From Candidatus Latescibacterota bacterium (GTDB lineage Bacteria > Latescibacterota > UBA2968 > UBA8231), in assembly GCA_964291625.2 (NCBI GenBank), contig OZ220089.1, forward strand, positions 4,032,001 through 4,096,000: 64,000 bases of DNA, written 5' to 3'. Position numbers and translations under genes: made by a program. Position 1 is the stretch's first letter. Each line of letters opens with the position of its first letter. The notes under the pieces were generated by a model that was not told the DNA's origin, searched no databases, and was given only the letters and a program-made list of their open reading frames with translations. Positions 1 through 64,000 of the stretch are shown here, piece after piece.

Positions 1-487
1 AGCAGACGCCCTCGACCCGCCGCAGGGGTCCGATGGCGTCGTCGCGGAGCAGCTGCCGCGCCGTGACGAAGCCGTCGCCGAAGCGGCGCTGGTGGCAGAA
101 GGTGAGCAGCACGCCGCGCTCCTCGCAGGCCGCGTGCAGGGCCCGGGCATCCCCCCAGGTCGGCGCCATCGGCTTCTCGGCGTGGATCGCCCGGGCGCCG
201 GCGGCGGCCGCCGCCTCGATCATCGGGCGGTGCAGGTGGGGCCAGGTGCAGACGCTGACCAGGTCGAGCTCCTCCCGGTCGAGCATCTCGCCGTAGTCGG
301 CCCATATGCCCGCCACCTCGAAGCGCTCGGCCAGGGCCTTCCGCGCCTCCTCGGAGGGGTCGGCGCAGGCGGCGATCTCGACGCGCTCGTCCTCCGCGTA
401 GCCCTCGGCGTGGGCGTGGCCCCGGCCGCCGCAACCGATGATGCCCGCCCGCAGCGGCCCTCCGCTCCCTTCGTTTCCCATGGTCAT
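1..487 (-). CDS. Gfo/Idh/MocA family oxidoreductase (3' end runs off the window)
   Basis: Manual translation of the minus strand: MTMGNEGSGGPLRAGIIGCGGRGHAHA...HAEKP; Rossmann GxGxxG and EKP motifs; ATGA overlap with the sulfatase stop. Confidence 0.85.
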   Translation of the reverse strand, partial: MTMGNEGSGGPLRAGIIGCGGRGHAHAEGYAEDERVEIAACADPSEEARKALAERFEVAGIWADYGEMLDREELDLVSVCTWPHLHRPMIEAAAAAGARAIHAEKPMAPTWGDARALHAACEERGVLLTFCHQRRFGDGFVTARQLLRDDAIGPLRRVEGVC

Positions 488-1884
488 GCCTTCCTCTCCG
501 GTATCTTGGCGGCCACGGTCTCCCGCCAGGCCGCGAGCTCCTCGTGCAGATCTCGCGCCACGTCCGGGTGTCCGGCGGCCAGGTCGCGGTCCTCGGACAG
601 GTCGTCCCGCAGGTTGTAGAGCTCCCGCCGCCCGTCCTCGTAGAACTCGATCAGCTTCCAGTCCCCGCGGCGCACCGAGGAGCCCGGGGTGCCCCCTTGG
701 TTGCCGTAGTGGGGGTAGTGCCAGAAGATCGCCTCCCGCTCGAGGGCGTCGGCGCCTTCGAGCAGCGGCGCCAAGCTGACGCCGTCCACGTGCTGCTCCG
801 GCCTCGGCGGCAGGCCGGCGGCGTCGAGCAGGGTCGGGTAGAAGTCGGGGGAGGTCACCGGCACCCGGCAGCGGCTCCCGGCTTCCACTCGCCCCGGCCA
901 GCGCACGATCAGGGGCTCCCGGGTGCCGCCCTCGTACATCCAGCCTTTGCCCTCGCTCAGGGGGGCGTTGCAGGTCGGCGAGCCTTCCGACGTGGCCAGC
1001 CCGCCGTTGTCGGAGGTGAAGACGACCAGCGTGTCCTCGGCCCGGCCCGTCTCGTCGAGGGCGTCCAGCACCCGGCCGATGTTCTCGTCGAGAGCGTCGA
1101 CCATGGCGGCGTACACCGGGTCGGAGTGCAGGAGCCGGCGGCGCACGCGCTGGTCCCGCTTGTGCTCGCAGGGGAAGGGCTCGCCCTCGGCGAAGCTCTC
1201 GAAGCGGTCGAGGCCGAGGCCCTTCGCCTTGTCCTCGTAGCGGGCCACGGTATCGGCCTTGGCCTGGATCGGCGTGTGGACGCTGTAGTACCACAGGTTG
1301 AGGAAGAAGGGCCGGTCGCCGGCGTGGCGGATCAGGTCGACGGCGCGGTCGGTGAGGTAGTCGGTCAGGTAGGTACCCTCCGGCACGTCGGCATCGGCGA
1401 GGGCCTCGATCGTCCAGGGGCTGAAGTAGCCGCCGGCCCCCGGCGAGCCCCGGTGGCAGCCGCCGACGTTGACATCGAAGCCGTGATCCTCGGGCAGGTG
1501 CCCGGGGCCGCCGAGGTGCCACTTGCCCACGTGCCAGGTGGCGTACCCGGCGTCGGAGAGGGCCGCGGCCAGGGAGTGCTCGGAGGCCGGCAGGTCCTTC
1601 AGGTAGGGGACGTCGACGACCGCGCCCCGGGCCGGGTGCACCACGCCCTGCCAGTCGATCCAGTCGGTGAGGCCCACGGTGGCCGGGTACTTGCCGGTGA
1701 GCAGGCTGGCCCGCGTCGGCGAGCAGACGGGCGCGGCGGCGTAGGCGTCGGTGAAGCGCAGGCCCTCGCCGCACAGCCGGTCGAGGTTGGGCGTCTCGTA
1801 GAACTCGCTGCCGCAGCAGGCCAGGTCGGTCCACCCCAGGTCGTCGACGAGGATGAGGAGGATGTTCGGCCGGGTAGGCGTCAG
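484..1884 (-). CDS. Cys-type sulfatase (arylsulfatase A-like); start uncertain
   Basis: PNILLILVDD, CSPTRASLLTG, GKWHLG, SDNG motifs. No ATG/GTG near the PNIL motif; CTG at 1884 overlaps the upstream stop. Confidence 0.9.
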   Translation of the reverse strand: MTPTRPNILLILVDDLGWTDLACCGSEFYETPNLDRLCGEGLRFTDAYAAAPVCSPTRASLLTGKYPATVGLTDWIDWQGVVHPARGAVVDVPYLKDLPASEHSLAAALSDAGYATWHVGKWHLGGPGHLPEDHGFDVNVGGCHRGSPGAGGYFSPWTIEALADADVPEGTYLTDYLTDRAVDLIRHAGDRPFFLNLWYYSVHTPIQAKADTVARYEDKAKGLGLDRFESFAEGEPFPCEHKRDQRVRRRLLHSDPVYAAMVDALDENIGRVLDALDETGRAEDTLVVFTSDNGGLATSEGSPTCNAPLSEGKGWMYEGGTREPLIVRWPGRVEAGSRCRVPVTSPDFYPTLLDAAGLPPRPEQHVDGVSLAPLLEGADALEREAIFWHYPHYGNQGGTPGSSVRRGDWKLIEFYEDGRRELYNLRDDLSEDRDLAAGHPDVARDLHEELAAWRETVAAKIPERKA

Positions 1885-2126
1885 GGCTCGTCCTCCGGCT
1901 GCGGGGCGGCGTCCGGCGCGGCGTCGAGGTAGGGCAGCATGTCCGCGGGCACGGCGCCGCCGGCGCGTCCCCTGAGGAACTCCGCCGAGGCCTCGACAGC
2001 CCCGATCTTCTCGGCCACGGCAGACGCGATCCACTGGTTCAGGGAGACCCCGTCCTCCCTGGCGAGCCGCTGCGCCGCGGCCTTCACGGAGGCGGGGAGT
2101 TTGAGGGGGTAGGCAGACTTGCTCAT
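1881..2126 (-). CDS. HicB-like / ribbon-helix-helix antitoxin, orphan
   Basis: YPLKLPASVKAAAQRLAREDGVSLNQWIASAVAEK is a typical RHH antitoxin pattern; no toxin adjacent. Confidence 0.75.
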   Translation of the reverse strand: MSKSAYPLKLPASVKAAAQRLAREDGVSLNQWIASAVAEKIGAVEASAEFLRGRAGGAVPADMLPYLDAAPDAAPQPEDEP

Positions 2127-2207
2127 CCTGTGACCGTCCGGATTTCCCTAACCTCAGATGAAGAACGACATGGCCGCAACAGCGGCGCGATTCCCAAGGA
2201 GAGTCCT

Positions 2208-3347
2208 ATGAGCACGACCAACGACCTGCCGATCCGGGTGGAGCACCCGCGCCGCCTGGGGACTTGGACGATCGAGGCGCAGCGCCTCGACCTCGGACGG
2301 GGGTACAAGCCGAGCCTGGCGCTGCTGCCCGGGGGCGAGCTGGTCCTCGTCTCCCTGGACAGCACAGGGGACCCCGGGGCCGGCACCTGGACCGAGGTCA
2401 TGCCGCTACGGCGCTCCCTCGACGGCGGCCGCACTTGGTCGGAGCCCGAGGTGGCCGATGACGTGATCGGCCGCGAGCAGTGGCTGACCTGCACGAGCGC
2501 CGGCGTCCTGTTCTCCAGCAGCCACATCCTGGAGAGGGACGCCCGCAACGAGGACGGCACCATCCACAGCTATCTGCACCGCTCGACCGACGGCGGCCGC
2601 ACCTGGGGGCGGACGAAGCTCCTGCTGACCGGCGAGGCCCGCTGCGGCGAGCCGGAGGAGAAGTGGACGCACACCTCCCGCAACGTCGTGGAGCTGCCCG
2701 ACGGGACCCTGCTCTACGGGGTGAGCCTGGGCGATTCGGCCGTGGCCTGGATGTGGCGCTCCACGGACGGCGGCGTCACCTGGGACCGGACCCGGCGCGT
2801 GGCGATCCCCGACTACGGCGAGCGGCCCTACGACAACTTCGACGGCTTCTTCGGCGAGGACTTCACCTACCTGACTCGCGGGGGCGACCTCATCCACTGG
2901 ATCCGCTGCGGCCCCCCGAGCCCGATGTACCCGATGGAGGACGGGCGCGCGGTCCCCGCCGGTGACGACGGCATCGACCGGACCCTGATGTGCCGTTCCG
3001 CCGACGGCGGCCTCACCTGGTCGAGCCTGTCCGACTTCGGGGACTACGGCATGCACTACGTGCGGGTCCTGCGTCTGGCCGACGGGCGCCTGCTGCTCAC
3101 CTATACCCAGCGGTCCACCTTCCAGCCCCTGGGCCTGCGGGCCCTGGTCAGCCACGACGACGGCGGCACCTGGGACTTCTCGGCCGACCGGATCACCATT
3201 GAGGGGCGCACGCCCTGGGGCCTGAACCAGGGCGGCGGGTTCGGCAACACGGTGCAACTGGAGGACCGCGAGCTGCTGACCTGCTACTCGTACCGCGAGG
3301 CGCCCGACCGCACGCGCCTGGAGCTGGTGCGCTGGCGCCTGCCCTGA
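2208..3347 (+). CDS. Sialidase-like BNR/Asp-box beta-propeller protein
   Basis: Repeated SxDGGxTW Asp boxes; AAGGAGA RBS before ATG 2208; no signal peptide. Confidence 0.8.
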   Translation: MSTTNDLPIRVEHPRRLGTWTIEAQRLDLGRGYKPSLALLPGGELVLVSLDSTGDPGAGTWTEVMPLRRSLDGGRTWSEPEVADDVIGREQWLTCTSAGVLFSSSHILERDARNEDGTIHSYLHRSTDGGRTWGRTKLLLTGEARCGEPEEKWTHTSRNVVELPDGTLLYGVSLGDSAVAWMWRSTDGGVTWDRTRRVAIPDYGERPYDNFDGFFGEDFTYLTRGGDLIHWIRCGPPSPMYPMEDGRAVPAGDDGIDRTLMCRSADGGLTWSSLSDFGDYGMHYVRVLRLADGRLLLTYTQRSTFQPLGLRALVSHDDGGTWDFSADRITIEGRTPWGLNQGGGFGNTVQLEDRELLTCYSYREAPDRTRLELVRWRLP

Positions 3348-3366
3348 GCGGCGGGGCTCGCGCGAT

Positions 3367-3552
3367 TCAATCTCCCTCTTCCTGCCAGTTCTGGACTCGA
3401 GCCTTTGGTGCTTCCCACTCCAGACGCCGTTGAATCGCCTCCACACTCCGACGAGTTCGGCGAAGGTCCCACCATAGCGATACGGCCCAGCCTGTCGATA
3501 GCAGGAACCAGAGAATCGCTACCAGAATGACAGCGCCGTCAAAGAAGCTCAT
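3367..3552 (-). CDS. Small single-TM hypothetical protein (lower GC)
   Basis: GGAGGA RBS; MSFFDGAVILVAILWFLLSTGWAVSLWW hydrophobic stretch. Confidence 0.55.
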   Translation of the reverse strand: MSFFDGAVILVAILWFLLSTGWAVSLWWDLRRTRRSVEAIQRRLEWEAPKARVQNWQEEGD

Positions 3553-3567
3553 GTCTCCTCCCTTCAA

Positions 3568-4485
3568 TCAGCCTGAGAGTGAGCCGCCTTCGTTCACTCG
3601 CGATCCATCTGTTCCATCCCGCCGATCCTCCCCGCCCAGCGCGCCGGCGTACTCCTCCCGCTTCACCGTGTCGGCGAACAGCGGTCCCGCGCTGTCCTCC
3701 AGGGCCCCCGCCGCCGGCCCCCGCTCACCCAGGCGGAACATGGCCCGCGTCGCCCGGTCGACGTCGATGTCGGCCACTAGGACCTCCTCGCGCTTCAGCT
3801 CGGTTTGGGCGTGGACGCGGCCGTCGGGAGCCACGATCAGGCTGCGGCTGTTCTGGTGGGGCAGGCAGGCGTTGCATGAGGCGAACCAGACCGTGTTCTC
3901 GGCGGCGCGGGTGACGATCATGGCGTGGTGCAGGGGGATCTTCCAGTCGTTGGGGCGGGTGGTGTTGTTCTGCGGGTGGAAGACGATCTGGGCGCCGCGG
4001 CGCACGCACTCGGCCGTGGTGCCGGCGAAGCGCAGCCCCTCGAAACAGATCACCACGCCCACGGTGACGCCGCAGAGGGAGAAGGTGTGCGGGCTGGTCC
4101 CCGGCTCGTAGGCGACCGCGTCCAGGGGCGTGAGCATGGTCTTGTGGTGGGCCCCCTGGATGCAGCCGTCCTCGCCGATGACCAGAGCCGAGTTGTAGGG
4201 CTTGCCGCTCTCCGACCTCACCTCGGTGCCGAGGATGCAGGCCATGCTGAAGCGGGCGCAACGCCCCGCCACGTCCTCGTGCACGTCTTCGAGCCAGGCC
4301 ACGGGCACCGTCCCGGTTGGCTCGGCGATGTCCACCCGGTAGCCGAAGGTCTGGGCCTCGGGGAAGCAGAGGATGCGCACGTCCTGCTTCCCGGCCCGGT
4401 CCATGGCCTCCAGGATGGCGCGGTGGTTGTCCTGCCGGTCCGACGTCTGGCGTGTCTGGGCGAGGGCGATGCGCAACTCCGTCAT
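3568..4485 (-). CDS. Carbon-nitrogen hydrolase (nitrilase superfamily)
   Basis: MTELRIALAQ start; FPE / HHK / ICFE catalytic E-K-C triad; RAAEN motif. Confidence 0.88.
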   Translation of the reverse strand: MTELRIALAQTRQTSDRQDNHRAILEAMDRAGKQDVRILCFPEAQTFGYRVDIAEPTGTVPVAWLEDVHEDVAGRCARFSMACILGTEVRSESGKPYNSALVIGEDGCIQGAHHKTMLTPLDAVAYEPGTSPHTFSLCGVTVGVVICFEGLRFAGTTAECVRRGAQIVFHPQNNTTRPNDWKIPLHHAMIVTRAAENTVWFASCNACLPHQNSRSLIVAPDGRVHAQTELKREEVLVADIDVDRATRAMFRLGERGPAAGALEDSAGPLFADTVKREEYAGALGGEDRRDGTDGSRVNEGGSLSG

Positions 4486-5453
4486 GGCGTTTCTTCCGGG
4501 TTCAGGCCGATGAGCTCCGCCATGCGGGCCGGCGTCGGCAGGGCCGGCCCCAAGTGGCCCATGGCGGTCACGGCAATGGCGCCGGCGGCGTTGGCGAAGG
4601 CGCCGATGCGCTTCGGCCCCCAGCCCTCGAGGAAGCCGACCGTCGTCGCCGCCGCGTGACAGTCGCCGGCGCCGGTGGGCTCCACCACCGGCACGGGATA
4701 GCCGGGGCAGCGCACGGGCTCTTCGCCCTCGGCCAGGACCACGCAGCCCTCGGCGGCCAGGGTCACCACCGCCAGCCGCGGCCCCCGGGCGAGCAGCTCG
4801 CGGCCGGCCTCCACCGGGTCCTCGTGGCCGGTGATCGCCGCCGCCTCCTCCAGGGTGGGGGTGACCACGTCGGCGGCGGCCACGGCCTCCTCGAAGGCCG
4901 CGGCCGTCCCCGCGGCGCCGGGGAGGGCGCGCACGTTCGGGTCGAAGGAGACGGGGACCCCGGCGTCCCGGGCCGCGGCGATGGCCGCCAGGGACGCCTC
5001 GAGGGCGCCGTCGCTGATCTGCAGGGTGGTGCCGAGCACGTGCAGGGCGGCTGCCCCGGCGATGGCCCCGGGGTCGATGTCCCCCGGGCCGAGGGTGGTG
5101 GCCGCCGAGTGGCGGCGCTGGAAGGCCAGGGTGGTGCGCCCCTCGATGCACTCGTGAAAGCAGATGCCGGCCTGGCGTCCGGGGACGCGGATGATCCGCG
5201 AGACGTCGACCCCTTCCTCCGCCAGCGCGTCAACCAGGAAGTCGCTGAAGGCGTCGTCGCCGAGGCGGGTGATCAGGGCCGCCGGCCGGCCGCAGCGCAC
5301 CACCGCGGCGGCATAGGTCGCCGGTCCGCCGCCGGCGTACTTCCGCCAGTTCAGGGCGCCGCGCATGCTCTGCCCCGCCGGCTCCGGCATGAACTCCACC
5401 AGGGCCTCGCCCAGGGACAGGACCGGGGCGCCGGGGGGGGCCGCGCGGCTCAC
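4482..5453 (-). CDS. PfkB family sugar kinase (KdgK-like)
   Basis: LGEALVE, AGG, FDPNVR and EPTGAGD motifs; GTG start overlaps the E2 stop. Confidence 0.88.
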   Translation of the reverse strand: MSRAAPPGAPVLSLGEALVEFMPEPAGQSMRGALNWRKYAGGGPATYAAAVVRCGRPAALITRLGDDAFSDFLVDALAEEGVDVSRIIRVPGRQAGICFHECIEGRTTLAFQRRHSAATTLGPGDIDPGAIAGAAALHVLGTTLQISDGALEASLAAIAAARDAGVPVSFDPNVRALPGAAGTAAAFEEAVAAADVVTPTLEEAAAITGHEDPVEAGRELLARGPRLAVVTLAAEGCVVLAEGEEPVRCPGYPVPVVEPTGAGDCHAAATTVGFLEGWGPKRIGAFANAAGAIAVTAMGHLGPALPTPARMAELIGLNPEETP

Positions 5454-6781
5454 GGGACGGCGGGACCTCCGCCTCCGGGCAGGTCCCGCGGGCGCTCCAG
5501 GGCTTGGCGGATGTCCTCCAGGAAGCCGGCGGCGTAGGCGCCGTCCACGGCCCGGTGGTCGCAGGCCAGGACCAGGGTCATCACCTCGCGCACGGCCGCG
5601 GCCCCCTCCCGGGCCACGACCCGCTCCTCGCTGCGGCCGGCGGCGAGGATGCCGCACTCCGGCGGGTTGATCAGGGGCAGGAACCGCGTGATCCCGTAAC
5701 CGCCGAGGTTGGTCACCGTGAAGGTCGGCGCGGGGTCCGGCGGCACCAGGCCCCGGCGGGCGGACTCCACGAGGGTTGTCCGGGCCTCGGCCAGCTCCGC
5801 CAGGCTCCTGCGGTCGGCATCGGCCAGGGCCGGCACGAGGACCCCCTCCTCGACGGCCACGGCCAGGCCCACGTGACACCCCGCCTTGAGGACGAGGCCG
5901 CTGTCGCCGACGTGGGCGTTCAGCCGCTCGTGGCGGCGCAGGGCCCGGGCCGTGGCGGCCACCAGCAGATCGGTGAGGGAAACCACCGGATCCCCTCCCA
6001 GCTCGCGGCGCAGGGCCTGGGCCTCGGTGACGTCGACATCGGCGAAGAGGTGGAAGTGGGGGACGTGGCGGGCGCTGGCGCTCATGCGCTCGGCCACGGC
6101 CCGCCGCAACCGCGAGTGCGGCGCCGGACGGTCGCCCTGCTCGACGACGGCGGGGACCGCTGCTGGCGCCGCGGGGCCACCGCTCTCGTTCAGGGCGGCG
6201 GTAAGCACGTCGCGGCGCACGACCCGGCCCCCGGGGCCGGAGCCGCGCACCGAGGACAGGTCCACCAGCAGCTGGCGCGCCAGCCGGCGGGCCGAGGGGG
6301 AGGCGGGGGCGCCCGCGGGAGCAGGGACGGCGGCCCCGCCCCCGGATCTCCGGCCGGGACCGGCCACTGTCGGGCGCGCCTCCACGGTCGGCTCCCCGTG
6401 CGCCTCCCGAGTCGCTGGCGAGGAGGCCGTCGATGGCGAGTGCCGGGGGGCGTCGGCCTGCACCGTTTCCCGCCCGCCCGGCCCACCGGCGGACTCCTGC
6501 TCCGGAGCCGCGGCCGGGACGGAACCCGCCTGATCCGGATCCTCCCCCGGCTCGCCGATCCAGGCGATCGGCTCCAGCACCCGGGCCTGCTCCCCGGCGG
6601 CGACGTCCTGGCGCAGCAGCACCCCGTCCTCCTCGGCCGCGACCTCGAAGGCCGCCTTCTCCGACTCGACCGTGGCGACCACCTCCCCCCGCGACACGGC
6701 CTCGCCCTCGGTCTTGCACCACTCCAGCACCACGCCGGTGGTCAGGTTCTCGCCCACCTGGGGCATGAGCACGGGCCTCAT
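5450..6781 (-). CDS. Dihydrolipoamide acyltransferase E2 (acetoin/pyruvate dehydrogenase type)
   Basis: Lipoyl domain VESEKA, ASPSARRLA..GSGPGGRV subunit-binding domain, TFTVTNLG, DHR catalytic motif. Confidence 0.9.
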   Translation of the reverse strand: MRPVLMPQVGENLTTGVVLEWCKTEGEAVSRGEVVATVESEKAAFEVAAEEDGVLLRQDVAAGEQARVLEPIAWIGEPGEDPDQAGSVPAAAPEQESAGGPGGRETVQADAPRHSPSTASSPATREAHGEPTVEARPTVAGPGRRSGGGAAVPAPAGAPASPSARRLARQLLVDLSSVRGSGPGGRVVRRDVLTAALNESGGPAAPAAVPAVVEQGDRPAPHSRLRRAVAERMSASARHVPHFHLFADVDVTEAQALRRELGGDPVVSLTDLLVAATARALRRHERLNAHVGDSGLVLKAGCHVGLAVAVEEGVLVPALADADRRSLAELAEARTTLVESARRGLVPPDPAPTFTVTNLGGYGITRFLPLINPPECGILAAGRSEERVVAREGAAAVREVMTLVLACDHRAVDGAYAAGFLEDIRQALERPRDLPGGGGPAVP

Positions 6782-7791
6782 GCGTACACGGCGCGGCGCA
6801 CGGCGGCGAGGATGTCGGCCACCTGGGGGATGCAGGCCTGCTCGAGGCTGCGGCTGAAGGGGATCGGCGTGTTGCGCCCGGCCGCGATCTCCACCGGCGC
6901 GTCGAGGTAGTCGAAGGCCTCGGCCTGGATGATGGAGGCCATGTCCGAGGCGACGCCGCCGCGGCGCACGGCCTCCTGGACGATGACCACGTGCTCGGTG
7001 CGGCGCACCGACTCCAGGATCGCGTCCCGGTCGAGGGGGACCAGGCTGCGCGGGTCGATGACCTCCACCTCGATGCCCTCGGCCGCCAGCAGCCCGGCCG
7101 CCTCCAGGGACCGGGGCACCATGTTCGACCAGGCGATCAGGGTGCAGTCGCGGCCCGGCCGCTTGACGTCGGCCACGCCGAGGTCGATGGCGTAACCCTC
7201 CTCCGGCACCGGCCCCTCGGTCATGTAGAGGAGCTTGTGCTCGATGAAGACCACCGGGTCGTCGTCGCGGATGGCGCTTGCGAGGAGTCCCTTGGCGTCG
7301 TACGGCGTCGACGGCATGGCCACCTTGAGGCCGGGGATGTGGTAGAACAGGGCCTCGAGACTCTGCGAGTGCTGGGCGGCGACGGAGTCCCCGACCCCGC
7401 CCTGGGTGCGCAGGACCAGGGGCACCGAGCCCTTGCCGCCGGACATGAGCCGGAACTTGGCCGCCTGGTTCACCACCTGGTCCATGGTGAGCAGGGTGAA
7501 GTCGACGAAGAGGACCTCCACCACGGGGCGCATGCCCGTGATCGCGGCGCCGACCCCGGCGCCGACGATGCTCGGCTCGGCGATGGGGGTGTCGATGACG
7601 CGCTTCGGTCCGAACTCGTCGAGGAGGCCCCTGGTGATCTGGTAGGAGCCGCCGCGCTCGCCGATGCCGACGCCGATGCAGAACACCGAGGGGTCGCGGG
7701 CCATTTCCTGGCGCAGGGCCTCGTTCACCGCGTCCCGGTAGAGCAGGGTCCGTCCCTGCTCCGTGGGCGGAGGGGCGGTCTCGGCGGTCAC
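6778..7791 (-). CDS. 2-oxoacid/acetoin dehydrogenase E1 beta subunit
   Basis: RVIDTPIAE, AAQHSQSLE, PSTPYDAKGLL, IDPRSLVPLD motifs. Confidence 0.92.
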   Translation of the reverse strand: MTAETAPPPTEQGRTLLYRDAVNEALRQEMARDPSVFCIGVGIGERGGSYQITRGLLDEFGPKRVIDTPIAEPSIVGAGVGAAITGMRPVVEVLFVDFTLLTMDQVVNQAAKFRLMSGGKGSVPLVLRTQGGVGDSVAAQHSQSLEALFYHIPGLKVAMPSTPYDAKGLLASAIRDDDPVVFIEHKLLYMTEGPVPEEGYAIDLGVADVKRPGRDCTLIAWSNMVPRSLEAAGLLAAEGIEVEVIDPRSLVPLDRDAILESVRRTEHVVIVQEAVRRGGVASDMASIIQAEAFDYLDAPVEIAAGRNTPIPFSRSLEQACIPQVADILAAVRRAVYA

Positions 7792-8747
7792 GGCGGCAGC
7801 TGGTGGACGAAGGCGTCCACGTCCGGCTCGGGGCTGGTGCGGGCGAACTCGAGGGCCGCCTCGATCGCGGCTTCGACCTCGGCCTCGACAGCCTCCGCCT
7901 CGCCCTCCGGCGCCCCGGCCTCGGCCAGGTGCCGCCGGCAGAGGATCAGCGGGTCCCGCGACTTGTAGTGCGCCACCTGATCCTCGGGCATGTAGTCCCC
8001 GGGATCGTTCACGTGGTGCCCCGCGTGGCGGTAGGTCATCGCCTCGAGCAGGATCGGGCCGCCGCCGGCGAGGCAGCGCTCCCGGGCCTCGGCGGCGCCC
8101 TCGTACACGGCGGCCACGTCGTTGCCGTCGACGCGGGTCCCCTCGACGCCGTAGCCGAGGCCGCGCTTGTGCAGCTCGCTGAGGCGGCTGGACTTGTCGA
8201 CGGTGGTGGAGACGGCGAACTGGTTGTTCTCGATGACCAGCAGCAGCGGCAGGTCCCAGATCGCCGCCAGGTTCAGGGCCTCGCCGAAGGTGCCGTGGCA
8301 GGCGGCGCCGTCGGAGGAGAACACGACGCAAAGGCGGCTCTCGCCGCGGATGGTCGCCCCGAGGGCGGCGCCGACGCCGATGGGGATGCCGGCGCCGACG
8401 ATCCCGTTGGCGCCCAGGTTGCCCGCCTCCAGGTCGGCGATGTGCATCGACCCGCCGAGGCCGCCGCAGTAGCCGGTGGCCTTGCCGGTGATCTCGGCGA
8501 ACATGCGGTCGAGGCGGCCGCCGCGGGCCAGGCAGTGCCCGTGGCCCCGGTGGGTGGAGACGATGTAGTCGTCGGGGCCGAGGGCGGCGCAGACGCCGGC
8601 GGCGATCGCCTCCTCGCCGAGGTAGGGGTGCAGGTAGCCGCGGATCCCGCCCTGGCGGTAGAGCTGGATGCAGGACTCCTCGAAGCGGCGGATCGTGTAG
8701 AGGGTGCGGTAGAGGTCGAGCAGGAGGGTGCGGTCGAGGGAAGCCAT
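7788..8747 (-). CDS. ThDP-dependent 2-oxoacid/acetoin dehydrogenase E1 alpha subunit (AcoA/PdhA-like)
   Basis: STHRGHGH, GGSMH, SDGA...ENNQ ThDP motif, TYRHAGH. Confidence 0.92.
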   Translation of the reverse strand: MASLDRTLLLDLYRTLYTIRRFEESCIQLYRQGGIRGYLHPYLGEEAIAAGVCAALGPDDYIVSTHRGHGHCLARGGRLDRMFAEITGKATGYCGGLGGSMHIADLEAGNLGANGIVGAGIPIGVGAALGATIRGESRLCVVFSSDGAACHGTFGEALNLAAIWDLPLLLVIENNQFAVSTTVDKSSRLSELHKRGLGYGVEGTRVDGNDVAAVYEGAAEARERCLAGGGPILLEAMTYRHAGHHVNDPGDYMPEDQVAHYKSRDPLILCRRHLAEAGAPEGEAEAVEAEVEAAIEAALEFARTSPEPDVDAFVHQLPP

Positions 8748-8829
8748 GGGCGGCAAGATAGCGGAGCGGGGGACGCCGCCCCAAGTCGCGGTCTCCGGGG
8801 CGAGCCCCGGTCCCGGGCCTGGAGAAGCC

Positions 8830-9050
8830 CGTCCCCGGAGGCAGCCTTGTCGCTGCGTCCGCGAGGATCGCCGAGGATCGCCTGGACCCAGCGGCGCCCC
8901 CGTCCCGGAGGCAGCCTTGCAGCTGAGTCCGCGAGGATGGCGCCGGAAGATCGCCTGGACCCAGCGGTGGCCCCGCCCCGGAGGCAGCCTTGCAGCTGAG
9001 TCCGCGAGGATGGCGCCGGAAGATCGCCTGGACCCAGCGGCGGCCCACCC
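8830..9050. repeat. Intergenic tandem repeat, 3 copies of 70-73 bp
   Basis: CCGGAGGCAGCCTTG...GTCCGCGAGGAT...GATCGCCTGGACCCAGCGG starts at 8835, 8905 and 8978; no unique spacers. Confidence 0.9.
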
Positions 9051-9093
9051 TCCTGGCTGCGTCAGCTGCGAGCAGGGGGCAGGGTTGCGGGGG

Positions 9094-10347
9094 TCAGCCG
9101 CCGGCGTAGCGCAGCAGGGCCGCCTCGTCCATGTCGACGCCGAGACCGGGGGCGTCCGGGAGCCTGAACCCGCCGTCGGCGTACTCCCAGGCGGTGGCGC
9201 CCACGAGGGAGGCGCGTTCGGCCAGGCCGGCCTGGAACTCCTGCAGGCAGGTCTCGGGACAGGCGGCGGCGAAGTGCAGGGTGGCGGCCTGGAAGGGGCC
9301 GAGGCCGTTGCCCATGTGCGGCGTCGTCGGCACCCCGGCGGCGGCCGCCTGGTCCCGCTGGCGCAGGCCGTCGCTCAGGCCGGTGCGGCCCACGTCCGGC
9401 TGGAAGACCTCCAGGGCCGGCGGCTCGAACCAGGCCCGGGTCTGCCAGTGGGTGCGGAAGTGCTCGCCCAGGGCGATCGGCGCCCCCGGGTGACGGAGCA
9501 GCTCGCGGTGGCCGTCGAGGTCCTCCGGCTCCAGGGGGCACTCCAGCCAGCGGCAGCCGAGGTCGCCGTAGCGCCGGCGGGCCTCGATGGCGCGGTCCGG
9601 CTCCACCATCCAGAGAGTGTCCACCATCCACTGCTCGACGTCCGCCCCGGCCTGCAGGAACTCCACCTCCGCAGTCCCGGCGTCGAGGTCCCCATCGAAG
9701 AACAGCTTGACCCCGCGCAGGCCGGTGTCGAGCCAGGCGCGCAGCGTCTCCAGGCGGTCGCCGGGCGTGGCCTGGCGCAGGCCGGAGAGGTAGACGGGGA
9801 TCTGCGGTCGCGGCGCCTCGCACAGCAGGGCGGCCACGGGCACGCCCTCCCGGCGGCCGATGGCGTCGTACAGGGCGATGTCGACGGCGGCCATGGCGTC
9901 GAGCCAGTACCCGGCGGCGTAGCCGCGGCCCCTCTGGGCGTCGTAGAGGAAGTCCCAAAGCTCCGCCGGGTGGCCGAACTCCCGTCCGGCGGCCATGGGC
10001 AGCACCAGGCTCTCGGCCACCAGGCCCGCCACCTCGGGGCCGATGGGGCAGTTGGCCTCGCCCCAGCCGCGGGAGCCGTCGGCGAGGTCGACGCGCACGA
10101 TCACGCTCTCCACCCGGCGCGGGTAGACGGTGCGCCAGCCGTCGCGGAACTCGAAGCGGGCGCCGGCGGCGGCCCCGGCGCTGCTGCGGTAGTCCTCCCA
10201 GTACGACGGCTCGCCGCCGAAGGCCACGTGGTAGGCGGTCAGCCCGGAGATGGAGAAGTCGGTGGCGGCGATGGTCCGCTCACATCGGGTCCGTCGTCGC
10301 CGCCGCCCCGGCCTGCGCTTCCGCCCAGGCCTTGAGGGGGATGTCAT
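9094..10347 (-). CDS. Mandelate racemase/muconate lactonizing enzyme family dehydratase; true start probably near 10270
   Basis: GWGE, AVDIALYD, GVKLF, MVD, WLECP, LGEH, QPD, PH, PGLGV motifs. Confidence 0.85.
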   Translation of the reverse strand: MTSPSRPGRKRRPGRRRRRTRCERTIAATDFSISGLTAYHVAFGGEPSYWEDYRSSAGAAAGARFEFRDGWRTVYPRRVESVIVRVDLADGSRGWGEANCPIGPEVAGLVAESLVLPMAAGREFGHPAELWDFLYDAQRGRGYAAGYWLDAMAAVDIALYDAIGRREGVPVAALLCEAPRPQIPVYLSGLRQATPGDRLETLRAWLDTGLRGVKLFFDGDLDAGTAEVEFLQAGADVEQWMVDTLWMVEPDRAIEARRRYGDLGCRWLECPLEPEDLDGHRELLRHPGAPIALGEHFRTHWQTRAWFEPPALEVFQPDVGRTGLSDGLRQRDQAAAAGVPTTPHMGNGLGPFQAATLHFAAACPETCLQEFQAGLAERASLVGATAWEYADGGFRLPDAPGLGVDMDEAALLRYAGG

Positions 10348-11209
10348 CCGAGTTGCGGGTGATCCAGTACTGGGAGGCGGGGTGGAACTCCGGCGTCTCC
10401 CCGAGAGGATGGGACCCGGGGGCCAGGGCCCCCAGCAGCTGCCGGCGGATCGGGGAGCAGCGCGCGATCAGCTCCGGGTCCTGCTCCATGTAGTCGGTGG
10501 GGCGCAGCCAGCGGTAGTGGTAGCCCACGTGCAGGATCTTGCGGGTCCGGGCCGACAGGTTGGGGCCGACGCAGTGCCAGGTGGCGGTGCGCCACAGCAC
10601 GGCGGTGCCGGGGGGGATCCTCAGCTCCACGGTGGAGTCCATGTCGACCCCGCCGTCTTCCCGCAGCTCTGCCACCGGCCGCAGGTGGCTTCCGGGCATC
10701 ATCCAGAGGTTGCCGCAGTTCGATTCGCGGAGGTCGGAGAGGGCGTAGAAGATCTTGATCTCCATGAACGGCAGCCGCCCGTCGAGGGAGGGCGCCTCGA
10801 AGAGGTAGTTGCCGGCCAGGTCGGGGTGCCAGTTGACGTTGCGGTATGCTTCCTGGTCCTCCCCGTCCCCGACGCCGACGGTGCCGGCGCGCATCCCCTC
10901 GGGATAGGGGGGGCGGTAGTCGAGGTGGGAGGTGCGGATCTGGATGTTCCAGCCGATGGCGTCGACCACGAGAGGCAGGACTCTCGGGTGATCGACGAGG
11001 TCGAGGAAGGCCTCGTGATGGGCCAGGGCGTTGCGCACGGCGAAGGGCTCTTCCGGGCCGAGTCCGGAAGACTCCCTGACCCGCGCGGCGACCTCGTCGA
11101 CGGCGGCCAGGAGGCGGTCGACCTCGGGCCCGTCGAGGAATCCGTCGAGGATGACGAACCCCTTCTCCTCGAAGTCCCGCTCCTGCCGCGGGGTCATGGC
11201 GATGGCCAT
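10280..11209 (-). CDS. Phytanoyl-CoA dioxygenase (PhyH) family Fe/2OG enzyme
   Basis: FEEKGFVIL start, WHPD...GNLWMMPGSH...WH facial triad; GGAGG RBS. Confidence 0.88.
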   Translation of the reverse strand: MAIAMTPRQERDFEEKGFVILDGFLDGPEVDRLLAAVDEVAARVRESSGLGPEEPFAVRNALAHHEAFLDLVDHPRVLPLVVDAIGWNIQIRTSHLDYRPPYPEGMRAGTVGVGDGEDQEAYRNVNWHPDLAGNYLFEAPSLDGRLPFMEIKIFYALSDLRESNCGNLWMMPGSHLRPVAELREDGGVDMDSTVELRIPPGTAVLWRTATWHCVGPNLSARTRKILHVGYHYRWLRPTDYMEQDPELIARCSPIRRQLLGALAPGSHPLGETPEFHPASQYWITRNSDDIPLKAWAEAQAGAAATTDPM

Positions 11210-11402
11210 GGATCACCTCCCGGGTGGCGTTGACACCGGCCGGCGCGAATCTGCCGCCGCGGCGGTCCCCGGTCAACCGGATGCGAACGCCGGATCCCGT
11301 GGCCCACAGCTCACGCAGGCGAGTCCCCCGCCACACGGATGGCGCGGCGAAGCGGCCCCGCCGGGGGGGTGCGGGTCTGGCATCCGGTTTGCGCTATGAA
11401 CC

Positions 11403-12275
11403 ATGCAGCCCTCTCCCTACATTTCACGGATTCGTCCCATGGCGCAGCCCGAGAGCGGTGGAACGCCGCACGCACCCCCGGCCGAAGAGATGCACTGGGC
11501 CATACATCTCAGCGAGGACATCAAGGATCTCCGGCTGGAGGTCCGCGACCACCGCGAGCAGAGCCACCAGGACGTCCGCGAGTTGCGGACCGAGGTCCGC
11601 GGGGATGTGCAGGGACTGCGCACGGAGGTCCGTGAGAACCTCCAGGAGTTGCGCGCCGAGGTCCGCGGGGACAGCAAGGGGATGCGGACCGAGCTCCGCG
11701 AGGAGATCCACGAGTTCCGCACGGAGGTGCGCACGGATTTCCAGGAGGTTCGCGGGGACATCCAGGGCGTGCGCGAGGACATCCCGGCCCTGCGCACGGA
11801 ACTGCGCACGGAACTGCGCGGGAACATCCAGGGCCTGCGCACGGAAGTGCGCGAGGACATCCAGGGCCTGCGCACGGAACTGCGCGAGCACCGGGCGCAG
11901 ATGGACACCCGCTTTGCCCAGGTCGATCAGCGGTTTCTTCAGGTCGACGGGCGCTTCGACCAGATGGAGGCCCGCTTTGCCCAGATCGACGAGCGCTTCG
12001 CCCAGGTGGACGAGCGCTTCGTTCAGGTGGACGAGCGCTTCGTTCAGGTGGACGCGCGATTTGCCCAGATAGATGAGCGCTTCGCCCAGGTGGACGCGCG
12101 CTTCGCCCAGGTGGACGCGCGCTTCGCCCAGGTGGACCGGCGCTTCGCCCAAGTGGACCGGCGCTTCGACGAGCTGCGGCGGATCATGGACACCCGGTTC
12201 TACTGGACCATCGGGATCATGGTCACCCTCTTCGGCGCCCAGACGGCGCTGATCGCCGCCCTGGCCCGGCTCTGA
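11403..12275 (+). CDS. Repetitive coiled-coil protein with C-terminal membrane anchor (DUF1640/CCDC90-like architecture)
   Basis: 11-residue repeats (DIQGLRTEVRE) followed by 7-residue repeats (RFAQVDE) and a hydrophobic tail FYWTIGIMVTLFGAQTALIAALARL; start may be 11439 or later. Confidence 0.75.
   Translation: MQPSPYISRIRPMAQPESGGTPHAPPAEEMHWAIHLSEDIKDLRLEVRDHREQSHQDVRELRTEVRGDVQGLRTEVRENLQELRAEVRGDSKGMRTELREEIHEFRTEVRTDFQEVRGDIQGVREDIPALRTELRTELRGNIQGLRTEVREDIQGLRTELREHRAQMDTRFAQVDQRFLQVDGRFDQMEARFAQIDERFAQVDERFVQVDERFVQVDARFAQIDERFAQVDARFAQVDARFAQVDRRFAQVDRRFDELRRIMDTRFYWTIGIMVTLFGAQTALIAALARL
11910..12170 (+). repeat. Coding 21-bp tandem repeat, about 12 copies
   Basis: CGCTT(C/T)GCCCAGGTGGACGAG-type units. 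Confidence 0.85.
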
Positions 12276-12296
12276 CCGCGGGCCACCGGCAACCGC

Positions 12297-15263
12297 TCAC
12301 CCCAAAGCCGTCACCCTCTCCCGGAAGTCGACGGGCACCCGCATCCGCCCCTCGCCGCGGCGCTCGAAGAGCAGGTAGCCGCGGTCGCGGCCGAAGCGCC
12401 AGATGTCGCGGGTGATGCGCACGTCGTTGCGGCAGTACTCCTCGATCAGGTCGAGACGCCCCTGCTTCCACCAGCGCAGGGCCTGCAGGCCGTCGGCCGT
12501 CTTCTCCTCCTCGAGGGTGGCCTGGGCGAGGCTGTTGAGGCTGACGCGGAAGTTCAGCTGATCGCGGATCTCGCGCAGCATGTCGAGGGTGTCGAGGCCG
12601 CGGAAGTCGAAGCGGGAGTACCCGCGCAGGACGGAGTAGTCGAAGCCGATGCAGTTGAAGCCGACCACGAGATCGGCCGACCGCAGGTGCTCGATGAGCC
12701 GGGGCACGCCGTCCTCGAAGTAGGTGACGAACTCGTCGCGGCGGCTGTCCCAGAGGATGCCGCAGCTCATCCTCATCAGGTAGGTGCGGTTCCAGCCGCC
12801 GACCTCGGCGGCGCTGAGCTGGGTCTCCAGGTCGAAGACGACGACGTGCTGCTCCGGATCGGTGTCGGGGGGAGGCTCCTCCTCCACGCCCTCCCAGTCG
12901 GCGAACAGCGGCGGCTCGGCCTCGAGGCCGTCGACCTCGAGTGACTTTGGGTCGAGGCTGGCGCGTCCCGAGAGCAGCTCCAGCAGGTGTGCGCAGCCGG
13001 CCTTGTCGAGGGGGTGGTTGCCGGCGCCGCAGGAGGGGAAGTGGATGCACGAGGGACAGCCCTCCTCGCAGTCGCAGGCCTCCACCAGCCCGAGGGTCAG
13101 CTCCAGGAGCCGGTCGAGCATGTCGAAGCCCTTCTCGGCCAGGCCGATCCCCCCCGGGTAGTGGTCGTAGACGAAGATCGCCCCCTTGCGCAGCTGCGGG
13201 TGCAGGGGATAGCAGATGCCGCCCACGTCGGTGCTCTTGCTCAGGGCCAGGAGCGGGAAGACCGACTTGGCGGCGTGCTCGACGGCGTGGAGCGACCCCA
13301 TGTGGTGATGGCCGCGGCCCTTGAGCTGCTTCTTGAAGGGGGCGTCCATCTCCAGCCAGAAGCCGACGGTCTCGAAGGTCTCCACCGGGGAGTCGAGAGG
13401 GTGGCGGGAGATCACCGCCTGGTCGCCGGCGCGGACCTTCTCGAAGGCCGTCACCTGGGAGCGCACGAGCAGGCGCCCGAGCTTGGCCTGGTAGCCGTGC
13501 ATGGGCCGGCAGGCCAGCTCCTCGAGGATCTCGGTCTCCTTCTCCCGCTTGGGCCGGGTGTAGTAGGGAACCTCCACCACCCGGGCGCCGATCTGCCGCT
13601 TCACCGGGTGGCGCTCGCCGATCAGGTACTGGCGGCCCCGGTGCAGGTAGACGGCGCCCTCGTGGCACTCGGCGTGGAGCTGGCTGCCGGAGACCGTGCC
13701 GATGGACTTGCCCCCGTCGGGAGGGCCGCCCTCCGGACCGCCGTCGACGATCGACCAGCTCTCGCCGATGGAGCGCATGTTCACCCGCCGGTGGGGCCGC
13801 TTGCGGGAGGCGAACCAGGCGTCGCCCTCGGCGCTCTGCAGGAGCTCCCCGCCTTCGGTCAGCCGCTCCAGGGCGGGCCCGTATCCGTCGATCTCGGCGT
13901 ATTCCGGCTCACCGGCGGTCAGGGGCAGCTCGCGGGCGGCGCAGGGCAGGTGCTGGTCGAGGACGTAGCGGTTCGAGGGATCGGCCACGGCGTCCTCGAT
14001 GCCGCGGCCGAAGAGCTGCTCCGGGTGCCGGGCGAAGTACTGGTCGAGGGCGTCGCGGCCGGCCAGCAGGACGACGACGGACTCCCGCCCCTGGCGGCCG
14101 ACGCGCCCCGCCCGCTGCCAGGTGCCGACGATCGACCCGGGGTAGCCGACGAGGACGCAGACGTCGAGGCCGCCGATGTCGATGCCGAGCTCCAGGGCCG
14201 AGGTGCTGACCACGCCGAGGAGGTCGCCGGAGAGCAGCCGCGCCTCGATCTGGCGGCGCTCCTCGGGCAGGTAGCCGGCCCGGTAGGAGCTGACGAGGTC
14301 CCGCAGGTCGCGGCGGTGCTGGGTCGCCCACCGGTAGATCAGCTCCGCGGTCACCCGGGCCCGGGTGAAGACGATCGACCGCAGCCGGCGCAGGACCCCG
14401 GCCCGCAGCAGCCGGGCGGCGACCGTGTTGGGGCTCTCCGGGGGATCGGCGATCAGGAAGTGGCGCGCCGCCGCCGGCGCCCCGGAGCGGGTCACCGCCG
14501 TGAAGGGCCGGCCGAAGAGCCCTTCGGCGAGGGGCCGGGGGTTGCCGATGGTGGCCGAGCAGCTGACGTAGCGCGGCTCGGAGCCACAGGCGGCGCACAG
14601 CCGGTTCAGGCGCCGGAAGAGGTGCAGGACGTGGGAGCCGAAGATGCCGTTGTAGGTGTGCAGCTCGTCGACCACCACCCAGCGCAGGTTCCGCCACACC
14701 TCCTCCCAGGCCTCGTGGAAGGCCAGCAGGCCGGAGTGGAGCATGTCGGGCGTGGTGATCAGGATGTTCGGCGGGTGGCGGCGGATCCGCTCGCGGACGT
14801 GGCGCTTCGTGTCGCCGTCGTAGATCTCGGCGGTGAGGCCGCAGGCCATGGCGGCCAGCAGGCCCCGCAGCTCGTCGAGCTGGTCCTGGGCCAGGGCCTT
14901 GAGGGGGAAGACGTAGATGGCGAACCCCGACGGCCGGTCCAGGAGGTCGGCGAGGACGGCGGCGTTGTAGACCAGGGTCTTGCCCGAGGCCGTGGGCGTG
15001 GCCACGACGGCGTTGCGTCCCGCCCGCAGGTGGCCGATGCCCTCCTCCTGATGGCTCCAGAGCTCCCGGATGCCGGCGGCGGCGAGGACCCGGGCGACCC
15101 CCGGCCCGAGGTGGGAGAGGCCGGGGGCGTGCCTCGCCGGCGCCGCGGGCAGGCTCTCCCGGTGGACGAGGCTGTCGGAGAGGGCGGTCTCCTCGAGGTA
15201 GCGCAGGTAGGCGGCGAGGTCCGCCTCGGGGGCGGACCCGGGCGGGCCTTCGTCGGGTGACAC
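12297..15263 (-). CDS. DEAD/DEAH-box helicase with DUF1998 (MrfA/YprA/Hrq1-like) fused to a C-terminal RNase H-like (YprB-type) exonuclease
   Basis: TPTASGKT, DELH, SATIGNP, QRAGRVGR, CDCEEGCPSC; then FDLETQ, GFNCIGFDY, YCRND DEDD-type motifs. Confidence 0.9.
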   Translation of the reverse strand: MSPDEGPPGSAPEADLAAYLRYLEETALSDSLVHRESLPAAPARHAPGLSHLGPGVARVLAAAGIRELWSHQEEGIGHLRAGRNAVVATPTASGKTLVYNAAVLADLLDRPSGFAIYVFPLKALAQDQLDELRGLLAAMACGLTAEIYDGDTKRHVRERIRRHPPNILITTPDMLHSGLLAFHEAWEEVWRNLRWVVVDELHTYNGIFGSHVLHLFRRLNRLCAACGSEPRYVSCSATIGNPRPLAEGLFGRPFTAVTRSGAPAAARHFLIADPPESPNTVAARLLRAGVLRRLRSIVFTRARVTAELIYRWATQHRRDLRDLVSSYRAGYLPEERRQIEARLLSGDLLGVVSTSALELGIDIGGLDVCVLVGYPGSIVGTWQRAGRVGRQGRESVVVLLAGRDALDQYFARHPEQLFGRGIEDAVADPSNRYVLDQHLPCAARELPLTAGEPEYAEIDGYGPALERLTEGGELLQSAEGDAWFASRKRPHRRVNMRSIGESWSIVDGGPEGGPPDGGKSIGTVSGSQLHAECHEGAVYLHRGRQYLIGERHPVKRQIGARVVEVPYYTRPKREKETEILEELACRPMHGYQAKLGRLLVRSQVTAFEKVRAGDQAVISRHPLDSPVETFETVGFWLEMDAPFKKQLKGRGHHHMGSLHAVEHAAKSVFPLLALSKSTDVGGICYPLHPQLRKGAIFVYDHYPGGIGLAEKGFDMLDRLLELTLGLVEACDCEEGCPSCIHFPSCGAGNHPLDKAGCAHLLELLSGRASLDPKSLEVDGLEAEPPLFADWEGVEEEPPPDTDPEQHVVVFDLETQLSAAEVGGWNRTYLMRMSCGILWDSRRDEFVTYFEDGVPRLIEHLRSADLVVGFNCIGFDYSVLRGYSRFDFRGLDTLDMLREIRDQLNFRVSLNSLAQATLEEEKTADGLQALRWWKQGRLDLIEEYCRNDVRITRDIWRFGRDRGYLLFERRGEGRMRVPVDFRERVTALG

Positions 15264-15328
15264 GCGGCGGATCACGGGGAATCGACCGACTCGGGAGGAA
15301 TGAGGGCTCAAACAAGCACTGGACCATT

Positions 15329-15358
15329 AGTATACCCAGGGGCGCGCCCGGCGGGCAA
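15329..15358 (-). promoter_or_regulatory. Putative sigma70 promoter for the helicase
   Basis: TTGCCC-N18-TATACT on the minus strand. Confidence 0.45.
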
Positions 15359-15374
15359 GCGGAATCTGGCCGGC

Positions 15375-15403
15375 TTTCACCGGCCTGGGGGATCGGCTAT
15401 GCT
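15375..15403 (+). promoter_or_regulatory. Putative sigma70 promoter (divergent)
   Basis: TTTCAC-N17-TATGCT. Confidence 0.4.
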
Positions 15404-15474
15404 CACGCCGCCGGGCAGCCGGGCGCCGCGGGGGCGCCCGGGCGTCCGCTACCGCAACAGGAGGGAGCAGGCTC

Positions 15475-16488
15475 GTGACAGAGGAAGAGAAGGCCGTCGG
15501 CATCGGCTTCATCGGCTGCGGCGGCAACGCCCGGGGACACATGAACCGGCTGGCCGCCATGGAGCGGGCGCGCCTGGCGGCGGTCTGCGACATCGACGAG
15601 GGCCGCGCCCGCCAGGCGGCGGAGACCACCGGCGCCGAGGCCTTCACCGACTTCCGGCGCATGCTCGAGCGCGACGACCTCGACGCCGTCTACCTCAGCC
15701 TGCCCGTCTTCGCCCACGGCGAGCCGGAGCTGGCCGTCATCGACCGCGGCCTGCCGTTCTTCGTGGAGAAGCCGGTGGCCCGCCACCTCGACCAGGCCCT
15801 CGAGATCGAGGCCGCCGTCGAGGCCGCCGGGGTGATCACCTGCGTCGGCTACCAGCTGCGCTACCTCGGCTCCACCGACATCGCCCGCCAGACCCTGGAG
15901 GGTGCCGCCGTCAGCCTCGCCAGCGGCCGCTACTGGAGCGGCTCGGGCCGGGTCGCGCCCGACCGCAAGAGCTGGGTCACCACCATGGCCCAGTCCGGGG
16001 GGCAGCTCGTGGAGCAGGCGACCCACACCCTCGACATGATGCGCTTCCTCGTGGGCGAGGTCGGCGCGGTGACGGCGCGCCACGCCAACCGCCAGGTCCC
16101 CCACATCGACTGCCCCGACGTGCACGCCGTGATCCTCGAGTTCGAGTCCGGCGCCCTCGGCACCCTGACCACCACCTGGGCCTACGACAACCTCGACTGG
16201 AGCGAGACCAACATCGTCGACGTCCTCTACGACCAGTGCCTGCTCACCTGGGGGCGGGAGCGGGTGGCCGTCCGCAGCCGGCGCCCCAGGGAAGAGGGAG
16301 AAGGGGAGGAGATGGCCACCGAGACTCGTACCGCCCCCGGCCCGGGAATCGACGAGGTCTTCGTCGAGGCGGTGGCCGCCGGCGACGGCTCGAGGATCCG
16401 CTCGCCCTACGGGGACGCGGTGAAGTCCCTGGCCCTCTGCCTGGGTGCTCTCGAGGCGGGGCAGACAGGCCGGACCGTGACCCTGTGA
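15475..16488 (+). CDS. Gfo/Idh/MocA family oxidoreductase
   Basis: IGFIGCGG, EKP, GGQLVEQATHTLD motifs. Confidence 0.9.
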   Translation: MTEEEKAVGIGFIGCGGNARGHMNRLAAMERARLAAVCDIDEGRARQAAETTGAEAFTDFRRMLERDDLDAVYLSLPVFAHGEPELAVIDRGLPFFVEKPVARHLDQALEIEAAVEAAGVITCVGYQLRYLGSTDIARQTLEGAAVSLASGRYWSGSGRVAPDRKSWVTTMAQSGGQLVEQATHTLDMMRFLVGEVGAVTARHANRQVPHIDCPDVHAVILEFESGALGTLTTTWAYDNLDWSETNIVDVLYDQCLLTWGRERVAVRSRRPREEGEGEEMATETRTAPGPGIDEVFVEAVAAGDGSRIRSPYGDAVKSLALCLGALEAGQTGRTVTL

Positions 16489-17843
16489 CCCTCTACAGCG
16501 ACCTGCTGGCCGAGCGCGAGCGGCGCGGCCGTCCGGTGCGCGCGGCCGTCATCGGCGCCGGCAAGTTCGGCGGCGGCCTGATCGTGCAGCTCGCCCAGAG
16601 CCCCGGGATGGAGGCCGCCGTCGTGGCGGACCTCGACCCGGAACGCGTCCGCCGGGTGCTCGCCTCCTGCGGCCAGGCGGAGCGGGCCGTCGAGGCGGAT
16701 TCCGCGGGCGCCGTGGCCGACACCGTGCGCTCGGGCCGGTGCGTGGTGACCGGGGACCCCCTGCTGGCGGCGGGCTGCGAGGAGGTGGACGTGGTCGTCG
16801 AGGCCACCGGCCTGCCCGAGGCCGGCGCCTGCCACGCCCTGACGGCGATCGAGGCCGGCCGTCACGTGGTGATGGTCAACGTCGAGGCCGACGTCACCGT
16901 CGGCGCCCTCCTCCGGCGGCGGGCCGACGCCGCCGCGGTGGTCTACACCCTCGTCGACGGCGACCAGCCCGGCTGCATCATGGAGATGGTCGAGTGGGCC
17001 CGCACCCTCGGCTTCGAGATCGTCGCCGCCGGCCGCGGCACCGTGCGTTACGCCGACGACGAGGCCGGCACCCCCGACTCGGTGCAGGACCGCTACGGCT
17101 TCGACGACGACCTCATGGAGCGGCGCACGATCAACACGAGGATGTTCAACTCCTTCCGGGACGGCACCAAGGCGCAGGTGGAGATGACGGCCCTGGCCAA
17201 CATGACCGGCCTGCCGCCCGACGTGCGCGGCATGCACGAGCCCTCGGTCAACGTCGAGGAGATCCCGCGGCGGTTCAGCCTGCGCGAGGAGGGCGGGCTC
17301 CTGGGCCGCTCCGGCGTCGTCGAGCTGGCCAACAGCGTCGACGCCGACGGCCGCACGATGCTGCCCGACCCGCTGGGCACGGGCGTGTTCTGCGTCATCC
17401 GCGCCGACCACCCCTTCATCCGCGAGGACCTGGCCGGGTACCACTGCCACGCCGGGGGAGGGGGCCGCAACTTCCTGCTCTGGCGGGCCTATCACCTCGT
17501 GGCCGTCGAGGCGCCCCTGTCGATCGCCCGGGCGGCCCTCTACCAGCGGCCCACGGGGGCGCCCCGTCAGCGGCCGGTGGCCGACACGGTGACCGTGGCC
17601 AAGCGGGACCTGCGCGCCGGAGAGGTCCTCGACGGCGGCGGCGGCTACACGGTGAACGGTGTCATCGAGACGGCGGAGGAGGCCCGCGCCGAAGGGCTGC
17701 TGCCCCTCGGCCTTTCGGGCGGGGCGAGGCTGAAGTCAGCCGTGGCCGCCGGCGAGGCGGTGCGCTACGCCGACGTGGCCTTGGAGGAGGGTTTCCTGCC
17801 GGCGCTGCGCCGGGAGCAGGACCGCGTCATCATCGATCCGTGA
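16485..17843 (+). CDS. NAD(P)-dependent oxidoreductase, homoserine-dehydrogenase-like with C-terminal SAF domain
   Basis: IGAGKFG, VNVEAD, GDQP, DGTKAQVEM, AKRDLRAGEVLDGGGGY; GTG overlaps the upstream stop. Confidence 0.87.
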   Translation: MTLYSDLLAERERRGRPVRAAVIGAGKFGGGLIVQLAQSPGMEAAVVADLDPERVRRVLASCGQAERAVEADSAGAVADTVRSGRCVVTGDPLLAAGCEEVDVVVEATGLPEAGACHALTAIEAGRHVVMVNVEADVTVGALLRRRADAAAVVYTLVDGDQPGCIMEMVEWARTLGFEIVAAGRGTVRYADDEAGTPDSVQDRYGFDDDLMERRTINTRMFNSFRDGTKAQVEMTALANMTGLPPDVRGMHEPSVNVEEIPRRFSLREEGGLLGRSGVVELANSVDADGRTMLPDPLGTGVFCVIRADHPFIREDLAGYHCHAGGGGRNFLLWRAYHLVAVEAPLSIARAALYQRPTGAPRQRPVADTVTVAKRDLRAGEVLDGGGGYTVNGVIETAEEARAEGLLPLGLSGGARLKSAVAAGEAVRYADVALEEGFLPALRREQDRVIIDP

Positions 17844-17853
17844 GGAGGAACCG

Positions 17854-18741
17854 ATGCCTGTAGTCGCAGTGTGCTGGAACATCGACAAACGCCACGAACC
17901 CTGGCGTCAACTCCTGGAGATGGACGCCGACGTGGCCCTGCTGCAAGAGGCGGGCCATCCGCCGCCGCCCGACGTGGCTGACAGAATCGACACGGGGCCT
18001 GCGGAACACTGGGACTCGCATCTCTGGAATTCTCGTTGGTGGGAGAACCGGTGGCCTCATCTTCACGAGCGTTGGTCGATGGTGGTGAAGCTGTCGGACC
18101 GGGTCGACGTCGAGTGGTTCAAGCAGGTCAGCCCGATATGCGATACGGCTGAAGCTGAAGACGAGATGGCCGTCAGCGGGATCGGGACGATAGCGGCGGC
18201 CCGCATCAAACCGAAGGACGCCCCGCCCTTCATCGCCGTCTCCATGTACGCGCGCTGGACCAGACCGCATCCGCACGCCAACAGCAGGTGGTTCGTAGGC
18301 TACGCGGACGGCTCGGCGCACCGCATCATCTCGGACCTGTCGGCCTTCATCGGCAACACCGACCCGGGTACGCACCGCATACTCGCCGCGGGAGACCTGA
18401 ACATGGCATTCGGGGTCGACGACGATAATCCACAGGCGCTGACGGCCCGTGAGCGCACCGTCATGGACAGGATGGACGCTCTCGGCATGGAGTACCTGGG
18501 GCCTCGGTACCCCGCGGGCCGGCGGGCGAGTCCCACGCCCCGGGGCCTGCCGCCGGACACCCCGAACGTTCCCACCTATCACACGCGCACAAGAAACCCC
18601 GAGACCGCAGAGCACCAGCTCGACCACGCCTTCGCCTCCCGGGGCTTCCACAAGAGCGTCAGAGTGCGCGCCATGAACTCGGTCGAGGAATGGGGCGCGA
18701 GCGACCACTGCCGTCTGCGGATCGAGGTCGCGGGAGAGTAA
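17854..18741 (+). CDS. Endonuclease/exonuclease/phosphatase (EEP) family protein, accessory
   Basis: WNI, DVALLQEA, AGDLN, LDH, SDH motifs; GGAGG RBS; lower GC3 than neighbours. Confidence 0.85.
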   Translation: MPVVAVCWNIDKRHEPWRQLLEMDADVALLQEAGHPPPPDVADRIDTGPAEHWDSHLWNSRWWENRWPHLHERWSMVVKLSDRVDVEWFKQVSPICDTAEAEDEMAVSGIGTIAAARIKPKDAPPFIAVSMYARWTRPHPHANSRWFVGYADGSAHRIISDLSAFIGNTDPGTHRILAAGDLNMAFGVDDDNPQALTARERTVMDRMDALGMEYLGPRYPAGRRASPTPRGLPPDTPNVPTYHTRTRNPETAEHQLDHAFASRGFHKSVRVRAMNSVEEWGASDHCRLRIEVAGE

Positions 18742-18770
18742 CCCGGGGGAGGCCGGTTTGGCCGGAGGCA

Positions 18771-18798
18771 CCGCGAGCAGGACCGCCTGACCGCCTGA
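18771..18798 (+). repeat. Displaced copy of the SAF-oxidoreductase 3' end (REQDRLTA*)
   Basis: CCGCGAGCAGGACCGC (18771-18786) matches CCGGGAGCAGGACCGC (17810-17825) at 15/16, then an in-frame TGA. Confidence 0.6.
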
Positions 18799-18802
18799 AA
18801 CC

Positions 18803-20596
18803 TCAGCGGTCGCGTACGACCGCTAGCGGCCGCCGCAGCGAGAGCCCGTCGGCCTCCAGCACCACGTAGTAGATGCCGGAACCGACCGGCTTTCCGGCTT
18901 CGTTCGTGCCATCCCAGGTCCACCGGTGCCGCCGGGCCGCACGGTCGCCCAGGTCGAAGCGTCGCACCTGGCCGCCGTCGGCGGCGTACAGGGTCAGGCG
19001 GGTGGCTGCACTGGGGCGGTTCAGAGCGAAGGGAATCTCCACCTCGCCGTGCAGCCACGGGCGGAAGGGGTTGGGCCAGCCGGCGTCGAGGGCGGCCACC
19101 GGCGGAGGCCCGCCCAACGCCGGGTCGTACTCCACCACCACTTCGTAGTCGTAGCCGATGCCAGTGCGGTCGACGTTGCTGAGGACAAGGACGACCTCGT
19201 CCCAGGCGTCCCATCCGCGAACGGTCACCGGGCCGCCCTCCGGCAGGATCCGCTCCTCCAGGCTGTCGGGCGTGGCCAGGAGGAGGCGGTTGCGCCAGCG
19301 GCCCCCGGGCTGGTCGATGCGCAGGGTGGCGCCCCCCGGGAGCAGCCGCGGATCGAGGAGGACGTAGCGGCTGGCCATGTGGTCGACGGCGCCGCTGTCG
19401 GTCGCCAGCGCTCCGGCGCTCACGGGAAAGGCCGGCTCCTGCCGGGAGGGGTAGCGGTCGCCCTCGGCGAAGAACTCCTCGCGGTGGCGGCCGCCCACGA
19501 ACCAGGACCACACCGCGAAGTCGGAGAAGGCGCGGTCCAGCCCGGCCTCGGGGCCGCTCACCCCGGCCTCGCCGTGGAAGTCGCGCAGGGCGCGGTCGAA
19601 GTTGTCCAGGGTGACGGCGCGGCGCCGGGCGTGCTCCTCCCAGGTGAAGCGGACCGTCTCGCGGCCGTAGCGCTGGTCGAGGAAGAAGGCGAAGATCGAG
19701 GCGCCGTAGGCGTGCAGGTCGACCCGCGGGTCGCCGCCGTCGATGGCGCGCTTGGGGGACTCCAGGAAGATGCACACGTACTGGAGATAGTCGTTCACCC
19801 CGGGGTGGACGACGTCCTCCATCCACGTGGCCGAGGCCTCCTGCCACCAGGCGCCGTCGTAGCCCTGGTAGTAGCCGAACTGCACAACATGGAAGAACTC
19901 GTGGGCCAGGGTGACGCGCAGGGCGTCGAGGCCGCGGGTGCCGCTGTATCCGCGGCAGACGCCGTCGGCGGTGCCGAAGACCGGGTTCTCGAAGTCGTTG
20001 TCGATCTCGAGCCAGCTGGGGCCTCTGTCGCCGCTCGAGCAGGGATAGGTGAGGCCGTAGCGCCGGGAGCGGCCCAGGTCGGTCAGGTAGATGTCGATCT
20101 CGTCCGCGCAATCACCGTCGTCGCGCGGCGGCTCCCGGTAGCCGAGGACCTCGATCTGCACGTGCCAGGCGCTGTCGGCCAGGGTCATCGTCAGGTCGAC
20201 GTAGTCGGGCAGGCCGTTGCCGTCGGCGTCGGCGGGAGGGACGGCGTCGGGGCCCTCCGTGTCGTAGTGGACGCGGAAGTGGCCGGAGGGCGAGACCACG
20301 TCGTGGGCCAGGGACGGCCGCTGCAGGGCGCGGGTCAGCAGGCGGCCGGCGAAGGGATCGGCGCTCTCCAGGGCCTCCACCGCGGCCACCGCCAGGGGGG
20401 TGCCGCAGTAGTGGGGATGGCCGCCGCCGGTGAAGTCGGCGGGCACGGCCTCCGGATCCCGGACTTCGAGCAGCTGGTAGGCGGCCGCGGCCTCGGCGCT
20501 GATCCGGCTCGTCTCAGCTGTCGCGGCGGCGGCCGACCCCAGGCAGGCCGCCATCCACGCGGCGACGAACCGCTTCCTCATCGGTCTCGCGCTCAT
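18803..20596 (-). CDS. Secreted zinc metalloprotease (MXAN_6640-like) with C-terminal FlgD-Ig-like domain
   Basis: Signal peptide, CGTP, HFRVHY, AHEFFHVVQ..WWQEASA; C-terminal PNPF...WDGTNEAGKPVGSGIYY. Confidence 0.8.
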   Translation of the reverse strand: MSARPMRKRFVAAWMAACLGSAAAATAETSRISAEAAAAYQLLEVRDPEAVPADFTGGGHPHYCGTPLAVAAVEALESADPFAGRLLTRALQRPSLAHDVVSPSGHFRVHYDTEGPDAVPPADADGNGLPDYVDLTMTLADSAWHVQIEVLGYREPPRDDGDCADEIDIYLTDLGRSRRYGLTYPCSSGDRGPSWLEIDNDFENPVFGTADGVCRGYSGTRGLDALRVTLAHEFFHVVQFGYYQGYDGAWWQEASATWMEDVVHPGVNDYLQYVCIFLESPKRAIDGGDPRVDLHAYGASIFAFFLDQRYGRETVRFTWEEHARRRAVTLDNFDRALRDFHGEAGVSGPEAGLDRAFSDFAVWSWFVGGRHREEFFAEGDRYPSRQEPAFPVSAGALATDSGAVDHMASRYVLLDPRLLPGGATLRIDQPGGRWRNRLLLATPDSLEERILPEGGPVTVRGWDAWDEVVLVLSNVDRTGIGYDYEVVVEYDPALGGPPPVAALDAGWPNPFRPWLHGEVEIPFALNRPSAATRLTLYAADGGQVRRFDLGDRAARRHRWTWDGTNEAGKPVGSGIYYVVLEADGLSLRRPLAVVRDR

Positions 20597-20604
20597 CCCT
20601 TCGC

Positions 20605-22638
20605 CTATCTCAGCAGGGCGATCTTGCCCCGCTCGATCGAGTCGCCTTCGAAGCTGCGCACCTCGTAGAAGTAGACCCCCGATCCGAGGAGGTTCCCGGC
20701 GGCGTTGACGCCGCTCCAGCGGATCTCGCCCCGCTGGTCGACGCTGCCCGACTCCTCCCGCCCCCGCCACACCAGCACCCCGTGGGGATCGTAGATGTCC
20801 AGGCGCGAGAAGGCGGGGACGAAGAACCGGGAGAAGCCGTCCCGCGAGCGGTGCAGGGGGTTCGGGAAGACGACGATCTCCTCGTGGGGGACCAGGCGCA
20901 CGTGGACGAAGGCGCGGTTGTCGGCGGTCTCCACCTCCTCGGCGATCCGGTCCCCGGGGTCGACCTCGACGAGGAACAGGGCCTCCCCGTAGCGCGGCCA
21001 GGGCACCCGCACCTCGACCGCGGCCCCCGGCGGGACGGGCCCCGGGTGGGAGCCTTCGTAGACCACCTCGCAGCCGCTGGAGTCGCTCCGGCAACGCTGC
21101 AGGCGCAGGCCCACGGGCCCCTCGGCCGGGACCGGCCCGAGGTTGGAGATCCGCGCCAGGAGGCCGCCCGCTCCGTCGCCGGCCAGGTCGCCGCCGAAGA
21201 CGGCGAGGTTGGGCAGCCCCTCCTCGGCGCCGAACTGGGCCAGCGTCGCCAGCGTCAGACGGGTCACGCCCGCCACCAGTTCCCAGTTGATCGAGTCGGG
21301 CAGGTCGGCCACGGTGTGGTAGTGGGTGTTGATCCGGTAGTCGCCGCCGACGACCCCCGCCGAGGTCGAGTCGGTGGGCAGGTAGTTCTCGATGGCGAGG
21401 ATGGCGTCGTACCCCTGGGCCCAGAAGGGGGCGTGGTCGCTGAGGCCGGCGTAGCGGTCCTCGAGGACGTCGACCTGCAGGCCGAGGTCGTAGCGCTGCC
21501 CGGCGGCGGCCATGAGGTCGACGATCCAGGCCGACGACGGGTTGGTGACCAGCTCGATGCGCTCCGCCAGGTCGTTGAAGCCGACCATGTCGAAGTTGAG
21601 CACGCCGAGGACGCGGTCCTTCCGGGCCCCGGCGCGGCGCGCGTAGCTGTCGCTGCCCCACAGGCCCAGCTCCTCGCCGGAGAAGGCGATGAAGCGGATC
21701 GAGAAGGGGAAGCTCCGCTGGCTCAGGATGCGGGCCGTCTCGAGGAGCAGCACCACCCCCGTGCCGTTGTCGTCGGCGCCCGGCGCCGGATGGAGCCGCC
21801 AGTCCCAGGCCACCCGGCCCTCGCCGATGCGGTCCATGTCCGAGAGCCGGGAGAGGGAGCCGATGGCGTCGTAGTGGGCGCAGACGACCCAGTAGCCGGC
21901 CTCCGGGTCGGTGCCGCGCAGCTCGCCGACGACGTTGTACATGAGCGAGTCGCCGGGGACGGCCTGGAAGGTGTCGAGGGTGACGGCCTCCTCCCCCAGG
22001 GCGGCGGCCAGCTCCCGCTGCAGGAAGGTGGTGCTGGCGAGGGTTTCGGGTCGGCGGGCGTGCCGGGTGCGGACGTTGCCGGCCACGGCCCCGGCGGGTG
22101 GGTCGAGGAAGACCAGCCGGTCCAGGTCGGACCGCATGCGGGCCACGTCGACCTGCTCGAGGAGGTCGCGCACCTGTCTCGACGGGGGCCGCTGCGCCGG
22201 GCGCGGCGCGGCCCTCGGCGCCCGGGCCCGCGACGGCGTGGCGTAGCTCTCGGGCAGGGGGTAGAGGAAGTGCTCCACATCGAGGGCCTCGGCCAGCCGC
22301 TGGGAAGGCAGCCGGTGCAGCGCCCACCCGCCCGGGTCGCGGTGGACGGTGGTGATGGGAGGGCCCGCCGGCCCGGCGTGCACGTGATCGGAGAGGTAGT
22401 AGGCCTCCCCCGGGCGGGCTCGATCGGTGAAGAGCACCCTCGCTCCGAGGGCGGCCAGATCCGCGGGAGCGGCGTCGACCAGGGCGATCCCCGGTGCGAC
22501 GTGGCGCAGGGTCGCGGCCCCTGCCAGCCGTCGCAGGTCGCCGAGGGAATCCCACTCGACGCCGGCCAGCGGCGGCCGGGCGAGGGCGGGCGAGGCGAAC
22601 AGCAGCCCGAGGAGGCAGCCCTGGAGGAGCCGGGACAC
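20605..22638 (-). CDS. Secreted M28 family peptidase with CARDB-like and FlgD-Ig-like C-terminal domains
   Basis: CAHYD, PGADDNGTG, SGEELGL, NFDM, SDH, YHT motifs; VDPGDRIAEE..DN; VFPNP...WSGVNAAGNLLGSGVYFY. Confidence 0.85.
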   Translation of the reverse strand: MSRLLQGCLLGLLFASPALARPPLAGVEWDSLGDLRRLAGAATLRHVAPGIALVDAAPADLAALGARVLFTDRARPGEAYYLSDHVHAGPAGPPITTVHRDPGGWALHRLPSQRLAEALDVEHFLYPLPESYATPSRARAPRAAPRPAQRPPSRQVRDLLEQVDVARMRSDLDRLVFLDPPAGAVAGNVRTRHARRPETLASTTFLQRELAAALGEEAVTLDTFQAVPGDSLMYNVVGELRGTDPEAGYWVVCAHYDAIGSLSRLSDMDRIGEGRVAWDWRLHPAPGADDNGTGVVLLLETARILSQRSFPFSIRFIAFSGEELGLWGSDSYARRAGARKDRVLGVLNFDMVGFNDLAERIELVTNPSSAWIVDLMAAAGQRYDLGLQVDVLEDRYAGLSDHAPFWAQGYDAILAIENYLPTDSTSAGVVGGDYRINTHYHTVADLPDSINWELVAGVTRLTLATLAQFGAEEGLPNLAVFGGDLAGDGAGGLLARISNLGPVPAEGPVGLRLQRCRSDSSGCEVVYEGSHPGPVPPGAAVEVRVPWPRYGEALFLVEVDPGDRIAEEVETADNRAFVHVRLVPHEEIVVFPNPLHRSRDGFSRFFVPAFSRLDIYDPHGVLVWRGREESGSVDQRGEIRWSGVNAAGNLLGSGVYFYEVRSFEGDSIERGKIALLR

Positions 22639-22667
22639 GGGCGCCGGGAAGGACGGCAGGCGGGGCC

Positions 22668-24386
22668 TCAGCCGCCCGAGACCGGCGCCGCCGCCGGCTC
22701 CCGGCGCACCATCAGGGCCACGGCCTCGACGGTGAGCCAGATCTGCAGGGCCAGGGCGATGCCGCCGATGACCAGGCTCGGCACGTTGCCGCTGCCGTAG
22801 AGGCTGCCCAGGGTGTGGGCCAGGGCCCAGGCGGTGCACACGAAGATCGCCAGCGACGGCAGCAGGGTGACCAGGTAGTTGCGGGACTGCTGCTTCAGCC
22901 AGTACGTGACGACGATCAGGGCGAGGCCGGCCAGGAGCTGGTTCATGCTGCCGAAGAGGGGCCACAGCAGCAGCGCCCCCTTGCCGCCGGCGCCATTGTA
23001 GAAGGCCAGGGCCGCGGCGCTGACCACGGCCAGCAGGGTCGCCGGGTGGCGCCGCGTCAGGGGCTCGATGCGCAGGTCGGTGGCCAGCTCGCTGATGACG
23101 TAGCGCTGCAGGCGCGTCGCCGTGTCGAGGGTGGTGCCGGCGAAGGAGGCGACGAAGACCCCCATGACGACGATCGCCAGCTCCCGGGGCAGGCCCAGGG
23201 CGGCGATCATGTTGGCCGCGCCCACGACGAAGGCGGCCACCTTGGAGGCCAGGCCGCTGGAGGCCATCCAGCTGCCGTAGTGGGCGGCGAAGGCGGCGGA
23301 GCCGGTGAGCACCGTGCCGTCGGCGGCGGTGTAGGCCAGGGCCAGGCCGGCGCCGCAGGCGATGAGGACGATCGTCGCCAGGAACCCCTCGGTGAGCATC
23401 GAGCCGTAGCCGACGAAGCGCGCGTCCGGCTCGCTGGCCACCTGCTTGGAGGAGGTGCCGCTCGACACGAGGCAGTGGAAGCCGGAGATGGCGCCGCAGG
23501 CGATGGTGATGAAGAGGAAGGGCATCCACGGCGGCGCCCCCTCGGGGGAGAGGTGGAAGGCGGGGGCGACCATCTCCGGAGCGGCGGCGAAGACCCCGAG
23601 CACCAGCAGCCCGAGGGCGATGAAGAGCTGCCAGGCATTGATGTAGTCGCGCGGCTGCAACAGGGTGGTCACCGGCAGGGTGGAGGCGATGTAGGCGTAG
23701 GCGAGGAGCAGCAGGGTCCACACGCCGGTGGCCGGGATCCCGGCGATGGCCGGCATCTGCAGGGGCATGTAGTGGCCGATGACGACGGTGACGTACATGG
23801 CGGCCACGGCCAGCGCCGTGGCGGCGGTGAGGCTGATGCGGCCGCGGAGGAAGGCCCGCCCCAAGGCGATGGCGATGGGGATCTCCATCCACACCGGCAG
23901 GACGGCTTGCGGGTAGAGGTCGAAGAGGACGGCGATGACCAGGCCGAAGATGGCGATGACGATGAGCAGGGCGAGGAAGACGATGATGAAGAACATGATC
24001 TTCAGGTGCCGGTTCATCACCATGCCGGTGATGTCGGCCATGGTGTGCCCTCTGTGGCGCAGGGAGATCACCAGGGCGCCGAGGTCGTGGACGGCGCCCA
24101 TGAAGATCGAGCCGAGGAAGACCCAGAGCAGGGCCGGCACCCAGCCCCAGATGATGCCGATGGCGGGGCCGACGATGGGGCCGGTGCCGGCGATGGAGGT
24201 GAAGTGGTGGCCGAAGATGACCTGCTTGCGGGTGGGGACGAAGTCGACGCCGTCGGTCTGTTCGCGCGAGGGCGTGACGTTGTCGGAGCTGAGGCCGAAG
24301 ACCTTGCGGCTCAGGTAGCGGCCGTAGGTGTGGTAGGCCGCCAGGTAGCCGATGAAGGCGGCCACGGCGATGAGGATGCTGTCCAT
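22668..24386 (-). CDS. cstA: Carbon starvation protein A (peptide/pyruvate transporter)
   Basis: DGVDFVPT, FGHHFTSIAGTGPIVGP, TIACGAISGFH, GYGSMLTEG, LWPLFGSMNQLLA. Confidence 0.93.
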   Translation of the reverse strand: MDSILIAVAAFIGYLAAYHTYGRYLSRKVFGLSSDNVTPSREQTDGVDFVPTRKQVIFGHHFTSIAGTGPIVGPAIGIIWGWVPALLWVFLGSIFMGAVHDLGALVISLRHRGHTMADITGMVMNRHLKIMFFIIVFLALLIVIAIFGLVIAVLFDLYPQAVLPVWMEIPIAIALGRAFLRGRISLTAATALAVAAMYVTVVIGHYMPLQMPAIAGIPATGVWTLLLLAYAYIASTLPVTTLLQPRDYINAWQLFIALGLLVLGVFAAAPEMVAPAFHLSPEGAPPWMPFLFITIACGAISGFHCLVSSGTSSKQVASEPDARFVGYGSMLTEGFLATIVLIACGAGLALAYTAADGTVLTGSAAFAAHYGSWMASSGLASKVAAFVVGAANMIAALGLPRELAIVVMGVFVASFAGTTLDTATRLQRYVISELATDLRIEPLTRRHPATLLAVVSAAALAFYNGAGGKGALLLWPLFGSMNQLLAGLALIVVTYWLKQQSRNYLVTLLPSLAIFVCTAWALAHTLGSLYGSGNVPSLVIGGIALALQIWLTVEAVALMVRREPAAAPVSGG

Positions 24387-24463
24387 GGGGCGTCTCCGGG
24401 AGGCGTTGGTCGTAACAATCGATGCCCGGCCCCGAGGCGGCAAGCCGGTCGGAGGGCGCGTCG

Positions 24464-25318
24464 TCAGGGGCCCGGGGGCGCCCTCCGCGGCGCCGCGGCC
24501 TCGACCTCGATCTCGAACATCCAGGGCCAGAGCTTGCCGGTGACGAAGAGACGGCCCCCGGCGGCGTCGTGGGCGATGCCGTTGAGCACGTCGGCCTGGC
24601 GCCGCTCTCCCGTCGTCAGCAGGCCCGACAGATCGACCCAGGCGGTCACGGCGCCGCTCTCCGGGTCGATGCGGGCGACGCGGTCGGAGTTCAGGATGTT
24701 GGCCCAGATCTCCCCGTCGATCCACTCCAGCTCGTTGAGCCGGCGCACGGGCTCGCCCTCGTGATGGATCTCGAGGCGGCCGATCTCGGCGAAGGTGGCC
24801 GGATCGCGCCAGGAGAGATGGGCGGAGCCGTCGCTCATGATCAGGGCGGCGCCGTCGTGGGTGAGGCCCCAGCCCTCGGTGGCGTAGCCGAAGCCGCCGA
24901 CCTCGGCGAAGTCGTCGAGGGCGTAGACGAATCCGACGCGGGACGTCCAGGTGAGCTGGTAGAGCCGCCCTTCGAGCAGGGCCAGGCCCTCGCCGAAGAA
25001 CCGGGGCTCGAGGGTGTGCTCCCGAAGCACCCGGCCGGTCTCGATCTCCACCCGGCGCAGGCTGGACGGGACCGACGGGCGCGAGGTCAGCTGCACGCCG
25101 CCGCCGGTGCTCTCGTAGAGGTGGCCGCCGTGGTATACCAGCCCCTGGGTGAAGGCCCGCGGGTCGTGGGGGAAGACGTTGACCACGCGGTACCCGTAGG
25201 TGGGCGGGGCTCCCCCGGAGGAGGGGGGTGCCTCCCCCGGTCCGTCGCCGTCGGCCGGGTCGGAGTTGGAGCAGGCGCAGGGCCAGAGGAGGGCGAGCAG
25301 CAGGACGGGCCGGGGCAT
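24464..25318 (-). CDS. Glutaminyl-peptide cyclotransferase (plant/bacterial type), lipoprotein
   Basis: PHDPRAFTQGL, ESTG, FGEG, QLTW, EGWGL, LNELE, LNGIA, TGKLW; lipobox CAC. Confidence 0.92.
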   Translation of the reverse strand: MPRPVLLLALLWPCACSNSDPADGDGPGEAPPSSGGAPPTYGYRVVNVFPHDPRAFTQGLVYHGGHLYESTGGGVQLTSRPSVPSSLRRVEIETGRVLREHTLEPRFFGEGLALLEGRLYQLTWTSRVGFVYALDDFAEVGGFGYATEGWGLTHDGAALIMSDGSAHLSWRDPATFAEIGRLEIHHEGEPVRRLNELEWIDGEIWANILNSDRVARIDPESGAVTAWVDLSGLLTTGERRQADVLNGIAHDAAGGRLFVTGKLWPWMFEIEVEAAAPRRAPPGP

Positions 25319-25530
25319 GGCTGTGAAGGTAGCGCCGCTACGTCCGCTGCTACCAGCGGCCACGGCCGGGGCCGCAGGGCCCACCGCAGGCGGGCGCGTT
25401 GCGTCCCACCCCCAGGGCGCGCCCGCACCCCTTGGAGGAACCGGGGTCGCCTGCGTGACGTCCAAGGGCGAAGGGGGCTTCACGCCCTTCTGGTCCCCTC
25501 ACATCTGTACCCCCCACAAGGGAATGAGCC

Positions 25531-26112
25531 ATGATCTCGACAGGCGCCCTCGCCCTGAGCCTCGTCCTCCTGGGCTCGGCCGGCCCCGGGCATACGCAGG
25601 ACAGTGACTCCGACACCGGCGACGAGACGGCCGTCTCCGTGACCAGCGACGAGACCGGCGCCGAGGAGAAACCGCTGTGGGGGGGAGTCGTCATCGACCC
25701 GGACGACACCGGGACGCTGGGGTCCGACGAGTACGTGCTGGACGCCGCGGCGATCAGGGCCGATACGCTCGCCGTGACCGTGTCGTACAGCGGCGGCTGC
25801 CAGGAGCACCTGTTCGGCGTGGACGCCTCGGGCGCCTTCCTGGAGTCCGATCCGGTGCAGTTGGCGGTCGCGCTGGCCCACGAGGCCAACGACGACGCGT
25901 GCGAGCGCTGGGTCACCGAGGACTACCTCTTCGATCTGACCCCGCTGAGGGAGCGGTACGAGGAGGAGTACCAGCAGGAGTCGGGCGTGATCGTGCTCCT
26001 CCTCGACGGGGCTTCCGGCGAGATCCGCTACGAGTTCCCCGCGACCGGCGCCGCCACCTCGGCGGGCAGTATCTCCTGGGGGCGGGTCAAGAGCGGGTTC
26101 GGCGGCCGCTGA
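25531..26112 (+). CDS. Secreted hypothetical protein with C-terminal SWGRVK motif
   Basis: Signal peptide; YSGGC..H.F...ESDPVQ...DDACE domain; ends ISWGRVKSGFGGR. Confidence 0.7.
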   Translation: MISTGALALSLVLLGSAGPGHTQDSDSDTGDETAVSVTSDETGAEEKPLWGGVVIDPDDTGTLGSDEYVLDAAAIRADTLAVTVSYSGGCQEHLFGVDASGAFLESDPVQLAVALAHEANDDACERWVTEDYLFDLTPLRERYEEEYQQESGVIVLLLDGASGEIRYEFPATGAATSAGSISWGRVKSGFGGR

Positions 26113-26116
26113 CGCG

Positions 26117-26761
26117 TCAGTCCTCGGGGGACGAGACGATCATCCCGAAGGCCGAGGCGAAGAGGAAGAAGTCGGAGAAGCCGACCCGTCCGTCGTTGTC
26201 GAGGTCGTACGCGGACTGGAACCCGTCGTCGCCGCGGCTCGTCCCGAAGGCGGCGGTGAAGGCGTGGAAGTCCTCGAAGTCGACCGCCCCGCTGGCGTCG
26301 AAGTCGCTCCGTCCGGCCTGCCCGTCCTCCGTCTCCTCCAACAGGCGGATGCGGACGAGGGTTTCCTCCTGGGCCACGTACCCGGCCGTCGATTCCCCGG
26401 GGCCGCAGGAGAGCCAGGCTTGCAGCTCCAGGGACTCGCGGCCCTCCGGCCACGGCAGCCGTTCCTCGACGACGATCGACGCTCCGGGGGCGAGGGATTC
26501 CTCCCACATCGCCTGGGCAAAAGCCATCTGCGCCGACCACCTCCAGAGCTCGCGCCCACCGGCGCTCAACGCGAAATCGTACTGCTGCGCGTCGTTGTAG
26601 AAGAACCGCAGGGTGGCGCCGGAGACGTTCTCCACCGTGTAGGTCGCGAGCAGGGAGTCGTCGGCCTTGCGGACCTCCAGGGCCGGCCGCACGCGGTCCT
26701 CCACCCCGCCCCGGGAGATCGCCGGAATCAGCAGCAGTGCGAGCACGACTCGAAGGCCCAT
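26117..26761 (-). CDS. Secreted protein with BsuPI-like proteinase inhibitor domain and dockerin-like EF-hand pair
   Basis: QQYDFAL...ELWRWS...FAQA...LAPG; DFDASGAVDFEDF...YDLDNDGRVGFSDF. Confidence 0.75.
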   Translation of the reverse strand: MGLRVVLALLLIPAISRGGVEDRVRPALEVRKADDSLLATYTVENVSGATLRFFYNDAQQYDFALSAGGRELWRWSAQMAFAQAMWEESLAPGASIVVEERLPWPEGRESLELQAWLSCGPGESTAGYVAQEETLVRIRLLEETEDGQAGRSDFDASGAVDFEDFHAFTAAFGTSRGDDGFQSAYDLDNDGRVGFSDFFLFASAFGMIVSSPED

Positions 26762-26849
26762 CTTCCGAAAGTCGAAGCCCGACCCGGAATCGGCAAGCCG
26801 CCGGAACGGCTTTGAGGGCCAGGCAGAAACCTCTTGTTTACCCGCCCTC

Positions 26850-28199
26850 ATGAGAGCCATCGACTGGAACGCCGCAGGCGCCGAGGTGACCGCCCACCTG
26901 CAGGCCCTGATCCGCATCGACACCACCAACCCCCCGGGAAACGAGACCAAGGCCGCCCGCTACCTGGCCGCCGTCCTCGAGGGGGAGGGGTTCGAGGCGG
27001 AGATCACCGAGTCGGCGCCCGGGCGCGGCAACGTGACCACGCGCTGGGAGGGGGGCGGGGAGCCGCCGCTGCTGCTGCTCGGCCACACCGACGTGGTCGC
27101 CGCCGACGCCGGGGCCTGGACCCATCCCCCCTTCGGCGGCGAGATCGACGGTGGCTTCGTCTGGGGCCGGGGCGCCCTCGACATGAAGAACATGGTCGCC
27201 GCCGAGCTGATGGTGATGCTGCTGCTGAAGCGGCAGGGTCTGCGCCTCGACCGCGACGTGATGTTCGCGGCCACCGCCGACGAGGAGGCCGGCAAGGGCG
27301 GCCACGGCCCCGGCTGGCTCCTGGACAACCACCCGTCCGGGATCGAGGCGCCGGTGATCCTCACCGAGGGCGGCGGCCACGAGGTGCGCCTCGACGGGCG
27401 CCGGTTCACCACCTGCCAGGTGGGCCAGAAGGGGATCTGCCGCCTGCGGGCCACGGCCCGGGGCCGGCCGGGGCACGGCTCGGTGCCCCACGGCGACAAC
27501 GCCGTCCTCAAACTGGCCGCCGCCCTGGCGCCCTTGAAGGACCGCCCCCTGCCCGTCCACCCCTCGGCCACCCTGCGCACCTTCTTCGAGGCGGTCTCCG
27601 AGGGCCGGCCGGAGCTGCGGGCCGGCCTGCTCGCCCTGTTCGACGGGGAGACCAGCGAGGCGGCCCTGACGCGGCTGCCCCTCGACGACGCCGAGCGCGC
27701 CGGCTGGAGCGCCCTGCTGCGCAACACCGCCTCGGTGACCATGCTCTCCGCCGGCTCGGGGATCAACATCATCCCCGCCGAGGCGACCGCCTGGATCGAC
27801 GGCCGCCTGGCGCCGGGCCAGACGCAGGAGAGCTTCCTCGCCGAGCTGCGGTCCGTGGCCGGCGGTGGCCTGGAGTTCGAGGTCGACCAGTACAGCCCGC
27901 CCTTGGAGGCGGAGGCGGCCGGGGAGTTCTGGGACGTCATCGCGTCGGTCATGGCCCGGCACGAGCCCGAGGCGCCGCTGGTCCCCGTCCTGTCCACGGG
28001 CGGCACCGACGCCAAGCACATCGTGCCGCGCCGGCCGGGGACCCAGGTCTACGGGTTCATGCCCTACCGCCGCCAGGCCGGCTCCGGCGAGCTGGGCCTG
28101 ATCCACGGCCACGACGAGCGCACCTCGATCGAGGAGCTGCTCTTCGCCACCCGCGTCATCTACGAAATCGTCTGCGCATACGGAGGAGTCCGGACATGA
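26850..28199 (+). CDS. M20/M25/M40 family metallo-hydrolase
   Basis: IDTTNPPGNE, GHTDVV, GRGALDMK, DEE, GHGS, GGTD, IHGHDER. Confidence 0.9.
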   Translation: MRAIDWNAAGAEVTAHLQALIRIDTTNPPGNETKAARYLAAVLEGEGFEAEITESAPGRGNVTTRWEGGGEPPLLLLGHTDVVAADAGAWTHPPFGGEIDGGFVWGRGALDMKNMVAAELMVMLLLKRQGLRLDRDVMFAATADEEAGKGGHGPGWLLDNHPSGIEAPVILTEGGGHEVRLDGRRFTTCQVGQKGICRLRATARGRPGHGSVPHGDNAVLKLAAALAPLKDRPLPVHPSATLRTFFEAVSEGRPELRAGLLALFDGETSEAALTRLPLDDAERAGWSALLRNTASVTMLSAGSGINIIPAEATAWIDGRLAPGQTQESFLAELRSVAGGGLEFEVDQYSPPLEAEAAGEFWDVIASVMARHEPEAPLVPVLSTGGTDAKHIVPRRPGTQVYGFMPYRRQAGSGELGLIHGHDERTSIEELLFATRVIYEIVCAYGGVRT

Positions 28200-28837
28200 G
28201 CGACTGGCTGCAGGACGGCACCACCTTCCTCTTCATCGGCGACAGCATCACCGACTGCGGGCGCCGCGATGTCGAGGCCCCGCTGGGCAACGGCTACGTG
28301 CGCACCTTCACCGAGCTGGTGACGGCGCGCTGGCCGGAGCGCCGCATCGAGTGGATCAACAAGGGCATCGGCGGCAACAAGGTCTCGGACCTGCACGGGC
28401 GCTGGCGCGACGACGTCCTCTCCCATCGCCCCGACCGCCTGTCCGTGAAGATCGGCATCAACGACCTGCACTCGTCCCTGGGGGGAGCCCCCGACGCCGT
28501 GCCGCCGGAGCGCTTCGAGGCCCTCTACGACGAGGTCCTCGGGCTCACCCGGCGCGAGCTGGACTGCCCGGTGGTGCTCATCTCGCCGTTCTACATCTCC
28601 CTGAACGAGGACGGCGACGACTTCCAGGCCCAGGTCCTCGACCTCCTTCCCCGGTACATCGAGGTCGTGGAGCGCATGAGCGAGAAGTACGGCACGCGCC
28701 TCGTGCGCCTCCAGGACGTCTTCCGGGAGCACCTGCGCTACCGCGGCGCCGGGAGCTTCTGCCCCGAGCCCGTCCACCCGAACCACGCGGGCCACACCGT
28801 CATCGCCCAGGCCCTGCTGGAAACCCTGGAGAGCTGA
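28196..28837 (+). CDS. SGNH/GDSL hydrolase
   Basis: GDSITD, NKGIGG, IGIND, EPVHP motifs. Confidence 0.9.
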   Translation: MSDWLQDGTTFLFIGDSITDCGRRDVEAPLGNGYVRTFTELVTARWPERRIEWINKGIGGNKVSDLHGRWRDDVLSHRPDRLSVKIGINDLHSSLGGAPDAVPPERFEALYDEVLGLTRRELDCPVVLISPFYISLNEDGDDFQAQVLDLLPRYIEVVERMSEKYGTRLVRLQDVFREHLRYRGAGSFCPEPVHPNHAGHTVIAQALLETLES

Positions 28838-28852
28838 CGGACACAGGCCGTC

Positions 28853-29887
28853 ATGCGCATCACCGACGTCCACATCCACCAGCCCTGCGGCCTGCTGCGC
28901 CTGCGCACCGACACCGAGCTGGAGGGCTGGTGCCCCGGCGTCGACGAGAGCAGCGCCGGCCACATCCTCCGGTCCTGCCGCGACACCGTCGTCGGCGCCG
29001 ACCCCATGGAGCGCGAGCGCCTGTGGAACGAGCTGGTCCGCCTCGACCGCTTCGCCTACCTGCCCCACTCGGTGCGGGGCTATCTCGACGTGGCCCTGTG
29101 GGACCTGGCCGCCAAGGCCTGCGGCGTGCCCGTCTTCCGCCTCATCGGCGGTTTCCGCGACCGCCTCCCGGCCTACAAGATGGGGCCCAACCTTCCGACG
29201 GTGGGCGCCTTCGTGGAAGCAGCCGTCACCGCCCGCGACGAGGGGTTCTTCGGGTACAAGGACCACTGCTACCACGGGCCGGAGACGATGATCCAGGTCG
29301 CCCGCCAAGCCCGCCGCGCCGTGGGGCCGGACTTCCACCTCATGCACGACGCCGTGCAGACCTACACCTATTCCCAGGCCCTGCGCGTCGGCCGCGCGCT
29401 GGAGGAGGAGGGCTACTTCTGGTTCGAGGAGCCCCTGCGCGACTATGACCTCATGGGCCTGAAGCGGCTGGCCGACGCCCTCGACGTGCCCATCGCCGCC
29501 GCCGAGTACCTGCCCGGCTCGGCGTTCTCCACCTCGCAGCTGCTGGCCCGGCAGGCGGTGGACATCGTACGCGCCAGCGTGCCCTGGCGCGGCGGCATCA
29601 CCGACATGCTCAAGATCGCCCGCCTGGCGGAGAGCTTCGGCGTCAACTGCGAGATCACCTCCAAGGGCGTGGGCTTCGGCTTCGTCCACGCCCACGTCAT
29701 CGGCGCCCTGCGCAACTGCACCTGGTTCGAGGCCACGGCCACCGGCTCCCAAGGCGGGGAGCCGCTGATCCGGAATCCGCTACACCTGACAGACGGCCAC
29801 CTCCCGGTGCCGCAATCCCCCGGCCTCGGGCTGGAGCTGGACTGGGCCGCCGTGGAGCGCGAGACCGCCGCCGTCATGGGGGCCTGA
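28853..29887 (+). CDS. Mandelate racemase/muconate lactonizing enzyme family protein
   Basis: DVALWDLAAK, YKDH, LMHD, WFEEP, PGLGLELDW. Confidence 0.88.
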   Translation: MRITDVHIHQPCGLLRLRTDTELEGWCPGVDESSAGHILRSCRDTVVGADPMERERLWNELVRLDRFAYLPHSVRGYLDVALWDLAAKACGVPVFRLIGGFRDRLPAYKMGPNLPTVGAFVEAAVTARDEGFFGYKDHCYHGPETMIQVARQARRAVGPDFHLMHDAVQTYTYSQALRVGRALEEEGYFWFEEPLRDYDLMGLKRLADALDVPIAAAEYLPGSAFSTSQLLARQAVDIVRASVPWRGGITDMLKIARLAESFGVNCEITSKGVGFGFVHAHVIGALRNCTWFEATATGSQGGEPLIRNPLHLTDGHLPVPQSPGLGLELDWAAVERETAAVMGA

Positions 29888-29893
29888 GGAACG

Positions 29894-31084
29894 ATGCAGA
29901 TCCGGGACGTGCGCATCTACATCCGGCCGGGGGAGCCGCAGGCGCGGTCGGTGGGCCACCGCGGCGGCATGGAGAAGGCGCCCCCCGGCCTGTCGGGGCT
30001 GTTCACCCACGCCGCCGGCTTCGGGGCGCCGCCGGAGCTTCCCGCCGGCTGGCTTGAGGCCTGTACGGACGAAGCCCTCCATCCCACGTGGACCGCTACC
30101 CTGCGGCTGGTCACCGACGGGCCGCTGGACGCGTACACCAACTTCGGCGGCGGCTTCCACCCCGAGGAGCTGACCCACCAGGCGCGGCGCTTCAAGGTCG
30201 AGATCGGCCCGCTGCTGCTGGGCGTAGACGCCTTCGACCGCGAGTATCTCTGGCAGCGCCTGTGGTACACGCAGCGCTTCTACTACACCGGCCGCGGCGT
30301 GGTCGACATGGTGGACCGAATGTTGTGGGACCTGGCCAGCCGCCACGCCCGGCAGCCCGTGTACCGCCTCCTCGGCGCCTGCCGCGAGAAGGTGCCGGCC
30401 TACCGCAACTACGGCGGGAACACCATCGACGAGCTGGTGGCCAATGCCGTGAAGGTGAAGGAGGACGGCTTCCAGGGCGCCAAGGACCACTCCTACCGCG
30501 GCGTGCGCGGCAACGCCGAGCTGGCCCGGGAGCTGCGCGCCGCCCTCGGCGACGACTTCATCCTGCTCCACGACCCGGTGGAGTCATACACCTACGACGA
30601 GGCCGTGCAGATCGGCCGCGTGCTGGAGGAGCACGACTACACCTGGATCGAGGAGCCCCTGCAGGACTACGACCTGCTGGGACTGAAGAAGCTGTGCGCC
30701 ACCCTCGACCTGCCGGTGCTGGCCCTGGAGTGGATCGGCCACCTCGGCGGCCAGCCCTTCCAGACCGCCCCCTACCTGGCCATGGAGGCCGTGGACATCG
30801 CACGCCAGCGCGGCGTCGGCATCACCGGCCAGATCAAGCAGGCCCAGCTCGCCGAAGCCTTCGGCGTCGAGGTCCACGGCGGCGATCCCCACGCCATCCT
30901 GGCGGTCCCCAACGATCCCCTCTTCGAGACCGGGGGCCAGGGCCCCCGCCCTCCCGAGGACCAGATCGACTGCCGCGGCACGGCGTATGTCGAGGACGGG
31001 TACATGTCCATCGCCTGGAACGACCGCGTCCCCGACGAGCCGGACTGGGATCAGGTGGAGCGGGACTCGGTGGCGGTGGTGTGA
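29894..31084 (+). CDS. Mandelate racemase/enolase superfamily protein; left flank of the island
   Basis: DRMLWDL, AKDH, LLHD, WIEEP motifs; ends WDQVERDSVAVV*. Confidence 0.85.
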   Translation: MQIRDVRIYIRPGEPQARSVGHRGGMEKAPPGLSGLFTHAAGFGAPPELPAGWLEACTDEALHPTWTATLRLVTDGPLDAYTNFGGGFHPEELTHQARRFKVEIGPLLLGVDAFDREYLWQRLWYTQRFYYTGRGVVDMVDRMLWDLASRHARQPVYRLLGACREKVPAYRNYGGNTIDELVANAVKVKEDGFQGAKDHSYRGVRGNAELARELRAALGDDFILLHDPVESYTYDEAVQIGRVLEEHDYTWIEEPLQDYDLLGLKKLCATLDLPVLALEWIGHLGGQPFQTAPYLAMEAVDIARQRGVGITGQIKQAQLAEAFGVEVHGGDPHAILAVPNDPLFETGGQGPRPPEDQIDCRGTAYVEDGYMSIAWNDRVPDEPDWDQVERDSVAVV

Positions 31085-31088
31085 GGGG
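31053..31088 (+). repeat. Enolase-gene 3'-end repeat, copy 1 (native)
   Basis: AGGTGGAGCGGGACTCGGTGGCGGTGGTGTGAGGGG; also at 31682-31712 and 38324-38359. Confidence 0.85.
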
Positions 31089-31097
31089 AGGGTGACC

Positions 31098-31409
31098 ATG
31101 CACGCCGCCATCGCTGACAAGAAGGATGAACTGGCACAACTCTGCCGGCGCTTCGGCGTGGCTCGCCTCGAAGTCTTCGGCTCGGCTGCGCGCGGCGTGG
31201 ACTTCGATCCAGAGACCAGCGACGCCGACTTTCTTGTGGAATTCAATCCCCACAGCGAACTGGCCCCGTTCGACCAGTATTTCGACTTCGCCGATGCCCT
31301 GCGCCGCACCCTTGCGCGCCCCGTCGATCTCGTCGAATCCGGCTCAATCGACAACCCGTACCTGTGGGCAGCCATCCAAGGCTCCCGTGAGTTGGTCTAT
31401 GGGTCCTGA
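31098..31409 (+). CDS. Minimal nucleotidyltransferase (MNT) antitoxin
   Basis: VFGSAARG...SDADFLVEF...PVDLV. Confidence 0.9.
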   Translation: MHAAIADKKDELAQLCRRFGVARLEVFGSAARGVDFDPETSDADFLVEFNPHSELAPFDQYFDFADALRRTLARPVDLVESGSIDNPYLWAAIQGSRELVYGS

Positions 31410-31677
31410 CCCTCGCGTCCTGCTGGCGGACATCGACCGGGCGGGTGCGGACATCAGCCGCTTCACAGAAGGCATGTCCGGCGACGCCTATGCCGGCGAT
31501 GCACTGACGCAAGCGGCGGTCGAGCGCAAGTTCGAGATCATCGGCGAAGCCCTGAACCGCCTGCACCAATCTCACCCGGACCTTGCCGAGCGGATTCCCC
31601 GGCTGCGCCGGATCATCGACTTCCGGAACTTCCTGATCCATGGCTACGCGAGCGTGAGGCCCGAGCGGGTGTGGTAG
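31399..31677 (+). pseudogene. HEPN (DUF86) toxin, C-terminally truncated (92 aa)
   Basis: AVERKFEIIGEA...FRNFLIHGY motif; stops at ERVW*, where the family normally has one more helix; stop lies in the enolase-end copy. Confidence 0.75.
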
Positions 31678-31712
31678 GCGATGGAGCGGGAGGGGGTGGC
31701 GGTGGTGTGAGG
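31672..31712 (+). repeat. Enolase-gene 3'-end repeat, copy 2 (diverged)
   Basis: TGG TAG GCG ATG GAG CGG GAG GGG GTG GCG GTG GTG TGA (W*AMEREGVAVV*) versus native WDQVERDSVAVV*. Confidence 0.8.
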
Positions 31713-31840
31713 CTTCGCCGTGGCGCGATCATCACACCGCCCGTCGGAAGGGCGAGCCCCCTGCCGCAAGCGCCAATCAATAGCCTCTCAGTTCAGGAAA
31801 GTAGTTGCCGAGCAACAAGAAAAACAGGAAGAGCGGGTCT

Positions 31841-32695
31841 ATGCAACGATACTATTCGACTGAGCAGTCATACAATAAGATCTATGTATGCGAGGCATTA
31901 CCGGATGGTGACCTATCAACAGGAATTCAGTTAGCGAGGGACACCCTAAGACCCCTCTGTGATGTGAAAGGGGTTGGCTTAGAAGCCTGCAGAATTGGGG
32001 AGAAGCCAGAGTTTGGGGTCTTCATGAGTCGAGTCAAGTGTCAAGCGAAGAAGCAAGGTGTCTTTCCAATAATCCACCTTGAAATCCATGGACTAAGAGA
32101 CAAGTCGGGACTCCATCTGCCATCAGGTGAGATAGTTAGATGGGGTGAGTTCACTGATAGGTGTCGGGAGATCAATGAGCATTGTTCGAATAACCTTCTT
32201 GTAGTCTTGGCTGTCTGCCATGGGTTTCACTCGGTACTACAAGTAACTATAACCAAGTTGACTCCCTTCTTTACCCTGATAGGCCCAACCGAGACAGTAT
32301 GTGCTGGACAGATAGAAAGAGATTTTCCAGGATTCTATCAGGAACTCCTGAATTCTCACGACTTGACATCAACGGTCTCCATTCTTGGTGATCCCTACCG
32401 GTTGTATCTTTGTGAGCAAGTCTTCGCGACTGGCCTCGTCGCGTACATCAACAATCACTGTCGAGGAAAGGGGCGACAGAAGCGAGTCAATGAACTCCTT
32501 ACAAAGGTAAGAGAGTCAAGTAGTGGACTGCTCATTTCAACCGGAGGTGCACGAAGACTGATCAAGAAGCTAGTCAAGCCAGACGTAAGCGACTTAGAGA
32601 GACATAGAGCCACATTCCTGATGGCTGACGATCCGGCAAACAGAGGGAGATTCACCGCTACTCTAGATGATCTGATCGAACTCTCTTACACCTGA
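31841..32695 (+). CDS. Low-GC protein with caspase/CHAT-like His-Cys motifs
   Basis: PIIHLEIHG and LLVVLAVCHG resemble the CHAT H..HG and LxxC dyad; markedly AT-richer than the backbone. Confidence 0.6.
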   Translation: MQRYYSTEQSYNKIYVCEALPDGDLSTGIQLARDTLRPLCDVKGVGLEACRIGEKPEFGVFMSRVKCQAKKQGVFPIIHLEIHGLRDKSGLHLPSGEIVRWGEFTDRCREINEHCSNNLLVVLAVCHGFHSVLQVTITKLTPFFTLIGPTETVCAGQIERDFPGFYQELLNSHDLTSTVSILGDPYRLYLCEQVFATGLVAYINNHCRGKGRQKRVNELLTKVRESSSGLLISTGGARRLIKKLVKPDVSDLERHRATFLMADDPANRGRFTATLDDLIELSYT

Positions 32696-32874
32696 CAGGG
32701 GGAGGCAACCAAAGGGTGCGGTGAGCCCGGTTCCGAAGGATCTGCAAACGATGATCTCGGGACTGCTTGGCCTTGGCGGTGCCCTCGGCGCCTTGACCCA
32801 GAGCCCAAGAGATGCCTCTTTTCTTGCCACACTTACCCAAGCACACCGTGTCTGTTGTTGGGAGGTTTTGATCT

Positions 32875-34665
32875 ATGGAAGGAAGCCCTATCAGTCTCAA
32901 TGGGTTGCTCATTGGCAACCAAGTGTTCGATATCCCCGTCTACCAGAGAGGCTATGCCTGGGAGAGGAAGAACCTAGAAGATCTGTGGGAGGACCTCTAC
33001 TACCTCGAGCCTTCCAAGAAGCACTACTTCGGTACGGTGCTTCTCAAGGACTCCGGGACCGTTCAAGCCACCTTGGCGACTTTGGATCAGCTCGATGTGA
33101 TAGACGGCCAGCAGCGGCTTACGACTGTCCTGATACTGCTGCGAGAGGTTATCTCGCAACTGAAGGAGGTAGGAGACGATGAGCTGCGGGGAAATCTGGA
33201 TAAGCTGGAGAGGGACTATCTGAAAGATGGTGCCAATTACAAGCTGAACCCTCCGGGTGAGGATGGCAGCTTCTTCCACCAAGTTGTCATCGACGGAAAC
33301 GATTTTCTGGCCGGGGAAACTAGAACGCGCGCCCAGCGCCGTATGGCGGAGGCCAAGACATTCTTCAGAGATCGGCTTGTCGGAGAGAAGGAGAAGGAGC
33401 CTTTGACATACCAGGGCTTCTTGGTGCGATTCAAGCAGAAGATCGACGACCTTCAGCTCATACAATACCGGGTCAACTCGGATACGGATGCCATTCGCAT
33501 CTTCGAGACCGTCAACGACCGGGGCCGCCCGCTGAGCAGTCTCGAGAAGACAAAGAGTTTCCTGATGCACACCTCATACCTTGGGATCAGAGACGCCGCC
33601 GCTGTGGCCGGAAGGCTCGAAGAGTTGAACGGTCACTTTTCCAGGATGTACGGTCACTTCGAGGACGCGAGTGGGCCCAAACACAGCAAAGGTCTGCGCA
33701 TCGGCGAGGACGACGTTCTCCGTTACCACTTCATAAACCACGTTTCCCCGGTCCGAGACCCTTCGTTGCGCCCCTTCGAGAGCCTAAAGGAGAGCATCAG
33801 GGGCAAGCTGAGGAGAGACCCTGGTGAGTGTGTCGAGTATGCGATCGACTACGCTGTTGATCTGGAGAGGGCCTTCTTGGCCTTGAAGCAAATTGCCGAA
33901 GCCACCAGGCAGGACAGAAGAGGCGGGACTCTCAGCAAGTTATTCATGCTGGAGAGGATGGCGAACATTTTCCCGCTCTTGATAGCCTCCTGGCTGAGGT
34001 TCGGAGGTGATGGTCCATGCATAGAGAGGATTCTGAAAGTCCTGGAGGCATTCATCGTTCGTGTGTACCTGTTGTGTGGATACCGGAGCGATACCGCCAT
34101 GACTGAATTCCATAGGAAGGCTCACAGGGTGCATGGCAAGGAATTGGACTACGACGGGCTGCTTGCTGAGCTAGGTAGCTCAATTGAACGTTACGCTAAC
34201 AACGATCAGTTCAAGAGGGCGCTTGGTCAGGAAGACCTATTCTTTCGGCTGAGCTCAAGAGATATGAAGTACCTGCTGAGCGAATACGAAATCCATCTCC
34301 GTGCAAGGGGTGATGTGCCTCTCGCTGTCGCGACACAGGAGAGTGTCCTGACAGCCGAGTACGAGGTAGAGCATATCTGGCCCCAGAATCCGTCCCATGC
34401 AATGGACGTAGAGGAGGAGTCGGAACACCGTCAGAGTGTCCATCGGCTTGGGAACCTGACCATAGCTTCCAAGTCTTGGAACGCAAGCATGGGGAACAAG
34501 ACGTTCCAGGAGAAACAGTCCCAGCTTGGAGAGCGACCAAGCTACTCAAACTCCACTCTGCTGGTACAGAAGGAGCTGGCCAACCTTCCCTCCTGGGACA
34601 TCGAGGCGATCCACGATCGGGAAGCGAGGATAGTGGCCTTCGCGATGCAGAGGTGGTCCGTATAG
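32875..34665 (+). CDS. DUF262 + DUF1524 (GmrSD-like) modification-dependent endonuclease
   Basis: IPVYQRGYAW, VIDGQQRLTT, IFETVNDRG, EHIWPQ...LGNLT...N motifs; GGAGG RBS. Confidence 0.92.
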   Translation: MEGSPISLNGLLIGNQVFDIPVYQRGYAWERKNLEDLWEDLYYLEPSKKHYFGTVLLKDSGTVQATLATLDQLDVIDGQQRLTTVLILLREVISQLKEVGDDELRGNLDKLERDYLKDGANYKLNPPGEDGSFFHQVVIDGNDFLAGETRTRAQRRMAEAKTFFRDRLVGEKEKEPLTYQGFLVRFKQKIDDLQLIQYRVNSDTDAIRIFETVNDRGRPLSSLEKTKSFLMHTSYLGIRDAAAVAGRLEELNGHFSRMYGHFEDASGPKHSKGLRIGEDDVLRYHFINHVSPVRDPSLRPFESLKESIRGKLRRDPGECVEYAIDYAVDLERAFLALKQIAEATRQDRRGGTLSKLFMLERMANIFPLLIASWLRFGGDGPCIERILKVLEAFIVRVYLLCGYRSDTAMTEFHRKAHRVHGKELDYDGLLAELGSSIERYANNDQFKRALGQEDLFFRLSSRDMKYLLSEYEIHLRARGDVPLAVATQESVLTAEYEVEHIWPQNPSHAMDVEEESEHRQSVHRLGNLTIASKSWNASMGNKTFQEKQSQLGERPSYSNSTLLVQKELANLPSWDIEAIHDREARIVAFAMQRWSV

Positions 34666-34768
34666 CTCCCCCGCTCGGCGCCTTGCCAATCCACCTTGTC
34701 AGCAGCCGAGCCTCCGCAGGTCCTTGACGGCATGCGGCACAATGGGAGCAGGCACCGGGTAACTCTGC

Positions 34769-35413
34769 ATGGATGACTTGGCGATATCTCAGCTCCTGTC
34801 CTCGCTTGGCTTCGAGGGCAGGGGCGCCAAACGGGCGCTGCAGCGGCTCTACGGGGAAGGTCTGACCCGGCCCGGCAAGACCCGCATCGCCACCGCCAAG
34901 ATCGAGGCGGTGGAGCGCACACTCGGCGCGGCCTTCGTTCGGCACTGCCACAAACCGGCGTGCGAGCCGGTGCCCGGCGAATCACGCGATCCGGTGATCG
35001 TCGCGGCCACGCACTGCGAGAGCTGCGGCGGCAGCGACAACCGGCGTGCCGTGGAGCGGATGCTGAAGGCGATGCGGCAGGTCGGCTGGAGGAAGCTCCT
35101 GGTGGCAGGCGGATCGCCCGGCACGCGAGGCGAGCTCGAGCGGCTCTGCTCCGGCGGGATCGACCTCCGGTTCGTCACCGCGGAGACCAACCCCAACAGG
35201 CGGACCGTGGCGCCTCTGCTCGGCTGGTCGGACGTCGCCGCGATCTGGGCGTCCACCGAGATCTCCCACAAGGCGACTGCGGTGCTGCGCGGCCCCAAGG
35301 TGCTGAGGGTGCCGCGGCGCGGAGTGGCCGCGCTGGCCGAAGCCGTGGTGGCGCGATGCGACATCAGCGCCACAGCCGGGAACAGCGTGTCCGCTTCCGG
35401 CCGATCCGTGTGA
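34769..35413 (+). CDS. Hypothetical protein, Cys-rich segment plus DUF2325-like C-terminal domain
   Basis: CHKPAC...CESC; LLVAGGSP...DVAAIWASTEISH. Confidence 0.6.
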   Translation: MDDLAISQLLSSLGFEGRGAKRALQRLYGEGLTRPGKTRIATAKIEAVERTLGAAFVRHCHKPACEPVPGESRDPVIVAATHCESCGGSDNRRAVERMLKAMRQVGWRKLLVAGGSPGTRGELERLCSGGIDLRFVTAETNPNRRTVAPLLGWSDVAAIWASTEISHKATAVLRGPKVLRVPRRGVAALAEAVVARCDISATAGNSVSASGRSV

Positions 35414-35456
35414 GGTACGACGACAAGGCGCAGGAATCGCAAAGGAGAGCCCGCGA

Positions 35457-36443
35457 GTGCAGTACAAGAACCTGGGCCGCACCGGCGTCAAGGTCTCCCG
35501 CCTGTGCTGTGGTACCATGGCCTTCGGCGGCGATGCGGACGAGTCGACCGCCGGGCGGATGTACCGCTACTGCCGCGAGCTGGGGATCAACTTCTTCGAC
35601 TCGGCCAACATCTATTCCAGGGGGCTCGCCGAGGAGATCCTGGGGCGCTTGATCCAGGGCGAGCGCGATGAGCTGGTCATCGCTTCGAAGGTCTGCGGTG
35701 CGATCGGTGACGGCCCCAACGACCGGGGCCTGTCGCGGCGGCATATCGTGCAGGCCGTGGAGGCCAGTCTCACGCGGCTGCAGACGGACCGCCTCGACCT
35801 GTACTTCGTCCACAACTTCGACGAGGACACGCCGATGGAGGAAACCCTCGCCGCGCTGGACGACTTGGTGCGCGGCGGCAAGATCCTCTACCCGGCGGTG
35901 AGCAACTGGGCGGCCTGGCAGATCGCCAAGGCCCTCGGCCACTGCGCCCGCGAGGGGCTGGCCCCCTTCGCCTGCATTCAGCCCATGTACAGCCTGGTCA
36001 AGCGGCAGGTGGAGGTGGAGATCCTGCCGCTGGCCCGCTCGGAGGGCCTGGGCGTGATCACCTACAGTCCCCTGGGGGGCGGCCTGCTGACCGGCAAGTA
36101 CGGGATCGACAAGCGGCCCGGGCGGGGTCGTCTCCTGGAACTGGACAACTACACCAGGCGCTACGCCAACCCCGTGTTCTACGAAGTCGCCGAGCGCTTC
36201 GTGCGCTATGCCCGCGACCGGGGCGTGCATCCGGTGACCCTGGCTGTCGCATGGGCCATGGGGCATCGGGACGTGACGGCGCCGATCGTCGGCGGGCGCG
36301 ACCTGGACCAGCTCAAGCCGTCCCTCGCCGCCCTCGATTTCGCCATGTCCGACGAGATGCGCGAGGAGGTGTCGGCCCTGTCGATCGCGCCGGCGCCGGC
36401 TACCGACCGCGACGACGACCTGTTCAAGGGGAGAGCGACATGA
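35457..36443 (+). CDS. Aldo/keto reductase
   Basis: LGRTGVKVSRLC, FFDSANIY, ASK, DLYFVH, YSPLGGG. Confidence 0.92.
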   Translation: MQYKNLGRTGVKVSRLCCGTMAFGGDADESTAGRMYRYCRELGINFFDSANIYSRGLAEEILGRLIQGERDELVIASKVCGAIGDGPNDRGLSRRHIVQAVEASLTRLQTDRLDLYFVHNFDEDTPMEETLAALDDLVRGGKILYPAVSNWAAWQIAKALGHCAREGLAPFACIQPMYSLVKRQVEVEILPLARSEGLGVITYSPLGGGLLTGKYGIDKRPGRGRLLELDNYTRRYANPVFYEVAERFVRYARDRGVHPVTLAVAWAMGHRDVTAPIVGGRDLDQLKPSLAALDFAMSDEMREEVSALSIAPAPATDRDDDLFKGRAT

Positions 36444-37936
36444 GGCCCAACATACTGCTCATCGTTTCGGACCAGATGGTCGCCGCGCTGACCGGGGCCT
36501 ACGGCCATCCCGTGGTGCGGACGCCCCACCTGGACAGGCTGGCGGAGGAGGGCGTGCGCTACGACGCGGCCTACACCGCCTTTCCCCTCTGCGCACCGGG
36601 GCGCGCATGCCTGATGACGGGACGCCACGCCTCCGAGATCGGCGCCTGGGACAACGGGGCGCTGCTGGCCGCGGACCAGCCGACCTTCGCCCACTACCTG
36701 TCCGATGCGGGCTACGATACCGTGCTCTCCGGCAAGATGCACTTCATCGGTCCGGACCAGCTCCACGGATTCCGGAGGCGTCTGACCACGGACATCTACT
36801 CCTCCGACTTCACCTGGGTGAGACCGGAATGGATCCGCCTCAAGGAGACCGGGGGACGGGACTGCGAAGAGGTGATGGGCAACCGGTCCAGGTACAATGC
36901 CAGGGGCTACACGGGCGACGGCGTGCGGATCGGGGCGTGGCACAACGCCTTGAGCTACGACGAGGAGACCCATTTCCGCGCGGTCGAGTACCTGCGGTCC
37001 CGGAAGGAAGACGGGAACGACGCTCCCTTCCTGCTGTGCGCGTCTTACCACCACCCCCACGAACCGTTCTGGCCGCCCCTGGACTACTGGAACCGCTACG
37101 AGGGCGCCGAGATCGACCTGCCCTCCTTTCCCGCGGACCTGGACGACCACCGCACCATGATGGACCGGAACCTGAACGCCTACCACGGCACGGGGCGGTA
37201 CGACCTGCGGGACGAGGAAGGGCTCTACCGGCTCCGGCGGGCCTACTACGGCCTGGTGAGCTACATGGACGACAAGGTCGGCGGCCTGCTCGACGCCCTC
37301 GACGAGACCGGGCTGGCGGAGAGCACGGTGGTGGTCTTCGCCAGCGACCACGGCGACATGCTCTGCGAGCGGGAGATGGTGCAGAAGCGGTGTTTCTACG
37401 AGTGGTCCTGCCGGGTGCCCCTGATCGTCCGCCATCCGGATGGCTGGGGCGCGGGTTCGACCATTCCCCACCCCGTTTCACTGATCGATCTTCTGCCGAC
37501 GTTCTGCGATCTCGCGGGGGTGGAGGACCGCCTGCCCCACGACGGTCGCAGCCTCGTGTCACCGACCGCCGTGAACGACGCCGACCGCGTCGTCTTCGCC
37601 CAGGCCCACGAGGCCGTGGGCATGCCGTGCATCATGGCGCGGCAGGGGCGCTACAAGTACCTCCACATTCACGGTTTCGAACCCGCTCTCTTCGACCTGG
37701 ACAACGATCCGGGCGAGTGGCACGATCTCGCCGCCGCAGGGACGCACCGCCAGGTGGAGGAAGGCCTTCGCGGCCACATCCTCGACCGGTTCGACCCGGA
37801 CGCCATGGCGCGGGAGAACCTGGCGAGCCTGTACCGGAGGCGCCTCATCAGGGACACCATGAAGCGGCACGGCCATACCTGGAGCCATGACCCCGCCTTC
37901 GACCATCGCCGGGGCGCCATGGACCAGTACCGGTGA
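36440..37936 (+). CDS. Cys-type sulfatase (choline-sulfatase-like)
   Basis: PNILLIVSDQ, CAPGRA, GKMHFIGPDQLHGF, SDHGDML. Confidence 0.9.
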   Translation: MRPNILLIVSDQMVAALTGAYGHPVVRTPHLDRLAEEGVRYDAAYTAFPLCAPGRACLMTGRHASEIGAWDNGALLAADQPTFAHYLSDAGYDTVLSGKMHFIGPDQLHGFRRRLTTDIYSSDFTWVRPEWIRLKETGGRDCEEVMGNRSRYNARGYTGDGVRIGAWHNALSYDEETHFRAVEYLRSRKEDGNDAPFLLCASYHHPHEPFWPPLDYWNRYEGAEIDLPSFPADLDDHRTMMDRNLNAYHGTGRYDLRDEEGLYRLRRAYYGLVSYMDDKVGGLLDALDETGLAESTVVVFASDHGDMLCEREMVQKRCFYEWSCRVPLIVRHPDGWGAGSTIPHPVSLIDLLPTFCDLAGVEDRLPHDGRSLVSPTAVNDADRVVFAQAHEAVGMPCIMARQGRYKYLHIHGFEPALFDLDNDPGEWHDLAAAGTHRQVEEGLRGHILDRFDPDAMARENLASLYRRRLIRDTMKRHGHTWSHDPAFDHRRGAMDQYR

Positions 37937-38355
37937 CGGGCGGGTCCGGCCGATCCGGCATCCCGCCCGCGGAGCGGCCTTCTGAGAGGGCCGCCGTCCT
38001 GCACCGCGAGTCGATCGTGATCGACGGTCACTGCGACATCCTCATTCCGGTCAGCGACGGCAAGATGACGCTCGACCAGCGGGTCGACCTCCCCGACCCC
38101 GGCAGCTGGGAGCCGCCCCTCGGCTTCGACGCCGGCCCCTTCGCCCAGTTCGGGATGTCGGCGCACACCGTCTGGTTCGGGTGCATGGGCCAGTACGACC
38201 TGCCGCGGTGGCGTGAAGGCGGCGTCACCTCGCAACTCTGCGCGGTCTACCTCGACGACGACCAGCTCAACCGCCCGCTGCACCGCGGGCTCGAGATGAC
38301 CTGGCACCTGCACCATGAGGTCGAGGTGGAGCGGGACTCGGTGGCGGTGGTCTGA
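37933..38355 (+). pseudogene. Membrane dipeptidase N-terminal fragment fused in frame to the enolase C-terminal tail
   Basis: Near-identical to the 5' part of the 40610-41722 dipeptidase up to HHEV, then EVERDSVAVV*. Confidence 0.85.
37981..38324 (+). repeat. 344-bp direct repeat, copy 1 (copy 2 at 40631-40974)
   Basis: Constant offset of 2650 bp; about 6 substitutions counted by eye. Confidence 0.92.
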
Positions 38356-38359
38356 GGGG
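38324..38359 (+). repeat. Enolase-gene 3'-end repeat, copy 3
   Basis: 35/36 identity to 31053-31088. Confidence 0.9.
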
Positions 38360-38448
38360 GAAGGTGGACAGGCGGATTCTCGTCTGGACAAGCGTCTCCT
38401 CCAAGGGATGGTTCACGCCCGCCGAGGGCTTGGCACGTGCATTCCTGG

Positions 38449-38476
38449 TTGACAAGGGTGTAGGGTTGCCTATGCT
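38449..38476 (+). promoter_or_regulatory. Sigma70 promoter for the lipoprotein cassette
   Basis: TTGACA-N16-TATGCT. Confidence 0.6.
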
Positions 38477-38556
38477 ACCCTGTCCGGCTCACTCTACAAG
38501 GCTTGTATGTAGGCGGCGGCCGGCAAGTGCAGGGCCGCTCGGATTGGATTCGCAAG

Positions 38557-39210
38557 ATGAGTACTGGCGTTGCTGTATTCCTAGGTTTCCTCCCCGTCCT
38601 TGTAGCCTGTGGGGGCAAGGACAGACCGGTCGGACCAGGGGAGAAACCAGAAGACCAGGAAAAGGCCGACCTGGAAAACCGCTGGCAAATGGAGTCTCTG
38701 CCCGGTGACTCCTTCGATTCAGTGACTTTCGATTTTCTACCCGAAGGCCTCTTGCAGGTTCAAATGGAATCAGAGGTTGACCTCGATGAACTACTCCCTT
38801 CCGAAGAGCCCGAGTCAGAGGAATTCCCCGGAGATCTTGACTTCAACTTCGGAACAGGTCGCGTTTCAGTCGTACTAGCAGCCAACTGGACAGCAACCAG
38901 CAACCTCCTGACTATCAGGCATGACAGAGTTGGTGAGATTCGGATAGATGATATGCTCTTGGCCGATTTCTTCAGATCCTTGAGCAAGACCCATGGGAAC
39001 GAGCAGCTGGCTAGTGACGACTTCTTGCTCGACATCCTCATCGCTACAATAGAGCAAGCCGTGGCAAACAGAGCTGCACTTCTGACTGCCGGCTTTGGCA
39101 GTGCTTCCTATGAAATCGAGGGGGAAAGCCTCACTATACATGCTGAAGGCGGAAGCAGAAGGTTCGACCGAGTTGGCCGACCTGCGGGTTCTCTCCAGCA
39201 AACGGGCTGA
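38557..39210 (+). CDS. Hypothetical lipoprotein (lower GC)
   Basis: Lipobox LVAC after a hydrophobic leader; lipocalin-like W...YEIEGESLTI pattern. Confidence 0.65.
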   Translation: MSTGVAVFLGFLPVLVACGGKDRPVGPGEKPEDQEKADLENRWQMESLPGDSFDSVTFDFLPEGLLQVQMESEVDLDELLPSEEPESEEFPGDLDFNFGTGRVSVVLAANWTATSNLLTIRHDRVGEIRIDDMLLADFFRSLSKTHGNEQLASDDFLLDILIATIEQAVANRAALLTAGFGSASYEIEGESLTIHAEGGSRRFDRVGRPAGSLQQTG

Positions 39211-39251
39211 GCATTCCCCCCATGCGATCCGCAGGCGAGATTGGACAGGCT

Positions 39252-40475
39252 ATGAGGGCATTGTGTTTCGTGACTTCCCTGTTCCTATGCAGTTGTGATA
39301 CCCTTGTCTCGAGAGTCCTGGCGCCTATCAGAGTCTTCGATGGCAACATCGATCTACCGGATCGGCCCTATGCCGACGAGAGATTGGGTATCGTCAACCC
39401 CTCCGGAATCGCAATCCATCCCGACGGCAGGGTTTTTGTGTGCAATCTCAATGGCAGGGACTCGCGCCACTTCTATGGACAGATTATCGTGCTGTACGAC
39501 GACAACGGCGATGGCTATGCCGATCGATCCACGATATTCGCAGACAGTCTGACTACCGTTGTGGGCGTGGCACTACGTGGAGACGATGTCTACGCGTCGA
39601 TATATGGAGAGATTGTACTCTTCAGTGACGTTGACGGGGACGGCACAGCCGACACTCGAGAATCCGTAGCGAAACTGCTTCCTTGGGGTACCCACGTAAA
39701 CAACCAGATCGCTTTTGGCCCCGATGGAATGCTGTACGTAACACTTGGATCGGAATTCGACGCTCAGGAGGAGAGCCGGCCTGAGCGAGCTTCCATTCTA
39801 CGAATCTCCGCCGTTGCCAGGGGCCTGAACCTGAGACAGAGTTCCGAAGGCATAGAAATCGTGGCTACAGGCATACGCAATGCTTTCGACTTGACCTTTG
39901 GGCCACCTGGCCACATAGCAGAAGGGGAGCTATTCGCTACCGACAATGGCCCTGAAGGACCGGCGGCCGATGCGGAGGCAGGTATTGAACGTTCAGAGGA
40001 GTATGAGACGAGCTTTCCCGATGAACTGAATCACATTGTATTCGGTGCTCACTATGGGTATCCAGAGTACTTCGGCAGACCTCCGGACGGAAGCGGAACC
40101 AGCGGGCCCATCGTCGAATTCGTCGACCACAGCGGGGCTGAGGGTTTGGCCTTCAATACCGGGGATTCCTTTCCTGGCATGCATGGGCTATTGTTCGTAG
40201 CCCTCTACCATAGTTCAAAGATCGTGGCGGTCGAGCTGAACAAGGCAGGTGATTCCTATTCGGCCGAGGTCCGGACTATTCTCGAGTTCCCTTGCTTGAG
40301 CGATGAGATCGAGGTTCGGTGGGGCACCGGACACAAGCCTTGCCTCCATGAACATCCTCTCGACCTGGCCTTTGCCCCGGACGGGAGCTTGTTCATCTCA
40401 GCATTTGGCATGATTTCGGGCCAGGACTTCAGCCCCAAGGTTTACGGGAAGATCTACCGCATCACTGGGTACTGA
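39252..40475 (+). CDS. PQQ-dependent sugar/sorbosone dehydrogenase family beta-propeller, probable lipoprotein
   Basis: IAFGPDGMLYV, ATGIRNAFD, ATDNGP, PDELNHI..GAHYGYP; D-x-N/D-G-D-G-x-A-D loops. Confidence 0.85.
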   Translation: MRALCFVTSLFLCSCDTLVSRVLAPIRVFDGNIDLPDRPYADERLGIVNPSGIAIHPDGRVFVCNLNGRDSRHFYGQIIVLYDDNGDGYADRSTIFADSLTTVVGVALRGDDVYASIYGEIVLFSDVDGDGTADTRESVAKLLPWGTHVNNQIAFGPDGMLYVTLGSEFDAQEESRPERASILRISAVARGLNLRQSSEGIEIVATGIRNAFDLTFGPPGHIAEGELFATDNGPEGPAADAEAGIERSEEYETSFPDELNHIVFGAHYGYPEYFGRPPDGSGTSGPIVEFVDHSGAEGLAFNTGDSFPGMHGLLFVALYHSSKIVAVELNKAGDSYSAEVRTILEFPCLSDEIEVRWGTGHKPCLHEHPLDLAFAPDGSLFISAFGMISGQDFSPKVYGKIYRITGY

Positions 40476-40609
40476 GCCGACCATCGTAGCGGCGGGTGCT
40501 GCAGTACCAAAGACGAGGGCACCTGGAAAGGTCCGGCCCTTCCTCTCGGCCGTCTCCGCTGGCGGAGGCGCCCCAGTTGTCTGGGCCCCTCCGATCGAGT
40601 GCCCGGGCG

Positions 40610-41722
40610 TTGAAAGCACTCTTGGATGCCTCTGAAAAAGCCGCCGTCCTGCACCGCGAGTCGATCGTGATCGACGGTCACTGCGACATCCTCATTCCGG
40701 TCAGCGACGGCAAGATGACGCTCGACCAGCGGGTCGACCTCCCCGACCCCGGCAGCTGGGAGCCGCCCCTCGGCTTCGACACCGGCCCCTTCGCCCAGTT
40801 CGGGATGTCGGCGCCCACCGTCTGGTTCGGGTGCATGGGCCAGTACGACCTGCCGCGGTGGCGTGAAGGCGGCGTCACCTCGCAACTCTGCGCGGTCTAC
40901 CTCGACGACGACCAGCTCAACCGCCCGCTGCACCGCGGGCTCGAGATGACCTGGCACCTGCACCATGAAGTCGACCGGCTGGACGGGCTGGTGCTCGCCA
41001 CGTCGGCGGCCGGGATCCGTCAGGCCAAGGAGGATGGGCGGGTGGCGCTCGTCTTCGCCTTCGAGGGCTGCGAGGCGCTGGGGGCCGACCCGCGTTTCCT
41101 CGATCTCTACCACAAGCTCGGCCTGCGGGTGGCGAGCCTGACCCACACCCGCCGCAACATCTACGCCGACGGCTGCCGGGCCGCGGACGACCAGGGTGGA
41201 CTGACGGCCGCCGGCAAGGCGCTCATCGACCGGATGGGAGAGCTCGGCATCGTGGTCGACCTGGTGCACATCGGCGAGCGCGGCTTCTGGGAGATCCTCG
41301 ACCGGGTCGACCGTCCGGTCATCCTCTCCCACACCACGCCCACCATGTTCCCCAACAGCGATCCGGCTTCGCGCCGAGCCGGTGGCACCCCGCGAACACG
41401 CCTCGAGCTGCCCCGCGACCGGAAGATGCTCGAGGCGATCGCCCGCAACGGGGGTGTGCTGGGACTGATTCACATCACCCACCGCAACCTCTCCGAAGTG
41501 GTCGACGACATCGAGACCGCCCTCGGCGTGATGGGCCCCGACCACGTCGGTCTGGGCAGCGACCAGTACGGGGCCGACCTCGCGCCGGAAGGCCTGGAGC
41601 ACATCGGCAGGGTTCCCGCCATCACCGAGGAACTCGTGCGACGGGGTCACGGCGACGACACGATCCGCAAGTTCCTCGGCGAGAACTACCTCCGGGTCTT
41701 CGAAGAGGTCTGGGGGCAGTAG
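40610..41722 (+). CDS. Membrane dipeptidase (M19 family); start uncertain (TTG)
   Basis: IDGHCD, AFEG, SLTH, DLVH, LSH, HVGLGSD, FLGENYLRV. Confidence 0.88.
   Translation: MKALLDASEKAAVLHRESIVIDGHCDILIPVSDGKMTLDQRVDLPDPGSWEPPLGFDTGPFAQFGMSAPTVWFGCMGQYDLPRWREGGVTSQLCAVYLDDDQLNRPLHRGLEMTWHLHHEVDRLDGLVLATSAAGIRQAKEDGRVALVFAFEGCEALGADPRFLDLYHKLGLRVASLTHTRRNIYADGCRAADDQGGLTAAGKALIDRMGELGIVVDLVHIGERGFWEILDRVDRPVILSHTTPTMFPNSDPASRRAGGTPRTRLELPRDRKMLEAIARNGGVLGLIHITHRNLSEVVDDIETALGVMGPDHVGLGSDQYGADLAPEGLEHIGRVPAITEELVRRGHGDDTIRKFLGENYLRVFEEVWGQ
40631..40974 (+). repeat. 344-bp direct repeat, copy 2
   Basis: Matches 37981-38324. Confidence 0.92.
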
Positions 41723-41739
41723 GAGGAAGGACTCACTCC

Positions 41740-43185
41740 ATGGCAACTCTCAGAGGCGTCATTCGAGACAGCGTTTCAGGTGCTTCCGTCGAGGCGAAGG
41801 TCCATGTCCTGACCAGCAGCGGCCACTTCGTCCACCCCTCTGACAGTATCCTGAAGATCGGTCCGGGGGACCCGTTCTTCTACTGTCCGGGGGAGTTCAC
41901 CGTGGACGTGCCCCGTGGCTCAACGGACATCGTGGTGGAGCGCGGCACGGAGTACGAACCCCTTCGGAAGGTCGTTTCCATGCCCGCCAAAGGGGCCGTC
42001 GAAGTCGAGCTGCATCTCAAGCGATGGGCCGATCTGCCGTCCCAGGGGTGGTACCCCGGGAACACACATCTGCACTACAATGAGAGGGAGGCCCGGCCCG
42101 ATGACCGGTTGCGGCTCGATCCAAGAGTCCACGACCTCAGCGTGACCGTCATCAGCCTCCTGCAGCGGGGTGACCTGCCCTACGCCAGCAACAAGTACCC
42201 GCTCGGGTTCATGACCGACTATTCGACCGCACATCACCTGATCGATTGCGGCGAGGAGAACCGCCACAACTCCCAACATGGCGGCGGCTCCGGACATGTC
42301 ATGTTCCTGCGCATCGAGAATCTGGTAGAGCCGGTCAGTCGTGGTGATCTTGTCAGCAACCTCGACCCCGACTACCCGCCGATCTGTTACGCCTGCGACG
42401 ACGCCAGGCGGCAGGGGGGCATCGTGCTGTGGTGTCACAACGGCAGGGGAATGGAGGCGCCGGTGGCGGCAGCCTTGGGGAAGCTGGATGCCTTCAACCT
42501 CTTCGATCCCTCCTGGAAAGATCTCGAATACGACATCTGGTATCGCCTGCTCAACTGCGGCATCCCGCTCCCTGCATCGACCGGGACGGACTGGTTCATC
42601 TGCTCGAACAACCGTGTCTATGTCCAGACCGATGAGGAGTTCACCTACGAAAACTGGTTGAAGGGCCTGCAGGTGGGACGGACCTTCATCACGAACGGAC
42701 CGGCCCTGTTCCTGAATCTCGACGGGCAACCCCCCGGCGGCGCCATCGAATCGCCTCCACGCACGGTGTCGGGACAGATCACCTGGCAATCGCACTACCC
42801 GCTCAACCTCGTCGAGCTGATCTCCAACGGGGAGGTCACCCGGACGGTCCCACTCGACGGGCGGAGACAGGGTGGGGAATGGGCCTTCGACCTCCGGATC
42901 GAGTCCGATGGCTGGGTGGCGGCACGCGCCTTCGGGGAAGCCCGCGACAGCTTCGCGCAGCCGATCTATGCACACACGAGTCCCATCTATATCGGTTCAG
43001 GTCTCCCCGTCGACATCGCCCAGGGTTCAGCAGCGTTCTTCGTCCGCTCGATCGACAGCGCAGCGGAGATCGTGAGCCGGGACTGGCGGTTTGCGGACGG
43101 TACACAGCGGGAGGAAGTCCTGCACCTGTTCAACGAAGGGCGAAGGGTCTACCAGAATCTGGCCGAGGGGCGTTCTCTGTCTTAG
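41740..43185 (+). CDS. CehA/McbA-like PHP-fold metallohydrolase
   Basis: ERGTEY, GWYPGNTHLH, GEENR, GH, WYRLLNCG...GTD, TFITNGP, AHTSPIY. Confidence 0.82.
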   Translation: MATLRGVIRDSVSGASVEAKVHVLTSSGHFVHPSDSILKIGPGDPFFYCPGEFTVDVPRGSTDIVVERGTEYEPLRKVVSMPAKGAVEVELHLKRWADLPSQGWYPGNTHLHYNEREARPDDRLRLDPRVHDLSVTVISLLQRGDLPYASNKYPLGFMTDYSTAHHLIDCGEENRHNSQHGGGSGHVMFLRIENLVEPVSRGDLVSNLDPDYPPICYACDDARRQGGIVLWCHNGRGMEAPVAAALGKLDAFNLFDPSWKDLEYDIWYRLLNCGIPLPASTGTDWFICSNNRVYVQTDEEFTYENWLKGLQVGRTFITNGPALFLNLDGQPPGGAIESPPRTVSGQITWQSHYPLNLVELISNGEVTRTVPLDGRRQGGEWAFDLRIESDGWVAARAFGEARDSFAQPIYAHTSPIYIGSGLPVDIAQGSAAFFVRSIDSAAEIVSRDWRFADGTQREEVLHLFNEGRRVYQNLAEGRSLS

Positions 43186-43260
43186 GCCGGCCCGCTTGCC
43201 GATCCGTCGGCGGCGGACGGCTCGGCGAGCGCCGCGTCTTGCGGCCGATAGTGAGGGCAA

Positions 43261-45459
43261 ATGAAGGAACGCTTCGAGTTCGATCATGGCGACGACCACG
43301 TGCTGCGCTACCGCCGGCTGCGCGTCGAGCGCCAGGAAGTGCTCTTCGGCGACGCCGAGCCGCTGCTCTGCCGGCAGGGAGATGCGCTCGTGCTCGCCGG
43401 CCGCGGCGGGTCCCTGGCCCGCAGCGGCGACGGCGGCGTGACCTGGTCGCAGCTTGCCGACCTGGCAACGCCCGCGGCGCCGGGTGGCGTGGTGCTGGCA
43501 CTGACCGCCGGCCGGGACGGGACGCTCGTCGCCGCCATCGAGCGGAGCGGCGCCGTGAGCGAGGCGAACCTCACCCAGAGTGTTCTGATCGTCAGCGCCG
43601 ACGAGCCCGCCGGGCCGTGGCGGGTGATCGCCACGCTGGACCTGGAACTCTCTGACTCGCCCAGCGCCTGCCTGACCGCCCTGGCCGACGGCGCCCTGCT
43701 GCTGTGCCTGCCGGGACGCATCCTGCGCTCCACCGACGGCGGCGCGGCCTGGGAGCCCGCGGGCGAGCCTCCGGCCGGAGGAGGGACGCTCCACCCGCTG
43801 CAGCTCGCCTCCGGCCGGCTGGTCGCCCCCGTCGGCGGCTCCGCGGGCGAGATCGCCCTGGGCGAGTCCGAGGACGGCGGCGCCACCTGGAACGTGCCGG
43901 ACGGATTCGCGCCGCTGCCGGCACCGCTGGCCGAGCTTCCCGACGGCCGCCTGGTGCTCAGCTACGGCATGCCGCACTTCCCCTACGGCGCGCGCGCGGT
44001 CGTCGGTTCAACCCCCGTCGGCGGCGACGGCACGCACTGGGGGGACGATGTCTACGTGCTCGCCCTCAGCCGCTACGCCATCCGCGAGAAGGCGCGCCCG
44101 GTGCTGGCCGGCGCCGGCGTGAGCGCCGCCACCGTAGTGACCGCGGACGGCGCCATCGTCTCCGCCTTCCACCGCGGCGCCGCCCTGGGCTCGTACGCGC
44201 CCACCATCTACGGCCCCGGCATGGACGAGTGGGGCCGCCGGCCGGCGGTCGGCGTGGTGCGCTGGACCCCGGAAGGCCTGGAGAAACCGCCGCTGGTCTA
44301 CCCCAACCTGTGGAGCGACCAAGTCGACGCCCGCGGCTACCTGGACAACGGCATGGTGCGCATGCGGCCCGACGACCGCTACGAAGGCGGCGACTACGTC
44401 GAGAACTTCGAGATGGTTGCCTATCGGCGCGTGGCGGCCGAGCACCGCTACTTCGCCGGGGCGGGCGCCAAGGGCGTGGTCGTCTGCCGCCATCCCGACG
44501 GCAGCCTGGTCTACTCCAGCCGCGACTGCCGCATCCATCGCTCCACCGACGAGGGACGCACGTGGAGCTTCGTGGCCGGGATCCCGATGTCCGGACGGGA
44601 GCCGTTGGTCTTCGGCTTCGGGGTGACCGGCGCCGGCACCTTCCTGGCGAGCTACGCCGCCCTGATCGATGACGCCGACCGGTCGCGCGGCACGTTCCCC
44701 ACGCGCGAGCCCCGCGTGGCGCGCAGCGACGACGACGGAAGGACGTGGACGGACTCCGAGCTGGCGCCGCGGCCGACGCGCTACTGCGGCCTGGGCGACG
44801 GCAGCCGCATCGTGCAGCTCGCCGACGGCACCGTGATCTGCTTCTGCAGCAACGCCTGGAACGATGCCACGCACCGGGCCGGATACGAAGGGGACGTCCT
44901 GCTGCGCTCGCAGGACGACGGCCGGAGCTGGGGCGACTGGACGGTGCTGCCGCCCGGGAGCTGCGAGTCGAACCTCCTGGAGCTGCCCTCGGGGGAGCTG
45001 CTCTGCGCGACGCGCTTCCAGCGCGAGTCCCTGCACCCGGACCTGTTCGACGCGCCCGCCGATCAGGGAGGCGGTCACGAGACCTGGCCGGCGCCCTCGC
45101 TCAACCGGGTCGGACCGGGGCGCTACAAGAACGAGGCGATCATGCTCTCCGGAAACGGCGGCTACGACTGGACCACCCCGTTCCTGGTGACCCGCATGCA
45201 CATGGTCTCCGCCGATGCCGTGGCCCTGCCGGACGGCCGCGTGGTGCTGACCTACGACCACAAGGACGCCGTCGGCGGCCCCCGGGCGCTGGTCAGCCCC
45301 GACGGCGGACGGACGTGGGACCCGGAGCCCTGGATCCTCGCCTACCACACCATGGACGCGCGCACCAGCTCGGTGCTGCTGCGCGACGGCCGCGTGCTGA
45401 CCCTGTGGGCCGGCGCCCGCGACCAGGGCGTCCACGCCACCACCTGGACGCCGGAGTGA
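43261..45459 (+). CDS. Two-domain sialidase-like BNR/Asp-box protein
   Basis: At least 8 SxDxGxTW-type boxes; no signal peptide. Confidence 0.78.
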   Translation: MKERFEFDHGDDHVLRYRRLRVERQEVLFGDAEPLLCRQGDALVLAGRGGSLARSGDGGVTWSQLADLATPAAPGGVVLALTAGRDGTLVAAIERSGAVSEANLTQSVLIVSADEPAGPWRVIATLDLELSDSPSACLTALADGALLLCLPGRILRSTDGGAAWEPAGEPPAGGGTLHPLQLASGRLVAPVGGSAGEIALGESEDGGATWNVPDGFAPLPAPLAELPDGRLVLSYGMPHFPYGARAVVGSTPVGGDGTHWGDDVYVLALSRYAIREKARPVLAGAGVSAATVVTADGAIVSAFHRGAALGSYAPTIYGPGMDEWGRRPAVGVVRWTPEGLEKPPLVYPNLWSDQVDARGYLDNGMVRMRPDDRYEGGDYVENFEMVAYRRVAAEHRYFAGAGAKGVVVCRHPDGSLVYSSRDCRIHRSTDEGRTWSFVAGIPMSGREPLVFGFGVTGAGTFLASYAALIDDADRSRGTFPTREPRVARSDDDGRTWTDSELAPRPTRYCGLGDGSRIVQLADGTVICFCSNAWNDATHRAGYEGDVLLRSQDDGRSWGDWTVLPPGSCESNLLELPSGELLCATRFQRESLHPDLFDAPADQGGGHETWPAPSLNRVGPGRYKNEAIMLSGNGGYDWTTPFLVTRMHMVSADAVALPDGRVVLTYDHKDAVGGPRALVSPDGGRTWDPEPWILAYHTMDARTSSVLLRDGRVLTLWAGARDQGVHATTWTPE

Positions 45460-45464
45460 GGGAG

Positions 45465-47081
45465 ATGCCCGCCCCGACGCCCCCCGACACCCGGCCGCCG
45501 CGGGACTGGGAGCTGGTCTACGTCAGCGATCCGTCCAACGTCTGCAACTACGACTTCGACTCGGGCGACTCCCGGCCGCTGGTCACCTCGCACCCGGCTA
45601 GGCCGGAAGAGCTCCGCACCTTCATCGACCGCGTGGCCACCAGCACCGCCGACGTGTTCGTGCAGGAGGTGTACAACGCCGGCTGGACCATGTACTTCCG
45701 CTCCGGGCGTTTCGAGTACGACGCGCGCCCCCAGCACCGGCGGTTCCTGCCGATGATGGACAACGGCATCATGCCCCTGCGGGTGATGCTGGAGCGCTGC
45801 CGGGAGCGCGGCATGCGCTGCCTGGCCGGCTTCCGGGTCAACGACAACCACGGCGCCCCGGACCAGGGCGGCATGTTCCTGCACCGCAACCCGCAGTGGA
45901 AGATCACCGAGGTGCCGCCGGGCGGCGCCTTCCTGCCGGGCAACCGGATGGACTTCACGTTCCCCGAGGTGCGCGACTACCTGTACGCGGTCGTCGCCGA
46001 GGTCGTGTCACGCTTCGACGTGGACGGCGTGCTGCTTACCATGCGCGATGGCCTCTACTTCCCCGCCCCCGGCGGCGATCGGAGCCTCGCCCGCGAGCGC
46101 CAGCCGCTGATGACCGGCCTCATCGAGCGGCTGCGCGCCGTGCTCGACGAGCACGGCGCCGCGCGCGGGCGGCGGCTGGAGTTGGGTGCGCTGGTGCCGG
46201 AGACCCTGGAGGACGGCCGCGCCGTGGGGCTGGACGTGCCCGCGTGGATCGGCGGCGGACTGGTCGACTTCGTCGCTCCCATGGACTCGTCGTTCACCGA
46301 CTTCAACGCCGACTACGAGGAGTTCCGCGCTCTCACCGCGGGGACACCCTGCCGGCTCTACCCGGGCGTGCAGCCGTACTGCTCCTCGCGCGAGAGCTTC
46401 GGTCCGCCGGCGACGGCGGAGAACTACCGCGCCCTGGCGCACGCCCTTCGCCAGCAAGGCGCCGACGGCATGTCGGCCTACAACTTCCAGAAGCACTGGG
46501 GCGGGTTCCGTTGCGGCCGGCGCGGCACCGAGACCGGCTGGCCCGCGGCCTTCCGCCTGCTGCGCGAGGCTCGCAACCCGCAGCGGGTGGCCGACGGCGT
46601 CCGTCACTACACCTACCGCTCGATGTGGGGCGGCTACCACGGCATCAGCCCGTCCGGCACCAACGTGTGCGGCACGATGAAGGACCAGAAGCTGGTCCTG
46701 CCGCGCGAGCCGGGCAGTCCGTCGGCGAGCTACCGGTTCCGGCTGTTCGAGGAGGTGGAGCAAGCCGCCAGCGCCACCCTGTTCCTGCGCGCCGTCGGCC
46801 TGGGATCGGCCGACCGGATCGCTGTTCACCTCAACGGCACCGAGGTTCCGGCCGAGCGGCTCCGCCGCGTGCACCACCGCGAGGGGCGCCCGGAGCAGGC
46901 GGGCCGGCCGCTGCCCCCGCACACCACCGTCGTCATCGACCTGGCCCCCGGCCTGGTGGTGCCCGGCGACAACGATCTCACGCTGACGCTGCTGTTCTCC
47001 GGGACGGTGGACGTCGGCGCGGTGCCGGACCCGGAGCCGATCGTCGTCGACGAGGTGGACGTGACGGTGGTGCCGGGCTGA
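45465..47081 (+). CDS. Glycoside-hydrolase-like (GHL10/DUF187-type) TIM-barrel protein
   Basis: FRVNDNH, MDFTFPEVRDY, RFDVDGV, GLDVPAWI, GADGMSAYNF. Confidence 0.7.
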   Translation: MPAPTPPDTRPPRDWELVYVSDPSNVCNYDFDSGDSRPLVTSHPARPEELRTFIDRVATSTADVFVQEVYNAGWTMYFRSGRFEYDARPQHRRFLPMMDNGIMPLRVMLERCRERGMRCLAGFRVNDNHGAPDQGGMFLHRNPQWKITEVPPGGAFLPGNRMDFTFPEVRDYLYAVVAEVVSRFDVDGVLLTMRDGLYFPAPGGDRSLARERQPLMTGLIERLRAVLDEHGAARGRRLELGALVPETLEDGRAVGLDVPAWIGGGLVDFVAPMDSSFTDFNADYEEFRALTAGTPCRLYPGVQPYCSSRESFGPPATAENYRALAHALRQQGADGMSAYNFQKHWGGFRCGRRGTETGWPAAFRLLREARNPQRVADGVRHYTYRSMWGGYHGISPSGTNVCGTMKDQKLVLPREPGSPSASYRFRLFEEVEQAASATLFLRAVGLGSADRIAVHLNGTEVPAERLRRVHHREGRPEQAGRPLPPHTTVVIDLAPGLVVPGDNDLTLTLLFSGTVDVGAVPDPEPIVVDEVDVTVVPG

Positions 47082-47132
47082 GGGGGTCGTCATCTCGAGC
47101 TGTCTTGCCCAACTCAGCACAATGGCCGCCCC

Positions 47133-47509
47133 TACCAGAATCGTGCGGTCGAGGCTGCGCATGGTATCGAGGAGTTGATCGGACTTGCCCACGCGATGCG
47201 GGAGCGGAACTCACGCGGAGGATGCTCAAGCTATCGGCCCGGCAAAGTTGCGTTCTTCGATACCCTCAGTGTCAAGGACAGCGCGGTGCAGGTTCCCGGC
47301 GGCGATACGCTGGGCGCCGCGACCTTGACTGGACGGTGCGGGGCAGCGTTACCATCGACAGGACCTTACGAGAGAACGTCCACGCCAAGCCCCACGCCCT
47401 CGTGGATCGCGTCACATGGAGGTACGGGTGCCCGCGAGGCAAGAAGGCATCGGCGATCCGGACGGTGCTGGAGCAAGCCGAGGTTCTGTCCCACCGGGTG
47501 GGCGAGGAG
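47133..47509 (+). pseudogene. hsdR: Degraded 3' end of type I restriction endonuclease subunit R (DUF3387 region)
   Basis: YQNRAVEAAHGIEELIGLAHAMRE...AFFDTL..KDSAVQV, then after a frameshift TVRGSVTIDRTLRENVHAK...RYG.P..K...AIRTVLEQAEVLS. Confidence 0.8.
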
Positions 47510-48973
47510 ATGGTCTTGACCACGACGCTTGAAGGTTTCGACCGCAAGGGGTGGATCATCCGGTTCGGCCAGGCTCTCGAGGACGCGGCCGCCACAGCTC
47601 GGCCGCATGGGGTCCCCTTCCGCATGTACGGGCAAATCCGGAGAGAAGAGAACCGCCGATACCGCGAGATGGCTGAGCTGGCCAGGACCGATCCGTACGC
47701 CGCCAAGCTGTTCGACGAGTCCCACCTCTGGCTCGACGCCCTGCCCGACGGCGTGCAGGACCTGCTGTTGGAGCACCCCGTGATGGAGCACGCGTGGTCC
47801 CGCGGATCGAGGGAGGGGTTCCATTTTGTGCACCTGCTTGGAAGCGGCCACGCCGGTGTCAGTTCCCTGATTGCCGACCTCGCCAAGCTGTCGGTCAAGG
47901 TAGGCGGCAAACGCGCGGCGACCATGCTGCACAGGTTTCTCGTCGCCGGAGAGGCCGTGCGACTGCACGCCCACGAGATCACGGTGTTCCACGGCTTGAA
48001 GCTCGAGGAGCCGATCCGGCTGGGACGAGGCGCCTATCTGGCCTCCTACGACGCCGTCCGGAAGCGTTTCGGACTGGACGAGGATCCGGAACCCTGGCTG
48101 AGACGGAGCGACGAGGGCCTGGATTCTCACCCAGGAAGACTGGCTCGCACGTCGTCGCGCGCCGTGCTCGTTCGACAAGTGAAATGGGGACCCGCTGTGG
48201 CGCCGTGTGACTGTCCCACCAAGTCGGAATGGCCCCTCAGGCTCAGCTACCGGTTCCCCGAAGACCACCGCGTCGAGTCAGTGGCCGACCTCTTCGAAGA
48301 ACGCCGAACCCTGTTGCTGCTGTTGGGCATCGCAGTGCGATCCAAGCTGGTAAGTCACACCGGCATCGATGCCGTGCCCCCTTGGATGACTCAGCTCAAC
48401 CCCAACCTGCGAACCGAATCCCCGGGAGGTGACTGGGGGGTATTCGACGTGTGGCCGGAAGACCAAGCGCCATCCAAGGAGGATCTAGACGCCTTCACGG
48501 CGGCGGCCCTCGGCTGGCTGACCTTCTGCGCCGGGAAGGAAGACCGCAGCACGGAGCTGGCGATCCGGCGCACCGCTGCCTGCTTCGGGATCGCCGGGGG
48601 CAGGTTCGGCGTGGAAGATCGGCTAATCGACGCCGGCATCGCGTTGGAAGCCATGTACGGTCCGTTCGATGGCGGCGACATCAGACGCAAGATCAGCTCG
48701 CGCACCGCCTGGCTGCTGGGCGGGTGCGCCTACGAAGGCCGCGCGATCTCCAAGGACATGAAGTCGTTCTACTCGACCCGCTCCAAGGTTGTCCACGGAA
48801 CGGTCAGCCGGGATCGCCAGAAACGAGAGCGAGAGCTCGCCGGCGCTCTCGAGACGGGACGAGAGCTCGCTCGCAGTACGCTCTTCGGCTTGCTCGCTCG
48901 GGGTCCGGTCCACCACGAGAGCGAATGGGACGCGCTCATGCAGGAGAGTCCGACAGGCGCGAGCGACAAGTAG
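47510..48973 (+). CDS. Apea-like HEPN domain protein
   Basis: GAGGAG RBS; DRLIDAGIALEAMY...ISSRTAWLLG...FYSTRSKVVHG (RxxxxH). Confidence 0.78.
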   Translation: MVLTTTLEGFDRKGWIIRFGQALEDAAATARPHGVPFRMYGQIRREENRRYREMAELARTDPYAAKLFDESHLWLDALPDGVQDLLLEHPVMEHAWSRGSREGFHFVHLLGSGHAGVSSLIADLAKLSVKVGGKRAATMLHRFLVAGEAVRLHAHEITVFHGLKLEEPIRLGRGAYLASYDAVRKRFGLDEDPEPWLRRSDEGLDSHPGRLARTSSRAVLVRQVKWGPAVAPCDCPTKSEWPLRLSYRFPEDHRVESVADLFEERRTLLLLLGIAVRSKLVSHTGIDAVPPWMTQLNPNLRTESPGGDWGVFDVWPEDQAPSKEDLDAFTAAALGWLTFCAGKEDRSTELAIRRTAACFGIAGGRFGVEDRLIDAGIALEAMYGPFDGGDIRRKISSRTAWLLGGCAYEGRAISKDMKSFYSTRSKVVHGTVSRDRQKRERELAGALETGRELARSTLFGLLARGPVHHESEWDALMQESPTGASDK

Positions 48974-48975
48974 CT

Positions 48976-49490
48976 TCAAAGTCCCTTCATGTATTTCAAC
49001 ATATGCAGCCTGAGCTCCTCCGGCTTCGGAGGTTGTGGAACGTTCAGGTCCTCCGCGAGGAGGGCGCACGCGGCGGCCAAAGCGGCCTCCATATGGAACC
49101 CTCCCGACGTGGTGACGGGCTCGTTTTCCTTCCTAACCTCGAAATGCTCCGGGTGGGGAAAGTGACCAATGCCGATGGTGGCGAACCTACCCTTGTGCCA
49201 TACGATGGTCTCGGCCCTTGATCTCGTGTTGAGCAGGAAAACCGCGCCCCGTTCTCGTAGAACGTTACGACGTCGCCGTAACCGAGGCTTTCGAACCAGA
49301 AGCGGCCGGAGGGAGTGACAGTCCACGGCCCATCGCCGCCGTCTTTCTCGAGCCAACCTTGCTCGACGAGAAAGTCGACGACCTTCGAGACCTCGGGGTC
49401 TGCCTCCACCTCAAGCGGGAGTTCGAGCTTGCCTTTGGGGTTCGAAGCCCCGCGTGCAAGCAGGTCGTACGTCAGTCTAGCATTCAATTC
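48976..49490 (-). pseudogene. Possible frameshifted hypothetical gene with wHTH-like N-terminus
   Basis: LVEQGWLEK...WTVTPSGR in one frame appears to continue as FLLNTRSRAE...MKGL* in another frame near 49240. Confidence 0.4.
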
Positions 49491-49519
49491 GAGCCACCGT
49501 CTGCCGTTTGGCGTTGCCG

Positions 49520-49596
49520 CTCCATCTCCGCCCCCGTCAACGCCAGGTCGAAGACCTCGGCGCTGGCCCGGCACTCAGCGCCGGGTGCGGGCGCCG
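49520..49596 (-). repeat. Diverged copy of the AKR 3' end (native at 51319-51394)
   Basis: About 90% identity over 77 bp with one indel; continues to an alternative stop (MERQRQTADGGSN*). Confidence 0.88.
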
Positions 49597-49616
49597 CCAA
49601 CGAGCCCCCCCGGGGC

Positions 49617-49744
49617 AATGAGACGGAATTAGACACAATAAGACAGGGATGGCATCGAAGGCATAACCGATTGTTTTTGCGTTGCTTATGTCGATCAAGA
49701 GAACTGGGACCCGAAATGAGCCGGAATAAGACAGAATAAGCCGA
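49617..49744. repeat. Two triplets of 10-bp direct repeats flanking an IHF-like site
   Basis: AATGAGACGG/AATTAGACAC/AATAAGACAG (49617-49646) and AATGAGCCGG/AATAAGACAG/AATAAGCCGA (49715-49744); TAACCGATTGTTT between them. Confidence 0.75.
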
Positions 49745-49762
49745 AAGCCACGGCGCCGAGTA

Positions 49763-51148
49763 CTATCGGCGCTTCCACCGCGCACCCCGGCCATGGCCCT
49801 CACACTTGGCCAAGCCAAGTGTCCGCAAGATCCGCAAGTCGTCGCGTACCTGCCGCTCGGTAGGTGAATTGCCCAGCTGGGGGATGATCTCCCGCAATGC
49901 GTAGCCGATGCGCTCTCCCTCTAGCAGAGACAGAATGTCCCTCTGTCGTTCGGTCACCTCCCGCTCGACATGCCTCGGAACGTACGACTCCGGCCGGAAG
50001 CGCACAGTGACGCATCCGCCGGCGTCCTCGATCTCCGGTGCCGGCAGTCCGGCGTTCGTTGTCAGTTCCCTCATCTTGATCGTTCCCCGTCCCCACTGCT
50101 CGATGATGCCACGCCGGTAGAAGACTTGCGCCACAAGAGGATTCCAGGGCAGGGACTCATGAGGCTCGAACAGCGATTCGGCTGTAAGCCCGAAGTGCAG
50201 GGTTCCCGAGGAGGTCACTTCGAGGCGGTCGTCGTATATCGCCCCGGCCACTGACCCTCCTCCAATCGAGTAGTCCCGGTGACAGATGGCGTTGGCAAGG
50301 GCCTCCCGCAACGCTTCGGGAGGATAGAGCGGATCGTCCACCCGTTCGAACAGGCCTGGCTCGATTCGTCCGGCTATGGGCAGATTCTCCCGGAAGAAGC
50401 GCTCCGCCCTGTTCAGCAACTCGAAGGCGTTGCCGTGAAATTGCCGGTTGTCCAGGAATTCGGTACGGTCCGTACCACGGAATTTCGCCACCCGCAGCAT
50501 GCACTGCGTGTACTCTCTCTCAACGCGGTCCGGCCGCCCGAACAAGACGACCGCTGCCCGCAGCAGGCTGTCTCCACGGATCAGGCCGAACCCGCGCAGC
50601 AGCGCTGCGGGATCACGGGTCCCTGGATCGTCCGAGCGCCCTCGCCGGATCGCCTCCTCGAGGGTACGAACGATCTCGTTACGGTCGAGATCACCGACTC
50701 CCCAACCCGAGGCAGGTTCGTTCTCCCAACGTCGTTCTCCGTGCAGGCGTTCGAGGAGAACCTGGTTGTACTGGTCCCGCGACATGGCCTGGTTGGTGTT
50801 GGCCACCCTGCGCCAAGTCCTCCCGCGGTGACTGTACGGCTGGGTCTGTCCCTTCGAGACGGTAACCACCACGACCTCCTTTCCGTCGCCCACAGGCACG
50901 CGATCGACGGAAGGGGAAGCCGGGGGTTCGATTTCTCGTAGCTCTGCGGCGATCTCTTCAAGCGTGTGATCCCCGACAAACTGACCGACTACCCGGCCAT
51001 CCGGTCGCACGCCGAACAGGACCGTGCCGCCGCGATGGTTCAGCATGGCGCATGTGGTTCGCGCCCCGGTACGCAACTCGCCGGTACTGACCTTCAGCTC
51101 CAGGGTCTCCGACTCGCCGTCGGCAGCCAACGCCTTCGATTTCGTCAA
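49763..51148 (-). CDS. Schlafen/AlbA_2 domain + HATPase_c_4 (RecG C-terminal-like) + wHTH protein
   Basis: GESETLELK, CAMLNHRGGTVLFGV, YPPEALREALANAICHRDY, NPLVAQVF..IEQWGRG, C-terminal HTH GHGRGARW. Confidence 0.88.
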   Translation of the reverse strand: MTKSKALAADGESETLELKVSTGELRTGARTTCAMLNHRGGTVLFGVRPDGRVVGQFVGDHTLEEIAAELREIEPPASPSVDRVPVGDGKEVVVVTVSKGQTQPYSHRGRTWRRVANTNQAMSRDQYNQVLLERLHGERRWENEPASGWGVGDLDRNEIVRTLEEAIRRGRSDDPGTRDPAALLRGFGLIRGDSLLRAAVVLFGRPDRVEREYTQCMLRVAKFRGTDRTEFLDNRQFHGNAFELLNRAERFFRENLPIAGRIEPGLFERVDDPLYPPEALREALANAICHRDYSIGGGSVAGAIYDDRLEVTSSGTLHFGLTAESLFEPHESLPWNPLVAQVFYRRGIIEQWGRGTIKMRELTTNAGLPAPEIEDAGGCVTVRFRPESYVPRHVEREVTERQRDILSLLEGERIGYALREIIPQLGNSPTERQVRDDLRILRTLGLAKCEGHGRGARWKRR

Positions 51149-51288
51149 GTGTCATACGTTCGGAATTCCGGGGCTTCCAGTACAGGTCGCACTTCAAAGT
51201 CCTTCTTCCGCGGCGAGGTTCAAGGTCTCTGCCAACCAGGGTGCCTTGCCGGGCGAGGTAAAAACAGGAGGGACCGATGGGGTCCCAT

Positions 51289-52260
51289 TCACCGCTCCTC
51301 GCGCCGCAGGTCCAGCCACTCCATCTCCGCCGCCGTCAGCGGCAGGTCGAAGACCTCGGCGTTGGCCCGGCACTCGGCGCCGTTGCGGGCGCCGACGAGG
51401 GCGTACACGTCCAGGCCCGGCTGCCGCAGCACCCACGCCAGGGCCACCTGCGGCACCGTGCAGCCCTTCTCCCCGGCCAGCTCCCGCACGCGGTCGAGGC
51501 GGCGCCAGTTGTCCTCGTGCCAGTAGGAGGCGACGCTGGAGGCGTCGACCTCGTCGCGCAGGGACTCGGCGTTGGCCCGGGTCAGCAGGCCCGAGAAGAA
51601 CCCCCGGCCGAGGCTCGACCAGGTGAACAGCGGCATGCGCCGCTGCGCGTACCACTCCCGGTCCGCCGCCCGCGAGGGTCCGGAGATGCTCAGGCAGCCC
51701 TCCCAGGGGGTCTCCTTCTCGTCGGCGAGGCCGAAGTTGGGGCTCGAGGCGACGAAGCCCCGCAGGCCGCGGGCCTCGGCGTACTCGTTGGCCTCCTGCA
51801 GGCGGGCCGTGGTCCAGTTGGAGCCGCCCATGGCGCGGATGCGGCCGGCGTCGAGGTGCTCGTTGAGGGCCTCGACGATCGGGCCCACGGGGACCCGCGG
51901 GTCGTCGCGGTGCAGGCAGTGCAGATCGTGGTAGCCATGGCGCTGGCGGGCCAGGGAGTCGGCGAGGTCGGCGGCGATGTCGTAGGGGGTCACGCGCCGG
52001 CGGTCGGAGTTGTGGTGGCAGCTCTTGCCGAGGACGAAGGCCTGGTCGCGCAGGCCGCGATCCTCCAGCCACCGTCCGAGGACGCGCTCGCAGGTGCCGC
52101 CGCCGTAGAGGGCGGCGGTGTCGAAGGCGTTGATCCCGGAGGCCCACACGGCGTCGAGGAACTCGAACCCCTCCTCCTGCTCCTCCTCGCGCAGCATGAT
52201 CGTGCCCTGCACGATGCGGGAGACCTTCTTGTCGCTCCAGGCGGGCTGTCCGTATTCCAT
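51289..52260 (-). CDS. Aldo/keto reductase; right flank of the island
   Basis: FDTAALY, GK, LHRDDP, GGSNW, WSSLGRG, QVALAW. Confidence 0.9.
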   Translation of the reverse strand: MEYGQPAWSDKKVSRIVQGTIMLREEEQEEGFEFLDAVWASGINAFDTAALYGGGTCERVLGRWLEDRGLRDQAFVLGKSCHHNSDRRRVTPYDIAADLADSLARQRHGYHDLHCLHRDDPRVPVGPIVEALNEHLDAGRIRAMGGSNWTTARLQEANEYAEARGLRGFVASSPNFGLADEKETPWEGCLSISGPSRAADREWYAQRRMPLFTWSSLGRGFFSGLLTRANAESLRDEVDASSVASYWHEDNWRRLDRVRELAGEKGCTVPQVALAWVLRQPGLDVYALVGARNGAECRANAEVFDLPLTAAEMEWLDLRREER

Positions 52261-52264
52261 CCGT

Positions 52265-53248
52265 TTATTTCTCCGTCGGGTAGACGAGCCCCCAGCGGGC
52301 CCGAATGCGGTCCATCAACTGCATGAGGGCCAGGCTCTCGTCGAGGGGCATGGTCTCGCTCTCCGCGCGCCCCTCGCGCAGGCAGCGTTCGACCTCCAGG
52401 GCCTGGTAGTTGTAGCCGTTGCCCTCCACGGGCAGCTCCAGGCGCTCCTCCTCCTCGCCCCGCTTCAGGGTGAGGGTGGAGCACTTGAAGAACGGGCTGT
52501 GGAGCAGCAGCGAGCCCTCGGTGCCGAAGATGCGCGCTTCCCCCGGGGTGCTCGTGCGCACGGCGCAACTGAGCACGGCCAGCTCGCCCCCCGGCCAGCG
52601 CAGCAGGATCCCCGACTGCTCGTCGACGCCGGTCTCCCCGAGGTGGGCGGTGGTGGCCACCTCCTCGGGGCGGGGGCCGAGGACCATGCTCGTCAGGGAG
52701 AGGACGTAGATGCCGATGTCGAGCAGGGCCCCGCCCCCGAGGTCGGGGTTGAAGAGCCGCCCCTCCGGGTTGAGGTTGGCGCGGAAGCCGAAGTCGGCCT
52801 GCACCATGCGGGGCTCGCCGATGGCGCCCTCGGCGATCAGCTCGCGGGCGCGGATCACGCCGGGGATGAAGCGCGTCCACATCGCCTCCATGATGAACAG
52901 CTTCCGGCGGCGCGCCTCCGAGATGACGTGCCGGGCCTCGGCGGCGTTGATGGTGAAGGGCTTCTCGCACAGGACCGCCTTGCCGTGCTTGAGCAGGAGG
53001 AGGCTGTTCTCGCAGTGCATGGGGTGGGGGGAGGAGACGTAGACCACGTCGACCTCCGGGTCGGCGGCCAGGGCCTCGTACGAGGCGTGTCGCCTCGGTA
53101 CCTGGAACTGGTCGCCGAAGGCATCGGCCGTCTCCTGGCTGCGCGAGCCCACGGCGGCGAGCTCGGCGCCGGCGTCGGCCAGGCCGTGGGCGAAGACCCC
53201 GGCGATGCGGCCGGTGGCCAGGATGCCCCAGCGGATGGAATCGGTCAT
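52265..53248 (-). CDS. Gfo/Idh/MocA oxidoreductase (xylose/dihydrodiol dehydrogenase-like)
   Basis: WGILATGRIA, CEKPF, MEAMWTRF, GGGALLDIGIY. Confidence 0.92.
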   Translation of the reverse strand: MTDSIRWGILATGRIAGVFAHGLADAGAELAAVGSRSQETADAFGDQFQVPRRHASYEALAADPEVDVVYVSSPHPMHCENSLLLLKHGKAVLCEKPFTINAAEARHVISEARRRKLFIMEAMWTRFIPGVIRARELIAEGAIGEPRMVQADFGFRANLNPEGRLFNPDLGGGALLDIGIYVLSLTSMVLGPRPEEVATTAHLGETGVDEQSGILLRWPGGELAVLSCAVRTSTPGEARIFGTEGSLLLHSPFFKCSTLTLKRGEEEERLELPVEGNGYNYQALEVERCLREGRAESETMPLDESLALMQLMDRIRARWGLVYPTEK

Positions 53249-56200
53249 GTGGCGAACTCCTTTGCGTTTTGGAACATCCTGAGCCAGGGGCTGAACTCGC
53301 GGTCCTCCCACTCGGGCGGGCGCCAGCTCAACTGCACGACGCGGAAGACGCGCTCGGGGTGGGGCATCATGATCGTCACCCGGCCGTCGGCGCTCGCCAG
53401 GGCGGTGACGCCCTCCGGCGAGCCGTTCGGGTTGGAGGGGTAGGTGGAGGCCGGGGTCCCGCGGCCGTCGACGAAGCGGGCGCTGACCCGGCTCTCGGCG
53501 CCCAGGCGCTCCAGGTCGGCCGGAGACGCGAACTCGGCGCGGCCCTCGCCGTGGGCCACGGGGACCGGCAGGCGGGCGCCCTCCATGCCGCGCAGCAGCA
53601 CAGAGGTCGAGGGCAGGATCTCCACCGCCGACAGGCGCGCCTCGAACTGGCCGGAGCGGTTGTCCGTGAAGCGGGGCCAGCCCTCGGCGCCGGGGATCAG
53701 CTCGGAGAGCAGCGACAGCATCTGGCAGCCGTTGCAGACGCCGAGGGCGAAGGTCTCGCCGCGGGCGAAGAAGCCCTCGAACATGCGGCGCAGGCCGTCG
53801 TGGAAGAGGATGGTGCGCGCCCAGCCGGCGCCGGCGCCGAGGACGTCGCCGTAGCTGAAGCCGCCGCAGGCGGCCAGGCCCGCGAAGTCGGCCAGATCGG
53901 CGCGGCCGGCGAGCAGGTCGGTCATGGTCACGTCCACCGAGCGGCAGCCGGCGGCGTCGAAGGCGGCGGCCATCTCCACCTGGCCGTTGACGCCCTGCTC
54001 GCGGAGGATGGCCACGGGGGGCCGCCCGTCGACGACGGCCGGTGCGCCGAAGTCGAAGGGGACGCGGCAGGTCAGGCCGGGGTCGGCGCGGTCGGCGATG
54101 GCCTCGTGCTCTTCGCGTGCGCAGTCCGGGTCGTCGCGCTGGTCGGCCATGCGAAAGCTCAACTCCGACCAAGCCTGCTCCAGGGTGCCCAGGTCCTCTC
54201 GGTAGACAGGGGTCTCAGCGTCGCCCAGGAAAACCTCGAAGGCGTCGGCCTCCACCGGGGACCCCACGTCGTGCACGTACTCGCCCACCCCGTGGGCGGC
54301 CAGCTCCGCCCGGACGCGGTCCACGTGGGCGGCGCGCACCTGGACCAGGACGCCGATCTCCTCGCTGAACAGCGCCGCCAGAGGGTCGGCACCCTCGGCC
54401 AGCCGCAGACGCACGCCCCGCCTGCCGGCGAAGGCCATCTCGGCGGCGCAGGTGAAGAGGCCGCCGTCGGAGCGGTCGTGGCAGGCCAGCAGCAGGCCCT
54501 CGGCCAGCAGCCGCTGGAGGGCGGCGAAGAGTCCGCGCACGTCGGCGGGCTCCACGTCGGGGACCCACTCGCCGAGGCGGCCGTGGACCTGGGCCAGGCA
54601 GGAGCCGCCGAGGCGGTCGCGCCCGCGGCCGAGGTCGACGAGCAGCAGGCGCGTGTCCCCATCCGGCTCCAGCTCCGGGGTGACGATCCCGCGCACGTCG
54701 GTGACCGGCGCGAAGGCGGAGACCACCAGGCTCAGGGGGGCGGCCACGGTGTGCTCCTCGCCGGCGCCGTCGCTCCAGACGGCGCGCATGGAGAGGCTGT
54801 CCTTTCCCACCGGGATCGACACCCCGAGGGCGGGGCAGAACTCCAGGCCTACGGCGCGGACCGTGTCGAAGAGGGCGGCGTCCTCGCCCTCCTCGCCGCA
54901 GGCGCACATCCAGTTGGCCGACAGCTTCACTTTCTCGATGGCGCCCACCGGCGCGGCGGCGAGGTTGGTCACCGCCTCGGCCACGGCCAGGCGCGCCGCC
55001 GCCGGACCGTCCACGAGGGCCACCGGGGTGCGCTCGCCCATGGCCATGACGGCGCCCGTGTGGCCGCGGAACCCGGTGAGGGTGGCGGCGCAGTCCGAGA
55101 CCGGCACCTGCCAGCGCCCGACCATCTGGTCGCGGGCGACGCAGCCGCCCACGGTGCGGTCGGCGATGGAGATGAGGAAGCTCTTGGCGGCCACCGCCGG
55201 GAAGCGCAGCACCCGCCCCGCCGCCTCGGCCAGATCGACGCCGTCGAGGTCGAGGCCGCCGCCGCGCCCGGGCCGCCGGCGGACGTCGCGCACCATGCGC
55301 GGCGGCTTGCCGAGGAGGGCCTCCAGGGGCAGGCCGTCCACCGGGCGGTTGCCGAAGAGGGGGTCCTCCAGGGTGAGGCGGCCGTCGCCGGTGACCCGCC
55401 CGATGACGGCGATGGGGCAGCGCTCGCGGCCGGCGATCTCGCGGAACCGCTCCAGGCGGCCGGCGCCGACGACGAGGACGTAGCGCTCCTGGGCCTCGTT
55501 GCTCCACAGCTCCATGGGGCTCATGCCCGGCTCGTCGTTGGGGATGGCGCGCAGGTCGAAGGCGGCCCCGGCGCCCTCCACCAGCTCGGGGCAGGCGTTG
55601 GACAGCCCGCCGGCGCCGACATCGTGGATCGAGCGGATCGGGTTCTCCGGCCCGAGGGCGGCGCAGCGGTCGATCAGCTCCTGGCAGCGGCGCTGCATCT
55701 CGGGGTTGTCGCGCTGCACCGAGGCGAAGTCCAGCTCCTCGAGGTTGCTGCCCGTGTCCATGGAGGAGGCGTAGCTGCCGCCGAGGCCGATGAGCAGGGC
55801 GGGGCCGCCGACCTGGACCACGGCGTCGCCGGCCTCGGGAGCCGCCTTCTCGACCTGGTCGGCGTCGACGAGGCCGCTGCCGCCGGCGACCATGATCGGC
55901 TTGTGGTAGCCGCGGTGGCGGCCGTCGACGACCTGCTCGAAGGTGCGGAAGAGGCCGAGGACGTTGGGCCGCCCGAACTCGTTGCCGAAGGCGGCGCCCC
56001 CGAGGGGGCCGTCGGTCATGATCTGCAGGGGCGAGGCCAGCCGGCCGGGGGCCTCGGCCACGGGGGCCTCCCAGGGCTGCTCCCAGCCGGGGATGCGCAG
56101 GTGGGAGACGTAGAAGGCGCACAGCCCCGCCTGGGAGCGCGCCCCGGCGCCGGTGGCGCCCTCGTCGCGGATCTCGCCGCCGACGCCGGTGGAGGCCCCG

Positions 56201-57102
56201 GGCCAGGGCGAGATCGCCGTGGGGTGGTTGTGGGTCTCCACCTTGCAGAGGATGTGGGTCTGCCGGCCGTGGTAGCGGTACCCGAAGCCGTCCCCGTCCG
56301 GGCGGAAGACCTCGGCGGCGAAGCCCTCGATGACCCCGGAGTTGTCCGAGTAGGCCTTCACCGTGTGCTCGGGGTGGCTGGCGTGGGTGTGGCGGATCAT
56401 GTCGAAGAGGGAGCGCTCCTGGCGCTCGCCGTCGACGACCCACGAGGCGTTGAAGATCTTGTGCCGGCAGTGCTCGGAGTTGACGTTGGCGAACATCACC
56501 AGCTCGACATCGGTGGGGTCGCGCCCCAGGCGGAGGTAGGTGTCGGCCAGGTAGTCGATCTCCCCGGGGGAGAGGGCCAGCCCCCAGCGGGCGTCGGCCT
56601 CCACGAGGGCTTCGCGCCCGTCGCGGCCGAGGGCCACCGACTGCAGGGGGCGGGGCTCGTGGCGCGCGAAGAGGCTCTCCGGGTCGGCGGCCACGGCTTC
56701 GATCATGCGGTCGTGGAGGAGGGGCCGCACCGGGTCGAGGTCGGGGCCGGAGGCGCCCTCGAAGAGGTAGCGGATGCCGCGCTCGAGGCGGTCCACCGAG
56801 GCGCCGCAGTTGAGGGCGATGTCGGTGGCCTTGCTCGACCAGGGTGAGATCGTGCCGGGCCGCGGGGTCACGAGGAGGGAGGACGGGGTGAGTTCGAAGG
56901 AGTCGCGGGCGGCCCCCGCGCCCAGGACCTCGCCGAGGCGGCGGACGGCCGTGGCCGCCGGCGGCTCGTCGAACCAGGCCATGTAGAGAAAGCGGGCCTC
57001 GAGACCGCGCACGCCGGGAGCGCAATCCCGGCAGCGCTCGAGCAGGGCCGCGCGGCGGAAGGGGGACAGCGCCGGCGGGCCGTCGAAGAGCTGGAGCGGC
57101 AT
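53245..57102 (-). CDS. purL: Phosphoribosylformylglycinamidine synthase (large single-chain PurL)
   Basis: NSEHCRHKIFN, KVETHNHPT, HDVGAGG, GKDSLSM, GGFSYGD, GVCNGCQ, MMPHPER. Confidence 0.97.
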   Translation of the reverse strand: MPLQLFDGPPALSPFRRAALLERCRDCAPGVRGLEARFLYMAWFDEPPAATAVRRLGEVLGAGAARDSFELTPSSLLVTPRPGTISPWSSKATDIALNCGASVDRLERGIRYLFEGASGPDLDPVRPLLHDRMIEAVAADPESLFARHEPRPLQSVALGRDGREALVEADARWGLALSPGEIDYLADTYLRLGRDPTDVELVMFANVNSEHCRHKIFNASWVVDGERQERSLFDMIRHTHASHPEHTVKAYSDNSGVIEGFAAEVFRPDGDGFGYRYHGRQTHILCKVETHNHPTAISPWPGASTGVGGEIRDEGATGAGARSQAGLCAFYVSHLRIPGWEQPWEAPVAEAPGRLASPLQIMTDGPLGGAAFGNEFGRPNVLGLFRTFEQVVDGRHRGYHKPIMVAGGSGLVDADQVEKAAPEAGDAVVQVGGPALLIGLGGSYASSMDTGSNLEELDFASVQRDNPEMQRRCQELIDRCAALGPENPIRSIHDVGAGGLSNACPELVEGAGAAFDLRAIPNDEPGMSPMELWSNEAQERYVLVVGAGRLERFREIAGRERCPIAVIGRVTGDGRLTLEDPLFGNRPVDGLPLEALLGKPPRMVRDVRRRPGRGGGLDLDGVDLAEAAGRVLRFPAVAAKSFLISIADRTVGGCVARDQMVGRWQVPVSDCAATLTGFRGHTGAVMAMGERTPVALVDGPAAARLAVAEAVTNLAAAPVGAIEKVKLSANWMCACGEEGEDAALFDTVRAVGLEFCPALGVSIPVGKDSLSMRAVWSDGAGEEHTVAAPLSLVVSAFAPVTDVRGIVTPELEPDGDTRLLLVDLGRGRDRLGGSCLAQVHGRLGEWVPDVEPADVRGLFAALQRLLAEGLLLACHDRSDGGLFTCAAEMAFAGRRGVRLRLAEGADPLAALFSEEIGVLVQVRAAHVDRVRAELAAHGVGEYVHDVGSPVEADAFEVFLGDAETPVYREDLGTLEQAWSELSFRMADQRDDPDCAREEHEAIADRADPGLTCRVPFDFGAPAVVDGRPPVAILREQGVNGQVEMAAAFDAAGCRSVDVTMTDLLAGRADLADFAGLAACGGFSYGDVLGAGAGWARTILFHDGLRRMFEGFFARGETFALGVCNGCQMLSLLSELIPGAEGWPRFTDNRSGQFEARLSAVEILPSTSVLLRGMEGARLPVPVAHGEGRAEFASPADLERLGAESRVSARFVDGRGTPASTYPSNPNGSPEGVTALASADGRVTIMMPHPERVFRVVQLSWRPPEWEDREFSPWLRMFQNAKEFAT

Positions 57103-57191
57103 CCGTGTTCCCGGGCGGGAGGCGGTGGGGGGAGGCGAGCCCAGAAGCTACGGGGGACGGAAGACGGGCTCAAGGCGCCGGGCGGCCCTTC

Positions 57192-57220
57192 TTTACCCCG
57201 TTTCCACCCGCCAGTATCTT
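57192..57220 (+). promoter_or_regulatory. Putative sigma70 promoter for sucA
   Basis: TTTACC-N17-TATCTT, 60 bp upstream of the ATG. Confidence 0.4.
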
Positions 57221-57279
57221 CCAGTCTCTTCTTGCAGTTACGCCCACCGCGCGGACCCGAGCGGCGCTCTCCACAGGCC

Positions 57280-60177
57280 ATGCCCCCCATCGATCTGAAC
57301 AGCGCCAACGCCGCCTACATCGAGGACCTCTACCAGCGCTACCTGGCCGATCCCGCCTCCGTCGATCCGGAGTGGGCCACCTTCTTCCGCGGCTTCGACT
57401 ACGGCTACCTGCGCGCCGAGGAGGAGGACGGAGAAGAGGGCACCGCCGCCGATGCGGCTCCCCCCCGGCGCGCACCGGAGCCCATCGCGCCGCCGCCCGC
57501 GCCCGTGCCGCCGGCCGGCCTCGAGCCCCGGGAGCAGCAGGGTCACCCGGACCACTCCAACCGGGACGCCATCGCCCTGGTGCGCGCCTACCGCCAGTGG
57601 GGCCACCACATCGCCCGCCTCGACCCCCTCGGCGACGATCCCGCCTCCCATCCGCTGCTGGAGCTCTCGGAGTTCGGCCTCAGCGAGGAGGACCTGGAGA
57701 AGGGCGCCGGCACCAGCACCTTCCGCCACGAGAGCGACGGCACCCTCGGCGGCCTGATCCGCCTGCTGCGCCAGACCTACTGCGGCAGCCTCGGCGTCGA
57801 CACCATGTCGACCTCCGACAAGGACCAGGAGGCCTGGCTCGAGGAGCGCGTCGAACCGATCCTCGGCCGCCTGGACTTCAGCCCCGAAGAGCGCTGCCGC
57901 ATCCTCTTCCTGCTGATCGAGGCGGAGGAGTTCGAGCGCTTCCTGCACACGCGCTACGTGGGGCAGAAGCGGTTCTCCATCGAGGGCGGCGACGCCCTGC
58001 TCCCCCTCCTGGACTCCCTCGTCGAGACCGGCAGCGGCCTCGGCGTCGAGGAGATGGTCATCGGCATGGCCCACCGCGGGCGGCTCAACGTCCTCGCCCA
58101 CATCCTGCACAAGCCCTACGAGGTGATCCTCGCCGAGTTCGAGGGCGCCTCCCGGGCCGAGGGAGCCGAGGACGAGGGCGACGTCAAGTACCACCAGGGT
58201 TACTCGTACGACTTCGTCACCTCCCACGGCCGCAAGATGCACCTCTCCCTGAGCCCGAACCCCAGCCACCTGGAGCTGGTGAACCCGGTCATCGAGGGCA
58301 TGGTGCTGGCCAAGCAGGACTACCTGCAGGACCAGAAGGAGCGCAGCAGGGTCGTGCCCCTGCAGATCCATGGCGAGGCCGCCTTCACCGGCCAGGGCAC
58401 GGTGGCCGAGACCCTGAACCTGGCCCAGCTCGAGGGCTACTGGAACGGCGGCACCATCCACGTCATCATCGACAACCAGCTGGGCTACACGGCCACCCCC
58501 GGGGAGACCCGCTTCACCCGCTACGCCACCGACATCGCCCGCCAGATCGAGGCGCCGGTCTTCCACGTCAACGCCGACGACCCCGAGCAGGTGGTCCACG
58601 CCGCGCGCCTGGCCATCGGCTTCCGCCAGGAGTACAAGCGCGACGTCCTCATCGACCTCAAGTGCTACCGCCGCCACGGGCACAACGTGGCCGACGACCC
58701 CACCCTCACCTCGCCGCGCATGTACCGGCAGATCGCCGCCCATCCCACGGCGACCGCCATCTACGCGGCCCGGCTGATCGAGGCCGGCGTGATCACCGCC
58801 GAGGAGGTGGACGAGATGCGGGCCCACGTGCAGGAGGCCATGGAGCGCTGCCAGGAGAAGGCCCGGCGCCTCAAGGTGAAGCCGCGGACCAACACCTTCG
58901 GCGGCATCTGGCAGGGCATGACCTGGGCCGGTCCCGACTGGCATGCCGAGACCGGCGTCAGCCGCCGCACCCTCGAGCGCATCGACGAGTTGGCCGGGCG
59001 CGTGCCCGAGGGTTTCCGGGTGCACCGCACCGTGGCGCGGATCAACGCCGCCCGCCGCGAGATGGCCGCCGGCGAGCGTCCCGTCGACTGGGGCGCCGCC
59101 GAGATGCTCGCCTGGGGCAGTCTGCTCCTCGAAGGCGTGCCGGTGCGCCTCGCCGGGCAGGACTCCCAGCGCGGCACCTTCGCCCACCGCCACGCCGTCT
59201 GGCACGACACCGAGACCGGCGCCCGGCACGTGCCCCTGGCGCACCTGTCCCCGCGCCAGGGGGAGTTCGTCGCCCTCAACACCATGCTTTCCGAGCTCGC
59301 CGTCCTCGGCTTCGAGTACGGCGTCAGCTCCGCCGACCCGCGGCGGCTGGTCATGTGGGAGGCCCAGTTCGGCGACTTCGCCAACGGCGCCCAGCTCGTC
59401 ATCGACCAGTACATCTCCAGCGCCGAGGCCAAGTGGCACCGCATGTGCGGCCTCGTCCTGCTGTTGCCCCACGGCTACGAGGGCATGGGGCCCGAGCACT
59501 CCAGCGCCCGCCTGGAGCGCTACCTGCAACTGTGCGCCAAGAACAACATGCAGGTCGTCTATCCCACCACCCCGGGGCAGATCTTCCACGTCCTGCGCCG
59601 GCAGATGCACCGCAACTTCCGCAAGCCCCTGGTGGTCATGACCCCCAAGAGCCTGCTGCGCCACAAGAGCTGCGTCTCCGACATCGACGAGCTCGCCACC
59701 GGCGGCTTCCGCAACGTCATCGACGACGGCAGCGCCGAGCCCGACTCCGTCCGCCGCCTCATCCTGTGCACGGGCAAGATCTACTACGACCTGCTCGCCG
59801 AGCGCGACGAGAAGGGGCTCGACGAGGTCGCCCTGGTGCGCCTCGAGCAGCTCTACCCCTTCCCGGAGGCCGAGCTGGCCGAGGCCATCGGCCGCTACCC
59901 CAAGGCCGAGAAGTTCCTGTGGGTGCAGGAGGAGGCCCTCAACATGGGCGCCTGGTACTTCGTGCAGCCACTGCTCGACGAGCTGCTCCCGGAGTCGGCG
60001 GAGCTGGGCTACGTCGGCCGCGACGAGGCCGCCAGCCCGGCCGTGGGCGACGCCGGCCAGCACCAGACCGAGCAGCACGAGATCGTCGAGAAGGCCCTCG
60101 ACCCGGCGGGCAAGGAGCTGCGCATCGACGCGGCCCCCTCCGCCCGAAGGGCCGCGGGCGCCGACGCCGGCAGTTGA
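57280..60177 (+). CDS. sucA: 2-oxoglutarate dehydrogenase E1
   Basis: [59 protein letters not shown]. Confidence 0.95.
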
Positions 60178-60223
60178 GGGCCGGCCCGAAAGGCGTCGGA
60201 CACACCCTGACAGAGGATCGTTG

Positions 60224-61645
60224 ATGGCAGTCGAGGTCGTCGTACCCCAGATGGGGGAATCGATCAGCGAGGTCGTCCTCCTGGAGTGGCTCAAGGCCGG
60301 CGGCGAGTACGTGGAGAAGGGCGAGCCGATCTGCGTGCTCGAGACGGACAAGGCCAACGTCGACCTGCCGGCGCCGGAGGCCGGCCAGCTGCAGCCGCTG
60401 AAGGAGGTCGACGCGGCGATCGCCGTGGGAGAGGTGATCGCCAGCATCGAGGCGGGGGAGAAGCCGGCCGCCGCCGAAGAGGGGGTGTCCGCCGAGGCGG
60501 CCGCCGCGCCCCCTGATCCCGCCCCCGAGGCCCCGGCCGCGCCCGCCGCCAGGGGATCGGCCCTGAGTCCGGCGGTGCGCCGCCTGGTGCAGGAGAGCGC
60601 CGTCGACCCGTCGCGCATCGAGGGCACCGGCCGCGGCGGACGGCTGATCAAGCAGGACGTGCTGAACTACCTGAAGAGCCGCGAGGCGGACGGTGAGCCT
60701 GCCAAAGTCGACGAACCCGCCGGCGCGGCAGCCGGGCCCTCCACGGCGCCCGGCGCCGCCCCCGCCCCTGCGGCCCCCGAAGCTGCCCCACCGCCCGCGG
60801 CCCCCGCAGCTCCCGACGCGGCGGCACCTGCGCCCCGGGCGCCGGCCCCCGCGGCCCCCGGGACAGCACCCGCGCCTCCGGCCCCCGCGCGCCAGACGCG
60901 GGAGGAGCCCTCGCCGCCACCGGCTCCGGCACCGGCCGCCGAGGCCCCGGGCGAGCGCCGCGAGCCCATGTCCCGCATCCGCAAGCGCATCGCCGAGAGG
61001 CTCACCGAGGCGCAGCGGGTGGCGGCGATGCTCACCACCTTCAACGAGGTCGACCTGACCGAGGTGATGGCCCTGCGGGCGCGCCACAAGGAGCGCTTCC
61101 AACAGAAGCACGGCGTCTCCCTCGGCCTCATGTCCTTCTTCTCCCGGGCCTCCGTCGTCGCCCTGCGCGAGATCCCCGCCCTCAACGCCCGCATCGAGGG
61201 GGACGAGATCGTCTACCAGGAGTACGTCAACCTCGGCATCGCCGTCTCCACCGAGCGCGGCCTCCTGGTGCCCGTGGTCCGCGGCGCCGAGAGCCTCTCC
61301 ATGGCCGGCATCGAGTCGGAGATCAAGCGCCTCGCCGCCGCCGCCCGGGAGGGCGGGCTGGCCCTCGACGACCTGTCGGGAGGGACCTTCACCATCACCA
61401 ACGGCGGCCTCTTCGGCTCGATGATGTCGACGCCGATCCTGACCCCGCCCCAGACCGGCATCCTCGGCATGCACGCCATCAAGGACCGCCCCGTCGCCGT
61501 CGACGGCCAGGTCGCCGTCCGTCCCATGATGTACCTGGCCCTGACCTACGACCACCGCCTCGTCGACGGCGAGCAGTCGGTCCGCTTCCTGGTGCGCGTC
61601 AAGGAGCTTCTCGAAGACCCCGCCCGCCTGGCCCTGGAGATCTGA
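60224..61645 (+). CDS. sucB: Dihydrolipoamide succinyltransferase E2
   Basis: [14 protein letters not shown] lipoyl site, [21 protein letters not shown]. Confidence 0.95.
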
Positions 61646-61647
61646 CC

Positions 61648-63027
61648 TTGGCCGGCCGCTCCTGCGACCTCGTCGTCATCGGCGCCGGCCCCGGCGGCTA
61701 TGTGGCCGCGGCGAGGGCCGCCGACCTGGGCATGAAGGTCGTCTGCGTCGACCGCGGCTGGCTCGGGGGGACCTGCCTGCAGGCCGGCTGCATACCGAGC
61801 AAGGCCCTGCTGGAGGCCAGCCACCGTTGGGCGGAGTTGAGGGACGGCCTCGACGACCACGGCATCCTCGCCGGCGACCTGCGCCTCGACCTGGCGCAGA
61901 TGATGAAGCACAAGCAGGGCATCGTCGGCCGCATGACCAAGGGCGTGGCCAGCCTCTTCAAGAGCAAGGGCGTCGAGTACGTGGAAGGCGAGGCCCGTCT
62001 CGCGGCGGCCGGACGGGTCTCGGTGGAAGGCGCCGGGGAGATCGAGGCCGCCCGGGTGCTGATCGCCACCGGGTCCTCGCCCGCGGAGCTGCCCGACCTG
62101 CCCTTCGACGGTCAGCGGATCCTCGGCTCCGAGGAGGCCCTCTCCCTCGATGCCGTGCCCGAGCGGCTGGCCGTCATCGGCGCCGGCGCCATCGGCCTGG
62201 AGATGGGCTCGGTCTGGAGCCGCCTCGGAGCCGCCGTGGAGGTGGTCGAGTACCTCGATGTTGTGCTGCCCGGCGCCGACGGCGAGGTCTCCAGGCAGCT
62301 GGAGCGCACCCTCAAGCGCCAGGGCCTGAAGTTCCACCTGTCGACGCGGACCACCGGGGCCGAGGCCGGCGACGGCGGGGTGCGCCTGCACCTGGCGTCG
62401 AGGGAGGACGAGAAGCCTTCAACCGTCGAGTGCGACCGCGTCCTCGTGGCCGTGGGCCGCCGGCCGCACACGGAGGGCCTCGGTCTCGAGGAGGCCGGCG
62501 TCGACCGCGACCGTTCCGGCTTCGTCACCGTCGACGAGGACTACCGCACCAGCGTCGACGGGATCTACGCCATAGGCGACGTCACACCCGGACCGATGCT
62601 GGCCCACAAGGCCGAGGCCGAAGGTGTGGCCGCCGTGGAGCGCATGGCCGGCATGGGATCGAGCGTCAACTACGGGGCCATCCCCAACGTCGTCTACACC
62701 CACCCCGAGGTCGCCTCCGTGGGCCTCACCGAGGAGCAGGCAGGCGAAGCCGGCCACGAGGTGAAGACCGGACGCCATTCCTTCCGCGCCAATGCCCGGG
62801 CCCACACCATGAACGCCCCCGAGGGCTTCGCCAAGGTCGTGGCCGAGGCCGGCAGCGACCGCCTGCTGGGCGTGCACATCCTCGGCGCCCAGGCTTCGCA
62901 CCTGATCGCGGAAGCGGTGGTGGCGTTGGAGTTCGAGGCCAGCGCCGAGGACCTGGCGCGCACGGTGCACGCCCATCCGAGTTTGTCGGAAGTGGTGAAG
63001 GAGGCCGCGGCGGCGGTGAGTCACTGA
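61648..63027 (+). CDS. lpdA: Dihydrolipoamide dehydrogenase E3
   Basis: GAGPGGY, GGTCL..GCIPSK, MLAHKA, HPSLSE. Confidence 0.95.
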   Translation: MAGRSCDLVVIGAGPGGYVAAARAADLGMKVVCVDRGWLGGTCLQAGCIPSKALLEASHRWAELRDGLDDHGILAGDLRLDLAQMMKHKQGIVGRMTKGVASLFKSKGVEYVEGEARLAAAGRVSVEGAGEIEAARVLIATGSSPAELPDLPFDGQRILGSEEALSLDAVPERLAVIGAGAIGLEMGSVWSRLGAAVEVVEYLDVVLPGADGEVSRQLERTLKRQGLKFHLSTRTTGAEAGDGGVRLHLASREDEKPSTVECDRVLVAVGRRPHTEGLGLEEAGVDRDRSGFVTVDEDYRTSVDGIYAIGDVTPGPMLAHKAEAEGVAAVERMAGMGSSVNYGAIPNVVYTHPEVASVGLTEEQAGEAGHEVKTGRHSFRANARAHTMNAPEGFAKVVAEAGSDRLLGVHILGAQASHLIAEAVVALEFEASAEDLARTVHAHPSLSEVVKEAAAAVSH

Positions 63028-63048
63028 AGGATTGACAGGGGAGATCGA

Positions 63049-63633
63049 ATGTCACGACAATGCCATCGCCGAAGGAAATACCCAGCCGACGCGGGAGTAC
63101 CAAGGGAGACCCCTTTGTCCTCTTTTTGTCCTCTTGTCGGGTTCATCGCATTCGCGAGCTTGCTGATCCCCGCCACGACTGTGTTTGGGACGGAGCCTCC
63201 CAGCCAGCGCGTTGGATTCGTAGCCGGGTCGACCTATGGAGTCGGCCTGAGCTACAGCCGTCAGAACCACACGACGGGCGTTTCCTGGCAGGTCTCGGGA
63301 TTCCCGATGTGGCTCGAAGAGGATCGCCTTCTGTATGGTGGGTTCACCCTCTTCAAGACTCTCCACCAGGGCCACGGAGATGGCCTGTTCCGTCTGTTCC
63401 TCTCTGGAGGGGGCGCGGTATACTACAGCTGGCACGAAGACTACCCGGAAGACGACGAGAGCCTCTCCATCATGTTCGGACCTGGCGTAGGGTTGGAGCT
63501 GCGCCTTGGGCCCTTTGATGTCTCCGCGGGTTTGCCCATCGCGATGGTACTTACGGACGACAAGTCAAACAGAGAGACCAGATTCGAGATTGTCCCCTAC
63601 ATTCCCAATGTGGCGTGCTTCTACAGGTGGTAG
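63049..63633 (+). CDS. Hypothetical exported protein, outer-membrane beta-barrel-like (lower GC); start uncertain
   Basis: Hydrophobic leader, alternating beta strands (GVGLSY, GPGVGLEL), C-terminal aromatic residues FYRW. Confidence 0.55.
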   Translation: MSRQCHRRRKYPADAGVPRETPLSSFCPLVGFIAFASLLIPATTVFGTEPPSQRVGFVAGSTYGVGLSYSRQNHTTGVSWQVSGFPMWLEEDRLLYGGFTLFKTLHQGHGDGLFRLFLSGGGAVYYSWHEDYPEDDESLSIMFGPGVGLELRLGPFDVSAGLPIAMVLTDDKSNRETRFEIVPYIPNVACFYRW

Positions 63634-63671
63634 GCCTCAACCCCCCATCCCCCAAGCAGGGAGCAAGAACC

Positions 63672-64000
63672 ATGCAGAGCAGGCTGTTTGCATGTGCCGG
63701 CCGGATCGCGATGGCGTGTGCAGTCCTGGGAACGTTCGGATGCGCGACCATCCTCACGGGCACCTCGACTCCGGTAAGCATCAACTCGAGTCCGGGCAGT
63801 GCCAAGGTGGAGATCGAGAGGTTGGATGGAGTTCCCATCGAGCAGGGCCTGACGCCCATGACTGCCACGCTGGCCAAGGGCAAGGAGTACAAGGTCACCA
63901 TCAGCCTTGACGGCTATGAAGCCGAAACCGTTCAGGTCCTGAAGGGCGGCCTTGAAGGCGCCGTATTCGCCAACCTGCTCTGTGGCGGGATTCCGGGTTT
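63672..64000 (+). CDS. PEGA-domain lipoprotein (runs off the window)
   Basis: MQSRLF...GCATILTGTSTPVSINSSPGSAKV...TP...LDGY. Confidence 0.7.
   Translation, partial: MQSRLFACAGRIAMACAVLGTFGCATILTGTSTPVSINSSPGSAKVEIERLDGVPIEQGLTPMTATLAKGKEYKVTISLDGYEAETVQVLKGGLEGAVFANLLCGGIPG

Follow-up and report, generated by a model that had tools for sequence, protein, structure and literature searches.

Organization of the locus

The stretch of DNA analysed here (64,000 nt, henceforth the window) belongs to an uncultured sponge-associated Latescibacterota-type bacterium with a 5.9-Mb genome, represented by a metagenome assembly (95% complete, 6.6% contamination). Comparison with four sister genomes (G002, G004, G006 and G007; the genome of the window is G000) divides the region into two variable slots with conserved genes between them: V1 extends from eno2 to the dipeptidase gene, and V2 from the GHL10 gene to AKR1. 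The same slots hold other contents in the related genomes, and both empty and alternative alleles, which the earlier note on this DNA had proposed to look for, are present among the four sisters. The genes between the slots code for a CehA/McbA metallohydrolase, a BNR protein and a GHL10 protein (41740–47081, forward strand) and are common to G002, G006 and G007.

The left flank of V1, eno2 (29894–31084, forward strand), is a core gene of the enolase superfamily (MR_MLE, sugar-acid dehydratase-like; Pfam MR_MLE_N and MR_MLE_C); NCBIfam dehydratase families match it as well, every match lying below the cut-off. The C-terminal tail of eno2 is retained in 24 of the 24 orthologous loci compared. 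Fourteen nucleotides past its stop codon, and preceded by the ribosome-binding-like run GGGGAGGG, starts MNT (31098–31409, forward), a full-length MntA-like nucleotidyltransferase antitoxin gene (Pfam NTP_transf_2; PADLOC PDC-S09, with profile positions 1–99 of 101 covered). The adjoining HepT-like toxin gene (31399–31677, forward) is cut off at its 3' end exactly at the start of a copy of the eno2 end, and its profile matches end early (Pfam HepT-like at position 103 of 120, NCBIfam HepT_toxin at 107 of 120). Then come the low-GC block 2 (31762–34764, forward; GC 0.50–0.59) with genes for a DUF6642-like protein (31805–32695) and GmrSD (32875–34665; Pfam GmrSD_N and GmrSD_C, PADLOC HEC-06/Orf5), and the high-GC genes orf214, AKR2 (an aldo-keto reductase, 35457–36443) and a sulfatase (together 34769–37936, forward), common to G002, G004 and G006. 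The slot is completed by the low-GC block 3 (38367–40630, forward), which comprises a lipoprotein-like ORF (38503–39210) and a GSDH/PQQ-type β-propeller gene (39222–40475). Its right flank is the dipeptidase gene (40496–41722, forward; Peptidase_M19), whose true start is probably near 40620.

The left part of V2 (47099–49515), common to G002, contains a T1RH-like ORF on the forward strand and a split winged-helix-like ORF on the reverse strand. A gene for a Schlafen/AlbA_2 plus HATPase_c_4 protein (49763–51148, reverse) is cargo that, at this site, is specific to this genome, and AKR1, an aldo-keto reductase gene identified by Pfam (51289–52260, reverse), forms the right flank. The labels that the earlier note had given to the cargo are supported in the case of MNT and HepT, of GmrSD, of the GSDH/PQQ-like protein and of the protein with Schlafen/AlbA_2 and HATPase_c_4 domains; 'caspase-like' is a lead only, derived from a DUF6642/CHAT-associated cluster.

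Gene-end copies at the borders of variable blocks

When both strands of the 5.9-Mb genome were searched for the 36-nt eno2 end, with as many as 7 substitutions tolerated, three sites were returned, at 31053 (0 mismatches), 31679 (7) and 38324 (1), all in the window, and no further copy outside it. Together with alignments, the search recovered the three enolase-end copies claimed at 31053–31088, 31672–31712 and 38324–38359. The first, E1 (31053–31095, forward), is the native end and spans positions -30 to +12 relative to the stop codon. The last ~30–50 nt of eno2 are repeated at 31662–31712 and 38324–38366: E2 (31662–31761, forward), delimited by alignment and allele comparison, is a diverged copy of 51 nt (78% identity) plus 49 nt, and E3 (38324–38366, forward) has 1 mismatch in 36 nt and a junction covered by contigs of two runs. 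All copies include the stop codon and about 30 nt upstream of it. The homology between E1 and E3 amounts to 43 nt (-30 to +12), and that between E1 and E2, with gaps, extends over about 31036–31110 versus 31662–31745. The statement that a different cargo block follows each copy is only roughly right, as E2 is followed first by its 49 nt, ancestral intergenic sequence that matches the DNA directly 3' of eno2 in G007.

E3 directly abuts a further duplicate, absent from the earlier list: an orphan copy of the dipeptidase 5' end (37981–38322, forward; weak Pfam Peptidase_M19 match), which aligns with 40631–40972 over 335–342 nt at 98–99% identity and is fused straight to E3 at a junction that falls within patchy similarity. 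The two dipeptidase starts differ in their leaders, that of copy 1 being of the G002 type and that of copy 2 of the G007 type (the last ~36 nt of block 3, 40595–40630, are the G007-type leader), and we therefore conclude that two alleles stand here in series. In V2, the reverse-strand piece at 49516–49596 (81 nt, present also in G002) is about 88–91% identical to 51315–51396 within AKR1. The repeat reported at 49520–49596 versus 51319–51394 is therefore real, but it is not strictly a 3' end: the orphan derives from the inside of the gene near its 3' end, covers codons about -36 to -9, continues into another tail, and is without the last 8 codons and the stop. Nor does the cargo follow it directly, since about 190 nt common with G002 come first.

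The gene-end copies coincide with the borders of blocks that vary among the sister genomes, and four of the five pure indels in the window region have repeats at their borders. Single-copy empty sites exist for MNT-HepT in G007 (31-nt overlap), for block 3 in G002 (one copy of a 338-nt repeat) and for two insertions outside the slots. One of these lies at the DRL_cat-SAF gene (16500–17843), for which the same signature had been proposed: the insertion (17807–18786, forward) carries a 295-aa ORF of no known family (17854–18741) between copies of a 19-nt repeat (17807–17825 and 18768–18786), whose identity of 17/19 is by itself at chance level, but the empty G007 locus with a single copy identifies it as a true insertion. 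The old 3-codon tail, ancestral in appearance, is now behind the cargo, and the tail of the SAF gene has therefore been displaced. At both eno2 and the SAF gene the cargo begins right past the stop codon and has a ribosome-binding-like run of its own. The other insertion (25338–26807, forward), missing from G006 and G007, has an imperfect repeat (13 of 20) at its borders.

Among the cargo of V1, the MNT insertion is common to four assemblies, and block 2 is missing from G002, G004 and G006; neither block 2 nor block 3 was found in the 9 other genomes of the genus. Block 2 probably did not arrive as a cassette at E2; it is more likely that MNT-HepT was inserted ahead of block 2 and that 31444–34764 was afterwards deleted in three sister genomes.

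The duplicated pieces range from 19 to 338 nt and include 3' ends, 5' ends and whole intergenic regions. Their extents vary: eno2 repeats begin at -30 (E3), at about -48 (E2) and, in a fragment found in G007, at about -290; the dipeptidase repeat reaches +342, the AKR repeat spans -107 to -26 and the SAF repeat -28 to -10.

Recombinases, common motifs and similar scars elsewhere

The Pfam scan of 77 ORFs of the window yielded no match to recombinase or transposase families, so that the region is, as the earlier note had it, integrase-free as far as Pfam sees. Likewise, the scan of the slot alleles of G000, G002, G006 and G007 gave no integrase; of the G004 allele only a part is present, on a contig that stops 3.9 kb past eno2. 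Elsewhere in the genome there are four tyrosine-recombinase and zero serine-recombinase matches, the nearest being a tyrosine recombinase (437-aa frame) 27 kb outside the window; the genome also encodes ComEC and Ku. No Y2 transposase was detected in this genome by profile or tblastn, the profile result being a weak blank, as it matched 0 of 14 control genomes. Among the repeats of different loci, motifs are shared no more than expected by chance, since 321 of 400 random sets show at least as much sharing, and the repeats form no hairpins better than shuffles (z between -0.9 and +1.1 for 6 folds).

Such scars occur at about a dozen further loci of the genome. Repeat pairs that flank low-GC DNA comprise 22 direct versus 9 inverted pairs, and at a spacing of up to 8 kb there are 17 direct pairs at 12 loci versus 1 inverted pair. 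Ten of these loci, taken as 11 stretches, were scanned, and at 7 of them the cargo gave no recombinase match. One locus has an empty site with a single copy of 62–63 nt in three of four relative genomes, and at another a whole intergenic region and both gene ends are duplicated. In an unbiased 60-kb sample of the genome border repeats occurred at 0 of 5 indels longer than 300 nt; genes are therefore not generally gained in this way in this genome.

Possible mechanisms of accretion

Most likely, the foreign defence and accessory genes accumulated via the cell's own sloppy recombination and not via a dedicated integration enzyme. Specifically, we favour, as somewhat better than an even bet, a recombination that adds DNA independently of an integrase, with one junction formed by homology and the other by microhomology, which would stack alternative alleles of a variable slot. 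Slot contents would enter as DNA of relatives that hold other genes in the slot, and the usual outcome would be a swap of the resident allele through two homologous crossovers in the flanks. Sometimes, one end may pair homologously while the other is joined illegitimately at patchy microhomology within a flank gene (homology-facilitated illegitimate recombination, HFIR, or equivalently a Campbell-type entry of a circle with a piece of the flank). The incoming allele would then come to lie beside the resident one instead of replacing it, and part of the flank gene would be duplicated; the intact flank copy would keep its function and the orphan copy decay. Repeated rounds could thus leave scars of the eno2 end, the dipeptidase start and the AKR end where blocks meet, and later deletions, such as that of 31444–34764 in three sister genomes, would trim the stack. 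The repeats, the alleles, the empty sites, the junctions in independent contigs and the lack of recombinase genes are observed directly. The proposed route agrees with repeats that copy conserved coding ends and are exclusive to the locus, with their varying lengths and end points, with the cut HepT gene at the E2 junction, with the duplication of a 5' end, with the two dipeptidase leaders in series, with the single-copy empty sites, with the displaced SAF tail, with the similar scars elsewhere in the genome and with the precedent of 3'-end displacement at Rhs, CDI and T6SS loci. On the other hand, three eno2-end copies within 7.3 kb look site-like, two of them start within a few nt of each other (counting only the strong E2 homology), and E3 forms a tidy unit of 43 nt. 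Donors of the single alleles that this route predicts (eno2 directly followed by block 3, or by block 2), whose existence we infer together with the route, were not found in 9 genomes of the genus and 10 metagenome loci. Moreover, the low-GC cargo must once have come from a distant donor, a step with no homologous anchor, and published HFIR events mostly delete recipient DNA, and duplication is not their usual outcome. The placement of the blocks on one DNA molecule, as read from assembled contigs, also appears to sit uneasily with unequal contig depth in the likely source run (about 15 for block 2, about 6 for block 3).

Site-specific accretion, in which the eno2, AKR and SAF ends are attachment sites for successive integrative elements that lost their integrase and transfer genes (CIME-like) or never carried an integrase and depended on a recombinase gene elsewhere for their movement, seems to us unlikely but not negligible. 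Insertion at a gene 3' end with the reading frame restored and direct repeats at block borders is its classical signature, the stop codon and about 30 nt before it are common to the E copies, the cargo at eno2 and the SAF gene starts right past the stop, the 437-aa-frame tyrosine recombinase lies 27 kb outside the window, and the available text of PMC5704250 describes how decayed elements accrete in tandem at the end of a gene. However, the scanned slot alleles gave no integrase, blocks of 0.6–2.3 kb are far below the size of decayed ICEs and IMEs, the repeat end points vary, a cargo gene is cut at one border, one 'block' is a fragment of the downstream dipeptidase, the loci share no motif beyond chance, and no hairpin was found. 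For the proposal that 3' ends serve as reusable landing pads of a trans-acting system we see no support, given the varied extents of the repeats, the 5' and intergenic duplicates, the cut HepT gene and the lack of a common motif or of better folding than in shuffles. The earlier interpretation is thus supported as regards integrase-free cargo, copies at block borders and the SAF insertion, and unsupported as regards dedicated landing pads; the evidence favours its second option, capture driven by homology or microhomology.

Rolling-circle capture is the proposed origin of complex class 1 integrons in which the 3' conserved segment is duplicated. An IS91/ISCR-type element beside eno2 could similarly have copied neighbouring DNA into circles, whose homologous re-entry would duplicate the flank; such flank duplications around cargo are what the model predicts, and in G007 a Y2_Tnp frame (PF04986, E = 5e-23) lies directly behind eno2 and the 49 ancestral nt. 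Yet this frame lacks its N-terminal and C-terminal parts and is therefore a remnant, this genome gave no Y2 transposase, no element ends were identified, and the other scarred loci are without such a gene, which makes this route improbable here. An assembly artefact, with strain alleles of the variable locus strung together, is the sort of error that a metagenome assembly of the above completeness and contamination may contain: several variants coexist in the source-like run, with depth of about 6–17 on the cargo versus 70–290 on the flanks, and two sister assemblies break at just these places (G002 within eno2, G004 at the sulfatase/dipeptidase border). We nevertheless consider it very improbable. 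Contigs of run X23 cover both odd junctions (truncated HepT to E2 and dipeptidase to E3) at 100% identity, a contig from another study's sample (X2) spans the latter at 98%, and X3 holds a G002-like allele. Furthermore, the MNT insertion recurs in four assemblies and the AKR orphan in two, E2 and the AKR orphan are 10–20% diverged from their source, which an overlap-based mis-join would not yield, and the joined sequences have no overlap at the junctions.

Comparison with known systems

Integron cassette arrays comprise small cassettes in series, often promoterless-looking, with a recurring short sequence between them. The present locus resembles them in these respects, but there is no IntI-type gene nearby and no folded attC-like site, and what recurs is the end of a protein-coding gene. 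In ISCR1 complex class 1 integrons the 3' conserved segment is duplicated; here too, two copies of a flank segment bracket cargo and an IS91-family remnant is present at the site in one relative, but neither an intact element nor element ends were seen, and this genome has none. In the minimal mobile element model of Neisseria alleles are cleanly swapped, while here one allele is set behind another and parts of the flanks are left duplicated. The shared features are alternative contents per slot in related genomes and the lack of mobility genes, the Neisseria elements being, in the available text of PMC3787668 and PMC1797815, different genes exchanged by homologous recombination between the same conserved flanks. 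Integrative elements and CIMEs, as far as the text of PMC5704250 goes, accrete in tandem at the 3' end of a target gene and include decayed integrase-less units, as here; the scanned alleles without integrase, the tiny units, the variable repeat ends and the cut cargo gene set our locus apart.

For Rhs, CDI and T6SS effector-immunity loci, the available part of PMC5361080 (citing Jackson 2009, Prudhomme 2002, de Vries and Wackernagel 2002, and Meier and Wackernagel 2003) ascribes strings of orphaned 3' regions to homology-facilitated illegitimate recombination. Judged by that text, the flanks of our locus differ in being ordinary metabolic enzymes and not polymorphic toxins, the cargo consists of defence, toxin-antitoxin and accessory genes instead of immunity genes, and a 5' end is also duplicated, with no obvious selective logic such as immunity retention. 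Within the same limits, the likeness is that new modules are placed after the conserved part of a gene, old ends are kept downstream as orphans, mobility genes are lacking and arrays are built by repeated events; at the SAF gene and AKR1 the gene tail is literally displaced.

Organization of the locus and its cargo

The GC content of the window is about 70–75%, interrupted by low-GC patches at 31–35, 38–40 and 47–51 kb (here and below, window positions are used unless a contig is given). According to the assignments made by Pfam, NCBIfam and PADLOC, the gene order begins with eno1 and eno2, tandem enolase-superfamily paralogues, followed by MNT with a truncated HepT, a DUF6642-like protein with GmrSD (block 2, 31762–34764), orf214, the aldo-keto reductase AKR2, a sulfatase, a dipeptidase fragment, and a lipoprotein-like ORF with a GSDH/PQQ-type propeller (block 3, 38367–40630). 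Then come the full M19 dipeptidase, a CehA/McbA hydrolase, a BNR protein, a GHL10 protein, a T1RH-like ORF and a split winged-helix-like ORF, and finally, on the minus strand, a Schlafen/AlbA_2 ATPase and AKR1. The cargo (GC 0.50–0.63 vs about 0.70–0.75 in the flanks) occupies two slots, V1 from eno2 to the dipeptidase and V2 from GHL10 to AKR1; its defence-type part comprises GmrSD, MNT-HepT and the Schlafen/AlbA_2 ATPase (Pfam, PADLOC). With clustered defence genes of foreign composition that lie between core genes and differ among relatives, the locus is a defence island or hotspot. To our knowledge, most variable hotspots in bacteria are devoid of mobility genes, and the entry of genes into them has mostly been inferred rather than seen. 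The present locus retains readable scars of several successive additions, and its sisters keep both empty and alternative states.

Duplicated gene pieces at the block borders

Orphan pieces of the flanking genes sit at the block borders and the intact gene is kept, as in 3'-end displacement. The 3' end of eno2 (E1, 31053) is accompanied by two copies, E2 (31662–31712) and E3 (38324–38366). When both contigs (5.9 Mb) were searched with mismatches allowed, this end was recovered only at 31053, 31679 and 38324, and the AKR piece at no positions other than 51319 and 49520; being restricted to this locus, neither is a genome-wide repeat element. The repeats described in the earlier note are therefore real, but the largest one had been overlooked: positions 37981–38322 are a 98–99% copy of the dipeptidase 5' end, fused head-on to E3. 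The eno2 tail is native coding sequence: its C-terminal motif persists in each of the 24 orthologous loci compared, whose identity falls as low as 58%. E3 coincides with E1 over positions -30 to +12 relative to the stop codon. E2, an older copy of the eno2 end, consists of 51 nt (78% identity) and, behind them, 49 nt matching the DNA directly behind eno2 in the sister genome G007. Common to E1, E2 and E3 are about 30 nt before the stop; the end points vary, on the left about -48, -30 and, in G007, -290, and on the right about +35 and +12. The AKR copy, which has a different tail, derives from inside the gene (codons about -36 to -9).

Comparison of the dipeptidase (40595–40650) with its counterparts in G002, G006 and G007 revealed four different N-terminal leaders before the common LHRE motif, a variation that is the 5'-end counterpart of tail displacement. 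A fourth E copy before the dipeptidase is doubtful: in G002 it corresponds to a 21-nt match with an nhmmer E-value of only 0.26, and its supposed remnant in the window is the native leader of the dipeptidase.

Alleles in sister genomes

Four genomes of the same genus carry the locus at about 88–95% DNA identity. The order in G002 is eno2, MNT, orf214, AKR2, sulfatase and dipeptidase, and, after GHL10, the T1RH block, the AKR orphan, other cargo and AKR1; the left part is the same in G006 and G004. In G007, eno2 is followed by the 49 nt, a remnant of an IS91-family transposase, other genes and the dipeptidase, and GHL10 by a decayed 290-nt eno2 3' fragment, a PIN_12 gene and AKR1. Each slot thus has at least three contents among G000 (the genome carrying the window), G002, G006 and G007, and close relatives carry alternative alleles that could serve as donors. 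In the protein tree of eno1 and eno2, G000 and G002 are sisters (support 89/99), and the branching of G004, G006 and G007 is not settled by the tree.

Empty sites were identified for two of the additions. G002 has one dipeptidase start at the site of block 3, vs two in the window (338-nt overlap), and G007 has the empty site of MNT-HepT (31-nt overlap). One of the two dipeptidase starts in the window has a leader of the G002 type and the other of the G007 type, which indicates that two alleles lie in series. The stretch 31444–34764, missing from G002, G004 and G006, where it is replaced by 6–28 nt of filler with no repeat, is of another kind: it reads as a deletion, because the gap removes most of HepT. 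Synteny behind eno2 is absent in more distant relatives (16 stretches from 15 genomes) and in 10 metagenome loci, none of which contributes a slot gene or a further allele, and no copy of blocks 2 and 3 was found in nine other genomes of the genus. The sister genomes show both empty and alternative states, but the exact predicted donor alleles (eno2 followed directly by block 3, or by the 49 nt and block 2) were absent from the nine other genus genomes and the metagenome loci.

The eno2 fragment of G007, located between GHL10 and PIN_12, corresponds to the last ~290 nt of the gene, with frameshifts and a 24-nt gap, and suggests an earlier entry of the entire block from the dipeptidase to GHL10 at the eno2 end as well. 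Directly behind eno2 in the same genome (L013:17733–18497) lies a Y2_Tnp frame of the IS91/ISCR family, without its N- and C-terminal parts, which is the only trace of a mobility gene at the locus across the five genomes.

Are the junctions assembly artefacts?

Public sequencing runs that contain parts of the window are mostly sponge metagenomes. In the likely source run, one contig spans 31518–34797 and another 38275–40669, each at 100% identity; a 321-nt contig from a sponge sample of a different study crosses the dipeptidase::E3 junction at 98%, and a third sample contains the G002-like join of 31472 to 34745. The MNT insertion is common to four assemblies and the AKR orphan to two. The junctions themselves are therefore not an assembly artefact; as to the chimeric assembly considered in the earlier note, the contigs dispose of it for the junctions; that all blocks lie on one molecule is presumed. 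Contig depth is about 15 for block 2, about 6 for block 3 and 70–290 for the flanks, these values being sums that include related organisms. Among the 15 contig joints listed (nine more exist) none connects E1 with E3 or the two dipeptidase copies, and contigs cannot reveal rare circles. The short-read assemblies of the sisters break inside eno2 (G002 C114/C30, codons 221–238) and at the sulfatase/dipeptidase border (G004 C34), places that coincide with those repeated or variable in G000.

Search for a recombinase, an integron or a shared site

No match to recombinase or transposase families was found in the window ORFs scanned, nor any recombinase match in the slot alleles of G002, G006 and G007, in agreement with the earlier proposal that the cargo is integrase-free. 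The whole genome contains four matches to tyrosine recombinases (PF00589), the nearest 27 kb beyond the window, and none to serine recombinases (PF00239). Integrons are characterized by IntI, attI and folded attC sites; here the window has no recombinase, and all six E contexts folded with z-scores between -0.88 and +1.08, so that attC-like folding was rejected. The repeat lengths vary widely (19, ~20, 31–65, 62, 81, 181, 240, 338 and 748 nt). A candidate motif, GAGCRGGAC, shared by the E, SAF and L052 repeats, was rejected, since in 321 of 400 random sets of same-size segments a 9-mer recurred within one mismatch in at least three segments, equal to the observed sharing. A possible Chi-like hot spot within E was suggested by GAGCGGGAC and words related to it, which occur at only 1.3–2 times a Markov expectation and show no strand skew at the whole-contig level.

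Insertion at the SAF gene end

At the end of the DRL_cat-SAF gene (17807–18786), the 19-nt repeat alone is at the level of chance, as the same 4 kb contain 10 comparable repeat families. G007, however, lacks exactly 17826–18767 and has a single copy of the 19 nt. The SAF gene of G007 and of distant orthologues ends five residues past a conserved REQ, the tail of the filled alleles has seven residues (DRVIIDP, with minor variation), and a G007-like tail is located behind the cargo. The empty site and the old tail behind the cargo together identify an insertion that displaced the tail of the gene. A second small insertion (25338–26807), missing from G006 and G007, is flanked by a 13/20 repeat.

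Similar scars elsewhere in the genome

A k-mer scan of the genome for isolated local repeats (at least 30 nt, at least 85% identity, 0.4–25 kb apart, bracketing a 500-nt stretch with GC of at most 0.58) identified 22 direct vs 9 inverted pairs; at a spacing of up to 8 kb there are 17 direct pairs, at 12 loci, vs one inverted pair. The window accounts for two of the 12 loci, and at least two others are of a different nature, the one at 1383531 consisting of paralogous C-termini and the one at 728569 of a repeated 11-nt unit. Cargo at the 10 other loci includes an OLD-like ATPase, AAA_14-DUF4143, Fic, HipA, WD40 and LRR proteins (Pfam, 90 ORFs from 11 stretches), and transposases are confined to the three largest islands. 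The site of L052 is empty in three of four relatives, which have a single 62–63-nt copy, and is occupied by different cargo in the fourth. In L056, a 2-kb insertion particular to G002 lies at the same gene end, between copies of a 53-nt repeat. At L047 (G000 C1:692001–709000), the AAA_14-DUF4143 and DUF2279 lipoprotein modules are in the opposite order in G000 vs G002. None of the five indels above 300 nt in three arbitrary 20-kb stretches compared with four relatives has border repeats, which speaks against the scar as a general rule.

Some stretches of the genome have peculiarities of their own. Between the two single-gene modules of L047 there are pieces of the flanking Kelch and GCS2 genes. 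In L057 (G000 C1:726001–739000), three tandem 11-nt G-rich units at 2569–2602 and again at 10221–10254 flank a 7.6-kb defence block that encodes HsdM, an OLD-like ATPase, an AIPR protein and a Schlafen/AlbA_2 protein. A family of near-identical 39–40-nt repeats within 3 kb (G000 C1:679625–682883) may be a CRISPR-like or other interspersed array. L049/L050 and L054 (G000 C1:1279001–1308500 and 1552001–1572000) are islands of 15–22 kb, bracketed by direct flank-gene repeats of 0.75–2.1 kb, each with one giant fn3/cadherin-type protein (2434 and 2336 aa) and with IS66, Mu-like or IS630-type transposase genes.

Possible mechanisms

A site-specific enzyme with a defined core is argued against by the variable lengths and end points of the repeats, by the use of 5' ends and whole intergenic regions besides 3' ends, by the cargo gene (HepT) cut at a border, by repeats that neither fold nor share a motif beyond chance, and by the scarcity of recombinases (four tyrosine, no serine, no Y2 transposase). 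The structures would instead be the expected outcome of one homologous and one illegitimate junction, and the donor might enter either as a linear molecule or, in Campbell fashion, as a circle with a piece of the flank. Judging from the junction sequences, the truncation of HepT and the variable end points, the illegitimate junction probably falls at short microhomologies and at variable positions, as in homology-facilitated illegitimate recombination. The same route has been proposed for Rhs, CDI and T6SS loci, where orphaned 3' regions occur in strings (PMC5361080). The locus is a well-documented case of scar-leaving additive recombination at variable slots; it documents the stepwise pile-up of defence and accessory genes between ordinary enzyme genes without an integrase, and it carries the 3'-end displacement pattern beyond polymorphic toxin loci, to ordinary metabolic genes as well as 5' ends. 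We know of no information about recombination in this uncultured phylum. Selection for intact eno2, dipeptidase and AKR1 alone would bias the surviving junctions toward gene ends. ComEC-family and Ku genes are present in the genome and say little on the mechanism. Weak points of this reading are the missing donor alleles, the lack of copies of blocks 2 and 3 in the nine other genus genomes, and the first entry of low-GC cargo from a distant donor, which it leaves unexplained.

The three eno2-end copies within 7 kb keep alive a site-specific accretion of the CIME type, with a precedent in PMC5704250; such accretion, however, needs a recombinase in or beside the island or in one of the alleles, and the family searches found none there. 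Capture by rolling-circle transposition, to which the IS91 remnant in G007 might point, has low odds, as IS91/ISCR elements require an intact Y2 HUH transposase with oriIS and terIS ends and only the doubly truncated frame of G007 was found, with no Y2 transposase in G000. The idea of gene ends as landing pads for a trans-acting system is not supported, given the variable end points and the lack of a shared motif, and has a low probability. Or perhaps this sponge-symbiont lineage regularly adds small, often promoterless cassettes immediately before or after expressed housekeeping genes, by a recombinase-independent process or a still unrecognised trans-acting one? We regard this as unlikely. 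Tens of nucleotides of gene-end sequence would then be the pairing site, gene ends at a dozen or more loci could be docked at repeatedly, and the gain, shuffling and loss of cassettes would resemble an integron lacking its integrase, the module order of L047 being a possible case of shuffling. Were a dedicated mechanism at work, it would represent gene capture of a new class; nothing in the evidence at hand calls for one, and recombination by one homologous and one illegitimate junction is preferred here.

Other observations in the window

Between the AKR orphan and the Schlafen gene (49614–49744) there are four overlapping AT-rich units of about 23 nt with 10-nt offsets, arranged in two clusters 88 nt apart, which G002 has too. 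The region of a coiled-coil ORF (11403–12275) aligns only patchily with all three compared relatives, at 78–85% over 11297–12100, vs 87–93% in its flanks.
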